DNA of 64,000 bases, from NCBI RefSeq assembly GCF_947568905.1, contig NC_079171.1, forward strand, positions 43,152,001-43,216,000. The letters run 5' to 3'. The position numbers and the translations under genes were made by a program. Below are positions 1 through 64,000 of this stretch, one piece after another (the first letter of the stretch is position 1; each line of letters starts with the position of its first letter). The notes beneath the pieces were generated by a model. That model had not been told where the DNA came from, made no database searches, and was given only the letters and a program-made list of their open reading frames with translations. This DNA is from Ostrea edulis. Its lineage: Eukaryota.

Positions 1-61
1 CAGTTTGATTAGTTTTCCTATGAATTCTCTAGATAAATCAATGCGGTTTTAATTTGTATAA

Positions 62-219
62 CATGATAACGATAAAGAAGTGGAAGTCTGCATCATCCAG
101 CCAATGGTATCAGATGAATCCGTCTACTCCAACACTTCACAACCACGGGAACCAGATATCGTAGAGGCCATTACAAGCATGGCATTAGACAAAGAGAAAT
201 CTATCATGATAATTCACAG
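62..219 (+). pseudogene. Orphan exon relic (HDNDKEVEVCIIQPMVSDESVYSNTSQPREPDIVEAITSMALDKEKSIMIIH), paralogous to 52698-52849 on the - strand
   Basis: About 250 bp of clear similarity to the reverse complement of 52610-52860. Differences include synonymous third-position changes and an in-frame 6-nt indel. The donor-like CACAG|GTTTGA is shared, but the acceptor AG reads AA here (gtataa|cat). Confidence 0.45.
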
Positions 220-835
220 GTTTGATTTCATTGTATTCAAGAATTTCTGAACTATCATGGTACTGTAATATGCCAACTAAAATTAAAATTCAGTGGAATT
301 GTATAATCACTAAGTTCAAGTTTCCTTGACTTGGGCAACTTTTCAGTAGACAAGTACTTACTTAGTATCATTTAGATATAGTGAGCTCAGACGTCGTTTT
401 TTTAAGTTGAGGGGTGGGGTGCAAATGGAGAAATAGTTGCCGTTATATTTGTAGGAAAGAATCGTAATTAGCAAGAAAACAGTTCTGACAAACCCCTAAA
501 ATCGTAAGGGGGGATCCTTCAGTACAGTTCAATTCGTCAGTTCAACTTGCATTTCCACTACCCTTCACCGCCACTTAATGAACAGCTAATAAATCAATCT
601 TTTCATATACTAATAACAAACCTTACATGTCATAACAACACGATAAACGTACAAATACGTCACATATCAAGAAAACAGGAAGGGGCAGAAGTGTATGAGG
701 GGAGGGTGGGGGGTATACATGATGTTGCCTGTACGTGTCTGGAAATACATGGACATATAGCGATTATTTATATCATATAAATGATCTTCAAAATCGAGCA
801 GATATTTTTGTATCAGGAATGAGTCGCATTTAGTA

Positions 836-1038
836 TAAAACTTATACGGTACCAATTTTGATGCACCAGATGCGCATTTCGACAAACCATGTCTCTTCAG
901 TGATGCTCAACCGAAATGTTTGAAATACGAAATAACTATGAAGTTTTAGAGCTACATGTATTATAGGGAAAAACTGTGCCAAAAAGGTGGAGTCAAATTC
1001 GTCAAAGAATAAGAGCTATGCGCGAGGGAGATAATCCT
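836..1038 (-). mobile_element. Partial hammerhead-ribozyme repeat (retrozyme/Penelope pLTR-like)
   Basis: Matches 16498-16700 and the reverse complement of about 1390-1592. It is absent at the paralogous site near 55934 (gagtcgtctttag|ccatcact). Confidence 0.8.
863..906 (-). ncRNA. Minimal type I hammerhead ribozyme, core intact
   Basis: The - strand reads gcatca-CUGAAGA-gaca(uggUU)uguc-GAAA-u(GCGC)a-UC|uggugc. This gives a 6-bp stem I with one GU, a 4-bp stem II, a 2-bp stem III with palindromic loop GCGC, and an AUC cleavage triplet. Confidence 0.85.
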
Positions 1039-1218
1039 CAAACCATCACTAATATCTTTGTACAAGAGTTGCCAAAGTGACGCATAATTTTCGTAACTTC
1101 TTTTTCTGAAGAGTTCCAAAAATATAATTCCAATATCCCGTATTGATAAGCCTTTTAAAGCATATCTTTGTTATTGGTTTGACGCTTCTACTTAATTAAA
1201 AAGTATATATATATTTAC

Positions 1219-4200
1219 ATGAGTAGAATTGGTAAGGTATAAGTTTTACATTACGACCCCTGGTTCGAGGCTTCTGATGGTGGACTGTTGGTCCCCGAGG
1301 GTCTCTACAGCTCAGTAGCTGAATGCTTCGTTACTAGCTTGAAAATACGGATGTATATCTAATTTCTGTGATAAAATTTAGAAATTCATTTCAAACTTAT
1401 CTTCTTCACACATAGCTCTGATCCTTAGACGAATTTGACTTCAGTTTTTGGCACTCTAATAATCTTTTTAGTTCTTACAAGTTTCTTGTTATTTCGGATT
1501 TCCTGTATTTCGGCTTGAGCATCACTGAAGAGACATTATTTGTCGAAATGCACATCTGGTGCATCAAAATTGCTACCGTATAAGTTTTACATGAGCATCA
1601 TATGCACGTGCATGCACCTGCACGTGAACAAAGTAAAGAAACAGCATGTTGTATATTTGGTAAATTTTGTCTTCACTGTATTTCATGCAACATGATCTTT
1701 TCTCCAATCAGATATCTATGTCTTTTCAATAATTTAAAAGTCAATATCATAAAATTCAATTAAAAGCAGTTTACAAAAAGTTACAGAAGAGGAGTTTTTC
1801 ATTTTATATTAATTCAGAGTAGAAACATGATTTCACTGCATTATATATACATTGTACTTGAACTACACAGTAAAGTATAGTAAATGAGATGTGCATCCAC
1901 TTGAGAGTCGGTACTATAAAAACGACAGTGAAAATGATTGATGTACACTATACATCAGAGGCCACTACAGTTATGAGATTGATCACTTTTCGTTATCTTC
2001 ACCTTTTACTATTGGGAATTTAACATTCTGTGTGAAATATTGATACAAATACAAAAAACGTGTGTCAAATCACGAATGCTATTTTGTGTATATAACACAT
2101 GACCAAATATTTTTTTGCAGGGCAGTATTTGTCTATGAGATACGGTGGACAGGGAATGGTGTGAGGAGGAATAGAGTGAAAGTAAGAAGTGGGGGGGGGG
2201 ACAGAAAGAGGAAAAAATAACATATTGAATTGTTCATACGTCGATGAACAAAACAATTAAATTTACCTTAGAGAAGTTTTACTTTGAACGTCACCAGCTT
2301 TAGGTGAAGAACTACAAATATTGACCAATTCATCCACGACTCTCAAAAACGCAGCAGTAGGAAATTCTGATCGCTTCAACGCTTCCCGTGACACCAAGCC
2401 TGAAATCTTAAGGACATGCATGTAATCCAAAGACGCTTTCTTTTCTGTTCTACTGTCGGGCGCTTGGCTAAGGAACAGTTGCTACACATCCATGTTAAGC
2501 GTCCTTCGTCTGATAATGCGCCGTTGTCCAGAATGGAATGCAGTCCCTAACTAACATCTGGCCTGAAGGTTATAAACGTTTGAGTTCGTTTTTATCCTCA
2601 AACCCGAATTCCGTGCTTTAAATCGTACTCGTACTGAAACGTGGTTATAAAACTGATGAAATTATTCTCATACTGAATCCCAGTGCATGTTAATGATTGT
2701 TTGAGTATGCTCGGAGCTTGCTCTGAGTTGTATTGAAAACAAACATGGTTGAGTTTGAGCATGATTACGGTAAACATTTTATAACTTCTAGTCCAGGACT
2801 AACGTGACCGGCTTTTGTAATCATTTCGTGGCATCATTATTTACATTCGCAGTTGATCAACATATTTCGACGTACTTTTGGCGCTTGGGGTCGTATCATT
2901 CGTTCCAATGCCTACCGCGACAAGGGACTCTGGCTGTACCCTCTCATCTAAAAGACCCACAACTCTCACTTCTGACTTAGCAATGGAACAGTGTCACGTT
3001 CTAGGATTGACGCAGGTAAAGCACGAGCAGGATTCAAATTCACCACCTTCTCGTCACAAAAGAGAAAACTGTAAACAATGGGGTGGTAGCTTACATATTT
3101 CTTAACGTCCTGCTCGAGAATTCTTCACTCATATGGAGAAGTCTAAACATTAGACTATAGGAATACTCAAAAGAATTTCCTTAATACTTGAGATCGTTCA
3201 TAGCAACAATTGCTCTTCGGAAATTTATCAGTTATTTCAAAAGTTATCTTAATCATCACATACATCATATGTTTTTTAAAAACACACACGTGTTGTTTTG
3301 AGTAGGGTCGTCGTATATTAGACTGTATATATGTTTTAATATATCTCAGCTAAAATTATTGAGGAAATTATATCCGTCCTTGTACATCGGTATTTTACAT
3401 GAGACCAGATATATTTTTATCTACTCTATTAATAAATACTTATGGGGAAAAGATACAAATTTAATGAGATATGATTTCATAGATGCTTTATATCATCGCA
3501 AGATGGCCAGAGAACTGTGGACATTATATTCAGGTATGGACACATATTCAAAGTTATATCTTATGTTTTAAATATCACAGTGACCTTACAAACACGTTGC
3601 CATTGTTGTTTGCATTTTGTTGTTGCACTTTTGTTGTTTTGTCGTTGTTGTTGATGTTGTTTTGAACGTTAACCCTCTGAGCTAGCCGGTTACATAATAC
3701 GAATTCAAGGTACAAATATACATCACTGATATTTTTGTGGACATTTGAATTTCTGAAAATAAGTCAGCCATGATATATTTTACATGTAAGAGTACCGATT
3801 TTCCACTACAGTGAGAGTAAAATTGGTGCTTTCTTAGATTACTTTTCATTTTCAGTTGTTTTCATCATTTGTTCTGCTTTGATCATAAAATCAACCACGG
3901 CACAGTTTCCAAACTTCGACATCCAAGCTAACAACAGCCTGTTAACCGCTGGTGACACAGTGATCATCGACTGTTTGCTCTACAATGCCTCTGTGCTCGA
4001 TATCATGAATGGCTACGATATTGTATGGTTTAAAGATGAAATGAAACTCACACAAGCATACACGAGGCTGATGAATGACGTCATCAATGACCATCGATAC
4101 TCCGCCAGCATCGGAGTCAGAAATATAGGAGCTGTCTCTACCATTCAAATCACAGGTGAGGATATTACTTTTTATTGTAGAATCCAAAGCAGTACATGCA

Positions 4201-7200
4201 GTGATGATCAATACAGATATATTGTTCACGTGTTTGATGACGGAAGGAATGGTGCCAAGGAATACTATTTCTCTTCTGTATGTTTCATGCAAAATAATCG
4301 GTAAAGGTTACCTGCACGATTTATTTTCCTCTAAAGCCCATGTGCAATTTATAAAGTTTGTTAAGTATGAAACATATTTGGGATGCTGGACAAAATGCAA
4401 ACATTACATATTTTTCATTGAAACGTTAGAATTCACAGGGAAACGTTAGGGAACTGGTGGTTTGTACATCTTATGTGTCGTGGAAACACTTACCAGACTT
4501 TGAATTGTATCGCAAGTGGAGGATTAGGGATACTTTCCCACAAAGATACACATTTCTTTTTACTCCTTTAAATCTATGATTCCATCGCATTTTGAGTAGA
4601 CAGACGTTTTCACATTGACGCATGAAACACAGAAAGGATGTAAATTGAAATTTAAGTGGCTGTGTCTGTAATATATTTCTCTGTTACATTTATCGCCTCC
4701 TCCCCTTTCGATAACCTTCATGGCGAAGTTAAAAAGGTTTCAGATATGTGGTAATTGAAAATGATCTATATATCAATTTCTTAACTATATCAAAGTACTT
4801 AACTAAAATGTTTCAGATCTGAAAATAATATTACATGAATCTTTTATTGAAATATGTGTCTGTTGATTTATTTAACTGTACACGTAAGTATGGTATGTCA
4901 ATTTCAGTGTTCTACCCTGTGTAAGTAATGACCACTTTCATACCCGTAACGTTGAATTAACTTACTCTATTAAATGCTGGGGGACATTAATTGACAAGAT
5001 TGGAAATATACAGCGTTTTACTGTTATCTTTTGCAGTATAAACACTTGACATCACAAATGAAAAGGGTAGGTATGATTGAGCACGGGCGACCGTGGAAAT
5101 ATTGGATTGGAGTTGTAGTTTTTGAAGTCAGTTTGAATTCTCTTTGCATTTACATGTTTCGGAGGTATCAGGTGAATATCTTCTGAAATGCATTGGTGTC
5201 CATCAGATACTTGTAAATTTTAAGACATATATTTGAAAATTATAATTCTCAAAGAGAAATGATTGTATGCCACGCCACAAAAATGATTTAAAAAACATGT
5301 TAGGTCTTTGGAGATATCATTTAAAAGACCACGGCTTTAACTGGCAATATAGAGAAATACTGCGTTCATGACTGTCAAAACATTTGACGTCACAATGAAA
5401 AGGGCGGGTACGATTGAGCGAGGACGACCGTGAAACATTGGATTGAAAACGGTAGTATTTTATTTCAATCTAATGTCTTCACAGTCGTCCGCGCTGAATC
5501 CTACCTTTGTGATGCCTTGTATTTAGTCTGTAAAATATAACAGCTACAAAACGTTAGATCTTGCCAATTAATGTTCCGCGGTTTTATATACATGTACTTA
5601 TATGAAGAAGGCGTCCAACGTTGCCGAATAAGTGCCTGCTCTTTATTTATTCTTCAAAGTGCAATAAAATCAATTCAAATAAATTAGAATTTCATCATTC
5701 ACGATTCTACACCTGGTATTATGTTTTACACCGCCGCAAATACCCATGTCATTATACACGTAGAACGCTTTAATGATTATTCATATCAGTCACCACCTCG
5801 TATAGATATTCGATGAGTATTAATACAGAAAGACTTCCTGATTAAGATGTTTTTGCATCCCCTTATTCAAAATGGAGGAACGATTGACCTAAATATTTTT
5901 TTAAAGAAAAGTACATGCGATGATTTCTCGGAACAGCGTCACATGAATTCAAGACACTGTGACACACCATGTTTATCTAAAAATAGAAGGGGCGCTATAT
6001 ATTTTTTTAAAACTCAGAGTCCATTAAAAAACACCCAAAACAGATATAGAAATATCACCCAAATTCTTATTTAGACACATTTCATTCATACGCATTATTA
6101 CAATAGGTTTTAGAAGAAAATCATTATTTTGGTGGTGTTTTTTGTAATGGGAAATTCAGATAATGATATACAAACAACTTTCCTGTACTTGATGAAGTAG
6201 ATCAAGGTCCCCACAAACGGATGCTGTTGTGGTATAAATAATGCTTTGTATTGACGATTGTTACACAGAAGACGAGGAAATCATTTAGAATATACATTCC
6301 TTCTTTGGAATATCTGCAGTTCAGCGTATTTTAATTCGCAACAATTCAATCTTTGTTTTATTTTTCAATTCTTGCTTAAGATAGGCCCATCCTTTTGAAA
6401 CAAATGTCAATCAAACAGTTTGTTTTTATTTAGATAGAGTAAATAACCCCTGAGTTGAAAAAAATACTCATATTTGTCATACCTTATCACGCTTATTTTC
6501 TTATAGTACTAAAGTTGGTCTTAGAACACATATACCCCATCATCAAACATCAGAACTTTCAAACGTGATCTCATTATTTATTAAGTTATGTGCTTATTCA
6601 CATTATATTAGATTATGATATTATAAAACCAACATATATTCACTTGTTATGAACATATTTCAAACATTACAAAGGACGATATAAATATTTCGATGATTAA
6701 GCTATAGTCTTCCAAAAAGATCACATGATGTCATTGTTTGGACATTTTCCAAAAACCATCCCTGTAGCTTTTTCTTTTGACACCTCTAGTGTGTCCAGGG
6801 ATCCGTGTTTGCCCAACTATCTATATTGTATTGCTTATAGGAGGCATGGGATTGATCACTGTTCGTTATCTTCACCTTTCACATACAATAGTTTTCTTGA
6901 TATATAACTTTTGAACAACAGGTATCACTACAGAAGATGAAGGCGTTTTTACTTGTGAACTTACAAACAGAATGAACGTTAAACAGAGGAAGTCGATATA
7001 TATAAGTGGTACAGTATCTAAAACAATCAATATCTTTGGGTAATTTTCTAACTAGCGAAAATAAATAATGATAAAGCGGTATGATATTTTTATTTAAAAA
7101 AGCATATCTATGAACGAATTGGGGGAAATAATCAAGCATCCACTTTCATCTTTGTAGTTGAAAATCAAGAAAATCAAACCATAACACCTGATGTCATCAC

Positions 7201-10200
7201 CGTTATTTCTGATCCATCATTCAACCATAACAAAAGGTATGAATGCTAACATCGAACCAACTACCCACACTCCCATGCAACCTTTTAAAAACACATCACT
7301 GTAAGCAATTAGATAAAAATAGGTTTAGCACTGTTGTATGTACAAAAGGAACCAAAATTAAACCTCTGTTTCTATAAAGTTTACGTATCTATCAATCAGT
7401 AAAACTGTTTAAGAAACACTTGCATGCATGTCCCTGTGTAGCAATTTTGAAAAGGATCAACTTTAAATTTAGATAATTTGTAAAGGTAGTGAAATGTGGA
7501 TTATCTATTAGTAAGAAGTGACAACCACAATGCTAAGTCTTATCTTCTCAGCAGATGTTTCCAAATATCAAATGATTTTAGTCATTATCTTGCACTATTA
7601 TGACTTTAAAACCAATGGGTGTCATCTAATTTTTAGGATATATTAGTGTATCAACTTTGATTATTGTGAAGCAGAGGTTTCTTCACCTATCGGGCGGATA
7701 TGTCTTCCTATGTCCAGTTTAGGTTGTCCTTGACATTGTGATCCCGTGACCTCAAAATCAAATTGATGTTTTCAACTTCTTAAAGCTGTATGGTCCGAAT
7801 TACAATATTTTTTTCCATCTCGTAAAAACGCTATTAAATCATCGCACGTATGTAGTTATGAGACTGTACGACATATCATAAATTATTTCACCTGTTTTAA
7901 CCCAAATAATTTGATTTTAAATCGATGTTTACAAATAACCGCGTCACTCTGCCATTTCAAGTGAGTCACGTGACCAGTTCAAACTTTCAGATCATTGCTG
8001 GTTTTATCTGTGTTAAGCTGTGTATTTTGTTATAACAGTGCCGCACCATAAGTTTAATAGAAATAAAAATATCAAATACCTCTTAGTAATTCGTTGTTTT
8101 ACGCCCCTTCAGCCTTAAAACTAGTTGCGTATGAGTTAATACATCATGTTGGGATTCCCCTGACGCGCGTGGGTCTATTTATAGACGTCTATTATGGGAT
8201 GATTTATATATGTAGCCACTATATTTACTTTCTAAATAATAATCTCACTGTTTTCTTTTACATGCAGATGTTTTCAAGCATGTAATTAAGGGAAAGTTAA
8301 TAACTTTATAAAGTAATTAATGTGCTTTAAAGTAATTATGTACAAAAATAAGACATGAACATCGGGTCATACAGCTTTAAGTTAAAGTAGTATCAAGTAT
8401 GGTACTGTCAAGAAAAGGACTCAATCCAAATATATATGTAATTTTGATTACGGATTACTCCATTTACCTGACCAAGATAGTGTAGGTGTAGAAGAGTAAT
8501 GAAATTGAAACATATTCATTAATAATGTCTGATGTGTTTCATTCAAATTGCATATCAGGTAGTTCTTGATATACTGGATTTGGCTTCCTGATCAAGATGA
8601 AAACGCTCAAAGTGAACTGCACTTGATCCCACTTTTGGTATACCTAGGGGTCCGTAATTGACCTACCTATAATTTTGTACTATTTACCGGAGATATCACT
8701 GTTCGTTTTCTTCATTTATTGTTATTCTCAAGATATTATGAAAGCAGTAATATTATGTTCCTATGTCCAGTTTGACCCTTGACTGTTGGTCCCGTGAATT
8801 TAAAATCAATAGAGTAAGTGTACCATATTGTCTATATTCTTAATATATTGAGGAAGCAATATCTTACTATGAGAAGTTTGACCCTTGATCTTTGACTTTG
8901 TGATCTCAAGGTTTATGAAGTACAAGTACTTATGTAGATCCAGAGTACTCGCTTCCTGTATGTGGAAGAAATGGTTCTCAAACTATTGAGCAGACAACAT
9001 CTTACCATGTCCAGTTTAACCCTTAATTTTTGTACGCTTGATCCCAAATCCAATAGGAGATATCATTTTATGAAAATCCGTGTACATGTATATTGTACCA
9101 TGTTTCATGTCTGCAAAGCAAACTGTTTTCAAGATACTGATCGGATAATATCTTACCATGTCTACAGTACACCGTCGGTTGTGCATTAAATTATCAATTG
9201 ATCACTTAGTCTATCAATTAATTACTGACTGTATGTGTATATATAATCTGAATTTAGATTGTTCGCAGAGCGGACGGATGTTGAAGAAGACAAAAACTCC
9301 ACAAACACGACATCAATCAATATTTTTACCAAAAGGACGACCGATAGTGTCAAATTTCGTGCAGATGTACACTACATTAGTTATCCACCAGACAGCAACA
9401 TTTCAACTACAGCAGACGGCAACAGTACTTCACCGCTGTTGCTTTCTATTGAAAACACTTTAGAAAACACGTCCATGTCAACAGGTAATTCTAGAAAACA
9501 AATTTGAATTAGGAATCTCCATAAAAAAGTTATTGGAGTTCTTTTAAAGTGAATTATAGAATCAAACATTTCTTAGTATTCCGAATATGTAATGTCACAA
9601 ATATACAATGCGAATATTCTGATAAATCTAGAAAATTACTTCTAGTCAGTTCAGCTCTTAAGAACCAAATTAATCTCAATTAAATGTCTTTGACTGAAGG
9701 CAATTAGGTATAGTGGAATTAGTTCAGTGAATTATAAAGAGATGAAATGGGGTTGGGGGTTAGAGTTTATATATCATAGCATCTTATGATGTATCCCCAT
9801 TTTGATTAGATAGGACCTTGTAGTCGCCTACACTAACACGAGAACTTCATATGCGTATTCTGGTTTCCTTTAACATCATTTACTCCTCAGTGCCAATATC
9901 CGACTCGACGGAAAGCTCTTATATAAAATGTAAAATAGATAAAGTGTCAACATTTTTAGAATCTTAGAAAAATAGAAAGATTTCTATATTCTGAACCGAA
10001 TGTGAAATCGACACATATTCATGTGGTCGAGTTAGGTCTGTCCATTTCCCATCAAGGAGCAAGGACTTGCTTTATAATTCATTTTCATGAAAATAACAGT
10101 TATAGTGGACAAGAGGCAATATAGAGTCAATTAATGTATATACAGAGACAGGCACAGGATAAAAATGTTGATTACAACTTACAATGGAAATCAGTTTTCA

Positions 10201-13200
10201 AATTTCATATAGAAGGAAGTATTAAAATTTCAACTTAAAATAAGTTATTCTATACATACAATTCACTATAGATACTATATTTCGGTGCTGTAGCTTCATG
10301 AATCAATTTTTATGTCGTAGGAATACAGAAAAGAGAAGACGACAAAGGTGGTCTCACTGCAGGAATCATCGTGCTTGTGCTTATCCTTGTTCTGATGTCA
10401 ATATACTATGCCAGAAGAAGAAACACCTTAAATTGTGAAAGGTGAGTTTATAACGACTGTAAGATGTATATGAAGTGATATTTTGATACCTAGCGTTAAA
10501 AAGGAAAATTACACAACTTGCCTTTTCATACTTTGCATTAACACAACTGGATTTCAGACCATAGTGGAGATTCCGTGACACTGTGATCATGAGTACCTTT
10601 ATTAATTGATGGAGTCACTTGCGCACTTCATTCCCTTAAATATGACTGAATTATACAAGAATACGATTTCCCTTTTTTGAGTGAGAATATTTTCAAGTGT
10701 TACAAACAAACACGATTTTTCATGGTAATGACATCATGGATACGGGGGTTCGTATTTGCATGAAATAATAGTGGTCTTCTACTTCTCGGAGCATTAGCAA
10801 ACATAAGCACATCATCAGAACACTGTTCTTGTCACATGTACATCAAGGTTTTGCTGTGTATCGATTATTCCTTTTACTTCCATCATTTTATCATCCATTT
10901 GGCCGCTTTTCACAGATTAATACATGCTTTTATCAGTGCACGCTCTTCCGTTCGGATGTCTGACTTTGCCAAGATCAATACCTTTGTCTTATTTTATTGA
11001 TATTTACTTTATTCATTAAATAACAGATATATCTACATCAGAAAATTACAGCAGATGTTTTGTTATCTCTCAAATTTGATTTGAATCTGTTCAATGGAAA
11101 ACATCCATTTACCTACTAAGGTTTTATCGTTATCCATGAACACGCACCCTCCTTTCATAACCCATGCAAGGGATAGAAATTAGAGAGTTGGGCAAATGTG
11201 GGTCATTGGATATACCAGAAGTGGGACCAGGTAGTAATATCCTGTCAACCGATCACACCAGCCGTGAGCTCTATATCTTCATCAGGTAAGCAGAGTAATA
11301 CACAGGACTCATAGCAGGTGTGATCGGTTGACAGGGGGTGGTTACTAATCCAAGGCGCCTGATCCCACCTCTGTCGTGTCCATGGAACCATGTTTTTACA
11401 ACTCTTTGATTTTCCTTCCTTGTGAGATTTATGAGACTGTTCGTTATCTTCGTCTTTCATGGATTCGGGTGTATTGTGATGCATATTCAAAGGTTCGTAT
11501 GGAGTGATGTAGCTTTAGTAGGTTTATTTCTTTATAAGGAGTTCATATTGTCTCAATATGATCAGTAATTTCTTATATATATATATAGGTTTTCTAGCTC
11601 GTAAATATAATCATGTCCGTTAAAAAGTTTATTTTTCATTTACATCTATAAAAGGGGGAAGGTAAACAACATACAAAAACAGTCTGATGGTGAATGTAAT
11701 TTTGAAATGAGTAATGTTCATGCAAAACATTGTCGTTTTTGTTACGATTCAGTCTTTCGAAAGGAAAAATAAGTCTACGATTTATATTGCACATCATATA
11801 TATTTTCAAAAGAAAGATCCCGTGGGGATCAGGGTTAGAATAGGTCATCAGTACCTCTTGGTTGTCATAAGAGTCGACTAAATGGGGCGATCCTTCGGAT
11901 GAGACCGCAGAAACCGAAGTATCGTGTCACAGCAGGTGTGGCACGATAAAGATTCCTCCTTGCTCAAAGGCCGTGAGCGCCGAGCATAGGCCTAAGTTTT
12001 GCTACCCTTCACTGGCAATGGTGGTGTCTCCATATGAGTGAAATATTCTCGAGAGGAAAGTTAAACAACATACAATCAATCAAAAGAAAATGTTTCTACT
12101 ATTTCTTTTTATCATGACATACAGGTACATTCATTTAATTAACAATTGATTTGAATCGCGTTTGCAGTGTTGCAACATAATGCTATTAACATTTCCTTAT
12201 CTGTAAGAGCATTATAGAATAAATGAAAAGTAGATATTTTAAAAAGTGCTAAAGGTCATGGGAAACGTATTTTTATAAACGAGTGTAATGATTCCTATCT
12301 AATTTTATTCAGTTTTATCTTCATTGAATCTCGATCAAGGTAGAAATCATAACTATTATTCTTATATAATTTACAATGCAACACAACATCATGCATAACT
12401 AAATCATGTTTTCGGTATAATATAGATCCATGTTGAATTTATCTATTTTTAATATCTAAATAAAGTAGTGCTATCCACATCATCTCTATTCATTGACATT
12501 ACCTTTTCTATATGTATGTCACTAATTACAGACTGAATGTTTTGAAATGAACTTGTGATAAATGAAACTTAGAATGTTAACATTCTGAGGTTGTCAATCT
12601 ACTTCATGGTTGAATTGCTTGATTTTGGAAAGTAAAACTACACTTACGACAGATTTGTATTTATTGGGTTAATGTTATTGTTTCTAGTTGCTGCCATGAA
12701 GCAAGATCTACAGGCAGAACTGATGACGTCACACCAAGAGAAACTATTCATCAATATGAAAGCGTTTTGCCGATAGTTTATCATGACGTTTACGTGGATC
12801 AGGCATCAGAGATTGAAACCAAACCCAGGAGGCGACCGGACGAAGATGCAATCGACAGAACCTTTCTAAATGAGTACGAGATCAACGAAAATTTACATAG
12901 GGAGAGTTCCGACGGTAGAATTGGTAGGGCCAACACGTTGGAAAAAGTAGAACCGTTGGCTATGTATCCTAACACCAGTGATCAAAATATGTTGAATATG
13001 CATCGTGAAGACACTTCCGATGATTATCTGGATCCGGTACCAGATTTTGAAATCAAACATTACGAAGATGTAAACGACAGGACCTTTCTAAATGAGCACA
13101 AGATCAAGAAACATATTCGTGGGAAGAGTTCCGACGGTGGAAATGATAGGACCGACACGCTGGGAAAAATAGAACTGCCGCATGTGTATCGTAACACCAG

Positions 13201-13330
13201 CGATCAAAATTTGTTCCCTGATTCTCATAATACCGGTGAAGACACTTCCGATGCAACGTATCGATTGAAAAAGAAAACCAGTCCCTACGAGTCATGCAAC
13301 AGTATCAGTTTCCTGAAGGATTTTGCATGA
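1219..13330 (+). CDS. Single V-type Ig domain / mucin-like stalk / TM / Tyr-motif tail receptor, copy 1 (489 aa)
   Basis: Exons are 1219-1231 (ATGAGTAGAATTG|gtaagg), 3856-4155, 6922-7008, 7158-7236, 9258-9484, 10321-10441 and 12688-13330. All junctions are GT-AG, phases 1,1,1,2,1,2, total 1470 nt open. Signal peptide MSRIVVFIICSALIIKSTTA; Ig hallmarks VIIDC..WFKD..RYS..TIQITGITTEDEGVFTC with 71 aa between the Cys; TM GLTAGIIVLVLILVLMSIYYA followed by RRR. Exon 1 is inferred from its conservation in copy 3. Confidence 0.88.
1237..1592 (+). mobile_element. Full monomer (~341 nt) of the hammerhead repeat, sense orientation, starting at intron 1 position +6
   Basis: 15-nt terminal redundancy GTATAAGTTTTACAT at 1237-1251 and 1578-1592. 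It is collinear with the reverse complement of 16498-16860. Confidence 0.85.
1519..1562 (+). ncRNA. Minimal type I hammerhead ribozyme with loop III GCAC (palindrome broken)
   Basis: gcatca-CUGAAGA-gaca(uuauu)uguc-GAAA-u(GCAC)a-UC|uggugc; predicted cleavage after 1556. Confidence 0.8.
2880..3065 (-). mobile_element. Old degenerate tRNA-derived SINE (paralogous copy at ~57898-58085)
   Basis: The - strand has a B-box-like head (gtgacgagaaggtggtgaatttgaatcctgc) followed by a body resembling the SINE at 11816. Confidence 0.45.
4971..5586. mobile_element. Internally deleted (non-coding) form of the Crypton unit; paralogous form at ~59845-60110
   Basis: Carries the same two left end-motifs (4971 and ~5330) and the inverted right end (cttgccaattaatgttccgcgg, ~5560-5586) as 22286-25080, but with only tens of bp where copy 2 has the recombinase gene. 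Confidence 0.6.
6781..6881 (+). mobile_element. Penelope-like element 3' end, ~40 bp upstream of the exon 3 acceptor
   Basis: Matches the 3' tail of the family (gtccagggatccgtgtttgcccaact...gttcgttatcttcacctttca); longer versions sit at the same intronic site in copies 2 and 3. Confidence 0.7.
7784..8376. mobile_element. Non-autonomous TIR DNA transposon with TTAA TSD (Kolobok-like)
   Basis: TTAA|AGCTGTATGGTCCGA...TCGGGTCATACAGCT|TTAA. The empty site cttcTTAAgttaaa is at ~33833 in copy 2. RR termini with a TTAA TSD fit Kolobok rather than piggyBac. Confidence 0.8.
11185..11460. repeat. Inverted pair of Penelope-like 3' fragments in intron 6 (paralogous pair at ~46865-47162)
   Basis: A - orientation fragment (~11185-11300) is directly followed by a + orientation fragment (~11305-11460) of the same family. 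Confidence 0.6.
11816..12079 (+). mobile_element. 5'-truncated bivalve-type SINE with (CAAT)n tail
   Basis: 10-bp TSD TCAAAAGAAA at 11806-11815 and 12080-12089. Body ...ggtgtggcacgataaagattcctccttgctcaaaggcc...; tail gttaaacaacatacaatcaat. It is absent in copy 2 (~48553). Confidence 0.8.
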
Positions 13331-13422
13331 TACTTTTTTAGTTGTATGGTGAAAATTTGTGAATGACTTTTAGAATGAGAAATCAAAGAAACGTTTATGT
13401 CATTTGTGTTTTATGTTTACGA

Positions 13423-13428
13423 AATAAA
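13423..13428 (+). promoter_or_regulatory. Candidate polyadenylation signal AATAAA, copy 1
   Basis: About 93 nt after the stop codon; conserved at the same distance in copy 2 (49901-49906). Confidence 0.55.
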
Positions 13429-14519
13429 AAAAATGTATTCATGTAACGTAATAGGATTATTCGTTTTCACTAAGTAAAAGTACCGCCTCCAGGATATCCA
13501 AGGTTTGATGTCAGTAACTACCACAGCCAGATGTCAATGATTCGATTCCTGGTACATTTTCATATTAGCAATATCGGTTAAATTCGCCAATTTATAACTA
13601 CTGAAATGTGCAGGACTCTTGTGAATGCAACCATTACATCAAATCTTGATATGCGAACTATTTATTTTCTATTTAGTCACCTGATCCCACCTCTGGTGTG
13701 TTCAGAGATCCGTGTTTGCCCAACTGTCTATTTTGTATTGCTTATAGGTGTTGTAAGATTGATTACTGTTCGTTATCTTCACCTTCCATTTGGAATCAAC
13801 AGGACCACATTGGGCCACTTATAGAAGGTACAGAACACCGGAGTCAGGCTTGTGTCAAGGAAAACGACACATAATTTTCCCCAGTCTAAGCGCAGCTGCA
13901 TTTGCTTCCAGTGTAGTATATTCCACAATACAAAATAGTGGTGTTAATCTTTTGTGTGCAGACGTATTGATTTCCTGAATTTCTACAAGAACTCATTGAA
14001 GGGTATTACCCATCTCATTACTCCATCATTAAAATCAGTATGTACAGAACGGCATAACAAGTGGTATGAAACATGCCAGACAGAATTTGATACGTTGCAT
14101 TATGATGAATACAACACACTGTATGTATTTGCAAATCAGATTCTTATATCGCGTATCGAGTCACATGAGAGACATATAACACCATTTGCATTTTCCTACA
14201 GAAAACTGGATAATTGACAATGAAAAATCCGAAGTCATCCCGTTTGTCAAAAGCAGATGTTTTTAATTTGCCTTAACACCTACTGTACATGTAGGTTCAA
14301 TAGAATATCCATGTATGCAGCAGATGCGGAATAGTCCGTGATGCCTGATATCAAGTTCATTGGAACATATCCAATCAACACGTGAATGAAAATGAATATT
14401 GCTAATATAGTTAAAACTTTTTAAAAATATTTCAAAATTCAATTTTCACTTCACACATATACCACTGTTGCATACATATGGGAAATGGGTTACAATGGTA
14501 TTTTCACACAACAAAAGCT

Positions 14520-14717
14520 ATCTAAATGTGGATTTGAAAATCACAGCACGACATTTGTTTTTCTCATGTAGAATCTTTTGAATAAATTCTGCCTCATACA
14601 AATATAAAACGGGTCAGCTAAAAAGACACATACACCGTGCCCATGGTAATCCCAACAAAATTGTTAAAAGACCTAATCAACACACACTGCGTAGATGTTG
14701 TCAATGAGGAACTCTAG
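14520..14717 (-). pseudogene. Degenerate Penelope-like reverse transcriptase fragment
   Basis: The - strand reads roughly LEFLIDNIY...GITMGT...LAD...YEAEFIQKILHEK...FKSTFR with stops and frameshifts, i.e. the RT GxPMG region. It lies inside a ~1.4-kb block (~13454-14830) absent from copy 2's downstream flank. Confidence 0.6.
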
Positions 14718-15299
14718 TATCGTTACCACAACCACAATTTTTTTTTTATATTTCCGTGTTTTATTTTATTGAACAAACAGCTGTCTATACTGTCAAAAAG
14801 CCTTGTTGATATGTTGAATTAAGCATTATATAAATAATTTACAATTACTAACACCATGGATTTGATTTATAAACATATTTCAGTTAAATACAAGACACAT
14901 ACATATACATGTAACAGCTTACCCACCAATTGATACAATGTGGGTTTGGACATGAATATTGATTTTTATTGGTCATTGAAGTAAACACTTTTCCCCAAGT
15001 CCCGTGAAGTTATACATAAATAAACCTAGTTCCCCATGTAAATTGTGGTCGCTTCTTGCACGACATTAAAGATATATAAGAATTGAATTCGTTAAGGGAC
15101 ACAAGATATGGATAATTTTAGATAAGCATACATAAAGAGTTTGACACTGTCCTAGCTATGACGAACACAATATCAAATTTTAACACAGTAACGAATCATG
15201 AAGCAATCCATCACCGATGCAATATAAAAATCGCTGCTGACGTTTTCTTCAGGGACGAAAAGTCAGCATCATCATGCATTTTAGTTTGCATAAATATTT

Positions 15300-15302
<3 letters not shown>

Positions 15303-15355
<53 letters not shown>
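15303..15355. repeat. (TC)n microsatellite
   Basis: About 26 TC units; the paralogous site near 50400 has only about 3. Confidence 0.95.
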
Positions 15356-15358
<3 letters not shown>

Positions 15359-16527
15359 GTTTCCGGCTTCATGATTTTCGTTGAAAATCGATTCAGGATT
15401 TTATAGCACTCCTAGTACATTTTCTGAAAATACATATGTTTTCACTTATAGATGAGAAAAAGTGAAGATTACGAATAATAATATCAACATCTTAAAAAAT
15501 CATAGAGAAAAACGCAGAGTAGGAAAACACATGTATCAGGCATCTCAAAAGTACTCTTAAGGGGATATGATTGTGACGTTTTTGAAGTCACTGCGCAACT
15601 CGAACTAACGTACGTATGTCATGATTGTCGTGACATATATTGATTATGACTTTGACTAAAGTCATATTTTCGAAATACAAAAGCATAAATCACAACAGTT
15701 GGGGCCTTATTTTGATTAAATAGTTCTGTATGAATGCCGTTATGACGTGTTTTAAAGAAATATGAGGTAACGACATAAGCGCATGATTTTTGACGCCATG
15801 TTTACGTTGACAGCTAACAGAGTTTGACATATGTCGTGGTCTCGCATGTTATTATATATTTCTTGACCTGTGTATTCTGTTCAAAATAGACTCAAAATAG
15901 AAATGAAAGACGGAGTCGCAACACGTCGAAAAAAATCTCTGCACAATTTTATAAGTACATATAGCCAAATTGAACGACAATAAACTTGGGGTTAAAACAT
16001 TCTGCAAAATTGTTATCATGCCAGAGTAATAATAAATATTTTGTATTATATTCCGAGATTTCGTAAATAATAAAAATAATTAAAAAATATATTTAGCCGA
16101 GGACTAAACATTTTGTCGGCAGATAGGTACATGTGGTACCGCTCACGTATATACCTCTAACGGTAGATGTATATACTGTCTGCGTCTTGTGAATTATTTA
16201 ATGAAATTCATTGGCTCATCTATAGTACATGTAACCTCATGTACCATAATAAGTAGAGATATACAAAGCAGGCTACGAATTATTTACCACTGATTTCCGC
16301 ATATGCATGACGGGATTTAATTATCGATGGATTTACTCATCAGAGAAAATGAAGTCCAAATGAGGTGTGCATGCATGCATTTTTTGCAAAAATAATTGAA
16401 ATGTACGTACGTTTAATTGCTTATTTGAATGAAAATTATATATTGTTAGATGTTTGAATTTGAAATTAGATCGGCCGATACGCGTCGAAACACCTAGATG
16501 TAAAACTTATACGGTACCAATTTTGAT

Positions 16528-16571
16528 GCACCGGATGCGCATTTCGACAAATAATGTCTCTTCAGTGATGC
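16528..16571 (-). ncRNA. Minimal type I hammerhead ribozyme (mismatch at the first stem I pair)
   Basis: gcatca-CUGAAGA-gaca(uuauu)uguc-GAAA-u(GCGC)a-UC|cggugc. Confidence 0.75.
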
Positions 16572-16877
16572 TCAACCGAAATGTTTGAAATACGAAATAA
16601 CTATGAAGTTTTAGTGCTAAATATAGCCAAAAACAGCGTGTCAAAAAGTGGAGCCAAATTCGTCCAAGGATAAGAGATATGCATGAGGGAGATAATCCTT
16701 AATTTTGAAATGAATTTGTAAATCTTATAACAGCAATTAAATATACATCCGTATTTTCAAGCTAGTAACGAAGTATTTAGCTACTGGGCTGTAGAGACCC
16801 TCGGGGACTAACAGTCTACCAGGAGAGGCCTCGACCCAGAGGTCATAATGTAAAACTTATACAGTACCAATTTTGAT

Positions 16878-16921
16878 GCACCAGATGCGCATTTCGACAA
16901 AAAATGTCTGTTCAGTGATGC
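16878..16921 (-). ncRNA. Minimal type I hammerhead ribozyme, core mutated (CUGAACA)
   Basis: gcatca-CUGAACA-gaca(uuuuu)uguc-GAAA-u(GCGC)a-UC|uggugc; the conserved G8 is changed to C. Confidence 0.7.
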
Positions 16922-19445
16922 TCAACCGAAATAGATGTCATAAAACGGAGGAAATGCTGAATAGGTAAAATCAAAACTTACTTTATCATCCTGTAGCTGC
17001 TCTCATCAAATAATGATTGTATGTTTTAAATCTAACATAATACATGTATTTTACTGATCTAATTTTCATTTGCAGATCAGGGGGAGAGGGGGTGGGGGCT
17101 TGACTTAAACGAGTGTTCTAGACTGCTTCTCCTCTACTTTGAAACGGGCATATTTGTTACGCAAATTCCATATTCAAATAGACCAATTCCACCCTCACAC
17201 CCCCTCCCCATAATGCATAGAAAGAAAACCAAACATTTGATTATAATTTTTTTTTATAAATTTTAAAAATACTAAAGTAGGGATCTAGTGTAGACGAAGC
17301 AAGAACCCCTTAGGCATCTGATCACACTTCTGGTATGTCCAGGGATCCGTGTTTGTCCAACTCTTTATTCTGTATTCCTTATAGGAGTTATGAGATTGAT
17401 CACTGTTCATTTTCTTCAACTTTCAATAATAGTTTTATGAACATGTTAAGTGCGCCCAACTTGTTACACAACTCCCTTTTCGAAACATTAATAGGTTTCA
17501 CCAGAATATCAGTTGAAACTTTAGAATAGTTAGAATCAATGGCAATCAAATAATTCATACATACATCTAAACAATATTTGCACTTTAGAGGGGTACATAA
17601 TGTAGATCTGCGATACGTAATTTCTTTACGTGAGTATCTAGTTGAATCATTAATGTTCTAATTAGAATGTGTCCATCATCCGTTGATTCATGTCAATTCT
17701 ATTGTATTTTTCACAGTTTACACCTTTACTATGATGAATTACATGCACTAATTCAATTACAACTAATGACACAAGACTATCTTAGATTAATAAATACTAA
17801 GGCACAATTACGGTATCAATATCGGATGTCAGATTGCTACTTGTTTGAATTATTTTTTCAAAGCAAAATGAGGCTGTGTTCAAAACAATTCGAGCCAAAT
17901 ATTTGATTATTGTGGTTAAAGATTCACTAAAGTATTACAGTTTTAATGAGATCAGAACATTTAGGTTGGTCGGTGATATGATTTTAGTATGATTTTAAGT
18001 GGTGTTTTTGTTTGGTTTGGTACCTTTATGCATTCTTTATATGTAATTTCAAAAATTCTATATACATTCATACAGAATAAGATTGTTTTGCGTTTATCTG
18101 AACAATTTACGCTTAAAATGCAAAATGAAAATTAGAAAAAAAGACAGAGGACATTCAGACTGTTTTCTTTCCAAATTGAATTCGTTTTCATACTAACTAA
18201 AATATTTTCACAAATTAACCACTTTTAAGAACGTAAGATTTAAGCGTTGTGTTTGATGTAATAAAAAAAAGTGTTTTAGAGAAAGAAAAAAAAATCAGTC
18301 CGATTTATTTGTAGCAATTTTCAATGACCTACAGTTCATCATATCTTTTTATCCAATTCAGTGACAATATTTTCGGTAGTCCTGTTGCTATGTATGCCAT
18401 CTTTAAATCATAGTAAAATAATTAAAATCTAATTACATTCAGTAAATGTTTTTCACCATTTTCCTAGAAAACTCCTCAAAAAGATATTTTTTAGAGGCGC
18501 TGAGAAAATTCGGACTTAATTTTGGGCAATTTGTTTTTGCGTTACGTGGAAAATATTTTCACATCACAATGTCTGCACATAGCCTGTTTGTATGATGGCC
18601 ATTAATTATAGCCATATTACAACCTGTTTGTTTGTTGTACATATTTTTGGATCTACAACTGCTAAATTTTGGCCTTTTGTGATTTTTCAACATTGTGAGG
18701 TTCAGGGGTTGTTTCCATGGAAACGAACTCATTTACATATATAAAAAATTATCATTTTTTCAAACAGGAGATACCTCCTTTCTATGATAAAATGATTTTC
18801 ACAAAAATCTAATTACTTTCATCTCAGCATCATATCCCCTTAATCATCACATGCATCATATTTTTTTAACAACGCACTTATTGGAAGTGGAGCCATCGGA
18901 CATTAGACTGTACATACGTTTTAATATTTCTCACTTAAACCTACTGAGGAAATTATATCCGTCCGCGTATAACGGTATTTTACATGAGATCAGATATACT
19001 TTAGCTACTCTATTTATAAACATTTCCGGGGAAAAGATACAAATTGAGTGAGATATGATTTCATAGATGCTTTATATCATCACAAGATGGCCAGAGAACT
19101 GTGGACATTATATTCAGGTATGGACACATATTCAAAGTTATATCTTATGTTTTAAATATCACCGTGACATTTACAAACACGTTGATATTGTTGTTCGCGT
19201 ATTGTTGTCGCACTTTTCGTTGTTTTGTTGTTGTTGATGATGATGATGTTTTGAATGTTAACCCGTTGAGCTAGCCGGTTACATAATACAAATTCAAGGT
19301 ACAAATATACACCACTGATCATTTTTTTTGGACATTTGAATTTTTGAAAAGAAGTCAGCCATGATATTTATTACATATAAGAGTACCGATTTTCCACTAC
19401 AGTGAGAATAAAACTGGTGCTTTCCTAAATTACTTTTATTTTCAG

Positions 19446-22400
19446 TTGTTTTCATCATTTGTTCTGCTTTGATCATAAAATCAACCACGGCACAGTTTCC
19501 AAACTTCGACATCCAAGCTAACGACAGCCTGTTAACCGCTGGTGACACAGTGATCATCGACTGTTTGCTCTACAATGCCTCTGTGCTCGATATCATGAAT
19601 GACTACGATATCGCGTGGTTTAAAGATGAAATCAAACTCACACAAGCATACACGAGACTGAGGAATGACGTCATCAACGACCAACGATACTCCATCAGCA
19701 TAGAAGTCAAATTAAACATAGGAACTGTGTCTACCATGCAAATCACAAGTGAGGATATTTTTTATTTGTAGAATCTTAAGCAATGCATGCAGTAATGATC
19801 AATGTACATATGTTGCTTTCTTTTTTTGATGACGTAAGCAATAATGCCAAGGACACAATTTGGCCAAAATGAGTTTCCATAGAAATCTTGTCTTCTGTAA
19901 AGGTCACCTGTACGATCTCTTGTCTTGAGCCGAGGAAAACTATGCTGGTATTAGTTGTAAAAATTAACAAAAAGAACCGGAGTGTAGTTCTTCCAAACAC
20001 AACCATTAACTTTAGTGGTGGACAGTTAGAAAGACAGATTTTAACAAAAACAAATTAGTATTTTGCCCAGCTCCGGATCATTGTCAGTTTCGAATCACTT
20101 TGTGATTATTTTTTTAAAACTACTAATTATTGAAATGATTTCTACTTAGAAAGGTAAATCAAGTTTGAAATGATTGCTGAGGGATATAAAACTGATGTAA
20201 TTTTTATTCAATTATTACTTGTCACACTTCTATAAAGCACAATGACTTGGTCATTTTCACGCGAGGGGAAAATCACATTGTGGGGAGAAGTATATAGCTA
20301 AAGTATAACCACGTTTCTTGCACAAAACTTTAATGCATATTGATACTCCTTTCAGCAATAGCATCAATAAATATTTCTTTATTAAGTATATTATTTTAGT
20401 CAAGATGCCTTACCAAAGAAACACCATCTGCTGAAACAACTTCGGATCAGTCGTATCACACGCGTCCTATTGAACTTAGTTTTAAACTTTTAGCAATATT
20501 TCAGTTCATATCAATGGCACTCTTGGATTTATAGAAGTAGTGTCAAATATAAAAAAAATCCATACATTTGTTTTATAAACTCAACAAACATTTTTTTTTA
20601 AATTAGAAACTTGTGAGTGTCAAAATACTACGCATTGCGTCTAGATTTACTTCTTGAAATCAATATTTAAAATGTATACTGTAGTTTATTCAACTTTAGC
20701 TTATTTGATTTTAGAACTCTATCATCTTTTTTATTCCAAGTTTCCCACCCTTGCCAAAACCGCAAGAAAATGGCTAGAAATTGTTATTCCGTGTAGATAT
20801 ATAATGTTATATCATGAACAGCCTGAGTGAAAGATAATCACGAATGCTAATTAAGAGAATTTCAAATGCTGCAATTTTGGCTATGTCTAAATGTAAAGTT
20901 TTGAATATTGTTAAAAAATGTAAAGATTAATTTAAACTAGTGTCCGATCTATTTTTATTGCTACAAAAACTAAACCTAATATCTTAAGCGGAATAAATAT
21001 ACAGACATAGCACATACTGATTAAAAGTATGAGACCGATTGAATGTCGGATCGGATTAGTCAATGTGCGAATCGGCCTGCAGTCGTTTCAAACATATCCG
21101 TGATTCGGAACTCGCGGTGTGATTCGGAACAGACCCACGGACTCTGGTACGGAAAATGCAAAGACCTGTGACATTTACAACAATTGTCAGATAAATTATA
21201 TAAATTTTCATTTGAGAAACTTCTGATCCTCTCACAAAAAGATTGAAACCTAAATTATCTTCGTGGTACCGCCAGCAATCGTTAATGAAAATGTGATCTG
21301 GAACTGGGCAACCGACACTATATTTAGTCTTGAATAGCAATTACACATGTATGTACATGTACAAATATAATTTTAAATGTATTCACTGAATTTTGTTATT
21401 CATTTCTTCATCAAATAATGAACTTGAATACACAATGCCTTGAACACGTAAACTAAGCAATCCCATTTGGGGTTTAAACAATGTCTTACAGAAACACTAC
21501 CTGTATTATTTTTACTAAATTTCCAAATGGCATTAGCTGTCATTTTGTCACCAAAAATCTAATTCAATGAACATTGCTCAATATTATATATTTCAGCAAA
21601 AACAGCACAATTTGATTATTTCATATACTATTTATCCCCAAAGCAGGAACACGAATTATGTAATATTGGTGATTAAATAATTGGTGATGTCTTGCAAGGT
21701 AATTAATTATTCTTCCATATATATTTCTTTACACCAAAAGAGATTATCTAATAGTGTCTTGTTTTTGTACAAAATAAATGTTTTATAAGTCATTAATTTA
21801 CATGTATATTACTGTGCCATTGAGATATTTTGAGTACAAAAAATTACCATCACTTTCACAGCTAATGCCCCCTTTAAAAAAATAGAATATTGGTTATTTT
21901 ACATGTTCAGGTGATTTTGAATATATATTTCATTGTTTTACAAAGTTCATGAGAAAAAAATATATCGCTCGCTTTGTTCTTTTACAATACCGCCAGCAAA
22001 TTATGTTGAAAATAAATTATAATATTATGAATTGTAAATCGCTCGCTCGCCCCCAATTTTTTGGGGTCATTTGTCCGAAGAACAAGAAATCTTATTGGTG
22101 TCGCCTAAATAAAAAAAATATTTCTGATCTGAAAATAATATTACATGGATTTTTTTTTATTCAAATACGTGTCTCTTGATTTATTTTAACTGCACACGTA
22201 GGTGTGGTATGCGAATTTAGGTGTTCTACCCCTGTGTAAGTAATGTCCACCGTCATACTCATAACTTTAAATTAGCTTACTCTGTTAAGGCTGTGGAACA
22301 TTAAATGACAAGCTTGGAAATACTTAGTATACAGCGTTTGTGACGGTCATATCTGTTATAGGCAAATCACTTGACGTCACAACTGAAAAAAGATAGGTTC

Positions 22401-25400
22401 GATTCAGAGCGGATGGCCGAGAAAACAATAAATTGGAATTGCACGTTTTAAAGTTAATTTCAATCCTCTTCTCAATTACATGTTTCAAATGTATCAGGCG
22501 CAAACATGTGAATATCTTCTGAAATGCATTAGTGATCATCAGATACTTGTAGTAAATTTTAAAATATATATTTAAATATTTTAACACTCATAGAAAAATG
22601 TGTGTATGGTACGTCACAAATGATTTTAAAAATCAACCGGAGGTTTTTTGGAGATACTATTTAAAATACCACGGCTTTAGCTTGCAATATTGAGGAAATA
22701 TTGCGTTCGTAACTGTCAAAGCATTGACGCAACAATGAAAGAGAGGGGGGTATGATTCAGCGAGGACAACCATAAAACATTGGATTAAAGATTGTAATGG
22801 TTATGTTTCCACTAATGTTGGCATTTTGAAACATGCTGAAGCCTAGGTGTTGTAGCTGTATTCCATTGCTGGTCACAGTAATTGGTAGATCAATCATGGA
22901 TAACCCTTCCTGTGGTCCTGAAGCTGTGGAAGTTTCAATTAACTGTACCGCTTGACTGAGGAATTCGTCATATCCATCGTCCAGGGAAGCTAGCTGTTCT
23001 TCATGTGGGAATGTGGCACTGGTTGAAGTAACATTAGTAACATTAGAAAGGGCAATAGACATTTCTTTCTGTTTTTGAAAGGGAGGTGACTGTAGTTATT
23101 AATAGATTGAACATTGTTGTGTCCTGTGATTTGCATGACCCCAGTCGGCTCAAATTCTGCCTCCAGTAAGTTTGTTACAGTTGTCTTCCTGATGCTGTGA
23201 TTCGTGAGGTGCTTGTTCATGATACCGGCTTAAAATGAAAAGGGAGTTCCAACGATATTAATCAAGAAATGATTAGATGACAGTGTTTGAAAATAAACTA
23301 TATTTTTCACTGCTAACCTGTATTTGTCATGTTGCTGACAAGTTTTCCAAGAGCATTTTCCCCCATGGGCTGCTTTTTGTACCATACTTCATCAGTGGGT
23401 TTCTGTTTTATCGATAGATAAAACCTTCTGCCAGGATCCAACATTTCTGAGGGTCTGTGTGATATATATTCCTTGTAAAGATTTATTGGACACATGGAGT
23501 CTCCTATATATAAAACAAATCGATAATTGTTATTAAATATTATTTTCATATATTGTTCAAACAAGATAAACCCAATATTTTATACAATATTTTTTCACCT
23601 TTTCTCTCAAACATTTTTGGGAGGAATGGCCCGCTCTCTCCATTTCCATTTCTTCTCTTGATGGCTCTTTCGGTGAATTCTAAATATTCTACCCCTGTTG
23701 CATCTTCTTTTAATTCAATATCTCCCCAAAGCATTTGTTCATGTTCATGGCGTCCTCTCAATCCAAAATGCATTGTGTTGTTGATGTATATGCTATTAAG
23801 CAGCGCCTGGGGGTTTACTAATATAAAAATTGGAATTATGTGAATTTTTTCCCCGGAATAACCAAAATCGTCCGTTTTGAGTATTTTATACAATTTTCTA
23901 AGAGTTGTAGAACTTTGTTTACGTGGCGTTATCGTATGAACTAGAATGTTTACAGTATGATAAACTAATGCAGCTGACATTTGTTTTGTTTTGGGAATGT
24001 TACCTTCTAGTAAAGTAAGTTTCTTACCATTTCCTATTTGTTTAGCATCTATAAGTCGTTGAAAATCTTCGAAAAATATCGGTTCTGCCTTTCTCTTTTT
24101 GTTGCCATGTCCCTGGGATTTTAGATCTTTTCTTTTAGACATCAGAACTTCTCTTGCATCCCTCAAGTATCTATAAAAACTTTCCAAGTAGCCCAGTAAT
24201 GTGTTCGGTTCGTATTCACCGCCGTCCGGCTTTCTCACAGACAAAAAGAATCTGGCCAAATAAATGTTTAATTCTTTTGCCGGTATCTCATGAAGTCTTT
24301 TGTTTTCGTAGCAAATATTAACAAGCCGGTCGTATAAGACTTTCATGTGTCCGTCTGTTTTTCTTGAAGTGTTTTTGTTTCTCTTACTTTGTATGAATTC
24401 GGTGGTTTCACTCTCCGACATCGCTTTAAAGCGGTTTTCTACATCAAAATTGCCGTAATTAACATTTTGATCTCCATCAGGACCAGGAATTTCTAAATAT
24501 GCTTCAGTACAGCCCTCCATAATATATTGCCCTACTATTTCCTATTGCCCGGAACGTTGATTGTTTAATTTTAAAGCTAAAACGTGTTATTGTTCTAAAT
24601 AAACAAATGTTACTTGGTTTACCTCTCTTTGGTTAGATGCTCGCTACAGTTTGGCGCTGTTTTTGAAAACTTTTCATTTAATTTTACTGTTTAAATTATT
24701 TTTTTGTGGAAAAAAGCATTACATTAGACAATTTTTTTGTGTGTAACATCATATTTCATGCACTTTTGTTAGATATCAAATGATCAAAGAAGAAATAGTA
24801 ATTTGAAATTTGAGGGCGAGACAGCCCCTTGACAACGGGCCGACACAGAAATATTCCGGCCCTTAGGGCGAGACAACCCTAGCTCCTAGCAGCTGTCTCA
24901 CCCTAGCCAAGATGGGTATATCAGGGTTGATACACTACTTGGTATATGACATAGTGTTTTAACAGTCATCCTTGCTGAATGCTACCGTTGTGACGTCAAG
25001 TGTTTTGACTGTTCACAAATATGACAGTGACGAAACGCTGTAAATTATCCAATCTTGCCAATTAATGTTCCGCGGTCTTATATATATACATACAGCCAAC
25101 TGCCAAAAGTTTATAGACAAATGGCGGACGTCAATGTCTAAACGTCAACGTAATACGGATTTTCAGTGGCTATGAAATTACAAAGAGAATAAATCTTACC
25201 TCAGTATTTTGTTATACATCCCTTTGATCTGATCATTTTCAACATTCTGATAGGTAGGGATCGATAGAGGTTCCGTATGTAAGTAACGGGTATGTTAATC
25301 CAGATGTCATTTATATTTCTCTCCAAGTCAGTGACATTGTTTATATTAGAAAGTCTGCGTTTAAGTTTATTTTTCAACAGAAACCAAATGTTTTCAATTA

Positions 25401-26448
25401 TATTTGCATCAGGTGACTGTGCTGGCCAAAACATACCTGGAATTTTGTTTATTTGTTTACATTCTTGTACAATTCGGGCACGGTGAACCGGGACATTGTC
25501 ATCTTGAAATATGTAATCGTTAGTAGGAAAAATTTTCACTACAACCGGCCACAATTGTTCTTCAAGGATATCAATATATTTATTTGCATTAATGTTGCCA
25601 TTTACCACCGTTAGTGTGCCAACTCCATTCCAGGTAATGCATCCCCACAACATTAAACTCATAGCAGGTTTCGGTGGTGCGCCGGGGCTGATGCACGCTG
25701 GTAACCATTCTTCTCCTGCCTTTCTCCTAATATAAACTCGATTGTTTTGTCCCAAAACAACTTTACATTCATCAGAGAAGATCACTTTTGACCAGTTATA
25801 GTCAACAGTCCACCGTCGTTTACCTCTCGCCCATGCCACATGGTTTTTCCTATTTTGTTCGCGAATCCTAATTTTCTTCCTGCATACACGTCGATGGTAC
25901 TTATTTTTTGACAAATAACGATGAATTGATCTTTCAGACACGGGAACTTTCCTACCTTGATTAAATTGTCCTGTTATGTCTTTTAATGGAGTGGTACGGT
26001 TAAATTTTACAAGCCGCAATAGTTGACGCTCGTCTCTAACGTCCATTTTTCTGGGGCGTCCCGATTTTTTATCATTTCCCGCACTTCCTCGAATTTCACA
26101 CCGTTTTACAACAGCATACACGGTTTTCCGGTCCATTTTCAATACCCTAGCAGTTTCAGAATAATTTCCCGTTTGTCTGTAACTGTCTACGACAATTTGT
26201 TTCACAGCTGGCGATAAATTCTTAGACTTTCCCATAGCTAGATTCAGAAGCTTGTATCAGACGATCATCAAATAAATACCAACATATGACGTCACATATA
26301 TATGACGACACAAGACCCTGTACGTATATGTGGTATGCATACGGAATCCCCGTTTTCTATATATAGAATTTACAAAAGATAAAACAAGCCACTTCCGTGA
26401 AGTTGGAATTTAGATCCGCCATTTTGTCTATAAACTTTTGGCAGGTGG

Positions 26449-26503
<55 letters not shown>

Positions 26504-27687
26504 GGGTGTTAAGAAAATTCGTTCCGTTTGTAAATTTAAAAAATTAAATAGAAAAACTAAATATTTTTGTTTCAAATTTTTACTGGTAACACTTTAGATT
26601 TTTTTTTCCATTATATCGATAGTTATCCTTCCCTATGTGCACTCTCTCGTGTTACTATGGAGTGATGTAAACATAATGTTTATTACGTCATGAAATAAAT
26701 ATGCCGAGTTCGTTGAAAAAGCAGACGTCCTGTACAAGTGTTGATACAATTAATGAACGAGCTCAAGCTTTGGCTTTATTAGATGCAGGATTATGTGTGA
26801 AGGATGTGGCTAAGCAACTATGTAAAAGTGAGCGATGGGTAACAAAGTGGAGACGAAGGCGAGAGCAAAATAAACAACTAACCGATCAACCGAGATCCGG
26901 TCGGCCATCGAAAATAGTGGGGGTAGTAAAGAAAAAAGTGGAGAACATAAAATACAAAAGAGGAAAATCAACAAGAAAATGCAGCAAGGAAATTAAGAAC
27001 TCAGGCTTTAATGTAAGTCACGTAACTGTTTATAATTATTTGCGAAAAGTTAAAAAATGGAAGGCATTTAAAAGATCGAGAAATCAACTACTGACAAAAA
27101 ACAGAGGCAAAAGAGATTGAAATTTGCTCGAGATCACAAGCATTTGACGGCTGAAGACTGGGAGAACTACATCTTTAGTGATGAATCTACAAAATATTTG
27201 TTTCATGTTCCGAACCGACAGGACGATGTTGTATGGGGGTCCCAGTCAGATGAGGTTCCAGACGTAAGCTGTGTCAAGTCAAGCGCTAAAGTCATGATAT
27301 GGGGTGCGATGGGAGTTCGGGGTTTGTCCAAACTTCACATTGTTCCAGCCGGCAAAGCTATTAATGCTGACTATTATGTGAAGAAAATTCTTCAAAAAGA
27401 ACTAAAACCTGCTCTGAATCGACAGAAAAATAGTGGTAGGATTGACGAACGAAAGTTGGTTCAATATCCAGGACACGCTACGTTTGTTCAAGATGGAGCG
27501 ACACCTCACACTGCCCTCCTAACACAAAATTAAAAACATAAAAACTTGTATATGAGTTATTTATAAATAAGTTAAGGCATGATGTGAATCATGGAACGAA
27601 CTTTCTTAACACCCTTTATATATATATATAAAGCACTAAATAATCACAACTAGGTACTGAAATTTTTTGCCCCAGCCCGGGGTCGAA

Positions 27688-27741
<54 letters not shown>

Positions 27742-28877
27742 TATAATTTGTCCAAACCGGCCTCTGAGTACTCCGGCGCTCTGTCAATTCCGGCCACAAA
27801 ATATAGTCCCTAACATTTCTTTAACAAATCCTTTATTAATAATTCCCTGTACTCCGGATACTGCGTATTCTGTATATCGGCCGGCTTACACAGTCCCAAC
27901 TGCTATCAATTAACTTTAATTATCCTGTGTAAACCGGCCCCTCGATGATACACCACCCTAATTGTTGCGGTCAATTGTATTCAGTGTACACAAGGTCCCA
28001 ACTGCTCGTAATTAGCTCTAATTATCGCATTTAAACCAGCCACCCCACGATGACCAACCTGTCGGTATTCGGTCGATCACATGCGATGTACACAAAGGGT
28101 GTCTCAAAGGAAGCCACAGGTAAGTAAAAGAGTGCAACTGGCGAGGAGTCGCGATCAGTTTAAAATAAAACCTGATTTTTAGGGGGTGCACTTTTCAATT
28201 ATGACAGCACCGCGCACGAGGTAATGGCGCTCCCCCTAATGACAGAGACGAGAACTGACATTAAAAGACAAAGTTCAATTAATCGATTAATTCGATACAT
28301 TCTTGGAATGAAATAAAATCGGCAACAATCCTGTTATGTTTTCCAAAAGCAGGGTTTCCCCTCGTGGACTTCTCGGAGCTCTACGGCGAGTCAGACAGTG
28401 ATGATATGCAGTTAGTTAGCACAACTCGCCATGTCCGGTCGATCACTCGGCATTGCATTAGTTTCTGTTTCACAAATTGAGACAGTTGAAAGTGATACAT
28501 TTACAATGAAAGCTGGGAAAGACAAATTTTAAACGAACACAACACAAACTTGACGAACGTACATAATGCAGCACTTGATAACGGCGATGGTGTAGTAGAA
28601 ATCGACAATTTACCAACAGAAAATTGCGCGAATAATTCCCAGATTTTAAACTGTTTAATAAAAATTGAAACTTTTTCAAATGAGCACAACAATAAAACAC
28701 TGACATTTATATTTTTACATTTTGAATTCTTTTGTGATATATTAAAACGTTAGCGTATGCATAGCTAGTGAATACAAGGGAAGCAACTCTCATTATTGTC
28801 AACATTCTGCACTCCGGACTCTGTGCAAACCGGCCAATTTCTTTGGAACCACACATAGCCGGTTTAGACAGATTATA

Positions 28878-28947
<70 letters not shown>

Positions 28948-31900
28948 TGATAAGGAGAAGGAGTTCTAAGTTACGGAATATAAGCCTGATCCCAATTGAT
29001 TCTTCAAAGTTCAATAAAATATGTTCAGATCAATTAGAAATCAATCATTCACGATTCTGCACCCTTTTTGCATTAATTGTTGCTCCACAGCTGATGTTCA
29101 TGTCATTATACAAATATAACGCATTAATGACTACACATATCAGTCACCACCACATATACATATATATTTCATGAGTATCATCTCAGAAAGTCTTCCTGAA
29201 TAATATATTTTACATCACGCTATTCAAAATGGAGGAGCAATTTACCTAAACAATTTTGGAGAAAAGAACATGCGATGATTTCTCGGAACAGATTCAAATC
29301 AATTCAGGACACTGTGCCAAACCATGTTTATCTAAAAATTGGAAGGGTGTTAGATGGTGTTTCTTTTTATTCAAAGTAAACTTGCATGTGGAATGCACCG
29401 AGAACAGACATATAAATATAACCCTATCATCCAAATTCTTATTAAGACACATTTAATTCATACACATTGTTCTAAAAGGTTTTAAAAGAAAATTATCCTT
29501 TTGGTGGGTTGTTTTGCGTAATGGGAAAATCAGTGTATTATATATAAACAAATTCCCTGTACTTGATGAAGTACAATGTAGGTTAATGTCACCACAAACG
29601 GATGACGTTCTGGTATGAATGATGCTTTGTATTGACGATGGTTAGACAGACGACGAGGAAATCGTTCAGAATATACATTCCTTCATTGGAGTTTCCGCAG
29701 TTCAAGTAACGTATTTCACTTCGCAAGAACTCAATCTGTTGTGTTTCGTTTTTGAATTCTTGCTTAAGATAGGTCCATCCTTTTAACACAATTGTCAATC
29801 AAACATTTTGTTTTTATTTAAATAGAGTAAATAACTCTTGAGCTAAAAAAATTCTCATATTTGTCACAACTTATCACGCTTATTTCCCTATAGTACTATA
29901 TTATATCTTAAAGCACATATACCCCATCATCAAACATCAAAACTTTCACACCAAAAATGATCTCATAATTTATCAAGTTATGTACTCATGGACACTATAT
30001 TAGATTATAATATTATAAAACCAACATATATTCACTTGCTATGAACATAATTGAAACATTACAAAGAAAAACATAAATAATTCGATCATTAAGCTGCGTA
30101 TAGCCTTCCGAATACATCACATGATGTCTTTGGACATTTTCCAAAAACACATTCATGCACCTCTTTCTTGTGAGGATTGTTTAGAATAATGCCTTAAGTT
30201 AACAAAAGAATTGTCCACATGTGTTTTGTATATTAGGGTATACCCCCATATATGTGATGTCAGGTTTTGTAAGTTATTCCCTGTAAACATTGAAAATATA
30301 CAAAGTACATACGTCACGATGAAGAGGATTAGAGGCAAAATAAAATGTGTTATACAACTTTGTCCCCAAAAGGGACAGGGGGTCCCACTATAACCATTTT
30401 AGAAATGTATTGAGGTTATTGTGACTTGCTGTATTCTTTCTGACTACTTATCCTTAAAAAAAAGCCAAGTACATCGCCACAAATGATATGACCACTTAAA
30501 AAAAAGTATAAACTCCGCTTACCTGATCAGGATATAGGGCTCACAACGGGTGTGACCGGTCGACAGGGGATGCTTACTCCTCCTAGGCACCTGATCCCAC
30601 CTCTGATGTATCCAGGGGTCCATGTTGCCCAACTCTCTATTTTGTATTGATTATAGGAGTTATGGGATTGACCACTGTTTGTTATCTTCACCGTTCATAA
30701 AAGAATATATGTGACACAAACTGCAACTTTGGTCCTAACAGGGGAATTGAGTGCTTATCCTCCATCACTATCGAACCTTTGAATTTTTTTTATCCTTGCC
30801 ATCATTGACCCGACTACTAAAACCTAGCATAGTGCCACACATGATGTAACCTATTTTTATGAAATTGTTCACAAGGGTACACAGCTAGCCTGATTAGCGT
30901 TACTCATGTATACTCTATAATACTTTCGGGTTTTTTTTGCTATCATTAAATCATAGTTAACGAAACTAAACCTGTATCATATTCATTTTACATTTTATTG
31001 ATGTTAGAAAATGAATTCATTCATTGATGGTACAGGAGTTTCAGCAGTTTCGATTTAAGTCAGCATTTCGTAAATTCCATGGTAGTTATAACCATCTAGT
31101 TCGTCAATACAATCTATCATTGGGTCAATTGCTGTCTGGCAGGTTTCATACCGATTGTTAGGCCGTTTTGGCACACTGATTTTAACTACGGATAACTCCG
31201 TTTACCTGACCAGGATATATGGCTCACGGCGGGTGTGACCGGTCGACAGGGAATCCTTACTCCTCCTAGGCACCTAATCCCATCTCTGGTGTGTCCAGGG
31301 ATCCGTGTTTGCCCAACTATCTATATTGTATTGCTTATAGGAGTTATGAGATTGATCACTCTTCGTTATCTTCACCTTTCATATACATTAGTTTTCTTGA
31401 TATATATCTTTTGAACAACAGGTATCACTACAGAAGATGAAGGCGTTTTCACTTGTGAACTTACTAACAGAATGAACGTTAAACAGAGGAAATCGATATC
31501 CATAAGCGGTACAGTATCTTTAAAAAAAATCAATATCTTTGGGTAATTTTCTAGTTAGTAAAAATAAATAATGATAAAGCGGTATGATAGTTCTATAAAA
31601 AATATATCTATGAACGATTTGGGGGATATAATTAAGCATCCACTTTTATTTTTTTATTTAGTTGAAGATCCAGAAGATCGAACCATAGCAACTGATATCA
31701 AATCCGTTATTTCTGATCCATCATTCAACCATAACAAAAGGTATGAACGCTAACATCGAATCAACTACCCACACTGCCATACTGCCTTATAAAACACTTC
31801 ACTGTACCAACCATACCCAGCCTGACACCCAAGCAGTCCCAGGGGACTGCTCTCTCAAAAAGTGGAACTGTTCTAGGACTGTCCTTGGACTGCTGTGGGA

Positions 31901-34900
31901 CTGGCCTGTGACTGCTCTAGAAAGCAGCCCCAGCAGTCTCAGTGGTCTTAGCAGTCCTGGTACTGCTTTCTGGGACTGCTTTGTTCAGCCAAGCGTGAAT
32001 GAATCACGTGATGTTAAGATTGTTAAGAAAGTCCACCACCCCTCCCCCCCCCCCCCTGTATTCAGAATATACACAAATCACTTCAGTAGTTTTTTCCCGC
32101 TTACTGGCGCATTTTAACTAGAGAACTTGAGAAAATAATGGAAGGAAATAGAATGACAAGAATATCTTCCTACATTCCACGGCTCATAAGTGTTTAAGGA
32201 AGCAGATTTTACATGAATGTGAATAATTTACTCCTTGTTCATTTCCCACTAAATCATGTTACAAGTATGTGTACTTTAGTGATTTTTCCATATGGAAATA
32301 AACAAACAAAAATATTTATCTGCCCGCGTCCGCTTTGGTCTTTGTGACATTTTCGGTGCTGGAGTTTCTAACCCAGAATAGAATTCACTCTTTTCGGTTT
32401 CAATTAGAATTTGCTTGATTAATTTTGATTGGTCAATTACATTTGAAAAATGAAATCCACTATGAGTTAAAACTGCCGCTGTGTGTTTACATGTGTCAAA
32501 ACAGGGCTATCGTGACTAGCAAACGAGTAATTATTGTTAAATGTTGTCGTCGGTAACGCTTTGAACACGTCTATTCCTTAACAAGCACTTTATAAACACG
32601 GTACCTTCGATTTCAGGTTAAAACAACATCTGCATATACATTTTGATTGAAATCTTCACAATTCGTTAGATCTGTCTAAATGTTGTAGTGAAATGCAACA
32701 ATTTTACAATGCTGGCAATAAGTAACCCATATCTAACCAATAATTTACAACTTAAAAATACGTGTACACATAAATGGAAGGAGTTTTTGCTAGCTAAATA
32801 GAGACGGTAAGTGAATAAATCATTTAGGCGACTTTAAACACATTTATCTCAATAACCCAGTCAAGAAATAAATTCAATTCTGCTACAAAATTTTCAGAAC
32901 GCAAGATACACTTCACATGTCTCTGTATGAAATATTAAAATAATAAATAATGAATGACAACAACAAAATTGCCCGGCAGAACATGGACGTCAATTGATTT
33001 TACGTTGTGAACTTGTGGTCATCAGACTTATAAACTCTGCATGTATCTTTTTTCACTCATATTCATAAACTATCATTTTGTTATAAATTCATGAAAAAGT
33101 GTCACACAAGTATTTTGAATATGTGCTGTTTTCATGTATAATATGTTGCTCTCTTTACTTACATTGTAAGTCATTTATCTTCGATTTCGACTGCCATATC
33201 GACGCGCTCCAGCGATTATCGACAATGTTTATTGATTATCTCAATGTCGGCTTAGATCCTCCCACTACTTGTTTTAACCCCGCATACTGGGACTGTTTTT
33301 CGGTTTGTTTACTGGGACTGCTTTCTGTCAGGTTGGGTCTGATTGGCACTGTAATTAGATAGAAACATATTCAGCACTGTTGTATATGTACAAAAGGAAC
33401 CAAAATTAAACCTATGTTTCTGTAAAGTTTACATATCTATCAATCAGTAAAAATGTTTAAGAAACTTATGCATGCATGTCCATGTATGTCAATTTTTAAA
33501 AGGATCAACTTTGAAATTAGATAATTTGTGAAAATGGTAGAATGCGGATTATCTACTAGTAAGGGGTAACCACAATGCTAAGTCTGATCTCTCAAGATTC
33601 TCAGCAGATATTTCCAAATATCAAATGATTTTAGTCATGATCTTGCACTATTGCGACTTTAAAAGCAATGGGTGTCATCTACTTTTTAGGATATATTAGT
33701 GTATTAACTTTGATTATTGTTAAGCAGAGGTTTCTTCGCCTATTGAGCGGATATATCTTCCTAATTCCACTTTAGAATGACCTTGACATTGTGATCTTGC
33801 GACCTCAAAATCAAATTGGGGTTATTAACTTCTTAAGTTAAACTAGTATATCAAGTATGATGCTGTCAAGAAAAGGACTCATTCTTAATATACTATATAT
33901 AATTTTGACTACATATTACTCCATTTACCTGATCAAGATAGGGTAGGAGTAGACGAGTATTGAAATGTAGACATATTAATTAATAATGTCTGATGTGTTT
34001 CATACAAATTGGATATCAGGCAGTTCATGACATACTGTATTTGGTTTCCTGATCAAGATACACAGTTGTGTTAAGTAGGACCATAGAAATATGTCATTGG
34101 AAAACATTAATAAACATATCAATTTTTGACAAATTCTGTACACACAACCATTTTATACCAAAAAATAGTATATATAATTAAGAGCATATTGACCTACCAT
34201 ACATTTTTCACCAGACCAACAGTCTCTATATCAGCTGTATATCACGTGATCAAATATCAAGATAAAATCGTACGGTGTATGTATAAATCGTTCCATTGGC
34301 ACGATATCCAAATATCAATGCAAGGTGAAGTTAATAGAAATTCAAAACATATTAATTTCTTAATTTGAAAAGTGATGGAAGCAAGTTTATCGTGACTTGT
34401 AACATGTTTAATTTTTGCATTGAACATGCAAGATGCAGCGATTTTTGTATATACAAAATTGAATCTAGCCTGAAAAACATGTTTTTTGTTGTTGAAGCCA
34501 CAACTTCCTCCCTTAACTTTCTTTTGCACTGAAGTTCACATGTCACATAAATCAAACATATTTCACTCAAAAAAATCAGGGTGTCGTGTCGATGATGAAA
34601 TTTGTATGTACGGAAACACTGTTTATGCAAATCAGTCCATTGTGAAAGTCACTATACGTGCAAATTAGGAGCGATATCAAGGTCACAATATAATATGGGT
34701 ATTACTTTAGCATGTATGTGATATAAAGAAGAAATTGAAACTATATCAAAGAGAATTAATATAACCCATTTGACAGAAACGTTTACACTATTGCGGTTTA
34801 TCGTTTGACAGCGGTGGTAAATAGCGAAAAAATATTTTAACATTTCCAACTGCAAAAGGAATGTAGATGTCATTACCTTCATCATGACGTATTTTTCATT

Positions 34901-37900
34901 GTGACGTCATGTAATGTGCCAGTGCGGTAAAGTACATTTTTACAGCACCGGTATTTATGGGGAAAGCCTGAACTCAGCCGCGCAAAAAGCTCAAGGTGAA
35001 CGGTCAATATGGGATGCTTTCTCCTCCTAACACTGCTTGAAAAACTGCCTTTACAAAGGGAGGAAAGATATTGTAAATACTTGATTTACAATAGCTTTAA
35101 GTGTATTTAATCACATTTACTTAAATAAGAAAAAGGTGGTAAATATGGTCTTTAATTACCTTTACTGGGAAGTAAATTTTTGTAATGGCCCAATTTACAA
35201 TACCTTTACGAAAAAATTAAAGACCATATTTGCTCAAGTAAATGCAACTTTACAAAAATTTAAAGGTTGTCTTTTTCAATGAATTTACAAGAACTTAAAT
35301 ATAATATTTACGAGAGTAAATTTATGTTTACAAAAAGTAAAAGGTCGTATTTACCAATGACTTTAATTTAAGTAATTTTTAATAAAGAGCATATTTAATC
35401 AAATTTAAAGGTGTGTAATTTTTACCATTAATATGGAAATCTGTATACTCCCCTTTTCAGATTTTATCAAATTGCAATAAATTTCTTTATACAAAAGTAT
35501 ATATTGTGAATGAGGAGTTCATATCTTAGTACAAGACATTTCTTGTAGAATCACGTTTTAAATGATCTGTTGAGATAACAAAAGCTGCATATTTAAATAT
35601 CAATAGTCAATTTATTAATTTATATTTTTCACAAATGTATGATTATATACCACAATAACGGTGGTTAATATACATGAACATCTATAACAATATAAAACAA
35701 ATTGTACACAATAAATCATTGATATTTCAAACATGCTGCAATGCATAACAAAATATTTTTGATATATTTTATGATAGAATGCATTATCTTGAATTTTGTT
35801 TTAAAAGAATTGAACTACAAAGGTCATTTTCTGAACCTAAAGATCATAATTGAAATTGTCTTCGAAAAATTTAATAGATTTGAATGACTGCTGCAGAGAA
35901 CTTTCATCCGCAAATAATCTGTATATCTGCAATATCATTAACACATATATATATAAAAACAACAATGGTCCCAATACAGATCCCTGTGGCACTTCAGATT
36001 CAAAGACTAAATATGTGTAGAAATGAAAAAGTGGTGTTACATAAAAGAAATTGCATATGCATCACATAGTCAAAAAATAAAAAAAATATTACATGTTAAG
36101 AACATATTTTTACATGCAATTCACATGTTTAAAGTCCATGCATGAATAATGTTCAATTTAGGAGGCTCTTCTTGTCTTAGATACCCCCTACTTCTTTGGA
36201 CAATAACCTCTTGCTACGTGGAGGACATGTCTCTAAATATTTTTTGTCCAGACTTCCTTTAACTTTCTGTAATTCCTCACTCTCCCAGGAATATGGATGG
36301 GACACAAAACCATCATCTCCCTCCTCATCACTGCTCATATATTTGTGAGTATTTGGTAGCTGGAAAAATGTTCTAACTTTATTTTTCTTCTCCTCGGACC
36401 ATCTCGTCTTCTTCTCTACCGCAACAAGTCTCCTCTTCAATTTCTGTCCAAAAAGATATGTTTTAAATTAAAGGAAAAACACAATTGCAGTTACCTTCCA
36501 TATTTACCCAAATCACTTGAATGAAACATTTGTTTTGAATATATTTTTAAATACATGGGCACACAATCAAGTACTCATATAGACACCCTTTCATCAACTT
36601 CCTTTTCTTTCCTCAAGTGACCTAAACCATTTCGATAATATTCATCCAGTGTCATCAAAATCAATAACAATGTTCTAAGATGAGCTTTAAGTAAAACTGT
36701 ATGATTACTGAGCTAAATTGAATTTCAAGTTTACCTCTTTCTTTCTTTCATATGTTGCTTGCCTCTTTTTATTTAACTCTTCTTTATTCTTATTGTGCCT
36801 ATTGTTGGCCTCCTTTTTGGATGTAAAATATCTTTTAATGGCAGCTAGAAAATAAAAGATGCTGAATAAAAGATCTTGCACAAAATAATGTAAATATGTT
36901 TCAAAATAACTAATTATAGCCTTAGTTCAACCTACGATTTCTTTGTAATTATACCCCCCGCAACAAGTTGTGGGGGGTATACTGGAATCGGGTTGTCCGT
37001 CTGTCTGTCCGTCCGTCTGTAGACGCAATGGTTTCCGGGCTCTAAAGCATTATCCTTTCCACCTACCGTCACCATATCATATATATGGACTACCCATGGG
37101 ATGAAGATGTTCCCTATCGATTTTGGGGTCAAAGGTCAAGCACACTGGACATCGAAGTAGCAATATGGTTTCCGGGCTCTAAAGCGTTGTCCTTTCCACC
37201 TAGAGTCACCATATCATACATATGGACTACCCATGGGATGAAGATGTTCCCTATCAATTTTGGGGTCAAAAGGTCAAAGGTCACGCGCACTGGACATTGA
37301 AGTAGCAATATGGTTTCCGGGCTCTAAAGCATTATCCTTTCCACCTACAGTCACCATATCATACATATGGACTACCCATGGGATGAAGATGTTCCCTATC
37401 GATTTTGGGGTCAAAAGGTCAAGGTCATGCGCTCTGGACATCGAAGTAGCAATATGGTTCGGTTTGTCATGCCATTTGTTTTTTACACTCAGAAAAGAGG
37501 TAGTTTATACCTATTACCAACACCCTTTGTGATATATTGGGGTAAGCGGGGGGGGGGGGGGGGGGTATTCTTAGTGAGCATTGCTCACAGTATCTCTTGT
37601 TAATTCTAAATTAGGACAAATAAATAAACTTATAATCAACGTTTGCTTTCTCATTGGTAATAACTGTTGAACCATAATGTAATGCTTTTCAGATAAAATA
37701 TAAATTGAAATCTGTTAGATTTAGCAAAATTTATAACAGCATTTTCATTAGTACCATCTATGACGTCAATTCTTTCATCTGACGCAATCCCTTGTACACT
37801 GTTCCTCATAAATATTGTCAGTGGTACATTTTCTTCATCCATGAATCTACAAAATAGCAAGATTGTTACTTGGTTACAAATTACTTTAAAGTAGTTAATG

Positions 37901-40900
37901 TACTCCTGGGAGTTGAACTTTTACCCCAAAAATGAATTAGTGTATAAAATTCAAAGTAACTCAGCTGGGTTATTTTTTAAATTTAATATTTTGAAATATT
38001 TTTACTAAATTTGCACAATTAATATTGGTTCAATGATTTATTTATTTATACATTTATGGACTGCGAATCTGGGTTATTGTTTGGAGAATATTGTCAGGAA
38101 CATCCATTATTTCAAAACAAAACAAAGATGTGAAGAGACCCACACGAATGTCCTAACCAATGCATTCATGTGCACAGTGTGTGATTGCCTTACAAGTAAT
38201 TTCATTAATTCATAATAACAAAAAAACTGACAAAGCATTTATAAATTCAACATTTGCAAGAAATATTGTCTCATTATATATGTATGCAAAAATACCTTTT
38301 ACTGTACCGTAGTTCCATTTCAAATCCGTCTGTTGACCATTTAAATAAGAGTCCTTCACTGCACTCTGAATGAAAGAGAAAACATTAATGATATATATAT
38401 ATATGGGAAACAGGGAGGCCATTTGAGTAATCTAATTCTGATGGGGAGAGATGCCTCATCCATGATGCACTCTTGTCCTTCAAATGTTTTCTTGGAGACA
38501 TTCGGACTGCTGTTGTACACTCAATACTTTTCTTTTTCTGACAAAGAACCGAAAGAGTATTCTAAATTCATATTCCTCTGGAATTGGTTATGTGTATGTT
38601 CCGTGAGGTGATTTTACACATTTTCAACAATTTCACACATGGAAGGACAGACACAATATTAAATTATATAGACTATAGTCAAAAAGGCATACAATTTATA
38701 ATATTTATTAAAGCATTGGAACTGCATTGAAAATTGACTCTTAACCTTTTGTGTTGGAGGATCATGTTGGGGTTCATCTTCATCTCCAGACTCACATCAA
38801 GAAAGCTGCAGGGTTTCATAGAGCCTGTCTTTGGCAGGTTTTCTAGGAGATTTCCTTAAACCTGTAGATTGCAATGATGTGGCTGTTCTCTTCTAAACGA
38901 GAAGAAAACAATAGTGTAAAACATAACCGATTCCTTACTCTGTACAAAAAGGAAATTACATGTGGAAATTAAACAAATGCAGAAAAATAGCCAAATTTCT
39001 GTCTAAAACTACTAAATGTTAATGCCTATAATAAACTACTTAAAGATAATGTCTTAGTACAATAACCTACACAATTTTTATATGGATAATATATCAAACT
39101 TCATAAATACATGCACGTCCAATCAGTCAGTCAGACACACTACTTGCAATATATATCAATTACAATTTTTTTTTATCCCTCTCCCCCCTCTAGATCCGCG
39201 CATGTATATGTATATTACATGCATGTACCTGTGCACAAATACAATGTTTAATCAAAGTGACTGATACAGTGTATAGGTGGGGGGTGTTGTTAAAGTAAAA
39301 GATAAAACAACTATAGGCCTAGATCTAAAATTACAAAAAAAAAAAAAAAAAAAAAAACAATCATAGGCCTATCTAAGAAAAGAAATCTAGGTAAACATGA
39401 TCAAACCTTTGTCTTGGGTGTTGCTGATAACACGGATTCTGGCTCTGATTCACCTCCTGATGAAAATTGAAAATGTAAACTTTCATCCTCAACCTCTAAA
39501 TCTGTCGCCTCTGAATCCAATCCATCGGCAAATGTTAAAAAGCCTTGGGTCCAAGTCCATTTTAAACTCTGTGTAAAACAAAGAAACTAGCCGCGCCTTG
39601 AGATGGAGTAATCCGATCTGTTGATCTTTGACGTCACGATTATACCCATAATGCACTCGGCGGCCATATTGTAGGGCAACAGATTGAAGCGTGGAAGCGT
39701 AAACAAGAGAGGGTTATTTAAGTTACAGCAAGGATATGGTTAATACTTGTGTTGTGTGGGGTTGTAACAACCGGTCAGTGAGTGGAGATGAAAACAGACG
39801 CTTTTATGACATTCCTAAAATTGTAAAACATCAAGGAAAGCAGACGGAAGAGTTGTCAGCTGAGAGGAGAACACTTTGACTGGCGCGGATCAACAGATCA
39901 GATTTCAACCCGAGAAACGTCATTTTAAAGTCTGTTCAGATCACTTCGTTTCAGGTAATAGTTTTAATTAGGTTATATATTTTGTTAATTTATAATAAAT
40001 CAAAAATTGTTTGTCATTTTAATATGTTGATGGTGCTAGTACCGTCTGAGCGAGCGCAGCTTCATGCATGCACATATTTTGTAATGGTCATGCTTTGATC
40101 AGGCAGGGATCGAAATTAACTTTTTTCACTACTAGCAAATTTTAGCCAGTGGATTATTTTCCAACTAGCAAAATTGAGCTTTTACTAGCATTTTTCAATC
40201 GATTGCTGTTTTACAGGAATTTAAGAAAACAATCATGTATCTATATCAAAATATAGGGAAAATCTTTTAAAATCTTCTGTAAAGTGCAATAATAAAAATA
40301 ATATTGAGAATTCTTTCATTTAAAATTTAATGAATATCAGACAACAAACAAGTATCATCGGTGCATGGTGAGGGTCATAGGGTACACTTGTGCAGCGAAC
40401 TCGCTGTCCAGAGATCTACCACCTATTTACAACATCATGTGGTTTGAAATCTTGAAGATTGTTTGCGCCAATTCACACTATATGTTCAAAACTTTTAGAA
40501 ATTTCATCTAAAAAATTCTAGTTGAAAAAAAACCCTCGAACTCTAAGTGTTTGACTATAGACTACAGAAGGACACCGCGTGAAGCGGTGACACTAACACT
40601 TTCATGTGTTGTTTCATGTAAACACGGACAAGATCAACATGCTTGCTACTTAAATCAGACGTCTCTGAGACGCCCGAAGTATGCATGAAGTAGGCCATTT
40701 TCGACATCACTGACTGAGATAACCTTGGTCTTAGCTATTTATTCGATCCACGTTTACTTTTCAATACTTGTATATTCATTCTGTAAAGCGTTTCTACGCA
40801 CAAGACAAAATTATTGTAAACTTCAAAGTACAGCCAATAAACCGAGGAAATCCGAAAAAAAAAGATCCGGGTTTTTTCACTCGCAAAAAGTTGCAATCGA

Positions 40901-43900
40901 TTGTGATTTTTCACTCGCAATTTCAATTTTTAACTCGCATTTAGCGAGTATTTCCCCTTAATTTCGTTGCCTGTCAGGTTCAATTTAAAGGCCGGGAGTA
41001 ACCTATTATATTCTTAATGAAATCTATGTATCATTTAAGTAGATTGATATAGCATTATATTGTAATTCATGTTTCAGGAACAAAGGCTGAACTCTATGAC
41101 AAGACTATTTAAAACCTGACTTGGCACCCTCTCTTAAGTTAGGACCTGTGGAACAAGATCCATCGATGACTTTATCAACAAAGAAGAAGTACGAGAGAGC
41201 CCAAAGCCGTGATGCACGAAAATTGGAAAAGACACTGTCAAAACAGGCACTAGATTTCCAGGATGTTGAAAGACTTGAGGATTGTGATGTGAACTGTGAA
41301 CTGTGCAAGTTTAGTTACATTGGACCACTGGAAGCACTGGCACCTAGAGAGGAAGACAAAAGCAATAAGGAAGACCCAGACCTACTCCACAAGATGCGTT
41401 GTGAAGTGCAGAGGCAGTAAAACTGCAAAGAGTGACGAAGCAACCGATCCTCCATGATAATTGCACATTGGTATCGTGATAATGGACAGATATCTTCATT
41501 TGAGAACATGAACCTCAAACCCAGGCCTGGTCAAGTTGAAAAAATAGTATTGCATAATATTCTCATTGAAGGAAAATCACATGTCCATTACCTTGCCAGG
41601 GTGAACTGGTTATGCAAAGTAAACGAAACAGTTTGAAATTATTGTGGTAAACCAGTTGAAGTTTGGAAGGCCAATATGTATGGATGAGAAGGACCTGCTA
41701 GTTTTATTCCCATTCAAAGAATAAAATCCAAATTTGTATATGCTTTTGAGAACTTTCAAGGAATTAACACAATCGTTGTTATACCACGTGAAAGATTCTT
41801 GTGACTTTGATATGCATGATATGAAGCCGGACACATATGTTGATCTGGATATATACAGACACAATTTGACTACCCAAGTCTGCTCATTACAAAAACTTGT
41901 GAAGTCGGGCACATGCAGCTGATGTGTGAAGTCGGACACATAGGTCTACATATACATGTATGTACATCCACTATTTGATTACATCAGTCTGCACATTACA
42001 AAAACTGGTGAAGTCAGGCACATGCAGCTGATGTGTGAAGCCGGACACATAGTTCAGACATCAGTTCTACATATACATGTATGTACATCAACTATTTGAT
42101 TACATCAGTCTGCACATTACAAAAACTTGTGAAGTCGGGCACATGCAGCTGATGTGTGAAGCCGGACACATAGGTCTACATATACATGTATGTACATCCA
42201 CTATTTGATTACATCAGTCTGCACATTACAAAAACTTGTGAAGTCGGGCACATGCAGCTGATGTGTGAAGCCGGACACACAGGTCTACATATACATGTAT
42301 GTACATCAACTATTTGATTACATCAGTCTGCACATTACAAAAACTGGTGAAGTCGGGCACATGCAACTGATGTGTGAAGCCGGACACATAGGTCTACATA
42401 TACATGCATGTACATCCACTATTTGATTACATCAGTCTTCACATTATAAAAAATTGTGAAGTCGGGCACATGCAGCTGATGTGTGAAGCCGGACACATAG
42501 GTCAACATATACATGTATGTACATCAACTATTTGATTACATCAGTCTGCACATTACAAAAACTGGTGAAGTCGGGCACATGCTGCTGATGTGTGAAGCCG
42601 GACACATAGGTCTACATATATATGTATGTATGTAAACCACTATGTGATGGCATAAGTCTGCATATTACTTGTGAAACTGGACACATAGGTCTACATATAT
42701 ACATACATACACTCTATGATCATTTTAGTCTGCACATTACAGAAAAATGTTTGCATAGCAAATAATATTATTCAGGAAGGGTAATGATATTCTTGGAATG
42801 TATACGTTTTCAATCTAACTTGAAGTGTTTATTTTCCTGATCTTATAAGTATTTTTGTAGTTAATTATTTATTGACTGTAAAGTGTTACATTAAGATGGT
42901 ATTTATTATGTACAGGAAGCAGTTTTTTTATTTATTTTGTAATTAAAAAGTATATTAATTTGAAGAAAAGTGTTGTACATCATGAAATGAATTTGAAAGT
43001 GCAAGGAACAAACAATTTATTCATTATATTTCAATTTACAATTGCAAATGGTTTTGCTGTGATAACCAAGGAAAACAATCTTTGGATATACCCTCAGTAT
43101 GGAAATTAGATCTTCCGATTAAAATATGAGGCCAAAACTGAATGGAGACAATATAATCAAAAACTATGTAAATAAGGAATGTGCTCCATAGGTGATATCC
43201 AACCTCGGAAGACAATATAATAATTTACACAAGTTCTAGAACAAAGCCCTTTAAGCGAAGAAAAGATTTGCAAGCTCCTATGTTGTGTTTATCTCGCCTC
43301 ACTTCAAAATGTGTTTTTGTGGGACATGGGAGAAAATCTGTTCATTGTTTTCTGATCTGATGTGTTCAAGTTAAATATATACAATATATATCTACATATA
43401 ACATTTAAGATATCCAATCCATATACATTTTTGCTTGTACAAAAAGTCAATATCTGAAGCACTATGCCTTTTGTTAAAACTAATTTTTAATGTGCTAGCA
43501 ATGGCAGATTAAGAGCCCCCCCCCTCCTTTTTGCTACATTTTTTTTAATTTGTTAGAAGTAAAGGAACTTAAAGGATATATTTAATGCGAAGTAAATCGT
43601 AAAAGGTCATCTTTAGCCAAATGTTGAAAGTAAAGGAGTTTAAAGGTGATCTTTATAGGTTTAATTTCGCGTAAACTTACTTAAATATAACCATTGCTTC
43701 TTTAATTAAAGTAAAGTTGACGCAAAGGTAACCTTGATTTTTGGTTAACCTTTAGGAGAATTTACTTCCGAAGTAAAGTTTTGTAAAGTTATTTTTTCAT
43801 GCAGTGTAAGTACTTGATCCCACTTCTGGTATACCTAGGGGTCTGCTATTGCCCTACCTATAATTTTGTACTATTTCAGGAATTATTATTCTCGAGATAT

Positions 43901-46900
43901 TATATAAACAATAATATAATGTTACTATGTTCAGTTTGATCCTTGGTTGTTGGTCCTGTGAATTTAAAATCAATGGAGTCAATGTACCATTTTGTCTGTC
44001 AAGCAAAGGGTTCTTAAGATATTTAACAAGCAATATCTTATTATAGGAAGTTTAACCCTTGATCTTTGACTTTGTGATATCAAAATCAATTAGTTACAGG
44101 TACCCCTTATGTAGATCCGGATTACTACGTTTGATATATGTGGAGCAAAGTATTCTCAAAATATTGAGCAAATAACATCTTACCATGTCCAGTTTAACCC
44201 TTGATTTTTGTACGCGTTATCTCAAATTCATTAGGAGATATTATCATTTCATGAAAATCCGTGTACATTGTACTGTGTTTCATGTCTGCAAAGCAAACTG
44301 TTTTCAAGATTCTGATCGGACAATATTTAAGTATGACTAGAGTACATTGACGGTTGTAAATTATCAATTAATCACTCAGTCTATCAATTAATTACTGGCT
44401 ACATGTGCATACACAATATGAATTTAGATTGTTCACAAAATGGACGGATGCTGAAGAAGGCGATAACTTATCAAACACACCATCAATCAACATTTTTACC
44501 AATTCGACGACTGATATTGTCAAATTTAGTGAGGATGTAAGGGACAACAATCTTACATATCCAACAGACAGCAACATTTCACCTCCAACAGACAGCAGCA
44601 TTACAACTCCAGCAAACAGCAACATTACATATCCAGCAGAAAGCAACACTTCAACTCCAACAGACGGCAACATTACCACTCCAGCAAACAGCAACATTAC
44701 ATATCCAGCAGACAGCAACATTTCAACTCCAGCAGACGGCAACAGTACTACACCTTTGTTGTTTTTTACTGAAAACATTTTAGAAAACACGTCCGCGTCA
44801 ACAGGTAATTCTAGAAAACAAATTTGAATTAGGAATCTCCCATATAAGAGTTATTGAAGTTCAGTTAAAGTGAATTATAGCATCAAACATTTCTTGCTAT
44901 TCTAAATGTGTAATGTCACTTAAAAGTACATATGCAATGCGAATATTATTATGAAAGGTGAAGATAACGAACAATGATCAATCTCATAACTCCTATAAGC
45001 AATACAAATTAGATAGTTGGGTAAACACGGACCCCTGGACACACCAGAGGTGGGATCAGGTGCCTAGGAGGAGTAAGCATCCCCTGTCGACCGGTCACAC
45101 CCACCATGGGCCATATATCTAGAACATTACTTATCAGAGGAGCATCTAGTAAGTTCAGCTCTTAGGAAGAAATTTAATCTCAACTAAATGTCTTTAACTA
45201 AAGACAAATAAATGTGCATAAATCACACTGGGATTGTTTGGAATGGAAACCCAAAATTAGAATTTAAAACAAAGATTTGGGTTCTTTCATAGCCTGAAAC
45301 CATCACCTCTGTATTGAAAGAAGTGATTGTATAGCGGAGAATATCATGAGGTATAGTGGACTTAGTTCAGTGATTATAAAGAGAGGAAATGGGGTTAGGG
45401 GTTTCAGTTTATATATCATACCATCTTTTGATGTATCACGAATTTGATTAGATAGGACCTTGTAATCGCCTACAGTAACATGACTACTTCATCCGCGGAT
45501 TCTGGTCTCCTCCGACATCATTTACTCCTCAGTGTCAATATCCGACTCGACGGAAAGCTCTTATATGAAATGAAAATAGATAAAGTGTCAACTTTTATAG
45601 ATTCTTAGAAAAATAGAAAGATTTCTATAATCTGAACCGGATGTGAAATCAACACATATTCAAGTGGTCAAGTTAGGTCTGTTCATTTCCCATCAAGGAG
45701 CAAGGACTTGCTTTATAATTCCTTTTCGTGAAAATAATAATTATCGTGGATAGGAGGTAATACAGAGTCAATTAATGTATATATAGAGAGAAGCATAGGA
45801 TAAAAATTGTCATTACAACTTAAAAAGGAAATCAGTTTTCAAATTTCATATAGAAGGAAGTATTAAAATTTCAACTCAAAATAAGTTATTATATGCATAC
45901 ATTTCACTATAAATACTATATTCTGGTACTGTATATTCATGAATCAATTTTTATGTCGTAGGGATAGAGAAAAGAGAAGACGACAAAGTTGGTCTCATTG
46001 CAGGAATCACCGTGCTTGTGGTTGTGCTTGTCCTCTTTCTTGTTCTGATGTCAATATACTATGCCAGAAGAAGAAACATCTTAAATTGTAAAAGGTGAGT
46101 ATATATCGACTGTGACAATTATATGAAGTTATATTTTGATACATACCCTGAAAAAGAAAAAAATACAACACTTGCCTTATCATACTTTGCATTAATACAA
46201 ATCGAACGTCCCAACTGGACGTCAGACCATAGTGCAGATTCCATAACGCTGTAATCATGAGTACCCTTTATTTCTTGATGTATTCACCTGTGCACTTCAT
46301 ACATTTCTCACATCCCCTTAACTATGAATGAATTATACAAGAATACACTTTACTTCTTTGAGTGAAAATATTTTCAAATATTACACACAGACACGATTTT
46401 TCATGGTAATGACATCATGGATACAGGGACACGCATTTGTATGAAATAATAGTGGTCTTCTACTTCTCGGAGCACTAGCAAACATCGGGAAACTGTACTT
46501 GTCACATGTACATCAACGTTTTGCTATATATCGATTATTCCGTTTACTTTACCATTATTTCGTCATCCATTTGCCCGTTTTCCACAGATTAACACATGCA
46601 TTTGGCATTGAAAACTGTACCGTTTGGATGCCTGACTTAAATACATCGGGTGTAGTAAGATAAATATATTGTCCTATTCTGTTGATATTTGTTTTATTCA
46701 TCAAACAACATATTAACTACAGAATATTACGGCAGATGCTTTTGTTATCTCTCAAATTGAATTTTAATCTGTTCTATGGAAAACATATCCATTTACTTAC
46801 TAAGGTTATATCATTTTCCATGAACGTGCATTCTCCTCTCATAGCTCTTACAAGGGATATAAATTAGAGAGTTGGGCAAACACGCCCCCTGGATATACCA

Positions 46901-47609
46901 GAGGTGGAATCAGGTGCCAAGGGGGAGTAAGTATCCCCTATCAACCGCTCACACCCGCCTTGAGCCCTATATCTTCATCAGGTAAACGGAGTAATACATA
47001 GGCCTCACTGCAGGTGCGATACATTGACATGGGATGCTTACTAATCCTAGGCACCTGATACCACATCTGTCGTGTCTATGGATCCATGTTTACGCAACTC
47101 TTTAATTTTCATTCCTTGTGAGATTTATGCGATTGGTCAATGTTCGTAATATTCGCCTTTCATGGATTCAGCTGTATTGTGATGCATATTTAATGGCTCG
47201 TAGGGGGTGGTGTAGCTTTAGTGGGTTTACTTCGTTATAAGAAGTTCATATTGTCTCAATATAATTAGTCATTTCTTATATGTAGGTTTTCTAGCTCGTA
47301 AATAGAATCAGGTCCGTGAAAAAGTTTATTTGTCATTTCCATCTATAAACGACATACAAAAACATTATGATGGTGCATCTAATTATGAAATGAGTAATGT
47401 TCATGCAAATCATTGTCGTTTTTGTTATGCCTCACACTAACTCTTTGAGAAGGAAAAATAAGTCTACGATTTATATTGCATATCATATATACAAATTTGT
47501 ATCTCGAATATGGTTTATCTCGAATACCCAGCTTGAGTCGAAGTCAACCGGCGGTCCCGACCGTTTTCCCTATATAAATGATTTAAGAAACTTCTGATAT
47601 TTCGAAGAC

Positions 47610-47641
<32 letters not shown>

Positions 47642-49808
47642 ATTTTCAAGGTATTTTCAAGGTCCCATGCCCTGAATTCACCCGGTTTATCTCTAAGTGC
47701 AGTCACTTTTCCGCTCTACTTACCATACCTGGCGTCGGAAGTCACCAATTCACACCTGCGGCTACACCAATTATAATAATGACCGCTAATCCACGCTCGC
47801 CTTTTCGAAGTAGACCCAGATCCACTGCCAATTATGAACTAACACGCCCTATTGCAGGGATGGTATTTTGAATTACACACACTATATCATTAACATGTGG
47901 GTTAGATAAACGCACAAAATTGTCGAAGTGTGCTTGAAGGTAATGCTCATAATAACGATAATGCAATTTAATAATACACGCTTCATCGTTAAAACTAGGA
48001 TAGAGAAAACACTTTTTTAAATTAACATTTAAAAGTTGTTTTTTTTTTAAATCCGTCGTTTTTGTTTCTCACCTGATAGGTTGTTTCACTACAACGCAAT
48101 AGCTACATCAAGCTCCGGTCAGCTCAGTATATTTCATTACGCTACAACTCCAATATCATTATTCGTAGGGGAAAGTAGTCCCGGAGAATTGACACTGCAC
48201 GGAGTTTGTAGCTACATCCCAGTCGAGCCTAGACATTAGTAAACTTAAAGTAAGCATACAAGCATGGTCATCTTAATTTTGAAACACATTGTAAATTTAA
48301 TGGGATGTTTATATATATCAAAAAATCCGAAATGTTTGTCTTTGAAATTCCGCCATATCAATTGATCAACTTGCATTAAACTATACGAAACGGCAACGGG
48401 GTTGTTGTTCATAATGCAAATTCCATACTATGCATAAAATATCCACCTTCAAAAATATATTCAAGATCGATTTTGGATATCGCGAACCCCTTGATATCTC
48501 GAAGCTTTTTCGAGGTCCCTTGGACTTCGAGATAGAGATAATTTACTGTATTTTCAAAAGAAAGTGTTTCAGCTATTTTTTTATCACGACTTACAGGTAC
48601 ATTAATTTAATTTGACAATTGATTTGAGTTGCTTTTCCTGTGTTGCAACATAATACAATTAACATTTACTTATCTGTAAGAGCTTTATAGAATAAATGAA
48701 AAGTATATTTTTAAAAAAAAGTGCTAAAAGTCATGGGAAACGTAATTATTCCTATCTAATTGTATTCAGTCTTATCTTCATTGAATCTCGATCAAGGTAA
48801 AAATCATAACTACTCTTCTTACATAATTTACAATGCAACACAACATCATGAATGAATAAATCGTGTTTTCAATGTAATACAGATCCATGTTGAATTTATC
48901 TAGTTCTAATATCTAAACAAAGTAGTGCTATCCACGTCGTCTCTGTTTATTGACATTACCATTTTTATATATATGTCATTAAATACAGATTGAATGTTTT
49001 GAAATGAACTTGTGATAAATGAAACTTAGAATGTTAACATTCTGAACTTGTCGATCTACTTGATGGTTAATATTCTTGATTTTGGAAAGTAAAACTACAC
49101 TTACGGTACATATGTATTTATTGCGTTAATGTTATTGTTTCTAGTTGCTACGATAAAGCAAGAGGCACAAACAGAAAGTATGACGTCACACCAAGAGAAA
49201 ATATTCATGGATATGAAAACGTTTTGCCGAAAGTTTATCATGACGTTTACGTGGATCCGGCATCAGAGATTGAAACCAAACCCAGGAGGCGACCTTACGA
49301 AGATGCAAACGACAGAACCTTTCTAAATGAGTACGAGGTCAACGAACATATACGTAGGGGAAGTTCCGACGGTATAATTGGTAGGACCGATACGTTGGAA
49401 AAAGTAGAACTACTGGCTCTGCATCCTAACACCAGCGATCAAAATTTGTTGGATGCGTATCGTAACGCCAGTGAAGACACCTCCGATGGTAATCTGGATC
49501 CGGTACCAGAGTTTAAAATCAAACCCAAGAGGCGACCTTACGAAGATGCAAACGACAGGACCTTTCTAAATGAGTACGAGATCAACAAACATATACGCGG
49601 GGGGAGTTCCGATGGTGGAAATGATAGGACGGACACGCTGGGAAAAATGGAACTGCCGCATGTGCATCATAACACCAGCAATCAAACTTTGTTCCCTGAT
49701 TCTCACAACACCAGTGACGACACTTCCAATGTAACATATGAATTGAAAAAGAAAACCAGTCCCTACGAGTCATGCAACAGTATGAATTTCCTGAAAGATT
49801 TTGCATAA
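19446..49808 (+). CDS. Ig-mucin-TM-Tyr receptor copy 2; exons 2-7 in frame, exon 1 missing
   Basis: Exons are 19446-19748, 31422-31508, 31662-31740, 44428-44804, 45962-46094 and 49145-49808. All are GT-AG with the same phases as copy 1 and no stops; the product would be 551 aa if given a 13-nt exon 1. No exon 1 equivalent lies upstream: copy 1 flank joins intron 1 sequence at ~15535. It may be a recent pseudogene. Confidence 0.75.
22286..25080 (-). mobile_element. Crypton-like tyrosine-recombinase transposon with long imperfect inverted ends
   Basis: The left end taaggctgtggaacattaaatgacaag...cacttgacgtcacaac (22286-22410) is an inverted, imperfect copy of the right end at ~24965-25080. The recombinase gene lies between them. 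Confidence 0.7.
22757..24520 (-). pseudogene. Crypton (DUF3504/KCTD1-ZMYM-related) tyrosine recombinase, 4 exons, late frameshift
   Basis: Exons are 24520-24028, 23817-23599, 23503-23318 and 23228-22757, with three phase-1 GT-AG introns. Motifs HFGLRG, CP(I)NLY, TNHSIR, ITGH..V.SINNY. A 1-nt frameshift near 23080 separates the Tyr region from the C-terminal tail ...FQNANISGNITI. Confidence 0.85.
25093..26451 (-). mobile_element. Full-length Tc1 transposon
   Basis: TA|CAGCCAACTGCCAAAAGTTTATAGACAAATGGCGGA and its near-perfect inverted copy ending at 26451|TA (~36-bp TIR). Confidence 0.95.
25201..26235 (-). CDS. Tc1-family DD34E transposase, intact (344 aa)
   Basis: N-terminal HTH region with the GRPRK linker, WSKVIFSDE, FQDDN..H, WPAQSPDANIIE; 34 residues lie between the second catalytic D and the E. 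Confidence 0.95.
   Translation of the reverse strand: MGKSKNLSPAVKQIVVDSYRQTGNYSETARVLKMDRKTVYAVVKRCEIRGSAGNDKKSGRPRKMDVRDERQLLRLVKFNRTTPLKDITGQFNQGRKVPVSERSIHRYLSKNKYHRRVCRKKIRIREQNRKNHVAWARGKRRWTVDYNWSKVIFSDECKVVLGQNNRVYIRRKAGEEWLPACISPGAPPKPAMSLMLWGCITWNGVGTLTVVNGNINANKYIDILEEQLWPVVVKIFPTNDYIFQDDNVPVHRARIVQECKQINKIPGMFWPAQSPDANIIENIWFLLKNKLKRRLSNINNVTDLERNINDIWINIPVTYIRNLYRSLPIRMLKMIRSKGCITKY
26452..26501. repeat. (TA)n tract; further tracts at 27617-27630, ~27690-27738 and 28881-28946
   Basis: Directly visible; the tracts separate the stacked elements. Confidence 0.95.
26502..27616 (+). mobile_element. Second Tc1-like element, frameshifted and 3'-deleted transposase (26701-27533)
   Basis: TIR (a/t)GGGTGTTAAGAAA(a/g)TTCGTTCC with TA flanks. 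Motifs GRPSK, YIFSDES, IWGAM and FVQDGATPH are present, with a frameshift at ~27117. The ORF ends before the third catalytic residue. Confidence 0.88.
27739..28880 (+). mobile_element. pogo/Tigger-like internally deleted element
   Basis: TA|CAGTATAATTTGTCCAAACCGGC...GCCGGTTTAGACAGATTATACTG|TA. A remnant RRELTLKDKVQLI at 28246-28284 resembles the CENP-B-type N-terminal HTH. Confidence 0.8.
30511..30697 (+). mobile_element. Penelope-like element 3' end (paralogous copy at ~61665-61830)
   Basis: acctgatcaggatatagggctcac...cacctgatcccacctctg...gttatcttcaccgttcat. Confidence 0.7.
31024..31382 (+). mobile_element. Longer Penelope-like 3' end including the RT C-terminal helix (paralogous copy at ~62160-62505)
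   Basis: Translates LMVQEFQQFRFKSAFRKFHGSYNHLVRQYNLSLGQLLSGRFHTDC*, followed by the family 3' tail. Confidence 0.7.
31805..33348. mobile_element. 1.5-kb non-autonomous TIR element with 3-bp TSD CTG, superfamily unassigned
   Basis: CTG|TACCAACCATACCCAGCCTGAC...GTCAGGTTGGGTCTGATTGGCA|CTG, with internal gggactgc/gcagtccc repeats. The site is empty in copy 1 (~7278). Confidence 0.75.
36122..39561 (-). pseudogene. Multi-exon accessory gene of the CACTA element (C14orf93-like pattern, by recall)
   Basis: Phase-compatible GT-AG exons include ~38296-38365, ~37757-37846, 36735-36844 and 36122-36443. They join to ...LKWNYGTVKRFMDEE...DAAIKRYFTSKK...YERKKEKLKRRL...YMSSDEE...PYSWES.EL...LD. There is an in-frame stop near 38795, and frameshifts near the start and end. 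Confidence 0.6.
36949..37601 (+). mobile_element. Non-autonomous Helentron/Helitron-type element with internal satellite monomers
   Basis: 5' hairpin ataccccccgcaacaagttgtggggggtat, (GTCY)n microsatellite, about 3 tandem units of 137-145 bp (starting 37028, 37165, 37310), and 3' ggggtat plus the gtgagcattgctcac hairpin. Confidence 0.8.
39736..41230 (+). pseudogene. THAP-domain gene remnant (exons 39736-39954 and from 41078)
   Basis: MVNTCVVWGCNNR...RFYDIP...*LARINR...VCSDHFVSG|TKAELYD...APSLKLG. The C2CH signature is present, the conserved Trp is TGA, and there are frameshifts. Confidence 0.8.
40104..40973. mobile_element. hAT-like non-autonomous element with a 5-bp TSD, in the THAP intron
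   Basis: TCAGG|CAGGGATCGAAATTAA...TTAATTTCGTTGCCTG|TCAGG, with subterminal actagc/actcgc repeats. Confidence 0.65.
41290..41800 (+). pseudogene. C-terminal fragment of an animal EnSpm/CACTA transposase
   Basis: RSSMIIAHWYRDNG...RPGQVEKIVLH...HYLARVNW...GKPVEVW...GPASFIPIQRIKSKF, with stops and frameshifts. Confidence 0.7.
41823..42740. repeat. 109-bp minisatellite, about 8.5 copies
   Basis: Units start at 41823, 41928, 42037, 42158, 42267, 42376, 42485 and 42594, then a partial unit. One unit has a 12-bp insertion. Confidence 0.95.
44558..44749 (+). repeat. Coding 24-nt tandem repeat (8 x [Y/T/P]P[A/T][D/N/E][S/G]N[I/T/S][S/T]-like) in the stalk exon of copy 2
   Basis: YPTDSNIS PPTDSSIT TPANSNIT YPAESNTS TPTDGNIT TPANSNIT YPADSNIS TPADGNST; copy 1 has only 2 units. 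Confidence 0.9.
44951..45119 (-). mobile_element. Young Penelope-like 3' end
   Basis: atgaaaggtgaagataacgaac...ggtgggatcaggtgcctaggaggagtaagcatcccctgtcgaccggtcacacc; absent from copy 1 intron 5. Confidence 0.75.
47492..48548. mobile_element. TA-flanked mariner/pogo-type MITE
   Basis: The right end is ...TTCGAGATAGAGATAATTTACTG|TA; the left end TA|CAAATTTGTATCTCGAA is degraded. It has repeated tctcgaa/tcgaag motifs and is absent from copy 1 (~11800). Confidence 0.7.
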
Positions 49809-51440
49809 TACTTTTTTAGCTATATGATAAAAATTTGTTAATGTGTTTTAGAATGAGAAATGAAAGAAACGCTTATATCATTTGTGCTTTATGTTTACGA
49901 AATAAAAGAAAATGTATTCATGTAACGTAATAATTTACAATTACTAACACCATGGGTTTGATTTATAAAGATATTACAGTTCAATACAAGAAACATACAT
50001 ATACATGTAACAGCTTACCCACTGATTGATACAAAGTAGGTTGGACATGGGTATTAATTTTCATTGGTTATACAATTAAACACTTTCCTCCAAGTCTCGT
50101 GAAGTTATACATACATAAACCCAGTTCCCCATATACATTGTGATCGCTTCTTGCACGATATTGAAGATATATAAAAAGTGAAAACGTTAAGGGACACAAG
50201 ATGTGGATGATTTTAAATAAGGACACAGAAAGACTTTGACACTGTCCTAGCTATGCCGAACACAATATCAAATGTTAACACAGTAACGAATCATGAAGCA
50301 ATCCATCACCGATGCAATATAAAAATCGCTGCCGACGTTTTCTTAAGGGATGAAAAGTCAGCATCATCAAGGATTTTAGTTTGCATAAATATTTTCTTTT
50401 CTCTCTGTCGTTCCCGGCTTCATGGTTTTCGTTGAAAATCTATTCAGGATTTTATAGTAATCCTCGTATATTTTCTGAAAATTAATATGTTTAACTTATA
50501 GATGAGAAAAAGTGAAGATAACGAATAATAATCTGAAAATCTTAATAATCATAGAGAGAACAAAAAACAAAGTAGAAAGACACATGTCTTTGAAACACCA
50601 GCAATAGGATGACATATCTAGTGTGAGTAAACATCCCTGTTGACCAGTCACACTCACCGTGGGTTATCTCTATTGAAATCTAATTCTCTTGGTAGTTCAA
50701 TATATAAAACAAATGTTTCACATTCTTCAAAATTACACGATATACAGTATTTCAAAAAGAGTTGATGTTATAGAGGACAGACGGAATGTTTGTAATATTT
50801 TCAATCGTGACGATTAACGAAAACTCCTGTCTTACAAGTGAGATAACTTTCATATCCAACTACACAGCACCGAGTTTTCAGTTTATTAGACTTTCTTTGT
50901 TTGGTTTTAGAACACGTTTATTTCCAATTTTAAAGGATGTTTAATAATACACATATTGAGGTCACAATCAGTTATTATTTTCACACTGTGAAGATCAATG
51001 AATAAATTGTAGTATTTCAATGTCGAAAATGTAATACAATTGAGCAATATGATTCGAAACACAAATTCAGTCTTCGTTAATATGAATACAATACTTAAAA
51101 AAAAAAAGGAAATACAATTATTTTACTTTTCTCCTTATCCTGAATCAAAGCTAAACATCTTGTTGAAAATAAATCTTTAACCCTAAAGAAAATATATGAA
51201 GTACTTACAAATGTCAGCATTGGGGATGACCTAAACTCAATAGATATCTGGCTAGGAAACACAAATCTGTCTCCCCGTCGTACATCAGCTGATACAGACA
51301 ATTCATAATGAATATCGTTATCATCACCCCAGGGCTGCGCTCCCTGAAATATGGATCGTCCAACTCTAGCTTAAAATCTTAATTTTTCTATTCACTTTGT
51401 CACACGTATTGCCAATGGACAATGGTGGACGAGAAAAGTG

Positions 51441-51803
51441 GAAGGTGAAGATAATGAACAGTAATCAATCTCATAACTCCTATAAGCAACACAAAATAGA
51501 TAGTTGGGCAAACACGGACCCCTGGACACACCAGATGTGGAATCAGGTGCCTAGGAGGAGTAAGCATCCCCTGTTTACCGGTCACACCCGCCGTGAGCGC
51601 TATATCGTGATCAGGTAAACGGAGTTATCCGAAGTCAAAATCAGTGTGCCAAGAACGGCTTAGCAATCGGTATTAAACACGACAGACAGCATTTGACCCA
51701 ATGCGAGGTTGTATTGACCAACTAGATCGTTATAACGACCATAGAATTTGCGAAATACTGACTTCAATCGAGACTGTTGAAACCCCTGTACCATCAACTT
51801 GTT
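51441..51803 (-). mobile_element. Longest Penelope-like 3' end in the window
   Basis: The - strand translates NKLMVQGFQQSRLKSVFRKFYGRYNDLVGQYNLALGQMLSVVFNTDC*, followed by the family tail. Confidence 0.75.
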
Positions 51804-52697
51804 TGATAACAAACAGTGTTGCATGTGTTAAAGTATGTGCTCATTGATAATTTGATGTATTTATTTTCATTTGATCAATACAAGAATACATGATATTGCA
51901 TGTATATAGGAAATTCATGACTCTTTAGTAATATTTGTAACTTATTTTGTATTTTGCACCATGTTGATATTTTACACCACTGTTCTTTATGCAGATTTAA
52001 GTGTGTTCAGAATTAGAGCCAAATAAAATTATACTGCAACAAGCTTTGGTAGAAAGAGAAAGGTAGGTTACGGACAAATTACCCACCCCCTGATAAGTCA
52101 TCATGGTCAAATCTGTAGATTGTTACTTAGAAATCTAGGTGATGTAGAGTCTTATCTCGAAAATTTTGAAATTTAACGAATATTTCACTGTAGACAATAT
52201 ACAACGTTCCTTCGGAACTTCCATATTTTGTAAACCAGTATCAGGTGTAACTGTGATATAACACACGGTGCATGACAAACATATGTTGCGTGTTTTCAAA
52301 TGCAAAATGTATGTTAAACAAAAAAAATAACGAATTCTATTTTTCTTCTAAAATCTTTCTTTTGCTCAAATCTGTAACAACTTTTTAGGTTTAGTCACTT
52401 GCCTTTATGACACTGATCAAATAGTTTTTATTTTTATTTAGGTATCATCTTGAAATTAACTTGGACTACCTTTCAAGATTATGTGTATAATGTGTGATAC
52501 ATTTAGATGTAATTGATATCAATATGAAAATTGTATGAGTCTATTCTGATGCAAATGGGACCTTTCTAGGCCCCTTGATTAAGCTACATATGTATATATA
52601 CCTTGCCCTTGATGTTTGTGAATGATTATACAGTTCCGTTGAATTTAGTCATTGATTGACATATTACAGCCTCATATAATTCAGAATGAAATCAAAC

Positions 52698-52849
52698 CTG
52701 TGAATTATCATGATAGGTTTCTCTTTGTCTAATGCCATGTTTGTAATGACGTCTACGATATCTGGTAGATGTGATGTGTTGGAGTAGAGGGATTCGTCTG
52801 ATAGCATGGGCTGGGTAATTCGGACTTCCAATTCTTCACCATTACCATG
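52698..52849 (-). other. Candidate orphan exon (HGNGEELEVRITQPMLSDESLYSNTSHLPDIVDVITNMALDKEKPIMIIH)
   Basis: Acceptor tttgatatgtacAG and donor CACAG|GTTTGA, open frame, paralogous to 62-219. Confidence 0.45.
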
Positions 52850-54510
52850 CTGTACATATCAAAAGCGCACTGATTTATATAGGAAATTCAGAAAGGATGC
52901 TTTTGTTGAGATAGCAAATTACACGTTTATATTCTAATGCTGAATGTACAGTCGAAATAAGCATCTAGAATATGTGTGCTCCGAATATACATTATATTAT
53001 GTATAACATATGTCATAATGGTAAATATCATTGGTGCACAAAAAGAAATATTTGAAACAGCGAAACAAAGTTGTATAATATGAAGTGTATAGTTTTTTGT
53101 ATCCTGATATTATGTTAATTATTCGGTTATACCCATATTATGCCGCTGTTTCAGGATTTTGTTGGTTTTCAAATGTTTAGATACACAGTCATCCTTTTGC
53201 AGGTCTTTATACGTACAATCTACCTTAATAAACTGTATTTAATTCATGGATTTCAATTTTTTGAATTATGTGTTGCGTTCAGTAGTCAAGCACGTGTCTG
53301 TACCTGTATTCCAATCCCTGTAGTAGAAATCTTCCACCCCACACTGTCCACTCTGCTTTTGGCCTTCTTCACCACATATCTACCGATCACAATATTTTAT
53401 CCTTCCGGGATCCATTGTTCAGTCTTTATAAAAGAGCATTAGCATCATTACTTAGTGTTTATATATTTGTTATCCTGTGCCCCATTCTAGTTTGTGTCAC
53501 TCATGTAGAGATGCCAGCATTATATATTGCTGTTTAGTTATTCAATAAAGACACATATATTCAAATTTACAGACTGTGTTTATATCAAATACACTATGTT
53601 ATCAATGGGTAAAGTATAGTGAACGGAATTTCACGAAGTATACTTTGACGCCGTTAGTTTGTAATGGAATTAAATATCAGATTAGAATGAATGTTCTGAA
53701 AAGGTGTTCTGACATACGTCCATCATCCATACATTACAAATACTCTATAAAATTATGAAAATAACAAAGAAGCAGTGATCAATCTCATCAATCCTATAAA
53801 GAGTACAACACTGGGGGTATGGCAAACAAAATTCCCTCCACCCCCTCCCACACACACACACACCAGAGGTGGGATCAGGTGCTTAAGATGAGTTAGTATT
53901 CCCTCTGTTGATTGGTTGCAACAGGCATTGACCTTATATATTGTTCAGATAAACGAAGTAATAAGTAGTCTAACTAAGTACATGCTTACTGTGATATCTA
54001 ATGATTAGAACGCGAGAAATAATCCGAGCTAAATCTAAACCTCTAACAAGGAAACAGTTTTAACGTTAATCCCAGAACGTCCTTGTCAAAAATGGCTGAG
54101 ATCTCGCAAAGTCACACCTTGAAATCCGATTGTGAACTTACGTGGATTATCATCCTAATCTTGTGGCTTCCTTGCACCAAAGTACATGTAAAGAACGGTC
54201 TAACAATTGGTATGAAACACATCAGACAACATTCGGCCTGATGACATGGTATTTTTACAAATTAGGTCATCATAATGACCTCGGCGTTTCTGAATTGCTG
54301 ACTTTTTCATTATAGACAAAACCCCTATAACATCAACTTATTTACCAGTCGATCTATGAATTGAGATAATTCATAAGAGCAAACGGTTTATGAACTTCGT
54401 AGAATTTGTCATTTTGGTTGATTGGTTGTGTTGTGTACTATTTACTATTTGCACTGGATGGAACTGGATACATCTAGATAGTGATGTTTATTTCATTGAC
54501 ACCTGTAACA

Positions 54511-54600
54511 GATTGAATTACTAGATCGATTTCGGTAATACGTGATGAGATTGAATCACTAGATCGATTGCGGTAATACGCGATCAGGGTGGATCATTAG
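54511..54600. repeat. 38-bp tandem repeat, ~2.3 copies
   Basis: gattgaattactagatcgatttcggtaatacgtgatga / gattgaatcactagatcgattgcggtaatacgcgatca. Confidence 0.7.
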
Positions 54601-54999
54601 ATACAATCTTGCCTGTCTTGTGATGCGTTCAATAGACTGTAGATCTACTGGTTTTATTGACTTAACGGGACTTCTTATTTCTCATTACAGTCATTGTATA
54701 AAGATAAGTTTTCTAACTCGGAAATCAGTTCCGTGAAAATTTGTATTTGTCATTTTCCTCTATAAAAAGAGAGAAACAAATAAAAAAAAAACATATTAGA
54801 ATGACACATGTAACACACGGCGAGTAACGTCCCCTGTTTGATATGTCATTCTTGACCTTCTTGCGATTTACACTAACTCTTTGGAAAGGAAAACTCGAAC
54901 GATTTATAATATGTTGTACGGTGTGACCGTTGGGACGAGCGAAATTCATTAACATCTTGCAATACGACTTATAGACATTCTATACGCCTCTTCATTTAA

Positions 55000-55419
55000 C
55001 GCAGGAAATATAACGCGGGGGATGTAAACAGTTACATTGTGACGTCATATTAGCTGCAAATGTTTTTTTCTTCTTCTCTCACGCCAAGCAAAAACAAAAC
55101 GTTTAAAGCTATGAGAAAGCTTGTCTGGATTTAAAAACGTTTATGATACTTTCTAAACAATCTAATTATCTTAATTACGGGATTATCAATGAAGTATTCA
55201 AAGCGTGCGAGATGACCTAAGGATATTGAAAATAGTTCAACGTCCAAAATTCCTGGATCCATACATACACATTAGCTTTCGCGGACAAGGCGATTTTCAA
55301 CTTTTATTTCAATTTTATTTTATTAATTCCTTATTTGTTATGTTAATACGGAATATAGGAACCATTATTTCGTCTCCGATTTCGTCGGGATTTTAAAATT
55401 TAATATGTCCATTTCTGCG
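55000..55419. mobile_element. Possible small TTAA-flanked TIR element
   Basis: TTAA|CGCAGGAAAT...ATTTCTGCG|TTAA; the TIR is short and no empty site is available. Confidence 0.35.
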
Positions 55420-56110
55420 TTAACTTGTGCAACTTTTCAGTAGACAAGTACTTAGTTACTTAGTATCATTAAGATATAGTGAGTTCAGGCGTCGCTTTTT
55501 TAAGTTGAGGGGTGGGGTGAAAATGGAGAAATAGTTGCCGTTTTATTTGTAGGAAAGAATCGTAATTAGCAAGAAAACAATTCTGACAAACCCCTAAAAT
55601 CGTAAGGGGGTGGGATCCTTCAGTACAGTTCAATTCGTCAGTTCAACCTTGCATTTCCAATACCCTTCATCACCATTTAATGGCCAGCTAATAAATCAAT
55701 ATTTTCATATACTAATAACAAACTTTACATGTCATAACAACGCAATAAACGTACAAGTACGTCACATATCAAGAAAACAGGAGGGGCAGAAGTGTATGAG
55801 GGGTAGAGGGTGAGGCTACATGATGCTGCCAGTACGTGTCTGGAGATCGATGGATATATAGTGATTATTTATATCATATAAATGATTTTCAAAATCAGGC
55901 AGATATTTTTGTATCATAAATGAGTCGTCTTTAGCCATCACTACTTTGTATGTACAAGAATTGCCTAAATGACACATAATTTTCATAACTTCTTTTTCTG
56001 AAGAGTTCCAAAAAATTCTAATTCCAATATCCCCTATTGATAGGCCTTTTAAAGCATATCTTTGTTATTGGTTTGACGATTCTACCTAATTAGAGAGTAT
56101 ATATATTTAC

Positions 56111-59100
56111 ATGAGTAAAATTGGTAAGGTATTACAATTCGACCCCTTGGGCGAGGCCTCTGATGGTGGACTGTTGGTCCACGAGGGTCTCTTACTTATT
56201 TATCCTCTTCGTCCCCGGTGGGACATAAGGCTTCAACAAGTTGTCTCCATCTACCTCTGTCCTTGGCAATATACTGTGCCTGTCCCCATGAGTAGCCCAT
56301 TTCCTCTAGTTCTGATGTTACGGTTCTCCTCCAGGTGGTACGTGATCTGCCTCTTTTCGTCTTTCCAGGTGGTGTCCAGTGTAGAGCTACTTTGGGAATC
56401 CTGTTCTGGGGCATTCTCATTACGTGACCAAGCCATCTCATTCTTCTTTGTTTAATCTCTGCGCTGATGTTCTTGCTTTTGCACTTTTGGTGTAAGTTTT
56501 TATTACTGATTTTGTTTGGCCAAAAGATTCTGTTCATTTTTTAAGACAGCTGTTGTGGAAGGCCTCATTTTTTTTATATCACTGTCTATAACACGCCAGC
56601 ATTCAGACCCATACAGGAGGACTGATTTCACATTGCTGTAATAAAGTTGGACTTTGATCCTCAGACTGTAGCTGTTTGATTTCCAGATAGTTTGGAGTTG
56701 GGCGAATGCTGCACGTGCTTTGTTGAGGGTCTCTACAGCTCAGTAACTAAATATTTCGTTACTAGCTTGAAAATACGGATGTATATTTAATTTCTGTGAT
56801 AAAATTTAGAAATTCATTTCAAACTTATCTCCCTCATACATAGCTCTGATCCTTAGACGAATTTGACTCCAGTCTTTGGCACTCTGTTTTTCTTTTAGTT
56901 CTTACTATACAAACGACACAGTGAAAATGATTGATGTACATTATACATCAGAGGCCACTACATCTATGAGATTGATCACTGTTCGTTATCTTCAACTTTC
57001 ACCATTGGGAATTCAACATTCCGTGTGAAATATTGATACAAATACAAGAACACGTGTCAAACCACGGATGTTATTGTGTGTAAATAACATATGAAGGAGG
57101 GGGGGGGGGGCAAAATTTACCAAATAGTATTTTTGCATGCCAGTATTTGTCTATGAGGTACGGTGGACAGGGAATAAGGTGAGGAGGGATGGAGTGAAAG
57201 TAAGAAGGGTGGGGGACAGAAAGAGGGAGAAATAACATTGAATTGTTCATACGTCGATGAAGAAAACAATTAATATTGCCTTAGATAAGTTTTACTTTGA
57301 ACGTCACCAGCTTTAGGTGAAGTACTACAAATATTGACCAATTCATCCACGACTCTCAAACACGCAGCAGTAGGAAATTCTGATCGCATCAACGCTTCCC
57401 GTGACACCAAGCCTGAAATCCTAAGGACATGTATGTAATCCAAAGACGCCTTCTTTTCAGTTCTACTGTCGGGTGCTTGGCTAAGGAACAGTTGCTACAC
57501 ACCCATGTTAAGCGCCCTGCGTCTGATAATGCGCCGCTGTCCAGAATGGAATGCGGTCCCTAACTAACATCTGGCCTGAAGGTTATAAAACTTTTGAGTT
57601 CGTTTTCATCTTCAAACTAGAATTCCGTGCTTTAAATCGTACTCGTACTGAAACGTCAAGGTGATAAAACTGATGAAATTGTTCTCATACTGAATCCGAG
57701 TGCATGTTGATGATTTTTTGAGTATGCTCGGAGGTTGCTCTGAGTTGTATTGAAAACAAACATGGCTGAGTTTGATCATGAGTACGGTAAAAGTTTAAAA
57801 ACTTCTAGACCAGGACTAACGTGACCGGCCTTGTCAATCATTTCGCGGCACCATTATTTACATTTGCAGTTGATTGACATATTTTAACGTACTCTTTGCG
57901 CTTGGGGTTGTATCATTCGTTCCAATGCCTACCGTGACAAGGGACTCTGGCTGTACCCTCTCATCTAAAAGACTCACAACCCTCACTTCTGACTTAGCAA
58001 TGGAACAGTGTCACGCTCTAGGATTGACGCAGGTAAATCACGAGCAGGATTCAAATTCACGACCTTCTCGTCACAAAAGGGAAAACTGTAAACATTGGGT
58101 TGGTAGCTTACTTATTTTTTAACGTCCTGCTCGAGAATTTTTCACTCCTATGGAAAAATCTAAACATTAGACTATCGGAATACTCGAATGACTTCTAAGA
58201 ATCTCTTTAATACTTAAGATCGTTTTAGCAACAATTGCCCCTCGGAAATTTATCAGGTATCTCAAAAGTTCTCTTAATCATCACATGCATCATATTGTTT
58301 TAACAACACACACTTGTTGTTGGGAGTGGGGTAATCGGATATTAGACTGTATATATGTTTTAATGTTTCTCAGCTAAACCTATTGAGGAAATTATATCCG
58401 TCTGCGTACATTGGTATTTTCCATGAAATCAGATATATTTTTATCTACTCTATTAATAAATACTTCTGGGGAAAAGATACAAATTTAGTGATATATGATT
58501 TCATAGATGCTTTATATCATCGCAAGATGGCCAGAGAACTGTGGACATTATATTCAGGTATGGACAAATGTTCAAAGTTATATCTTATGTTTTAAATACC
58601 ACGGTGACCTCACAAACATGTTGATATTGTTGTTTGCATTTTGTTGTCCCACTTTTGTTGTTTTGTCGTTGTTGTTGATGATGTTTTGAATGTTAACCCG
58701 CTGAGCTAGTCGGTTACACGATACGATTTTTTTTTACATTTAAATTTCTAAAAAGAAGTCAGCCATGATATTTATTACATGTAACAATATCGATTTTCCA
58801 CTACAGTGAGAGTAAAATTAATGCTTTCCTAAATTACTTTTCATTTTCAGTTATTTTCATCATTTGTTCAGCTTTGATCATAAAATCAACCACGGCACAG
58901 TTTCCGAACTTCGACATCCAAGCCAACGACAGCCTGTTAACCGCCGGTGACACAGTGATCATCGATTGTTTGCTCTATAATGCCTCCGTGGTCGATATCC
59001 TGAATGACTACGATATCGCGTGGTTTAAAGATGAAATCAAACTCACACAAGCATACACGAGGCTGAGGAATGACGTCATCAACGACCAACGATACTCCAT

Positions 59101-62100
59101 CAGCATAAGAGTCATATTGAACATAGCAACGGTCTCTACCATGCAAATCACAGGTGAAGATATTTCTTTATTGTAGAATATAAAGCAATGCATGCAGTAA
59201 TGATCAATGTACATAGATTATTTTCTTGTTTGATGACGTAAGCAATAATATTATGCCAACGGCACAATTTGGCCAAAATGAGTCGCCATAGAAATCTTAT
59301 ACTATTTGTCTTCTGTTTATTCCATGTAAAATTATCTGTAAAGGTCACCTGTACAATCTCCTTGCTTCTAAAGAACTCGTCCAATTTCATAAAATTTGGT
59401 TAAGTATGAAACAAATTTGGCATGCTGAACAGCATGCAAACATTCTATATTTTTCATTGAAACGTTAGAATTCAAGGGGAAACATTAGGGAACTGGTGAT
59501 TGGTTTGTACATCTTAAGTGTCGTGGAAACACCTACCAGACTTTGAATTGTATCGCAAGTGGAGTACTTGGGATACTTTCTCACAAAGATACATATTTCC
59601 TTTTACTCCTTTAAATCTATGATTCCAACTCAGTTTTTGAAGTGAATTTGAATTTGAATTCTCTTTGCATTTACATGTTTCGGAGGTATCAGGTGAATAT
59701 CTTCTGAAATGCATTGATGATCATCAGATACTTGTAAATCTTAAGACATATATTTGAATACTATAATCCCCAAAAAGAAATGATTGTATGCCACGCAACA
59801 AAAATTATTTTTAAAATGTGTCAGGTCTTTTGGAAATATCAATTAAAAGACCACGGCTTTAACTGGCAATGTTGAAGAAATACTGCGTTTGTGACTGTCA
59901 AAGCATTTAACGTCACAACGAAAAGGGCGGGTACGATTGAGCGAGGACGATCGTGGAACATTGGATTGAAAATGGTAGTATTTTATTTCAACCCAATGTC
60001 TTCACAGTCGTCCGCGCTGAATCCTACCTTTGTTATGTCAAGTATTTAGTCTGTAAAATATAACAGCTACAAAACGTTAGATCTTGCCAATTAATGTTTC
60101 GCGGTCTTATATACATGTACTTATATGAAGAAGGCGTCATACGTTACGGAATAAGTTCCTTATCTTAACTTATTCTTCAAAGTGCAATAAAATCAATTAA
60201 AATAAATTAGAAATCCATCATTCACAATTCTACACTTGGTATTAGGTTTTATTCCGCCGCAAATATCCATGTCATTATGCACGTAGAATGCTTTAATGAC
60301 TACGCACATCAGTAACCGCCTCATATACATATTTAATGCATATTGATTCAGAAAGTCTTCCTGATTAAGATACTTTTACACCCCCTTATTCAAATTGGAG
60401 GAACAACTGACCTAAATATTCTTTTAAAGAAAACAAAAACATGGATGGTTTTTCGTAACAACGTCAGATCAATTCAAGACACTGGAATACACCATGTTTA
60501 TCTAAAAATAGGAGGGTGTTAGATATTTTGTAATTCAGAGTCCACTCGCATACACTAGAAACACATATAGAAAGATCATCCACATTCTTATTTAGACACA
60601 TTTAATTCATACACATTGTTACAAAAGGTTTTAGAAGGAAATCATTATTTTGGAATTTTTTTTTTGTAATGGGAAAATCAGATAATGATATACAACTTCC
60701 CTGTACTTGATAAAATTGCTTAAGGTCACCACAAACGGATGACGGTGTGGTATGAATGATGCTTTGTGTTGATGATCGTTAGACAGACGACAAGGAAATC
60801 GTTCAGAATATATATTACTTCATTGGAGTGTCCGCAATTCAGCGTATTTCAATTCGCGACAACTCAATTTGTTTTCTTTTGTTTTTGAATTATTGCTTAA
60901 GATAAGTCCATCCTTTTAAAACAATTGTCAATCAAACAGTTTGTTTTCATTTAGATAGAGTAAATAACTCTTGAGTTAAAAAAATCTCATATGTGTCATA
61001 CCTTATCACGCTTATTTTCCTATAGTACTATAATATGTCTTAGAGAACACATACCATAAAATCAAACATCAAAACTTTCACTCCAAAAATTATCTCATAA
61101 GTTATTAAGTTATGTGCTTATTCACATCATATTAGATTATAATATAATAAAAACAACATATATTCAATTGTTATAGACATATTTGAAACATTACAAAGAA
61201 AAACATAAATAATTCGATTATCAAGCTGAGGATAGCCTTCCGAATACATCACATGATGCCTTTGTTTGCACATTTTCCAAAAAAAGACATTATTGCACCT
61301 TTTTCTTTTGAGGATTGTTTAGAATAATACCCTAAGTTAACAAAGGAGCAAATTTTATCATAAATGTCCACATATATTTTGTATATTAGGGTGTACCCCC
61401 ATATATGTGATGTCAGGTTTTGTAAGTTATTCCCTGTAAACATTGAGAATATACAAAGTGCATACGTCACGATGAAGAGGATTAGATGGAAAATAAAATA
61501 TGTGACTGAACTTTGTTCCGAAAAGGGACAAGGAGTCCCACTATCACCATTTTAGAAATATATTGAGGTTATTGTGGCTTGCAATCTTCTGTCTGACTAC
61601 TTAACCTAATAAACAAGTACATCGCAACACATGATGCGACCTATTTTTTTTTAAATTGTATACACTCCGCTTACCTGATAAGGATATAGGGCTCACGGCG
61701 AGTGTGACCAGTCGACAGGGGATGCTAACTCCTCCTAGGCACCTAATCCCACCTTTGGTGTGTCCAGGGGTCCGTGTTTGCGCATGTCTCTATTTTGTAT
61801 TGCTTATAGGAGTTATGGGATTGATCACTGTTATCTTCACCGATCATAAAATATTTGTGACACAAACTGCAACTTTGGTCCCAACAGGGGATGGGGTGCC
61901 TACCCTCCATTCCTATCGAACCTTTGAATGTTTTATCCTTGCCATCACTGACCCAACTACTAAAACGTAACATAGTGCCACACATGATGTAACCTATTTC
62001 TATGAAATTGTTCACAATGGTACCCAGCTAGCCTGATTAGCGTTACTCATGTATACCCCATAATACTTTCTATTTTCTATCATTAAATCATAGTTAACGA

Positions 62101-62861
62101 AACTAAACCTGTATCATATTCTTTTCACATTTAATTGATGTTCAAAAATGAATTCATTCATTGACGGTACAGGGATTTTAAGAGTTTCGATTGAAGTCAG
62201 CATTTCACAAATGCTATGGTTAGTTCATCAATACAAGCTATCATTGGGTCAAATGCTGTCTGCCGTGTTTCATACCGATTTGTAGGCCATTGTTGACACA
62301 CTGATTTTGACTACGGATAACTCCGTTTACCTGATCAGGATATAGAGCTCACGGCTGGTGTTACCCGTCGACAACGAATGCTTACTGCTTCTAGGCACCT
62401 GATCCCACCTCTGGTGTGTCCAGGGTCCGTGTTTGCCCAACTATCTATATTGTATTGCTTATAGGAGGTATGAGATTGATCACTGTTAGTTATCTTCACC
62501 TTTCACATACATTAATTTTCTTGATATATAACTTTTGAACAACAGGTATCACTACAGAAGATGAAGGCGTTTTCACTTGTGAACTTACTAACAGAATGAA
62601 CTTTAAACAGAGGGAATCAATATCTATAAGTGGTACAGTATTTTAAAAAAATCAATATCTTTGGGTAATTTTCTAACTAACGAAAATCAATAATGATAAA
62701 GCGGTATGATATTTCTATTTAAAAAATCACATATATGAATGATTTGGGGGAAAGAATCAAGCATCCACTTTTATTTTTGTAGTTGAAGATCTAGAACACC
62801 AAACCATAGCAACTGATATTAAAACCGTTCTTTCTGATCCATCATTGAACTATAACAAAAG
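56111..62861 (+). CDS. Ig-mucin-TM receptor copy 3, exons 1-4 (continues beyond the window)
   Basis: Exons are 56111-56123 (ATGAGTAAAATTG|gtaagg), 58851-59153, 62546-62632 and 62783-62861. All are GT-AG and in frame: MSKIVIFIICSALIIKSTTAQF...C...WFKD...GITTEDEGVFTC. Confidence 0.85.
56128..56905 (+). mobile_element. Remnant of the intron 1 hammerhead repeat, interrupted by an RTE and lacking the ribozyme
   Basis: Collinear with ~1240-1475 on both sides of the RTE, then jumps to the equivalent of ~1915. Confidence 0.75.
56193..56724 (-). mobile_element. 5'-truncated RTE/RTE-X LINE
   Basis: 10-bp TSD GAGGGTCTCT at 56183-56192 and 56725-56734. ORF2 C-terminus RRMRWLGHVMRM...KVALHWTPPGKTKRGRSRTTWRRTV...AKDRGRWRQLVEALC, with a TAAATAAGTA tail. 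Confidence 0.9.
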
Positions 62862-62925
62862 GTATGAATGCTAACATCGAATCAACCACCCAGACTGCCA
62901 TGCAGCCTTATAAAACACTTCACTG

Positions 62926-64000
62926 TACCAACCATACCCAGTCTGACACCCAAGCAGTCCCAGAAAACAGTACTGGGGACTACTCTCGCAAAAGGTGCTC
63001 TAGGACTATCTTGGGACTGCTGTGAGACTGCCCTGGGACTGCTTTAGAAAGCAGTCCCAGCAGTCTCAGCTGTCCCATCAGTCCCGGGACTAATTCCTGG
63101 GACTGCTTTGTTCAGGCAAGCGTAAATGAATCACGTTATGTTGAGATTGACAAGAAAGCCCACCCACCCACCCACCCTGTATTCAGAATATACACAAATG
63201 ACTTCAGTAGGTTTTTCCCGCTTACTGACGCACTTTCAATAGAGAACTTGAGAAAATAGTGGATGGAAATAGAATAACAAGAACATCTTCCTACATTCGG
63301 CGGCGCATACTTTTTTAAGGAAGCAGATTTTACATGAAAGTGAATAATTTACTCCTTCTTCTTTTCCCACTAAATCATGTGTACTTCAGTGATATTTCCA
63401 TGTAAAAATAAACAAACAAACACATTTATCTGTCAGCGCCGGCTTTGGTCTTTGTGACATCTTCCGTGTTGGATTTCCTAACCCAGAATGAGAAATCACT
63501 CTTTTCGGATTAAATTAGAATCTGCTTTATTAATTTTAATTGGTCAATTACATTCGAAAAATGAAACCCATTGAACCATTTATTAGATAGACGAGTTTAT
63601 AGATGATTCGTGAGGGGAGAAGTGTTGTGGGGTCGGAAGCTTTGATCTGAAGGGGGAAGCTACTCAGGTAAACTGTATCCATGGAGACGGGAGACACGGG
63701 ATGCCGCTGTGTGTTTACATGTGTCAAAACAGGGCGATCATGAGTAGCAAAAGAGTAATTATTGTTAAATATCGTCGGTAACGCTCTGAACACGTCTATT
63801 CGGGAACAAGCACCTTACAAACACTTTACCTTCGATTTCAGGTTAAAACAACATGTGCATATACACTTTGATTGGAATCTTCATAATTATTTAAATCTGT
63901 CTAAATGTTGGAGTGAAATTAAACAATTTTACAATGCTGGCAATAAGTAGTCCAAATCTAGCCAATCATTTACAAATCAAAAATACACACACACATAAGT
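62926..64000. mobile_element. Orthologous copy of the CTG-TSD TIR element (runs off the window)
   Basis: Same insertion point (cttcaCTG|taccaaccatacccag) and same body as 31805-33348. Confidence 0.8.

What the first reader, a model, noticed from the sequence alone, without database searches (positions are those of the whole stretch)
1219..64000. Tandem array of single-V-Ig / mucin stalk / TM / Tyr-rich-tail receptors in an invertebrate-type genome
Seen: three paralogues that splice by hand into signal peptide, one Ig domain (71 aa between the Cys, V-set size), an S/T/N-glycosylation-rich stalk, a TM helix and a ~215-aa tail with many Tyr. The Ig domain is split between exons at the E/F strands, so the six-frame ORFs miss it. 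Known: the same architecture occurs in vertebrate TIM and CD300/TREM-type immune receptors, which also sit in clusters. Inference: this is a diversifying immune or recognition receptor cluster, probably convergent in architecture. I do not recognise a named gene.
Basis: partly seen in the sequence, partly recalled or inferred. Interest (0 to 1): 0.82.

Follow-up and report, generated by a model that had tools for sequence, protein, structure and literature searches.

The report
Oyster single-Ig membrane glycoprotein gene cluster
The window holds three neighbouring copies of a flat-oyster (Ostrea edulis) gene for a cell-surface protein with one immunoglobulin domain, a sugar-rich stalk, a membrane anchor and a long tyrosine-bearing tail; the genes are real and already annotated as 'uncharacterized', but the head is conserved rather than diversifying and an immune role is untested.

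Summary
The window is Ostrea edulis chromosome OX387711.1, about 43.152-43.216 Mb. It carries three tandem plus-strand paralogues that RefSeq lists as uncharacterized proteins: LOC125661745 (copy A), LOC130049081 (B) and LOC125661736 (C). Each has seven GT-AG coding exons encoding a signal peptide, one Ig domain split after the E strand, an N-glycan-rich stalk, a TM helix and a 224-233 aa acidic tail with 10-12 Tyr.

Corrections:
- The first coding exon is at 3503-3533 (MARELWTLYS), identical in all three copies, not at 1219. Copy B is therefore not headless.
- A short extra stalk exon (7158-7236) is needed to keep frame.
- A fourth, divergent paralogue lies just upstream of the window.

Interpretation is only partly supported. 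The Ig head is under purifying selection (dN/dS 0.16-0.28). The stalk (2, 8 or 5 eight-residue sequon repeats) and tail evolve near-neutrally (0.7-1.3). No ITAM exists, and an ITIM occurs only in copy A. It is not a TIM or CD300 member, because the Ig domain has only two Cys.

No RNA data were available and both structure predictions failed. This is a lineage-restricted IgSF receptor-like family of unknown ligand. Moderate-to-low interest.

The parts
3503..3533 (+). Copy A (LOC125661745) coding exon 1: ATG plus MARELWTLYS, the start of the signal peptide, with a phase-1 GT donor
   Evidence: tblastn of P0002/P0005/P0006. Identical in all three copies, inside a block 95-97% identical against 83-89% just upstream and 85-91% in introns. 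P0002 itself starts at an upstream ATG (3464) that is GTG in B and C.
3856..4155 (+). Copy A exon 2: end of the signal peptide plus Ig strands A-E (first Cys, Trp, RYSASI)
   Evidence: Splice sites and translation. Matches P0002 22-124.
6922..7008 (+). Copy A exon 3: Ig strands F-G (DEGVFTC motif, second Cys), phase 1 to phase 1
   Evidence: Three-copy alignment 94% identical. Translation. P0002 123-152.
7158..7236 (+). Copy A exon 4: membrane-distal stalk segment, phase 1 to phase 2. My first hand model missed it.
   Evidence: Present in P0002. GT-AG sites in A, B and C.
9258..9484 (+). Copy A exon 5: Ser/Thr/Asn/Pro-rich stalk with two 8-aa sequon repeat units
10321..10441 (+). Copy A exon 6: transmembrane helix and basic stop-transfer (ARRRN)
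   Evidence: Hydropathy scan. Alignment and splice sites.
12688..13330 (+). Copy A exon 7: cytoplasmic tail (213 codons plus stop) with an internal duplication of about 81 aa. An AATAAA lies at 13423.
   Evidence: 100% match to P0002 295-508.
19087..19117 (+). Copy B (LOC130049081) coding exon 1
19446..19748 (+). Copy B exon 2 (Ig strands A-E)
31422..31508 (+). Copy B exon 3 (Ig strands F-G)
31662..31740 (+). Copy B exon 4 (stalk)
44428..44804 (+). Copy B exon 5 (stalk). Contains a 24-nt (8-aa) repeat x 8.2 at 44553-44748.
45962..46094 (+). Copy B exon 6 (TM)
49145..49808 (+). Copy B exon 7 (tail). An AATAAA lies at 49901.
58527..58557 (+). Copy C (LOC125661736) coding exon 1
58851..59153 (+). 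Copy C exon 2 (Ig strands A-E)
62546..62632 (+). Copy C exon 3 (Ig strands F-G)
62783..62861 (+). Copy C exon 4 (stalk). Exons 5-7 lie beyond the window end: L005 17188-17490, 18647-18775 and 21222-21887.
1219..1231 (+). Also in C at 56111-56123, absent in B. Not supported as the main first exon.
   Evidence: Not in any of the three RefSeq models.

Best explanation
Shown: three tandem, same-strand paralogous genes of Ostrea edulis, part of an array of at least four. Each encodes a type I single-pass membrane glycoprotein of 495-557 aa.

Modules, in order:
- a cleavable-looking signal peptide (MARE, then a 17-residue hydrophobic core, then KSTTA|Q);
- one V/I-type Ig domain with a single Cys pair, the C-strand Trp and a D-x-G-x-F-x-C F strand;
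- an extended stalk rich in Ser, Thr, Asn and Pro, whose 8-residue N-glycosylation repeat varies in number (2 units in A, 8 in B, 5 in C);
- one TM helix;
- an acidic tail that matches no Pfam family or solved structure.

The tail consists of a juxtamembrane segment, two copies of a unit of about 81 aa, and a conserved C-terminal box.

Inferred:
- The conserved Ig head binds one shared ligand at a stalk-set distance from the membrane.
- The tail signals or is sorted through phosphorylation of the few invariant Tyr (P-Y-E-D and S-P-Y-E-S/A-C).
- The paralogues differ in reach (stalk length) and output (tail motifs) rather than in what they recognise.
- Whether the ligand is self (adhesion) or microbial is unknown.
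For: Gene structure: all 7 exons have GT-AG sites and consistent phases in A and B, and the first 4 in C. They coincide with RefSeq proteins P0002, P0005 and P0006.

Ig domain: Pfam I-set, Ig_3, Ig_2, V-set and ig all match in 3 of 3 copies, with best E-values 1e-6 to 3e-4. I-set is above its gathering score. A PDB profile search returns almost only Ig domains (CEACAM1, Dscam, TCR V-alpha), with best E 1e-4.

Architecture numbers.

Selection: dN/dS is 0.16-0.28 for the Ig exons, 0.8-1.3 for the stalk and 0.7-1.0 for the tail.

Frame is kept despite divergence. All 5 exonic indels between A and B are multiples of three: 3, 150, 12, 9 and 12 nt.

Tail motifs are invariant across six sequences, including a 40%-identical paralogue and two metagenome fragments.

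Poly(A) signals sit 93 nt after the stop in both A and B.
Against: - No transcript evidence could be obtained. All five runs found are DNA, and no splice joints were seen.
- Both AlphaFold runs on the Ig domain failed (pLDDT 37.7 and 35.3). The fold therefore rests on sequence profiles only.
- Near-neutral dN/dS in the tail could mean relaxed constraint rather than functional tuning.
- No kinase, SH2 or other partner is known.
- Neither of the two invariant Tyr sits in a sequence that matches any of the nine motif patterns scanned.
Confidence: 0.6

Rival explanations
1. One reading: a diversifying immune or recognition receptor cluster. The paralogues would have evolved to recognise different ligands, as in expanded pathogen-recognition families.
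For: Tandem duplication with copy-specific differences. The TIM/CD300-like architecture. One ITIM-like motif (IVYHDV) in copy A. Oysters have known IgSF immune receptors with ITIM or ITAM tails (PMC11999971, PMC11841013).
Against: The Ig head is the most conserved part (dN/dS 0.16-0.28; 84-87% amino-acid identity). Its substitutions are not confined to any one loop. The ITIM is lost in B (K at -2) and in C (Tyr to Phe), and there is no ITAM. The array is small: 3 close copies plus 1 divergent one. There are no expression or challenge data.
Confidence: 0.2
2. A non-immune adhesion or mucin-like surface protein of epithelia, for example mantle or gill. The Ig head would mediate cell-cell or matrix contact. 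The stalk would be a glycan spacer and the tail an anchoring or sorting region.
For: The best solved-structure sequence matches are adhesion molecules: CEACAM1, Dscam, contactin and NCAM. The head is conserved while the mucin-like stalk varies in length. No conserved ITIM or ITAM exists.
Against: Those matches are generic Ig E-F-G strand motifs with E around 1e-4 to 1e-2. No tissue data exist. Invariant Tyr-containing boxes in the tail suggest regulated signalling or sorting.
Confidence: 0.25
3. One or more copies, especially B, are decaying duplicates. The intact-looking frames would simply reflect the youth of the duplication.
For: Near-neutral dN/dS in stalk and tail. Copy B carries 11.7-kb and 12.7-kb introns that hold, in the first, a Crypton-like ORF and two Tc1/mariner copies, and in the second, tandem arrays. 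No RNA evidence exists.
Against: All seven exons of B are open with canonical splice sites. B keeps the conserved start-codon block and a poly(A) signal. All exonic indels are in frame. The Ig exons of the B-C pair have the lowest dN/dS, 0.16. RefSeq models B as protein-coding.
Confidence: 0.12
4. True homologues of the vertebrate TIM or CD300/TREM families.
For: Only the order of modules: IgV-like domain, mucin-like stalk, TM helix, Tyr-bearing tail.
Against: The Ig domain has 2 Cys, whereas TIM IgV has 6 and CD300/TREM IgV has 4 (established knowledge). No TIM, CD300 or TREM chain appears among the 60 best of 89 PDB profile matches. The tail profile finds nothing outside this family among 1.84 billion representatives.
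Confidence: 0.02

Closest known systems
Vertebrate TIM family (HAVCR1/TIM-1, TIM-3, TIM-4)
   Same: Type I membrane protein with one N-terminal V-type Ig domain, a glycosylated mucin-like stalk of variable length, one TM helix and a Tyr-containing tail. The genes are clustered.
   Different: Here the Ig has only the canonical Cys pair, not six Cys. The stalk is dominated by N-x-S/T sequon repeats rather than classic O-glycan PTS repeats. The tail is four to five times longer and unrelated. No sequence relationship was detected.
CD300 / TREM / pIgR-like single-IgV receptors
   Same: A single Ig head, a short gene cluster, and paralogues that share a similar head but differ in the tail. One copy has an ITIM-like motif, and another has a polar His in the TM helix.
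   Different: There is no second disulfide. No short-tailed activating partner with a Lys/Arg/Asp TM residue exists. The ITIM is not conserved. No sequence similarity was detected.
Oyster IgSF signalling receptors (CgIgIT, CgIgIT2, CgIgR, NCAM1-like) described in Crassostrea gigas
   Same: Bivalve type I IgSF membrane proteins whose tails carry Tyr motifs (PMC11999971, PMC11841013).
   Different: Those proteins have 3-5 Ig domains, with or without FN3, and defined ITIM or ITAM motifs. This family has one Ig, a repeat stalk and a tail with no conserved ITIM or ITAM. No Crassostrea protein matched the tail profile.
CEACAM1 / Dscam Ig domains (best solved-structure sequence matches)
   Same: The E-F-G strand sequence pattern (L-x-I-x-x-x-x-x-E-D-x-G-x-[YF]-x-C ... 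S-I-x-[IL]) aligns at E 1e-4.
   Different: The matches are partial and generic to the Ig superfamily. The domain number, stalk and tail are unrelated.

Membership tests
Immunoglobulin superfamily domain (Pfam clan Ig: I-set PF07679, V-set PF07686) | Profile match at the curated threshold | tested here: met
   I-set scores 27.4 bits against a cut-off of 23.7 on P0002:40-156, and matches in 3 of 3 copies with best E 9.8e-7. V-set scores 22.2 bits, below its cut-off of 26, for copy A; scores for B and C were not listed (best E 5.4e-6), though it aligns end to end without net insertion.
Immunoglobulin superfamily domain (Pfam clan Ig: I-set PF07679, V-set PF07686) | Conserved B-strand and F-strand Cys pair, C-strand Trp and the D-x-G-x-Y-x-C F-strand motif | tested here: met
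   Cys50 and Cys122/123, with 71-72 residues between them. Trp lies in (V/A)WFKD. The F strand reads EDEGVFTC, with Phe in place of Tyr. RYS(A/I)SI is a D-strand-like motif.
Immunoglobulin superfamily domain (Pfam clan Ig: I-set PF07679, V-set PF07686) | Beta-sandwich fold; V-type (C', C'' strands) versus I-type | tested here: inconclusive
   AlphaFold2 gave pLDDT 37.7 with the 3-sequence alignment and 35.3 with a single sequence. No fold search was run on such models. The Cys spacing and the 22 residues between Trp and the D-strand Arg lie between typical I-set and V-set values.
TIM family | IgV with six conserved Cys (three disulfides) forming the CC'-FG ligand cleft | tested here: not met
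   There are only two Cys in the Ig domain of all three copies. The six-Cys criterion comes from established knowledge of TIM structures.
TIM family | Mucin-like stalk, TM helix and a Tyr-containing tail | tested here: met
   The stalk is 112-162 aa and 40-48% S+T+N+P. There is one TM helix, and the tail has 10-12 Tyr. This is architectural only.
CD300/TREM-type receptors | IgV with an extra disulfide; paired inhibitory (ITIM) and activating (charged TM residue, short tail) members | tested here: not met
   Two Cys only. All copies have long homologous tails. An ITIM occurs only in A. Copy C has a His in the TM helix, but no short-tailed member exists.
ITIM/ITAM immunoreceptors (functional class) | Conserved [SIVL]xYxx[IVL], or YxxL/I-x6-12-YxxL/I, in the tail | tested here: not met
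   A regex scan found one ITIM in A (IVYHDV) that is not kept in B or C. It found none at homologous positions in the relatives, and no ITAM in any sequence.
The family itself (Ig-stalk-TM plus 'PYED / SPYESC' tail) | Homologous tail with the invariant boxes P-Y-E-D-x-x-D-x-x-F-x-x-E, E-L-x5-N and K-K-x-x-S-P-Y-E-x-C-x3-F-x-K | tested here: met
   Found in A, B and C, in the upstream paralogue (P0001 / L006:2954-3454) and in two metagenome fragments (P0003/L003, P0004).

The most novel reading that the evidence does not exclude
The array is a 'same head, different reach and output' receptor set. A conserved Ig head would bind one ligand. The paralogues would have been tuned by stalk-repeat number (2, 8 or 5 glycan-bearing units) and by gain or loss of tail Tyr motifs: an ITIM-like motif only in A, Y-E-N in B and C, and a TM His only in C. 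They would share a new, Ostrea-lineage cytoplasmic signalling module built on invariant P-Y-E-D and S-P-Y-E-S/A-C boxes. That would be an invertebrate analogue of paired or graded immunoreceptors, arisen independently of the vertebrate ones.
Probability: 0.15. Interest if true: 0.6.

Novelty: new member of a known kind. Interest (0 to 1): 0.3.

Why it matters
Bivalves rely on expanded, lineage-specific surface receptors, and Ostrea edulis is a species of conservation and disease concern. This cluster adds a small family that is absent from annotated Crassostrea proteomes at the level of its tail. The tail module matches no Pfam family or solved structure, and no paper cites the three gene ids.

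The practical value of this check:
- corrected gene models (first exon, extra stalk exon);
- evidence that copy B is intact;
- discovery of a fourth paralogue just upstream;
- evidence that selection preserves the Ig head while the stalk and tail drift.

This last point redirects any functional work from 'diverse recognition' towards 'one ligand, varied presentation or signalling'.

In itself this is an ordinary kind of gene family for a mollusc genome.

Tried and rejected
- My first hand model joined the Ig F-G exon directly to an acceptor at 9268/9269. That acceptor is destroyed in copy B (CAG to CAA). The RefSeq proteins showed a 79-nt exon (7158-7236) and an upstream acceptor at 9257/9258 that is conserved in B. 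I rejected my model.
- Word-index protein searches with single exons gave almost nothing because of the length filter.
- I first took P0001 for an orthologue from another species. Its contigs are 99.1-99.5% identical to the O. edulis chromosome just upstream of the window, so it is a same-species paralogue.
- Two metagenome scans, one with the Ig profile and one with the tail profile, found no relatives.
- The RNA-run search found only DNA runs. Laying them showed repeats and allelic or paralogous differences, but no splice joints.
- Two AlphaFold2 runs failed, so no fold search was made.
- A PDB profile search with the tail gave one chance-level hit.
- Rfam at gathering thresholds gave no hit anywhere in the window.
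- Paper searches for the gene ids, sample ids and topic found no description of these genes.
- I looked for PTP catalytic motifs on the minus strand under the annotated antisense gene and found none in the 31.9 kb held.
Full report
WHAT THE WINDOW IS

The window is AT-rich eukaryotic DNA (32-38% G+C) with no N. A profile search with the tail exon recovered a 508-aa protein identical to the exons of the first copy. The cluster look-up names it XP_056002154.1, 'uncharacterized protein LOC125661745 [Ostrea edulis]'.

The encoding-contig look-ups place the window on chromosome record OX387711.1 of assembly GCA_947568905.1. It covers about 43,152,001-43,216,000.

THE OBSERVATION

Self-comparison shows a tandem segmental duplication with three units:
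- A, about 1.9-15.5 kb;
- B, about 18.8-50.6 kb;
- C, from 56.9 kb to beyond the window end.

I mapped the exons by hand from the DNA and from three-copy alignments.

My first model skipped one exon. It needed an acceptor at 9268/9269, which is mutated in copy B (CAG to CAA). The database proteins P0002 (A), P0005 (B, LOC130049081, 557 aa) and P0006 (C, LOC125661736, 535 aa) resolved this. A 79-nt exon (7158-7236 in A) shifts the phase, and the stalk exon starts at an upstream acceptor (9258 in A, 44428 in B) that is intact in both copies held in the window.

The final model has seven coding exons. All have GT-AG sites and compatible phases. They sum to 1488 nt in A and 1674 nt in B. Introns are 0.15-2.8 kb in A. 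In B, two introns have grown to 11.7 and 12.7 kb through insertions.

THE FIRST EXON

That site also exists in C (56111-56123) but not in B.

All three RefSeq models instead start in a 31-nt exon: 3503-3533 in A, 19087-19117 in B and 58527-58557 in C. It encodes MARELWTLYS and ends in a phase-1 donor.

This exon is identical in all copies. It lies in a block of about 130 nt that is 95-97% identical, against 83-89% just upstream and 85-91% in introns. The longer N-terminus of P0002 uses an ATG that is GTG in B and C.

Joined to exon 2, this exon gives a conventional signal peptide: MARE, a 17-residue hydrophobic core, then KSTTA|QF. The cleavage site is inferred, because no SignalP was available.

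Copy B therefore has a start codon and a conserved 5' block. It is not headless. Without RNA I cannot exclude 1219 as a minor alternative first exon in A and C.

THE PROTEIN

Numbering from MARELW:
- Cys50 and Cys122 (123 in B and C) bracket 71-72 residues.
- The stalk is 112, 162 and 138 aa in A, B and C. The ectodomain carries 8, 13 and 12 N-x-S/T sequons.
- There is one TM helix of 20-24 residues, followed by ARRRN.
- The tail is 224-233 aa, net acidic, with 10-12 Tyr.

Exon 2 ends after the E strand (…STIQIT). An 87-nt phase 1-1 exon encodes …EDEGVFTCELTN…KSIYIS, the F and G strands.

Pfam matches five Ig-clan families in all three copies. I-set is above its gathering score (27.4 against 23.7). 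V-set is below its score (22.2 against 26) but aligns end to end. A PDB profile search returns almost only Ig domains: CEACAM1, Dscam, TCR V-alpha, contactin and NCAM, with best E 1e-4.

The fold itself could not be confirmed. AlphaFold2 gave pLDDT 37.7 with the three-paralogue alignment and 35.3 with a single sequence, so I ran no fold search. 'V/I-type Ig' is therefore what the data support. 'V-set' remains a size-based guess.

STALK AND TAIL

In B the stalk exon holds a 24-nt (8-aa) unit repeated 8.2 times, organised as a 72-nt higher-order unit. By the protein alignment, A has two such units and C five. Each unit carries one sequon plus Thr/Ser/Pro.

The tail contains an internal duplication of about 81 aa. 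An alignment of six tails shows these invariant boxes:
- P-Y-E-D-x-x-D-x-x-F-x-x-E;
- E-L-x5-N;
- K-K-x-x-S-P-Y-E-x-C-x3-F-x-K.

The six tails are A, B and C, the upstream paralogue, and two fragments from one JGI metagenome.

A motif scan finds no ITAM anywhere. It finds an ITIM-type motif only in A (IVYHDV). The equivalent site is KVYHDV in B and IGFHDP in C.

The tail has no Pfam match and no solved relative.

SELECTION

Results are:

| Module | dN/dS across the three pairs |
|---|---|
| Ig exons | 0.16-0.28 |
| Stalk | 0.8-1.3 |
| Tail | 0.7-1.0 |
| TM exon | 0.5-1.5 (too few changes to judge) |

dS is about 0.14-0.26 for the Ig and tail exons, with stalk pairs down to 0.10.

All five exonic indels between A and B are multiples of three. 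Frame is therefore maintained while the sequence drifts. That is typical of glycosylated spacers and disordered tails with short functional motifs.

The recognition head is the conserved module.

DISTRIBUTION

- The tail profile was searched against 1.84 billion cluster representatives. It found only four: the O. edulis cluster, P0001, P0003 and P0004. No protein carrying an NCBI or UniRef record, and so none from an annotated Crassostrea proteome, matched apart from O. edulis.
- The word-index search with the Ig-stalk region found only the three O. edulis proteins. That search is insensitive, so absence of distant Ig relatives is not established.
- P0001 turned out to be the last exon of a fourth gene of the same array. 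Its Logan contigs are 99.1-99.5% identical to the chromosome 0.9-3.3 kb (about 1.5-4 kb) before the window start. The annotated gene there (579 aa, plus strand) ends at that ORF's stop. A TM-like exon lies 2.9 kb upstream of it.
- Its tail is only 30-42% identical to those of A, B and C. I could not retrieve its ectodomain.
- No further copy lies within 10 kb downstream of C.
- P0003 and P0004 come from one metagenome sample whose host is unknown. Their DNA is at most about 70% similar to the tail exon.

EXPRESSION

The run search returned five runs from two studies. All hold the intron-rich stretch at 42-81% of sampled words, so they are DNA.

Laying four of them on 3490-9489 showed near-identical contigs over introns and exons. 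Repeat elements reached depths in the hundreds of thousands to millions. No joints corresponded to the splice junctions. There is therefore no direct transcript evidence here, and the RefSeq models are predictions.

MECHANISM

Shown: the gene structures, the module order, the Ig-profile matches, the repeat variation, the conserved tail boxes and the selection pattern.

Inferred: surface localisation, heavy N- and O-glycosylation of the stalk, ligand binding by the Ig head, and signalling or sorting through the invariant Tyr boxes.

I consider a receptor-like surface glycoprotein with one shared ligand and paralogue-specific reach and output the most likely reading (about 0.6). Whether the role is immune or adhesive is open.

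COMPARISON WITH KNOWN FAMILIES

TIM and CD300/TREM share only the module order. Membership fails on the Cys pattern of the Ig domain: two Cys here, against six in TIM and four in CD300/TREM (the latter figures from established knowledge).

Described oyster IgSF receptors (CgIgIT, CgIgIT2, CgIgR, NCAM1-like; PMC11999971, PMC11841013) have several Ig domains and defined ITIM or ITAM motifs. They did not match the tail profile.

VERDICT

This is a real, already annotated but uncharacterized, lineage-restricted IgSF gene cluster. The architecture claim is confirmed. The 'diversifying immune receptor' claim is not supported for the Ig head and is untested for immune function.

The database proteins P0002, P0005 and P0006, which contain the same exons, were used by id instead.

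Noticed in passing
L006:1-3454 (chromosome just upstream of the window; the gene ends about 3.1 kb before window position 1): A fourth, divergent member of the array: an annotated 579-aa plus-strand gene. It has a TM-like exon at L006:2-130. Its last exon (L006:2954-3454) shares the tail boxes at 30-42% identity. P0001 and the Logan contigs L001/L002 are alleles of it. Its ectodomain was not retrievable.
   Followed up: partly
window 53397-64000, minus strand (L005:4871 to beyond 31890): The public annotation places a 1189-aa minus-strand gene across copy C. Its Pfam hits are F5/8 type C (discoidin) and protein-tyrosine-phosphatase domains, so copy C would sit antisense inside it. No PTP catalytic motif is encoded on the minus strand of the 31.9 kb held, so this part is presumably intron or UTR.
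   Followed up: partly
window 4156-4301 (+), start of intron 2 of copy A: Reading through the exon 2 donor in copy A stays open for 48 codons. It spells a second F-strand-like motif (EDITFYC…YRYIVHVF). The read-through ORF gets a weak Ig-type Pfam hit over residues 15-108 (E 0.036). The frame is broken in B and C. It may be a relic of a once-contiguous Ig exon, or it may be chance.
   Followed up: partly
window 6781-6881, and 13674-13789, 17311-17425, 30584-30698, 31267-31382, 44951-45066, 51439-51553, 61736-61841, 62392-62505: A repeat of about 100-115 nt has at least nine copies in both orientations in the window. It reached summed contig depths in the hundreds of thousands to millions in the DNA runs, so it is probably a very abundant MITE/SINE-like element. 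One copy ends 40 nt before the acceptor of the Ig F-G exon in all three paralogues.
   Followed up: partly
window 22800-28900 (intron 2 of copy B): Mobile-element cargo sits in this intron. A 324-aa minus-strand ORF (23546-24520) has weak DUF3504/QRICH1 hits and is Crypton-like. An intact-looking 344-aa Tc1/mariner transposase lies at 25201-26235 on the minus strand (DDE_3, HTH_Tnp_Tc3_2). A second Tc1-like copy is split into two ORFs (26701-27533, plus strand).
   Followed up: partly
window 37028-37459 and 41822-42750 (intron 4 of copy B): Two tandem-repeat arrays (units of roughly 140 and 110 nt) lie inside a roughly 10-kb insertion that copy A lacks. No long ORFs are present.
   Followed up: no
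Rfam at gathering thresholds finds no ribozyme or other RNA family anywhere in the window.
   Followed up: partly
window 56196-56537 (-): A 113-aa ORF has a LINE-type reverse-transcriptase C-terminal tail (…RWLGHV.RM…). It lies within a roughly 530-nt insertion upstream of copy C that copy A lacks.
   Followed up: no
Copy C TM exon (L005:18647-18775; P0006 residues 279-302): Copy C has a His in the middle of the TM helix (…VVVLVHFLVL…), where B has Leu. A has a 4-residue deletion there.
   Followed up: no
L003 and L004 (JGI metagenome sample 3300045951): Two different tail-exon homologues come from one metagenome. L003's ORF 668-1270 also keeps the juxtamembrane C-Y-H-R-A…H-G-Y-E-N-V segment. 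An unidentified host therefore carries at least two members of the family.
   Followed up: partly
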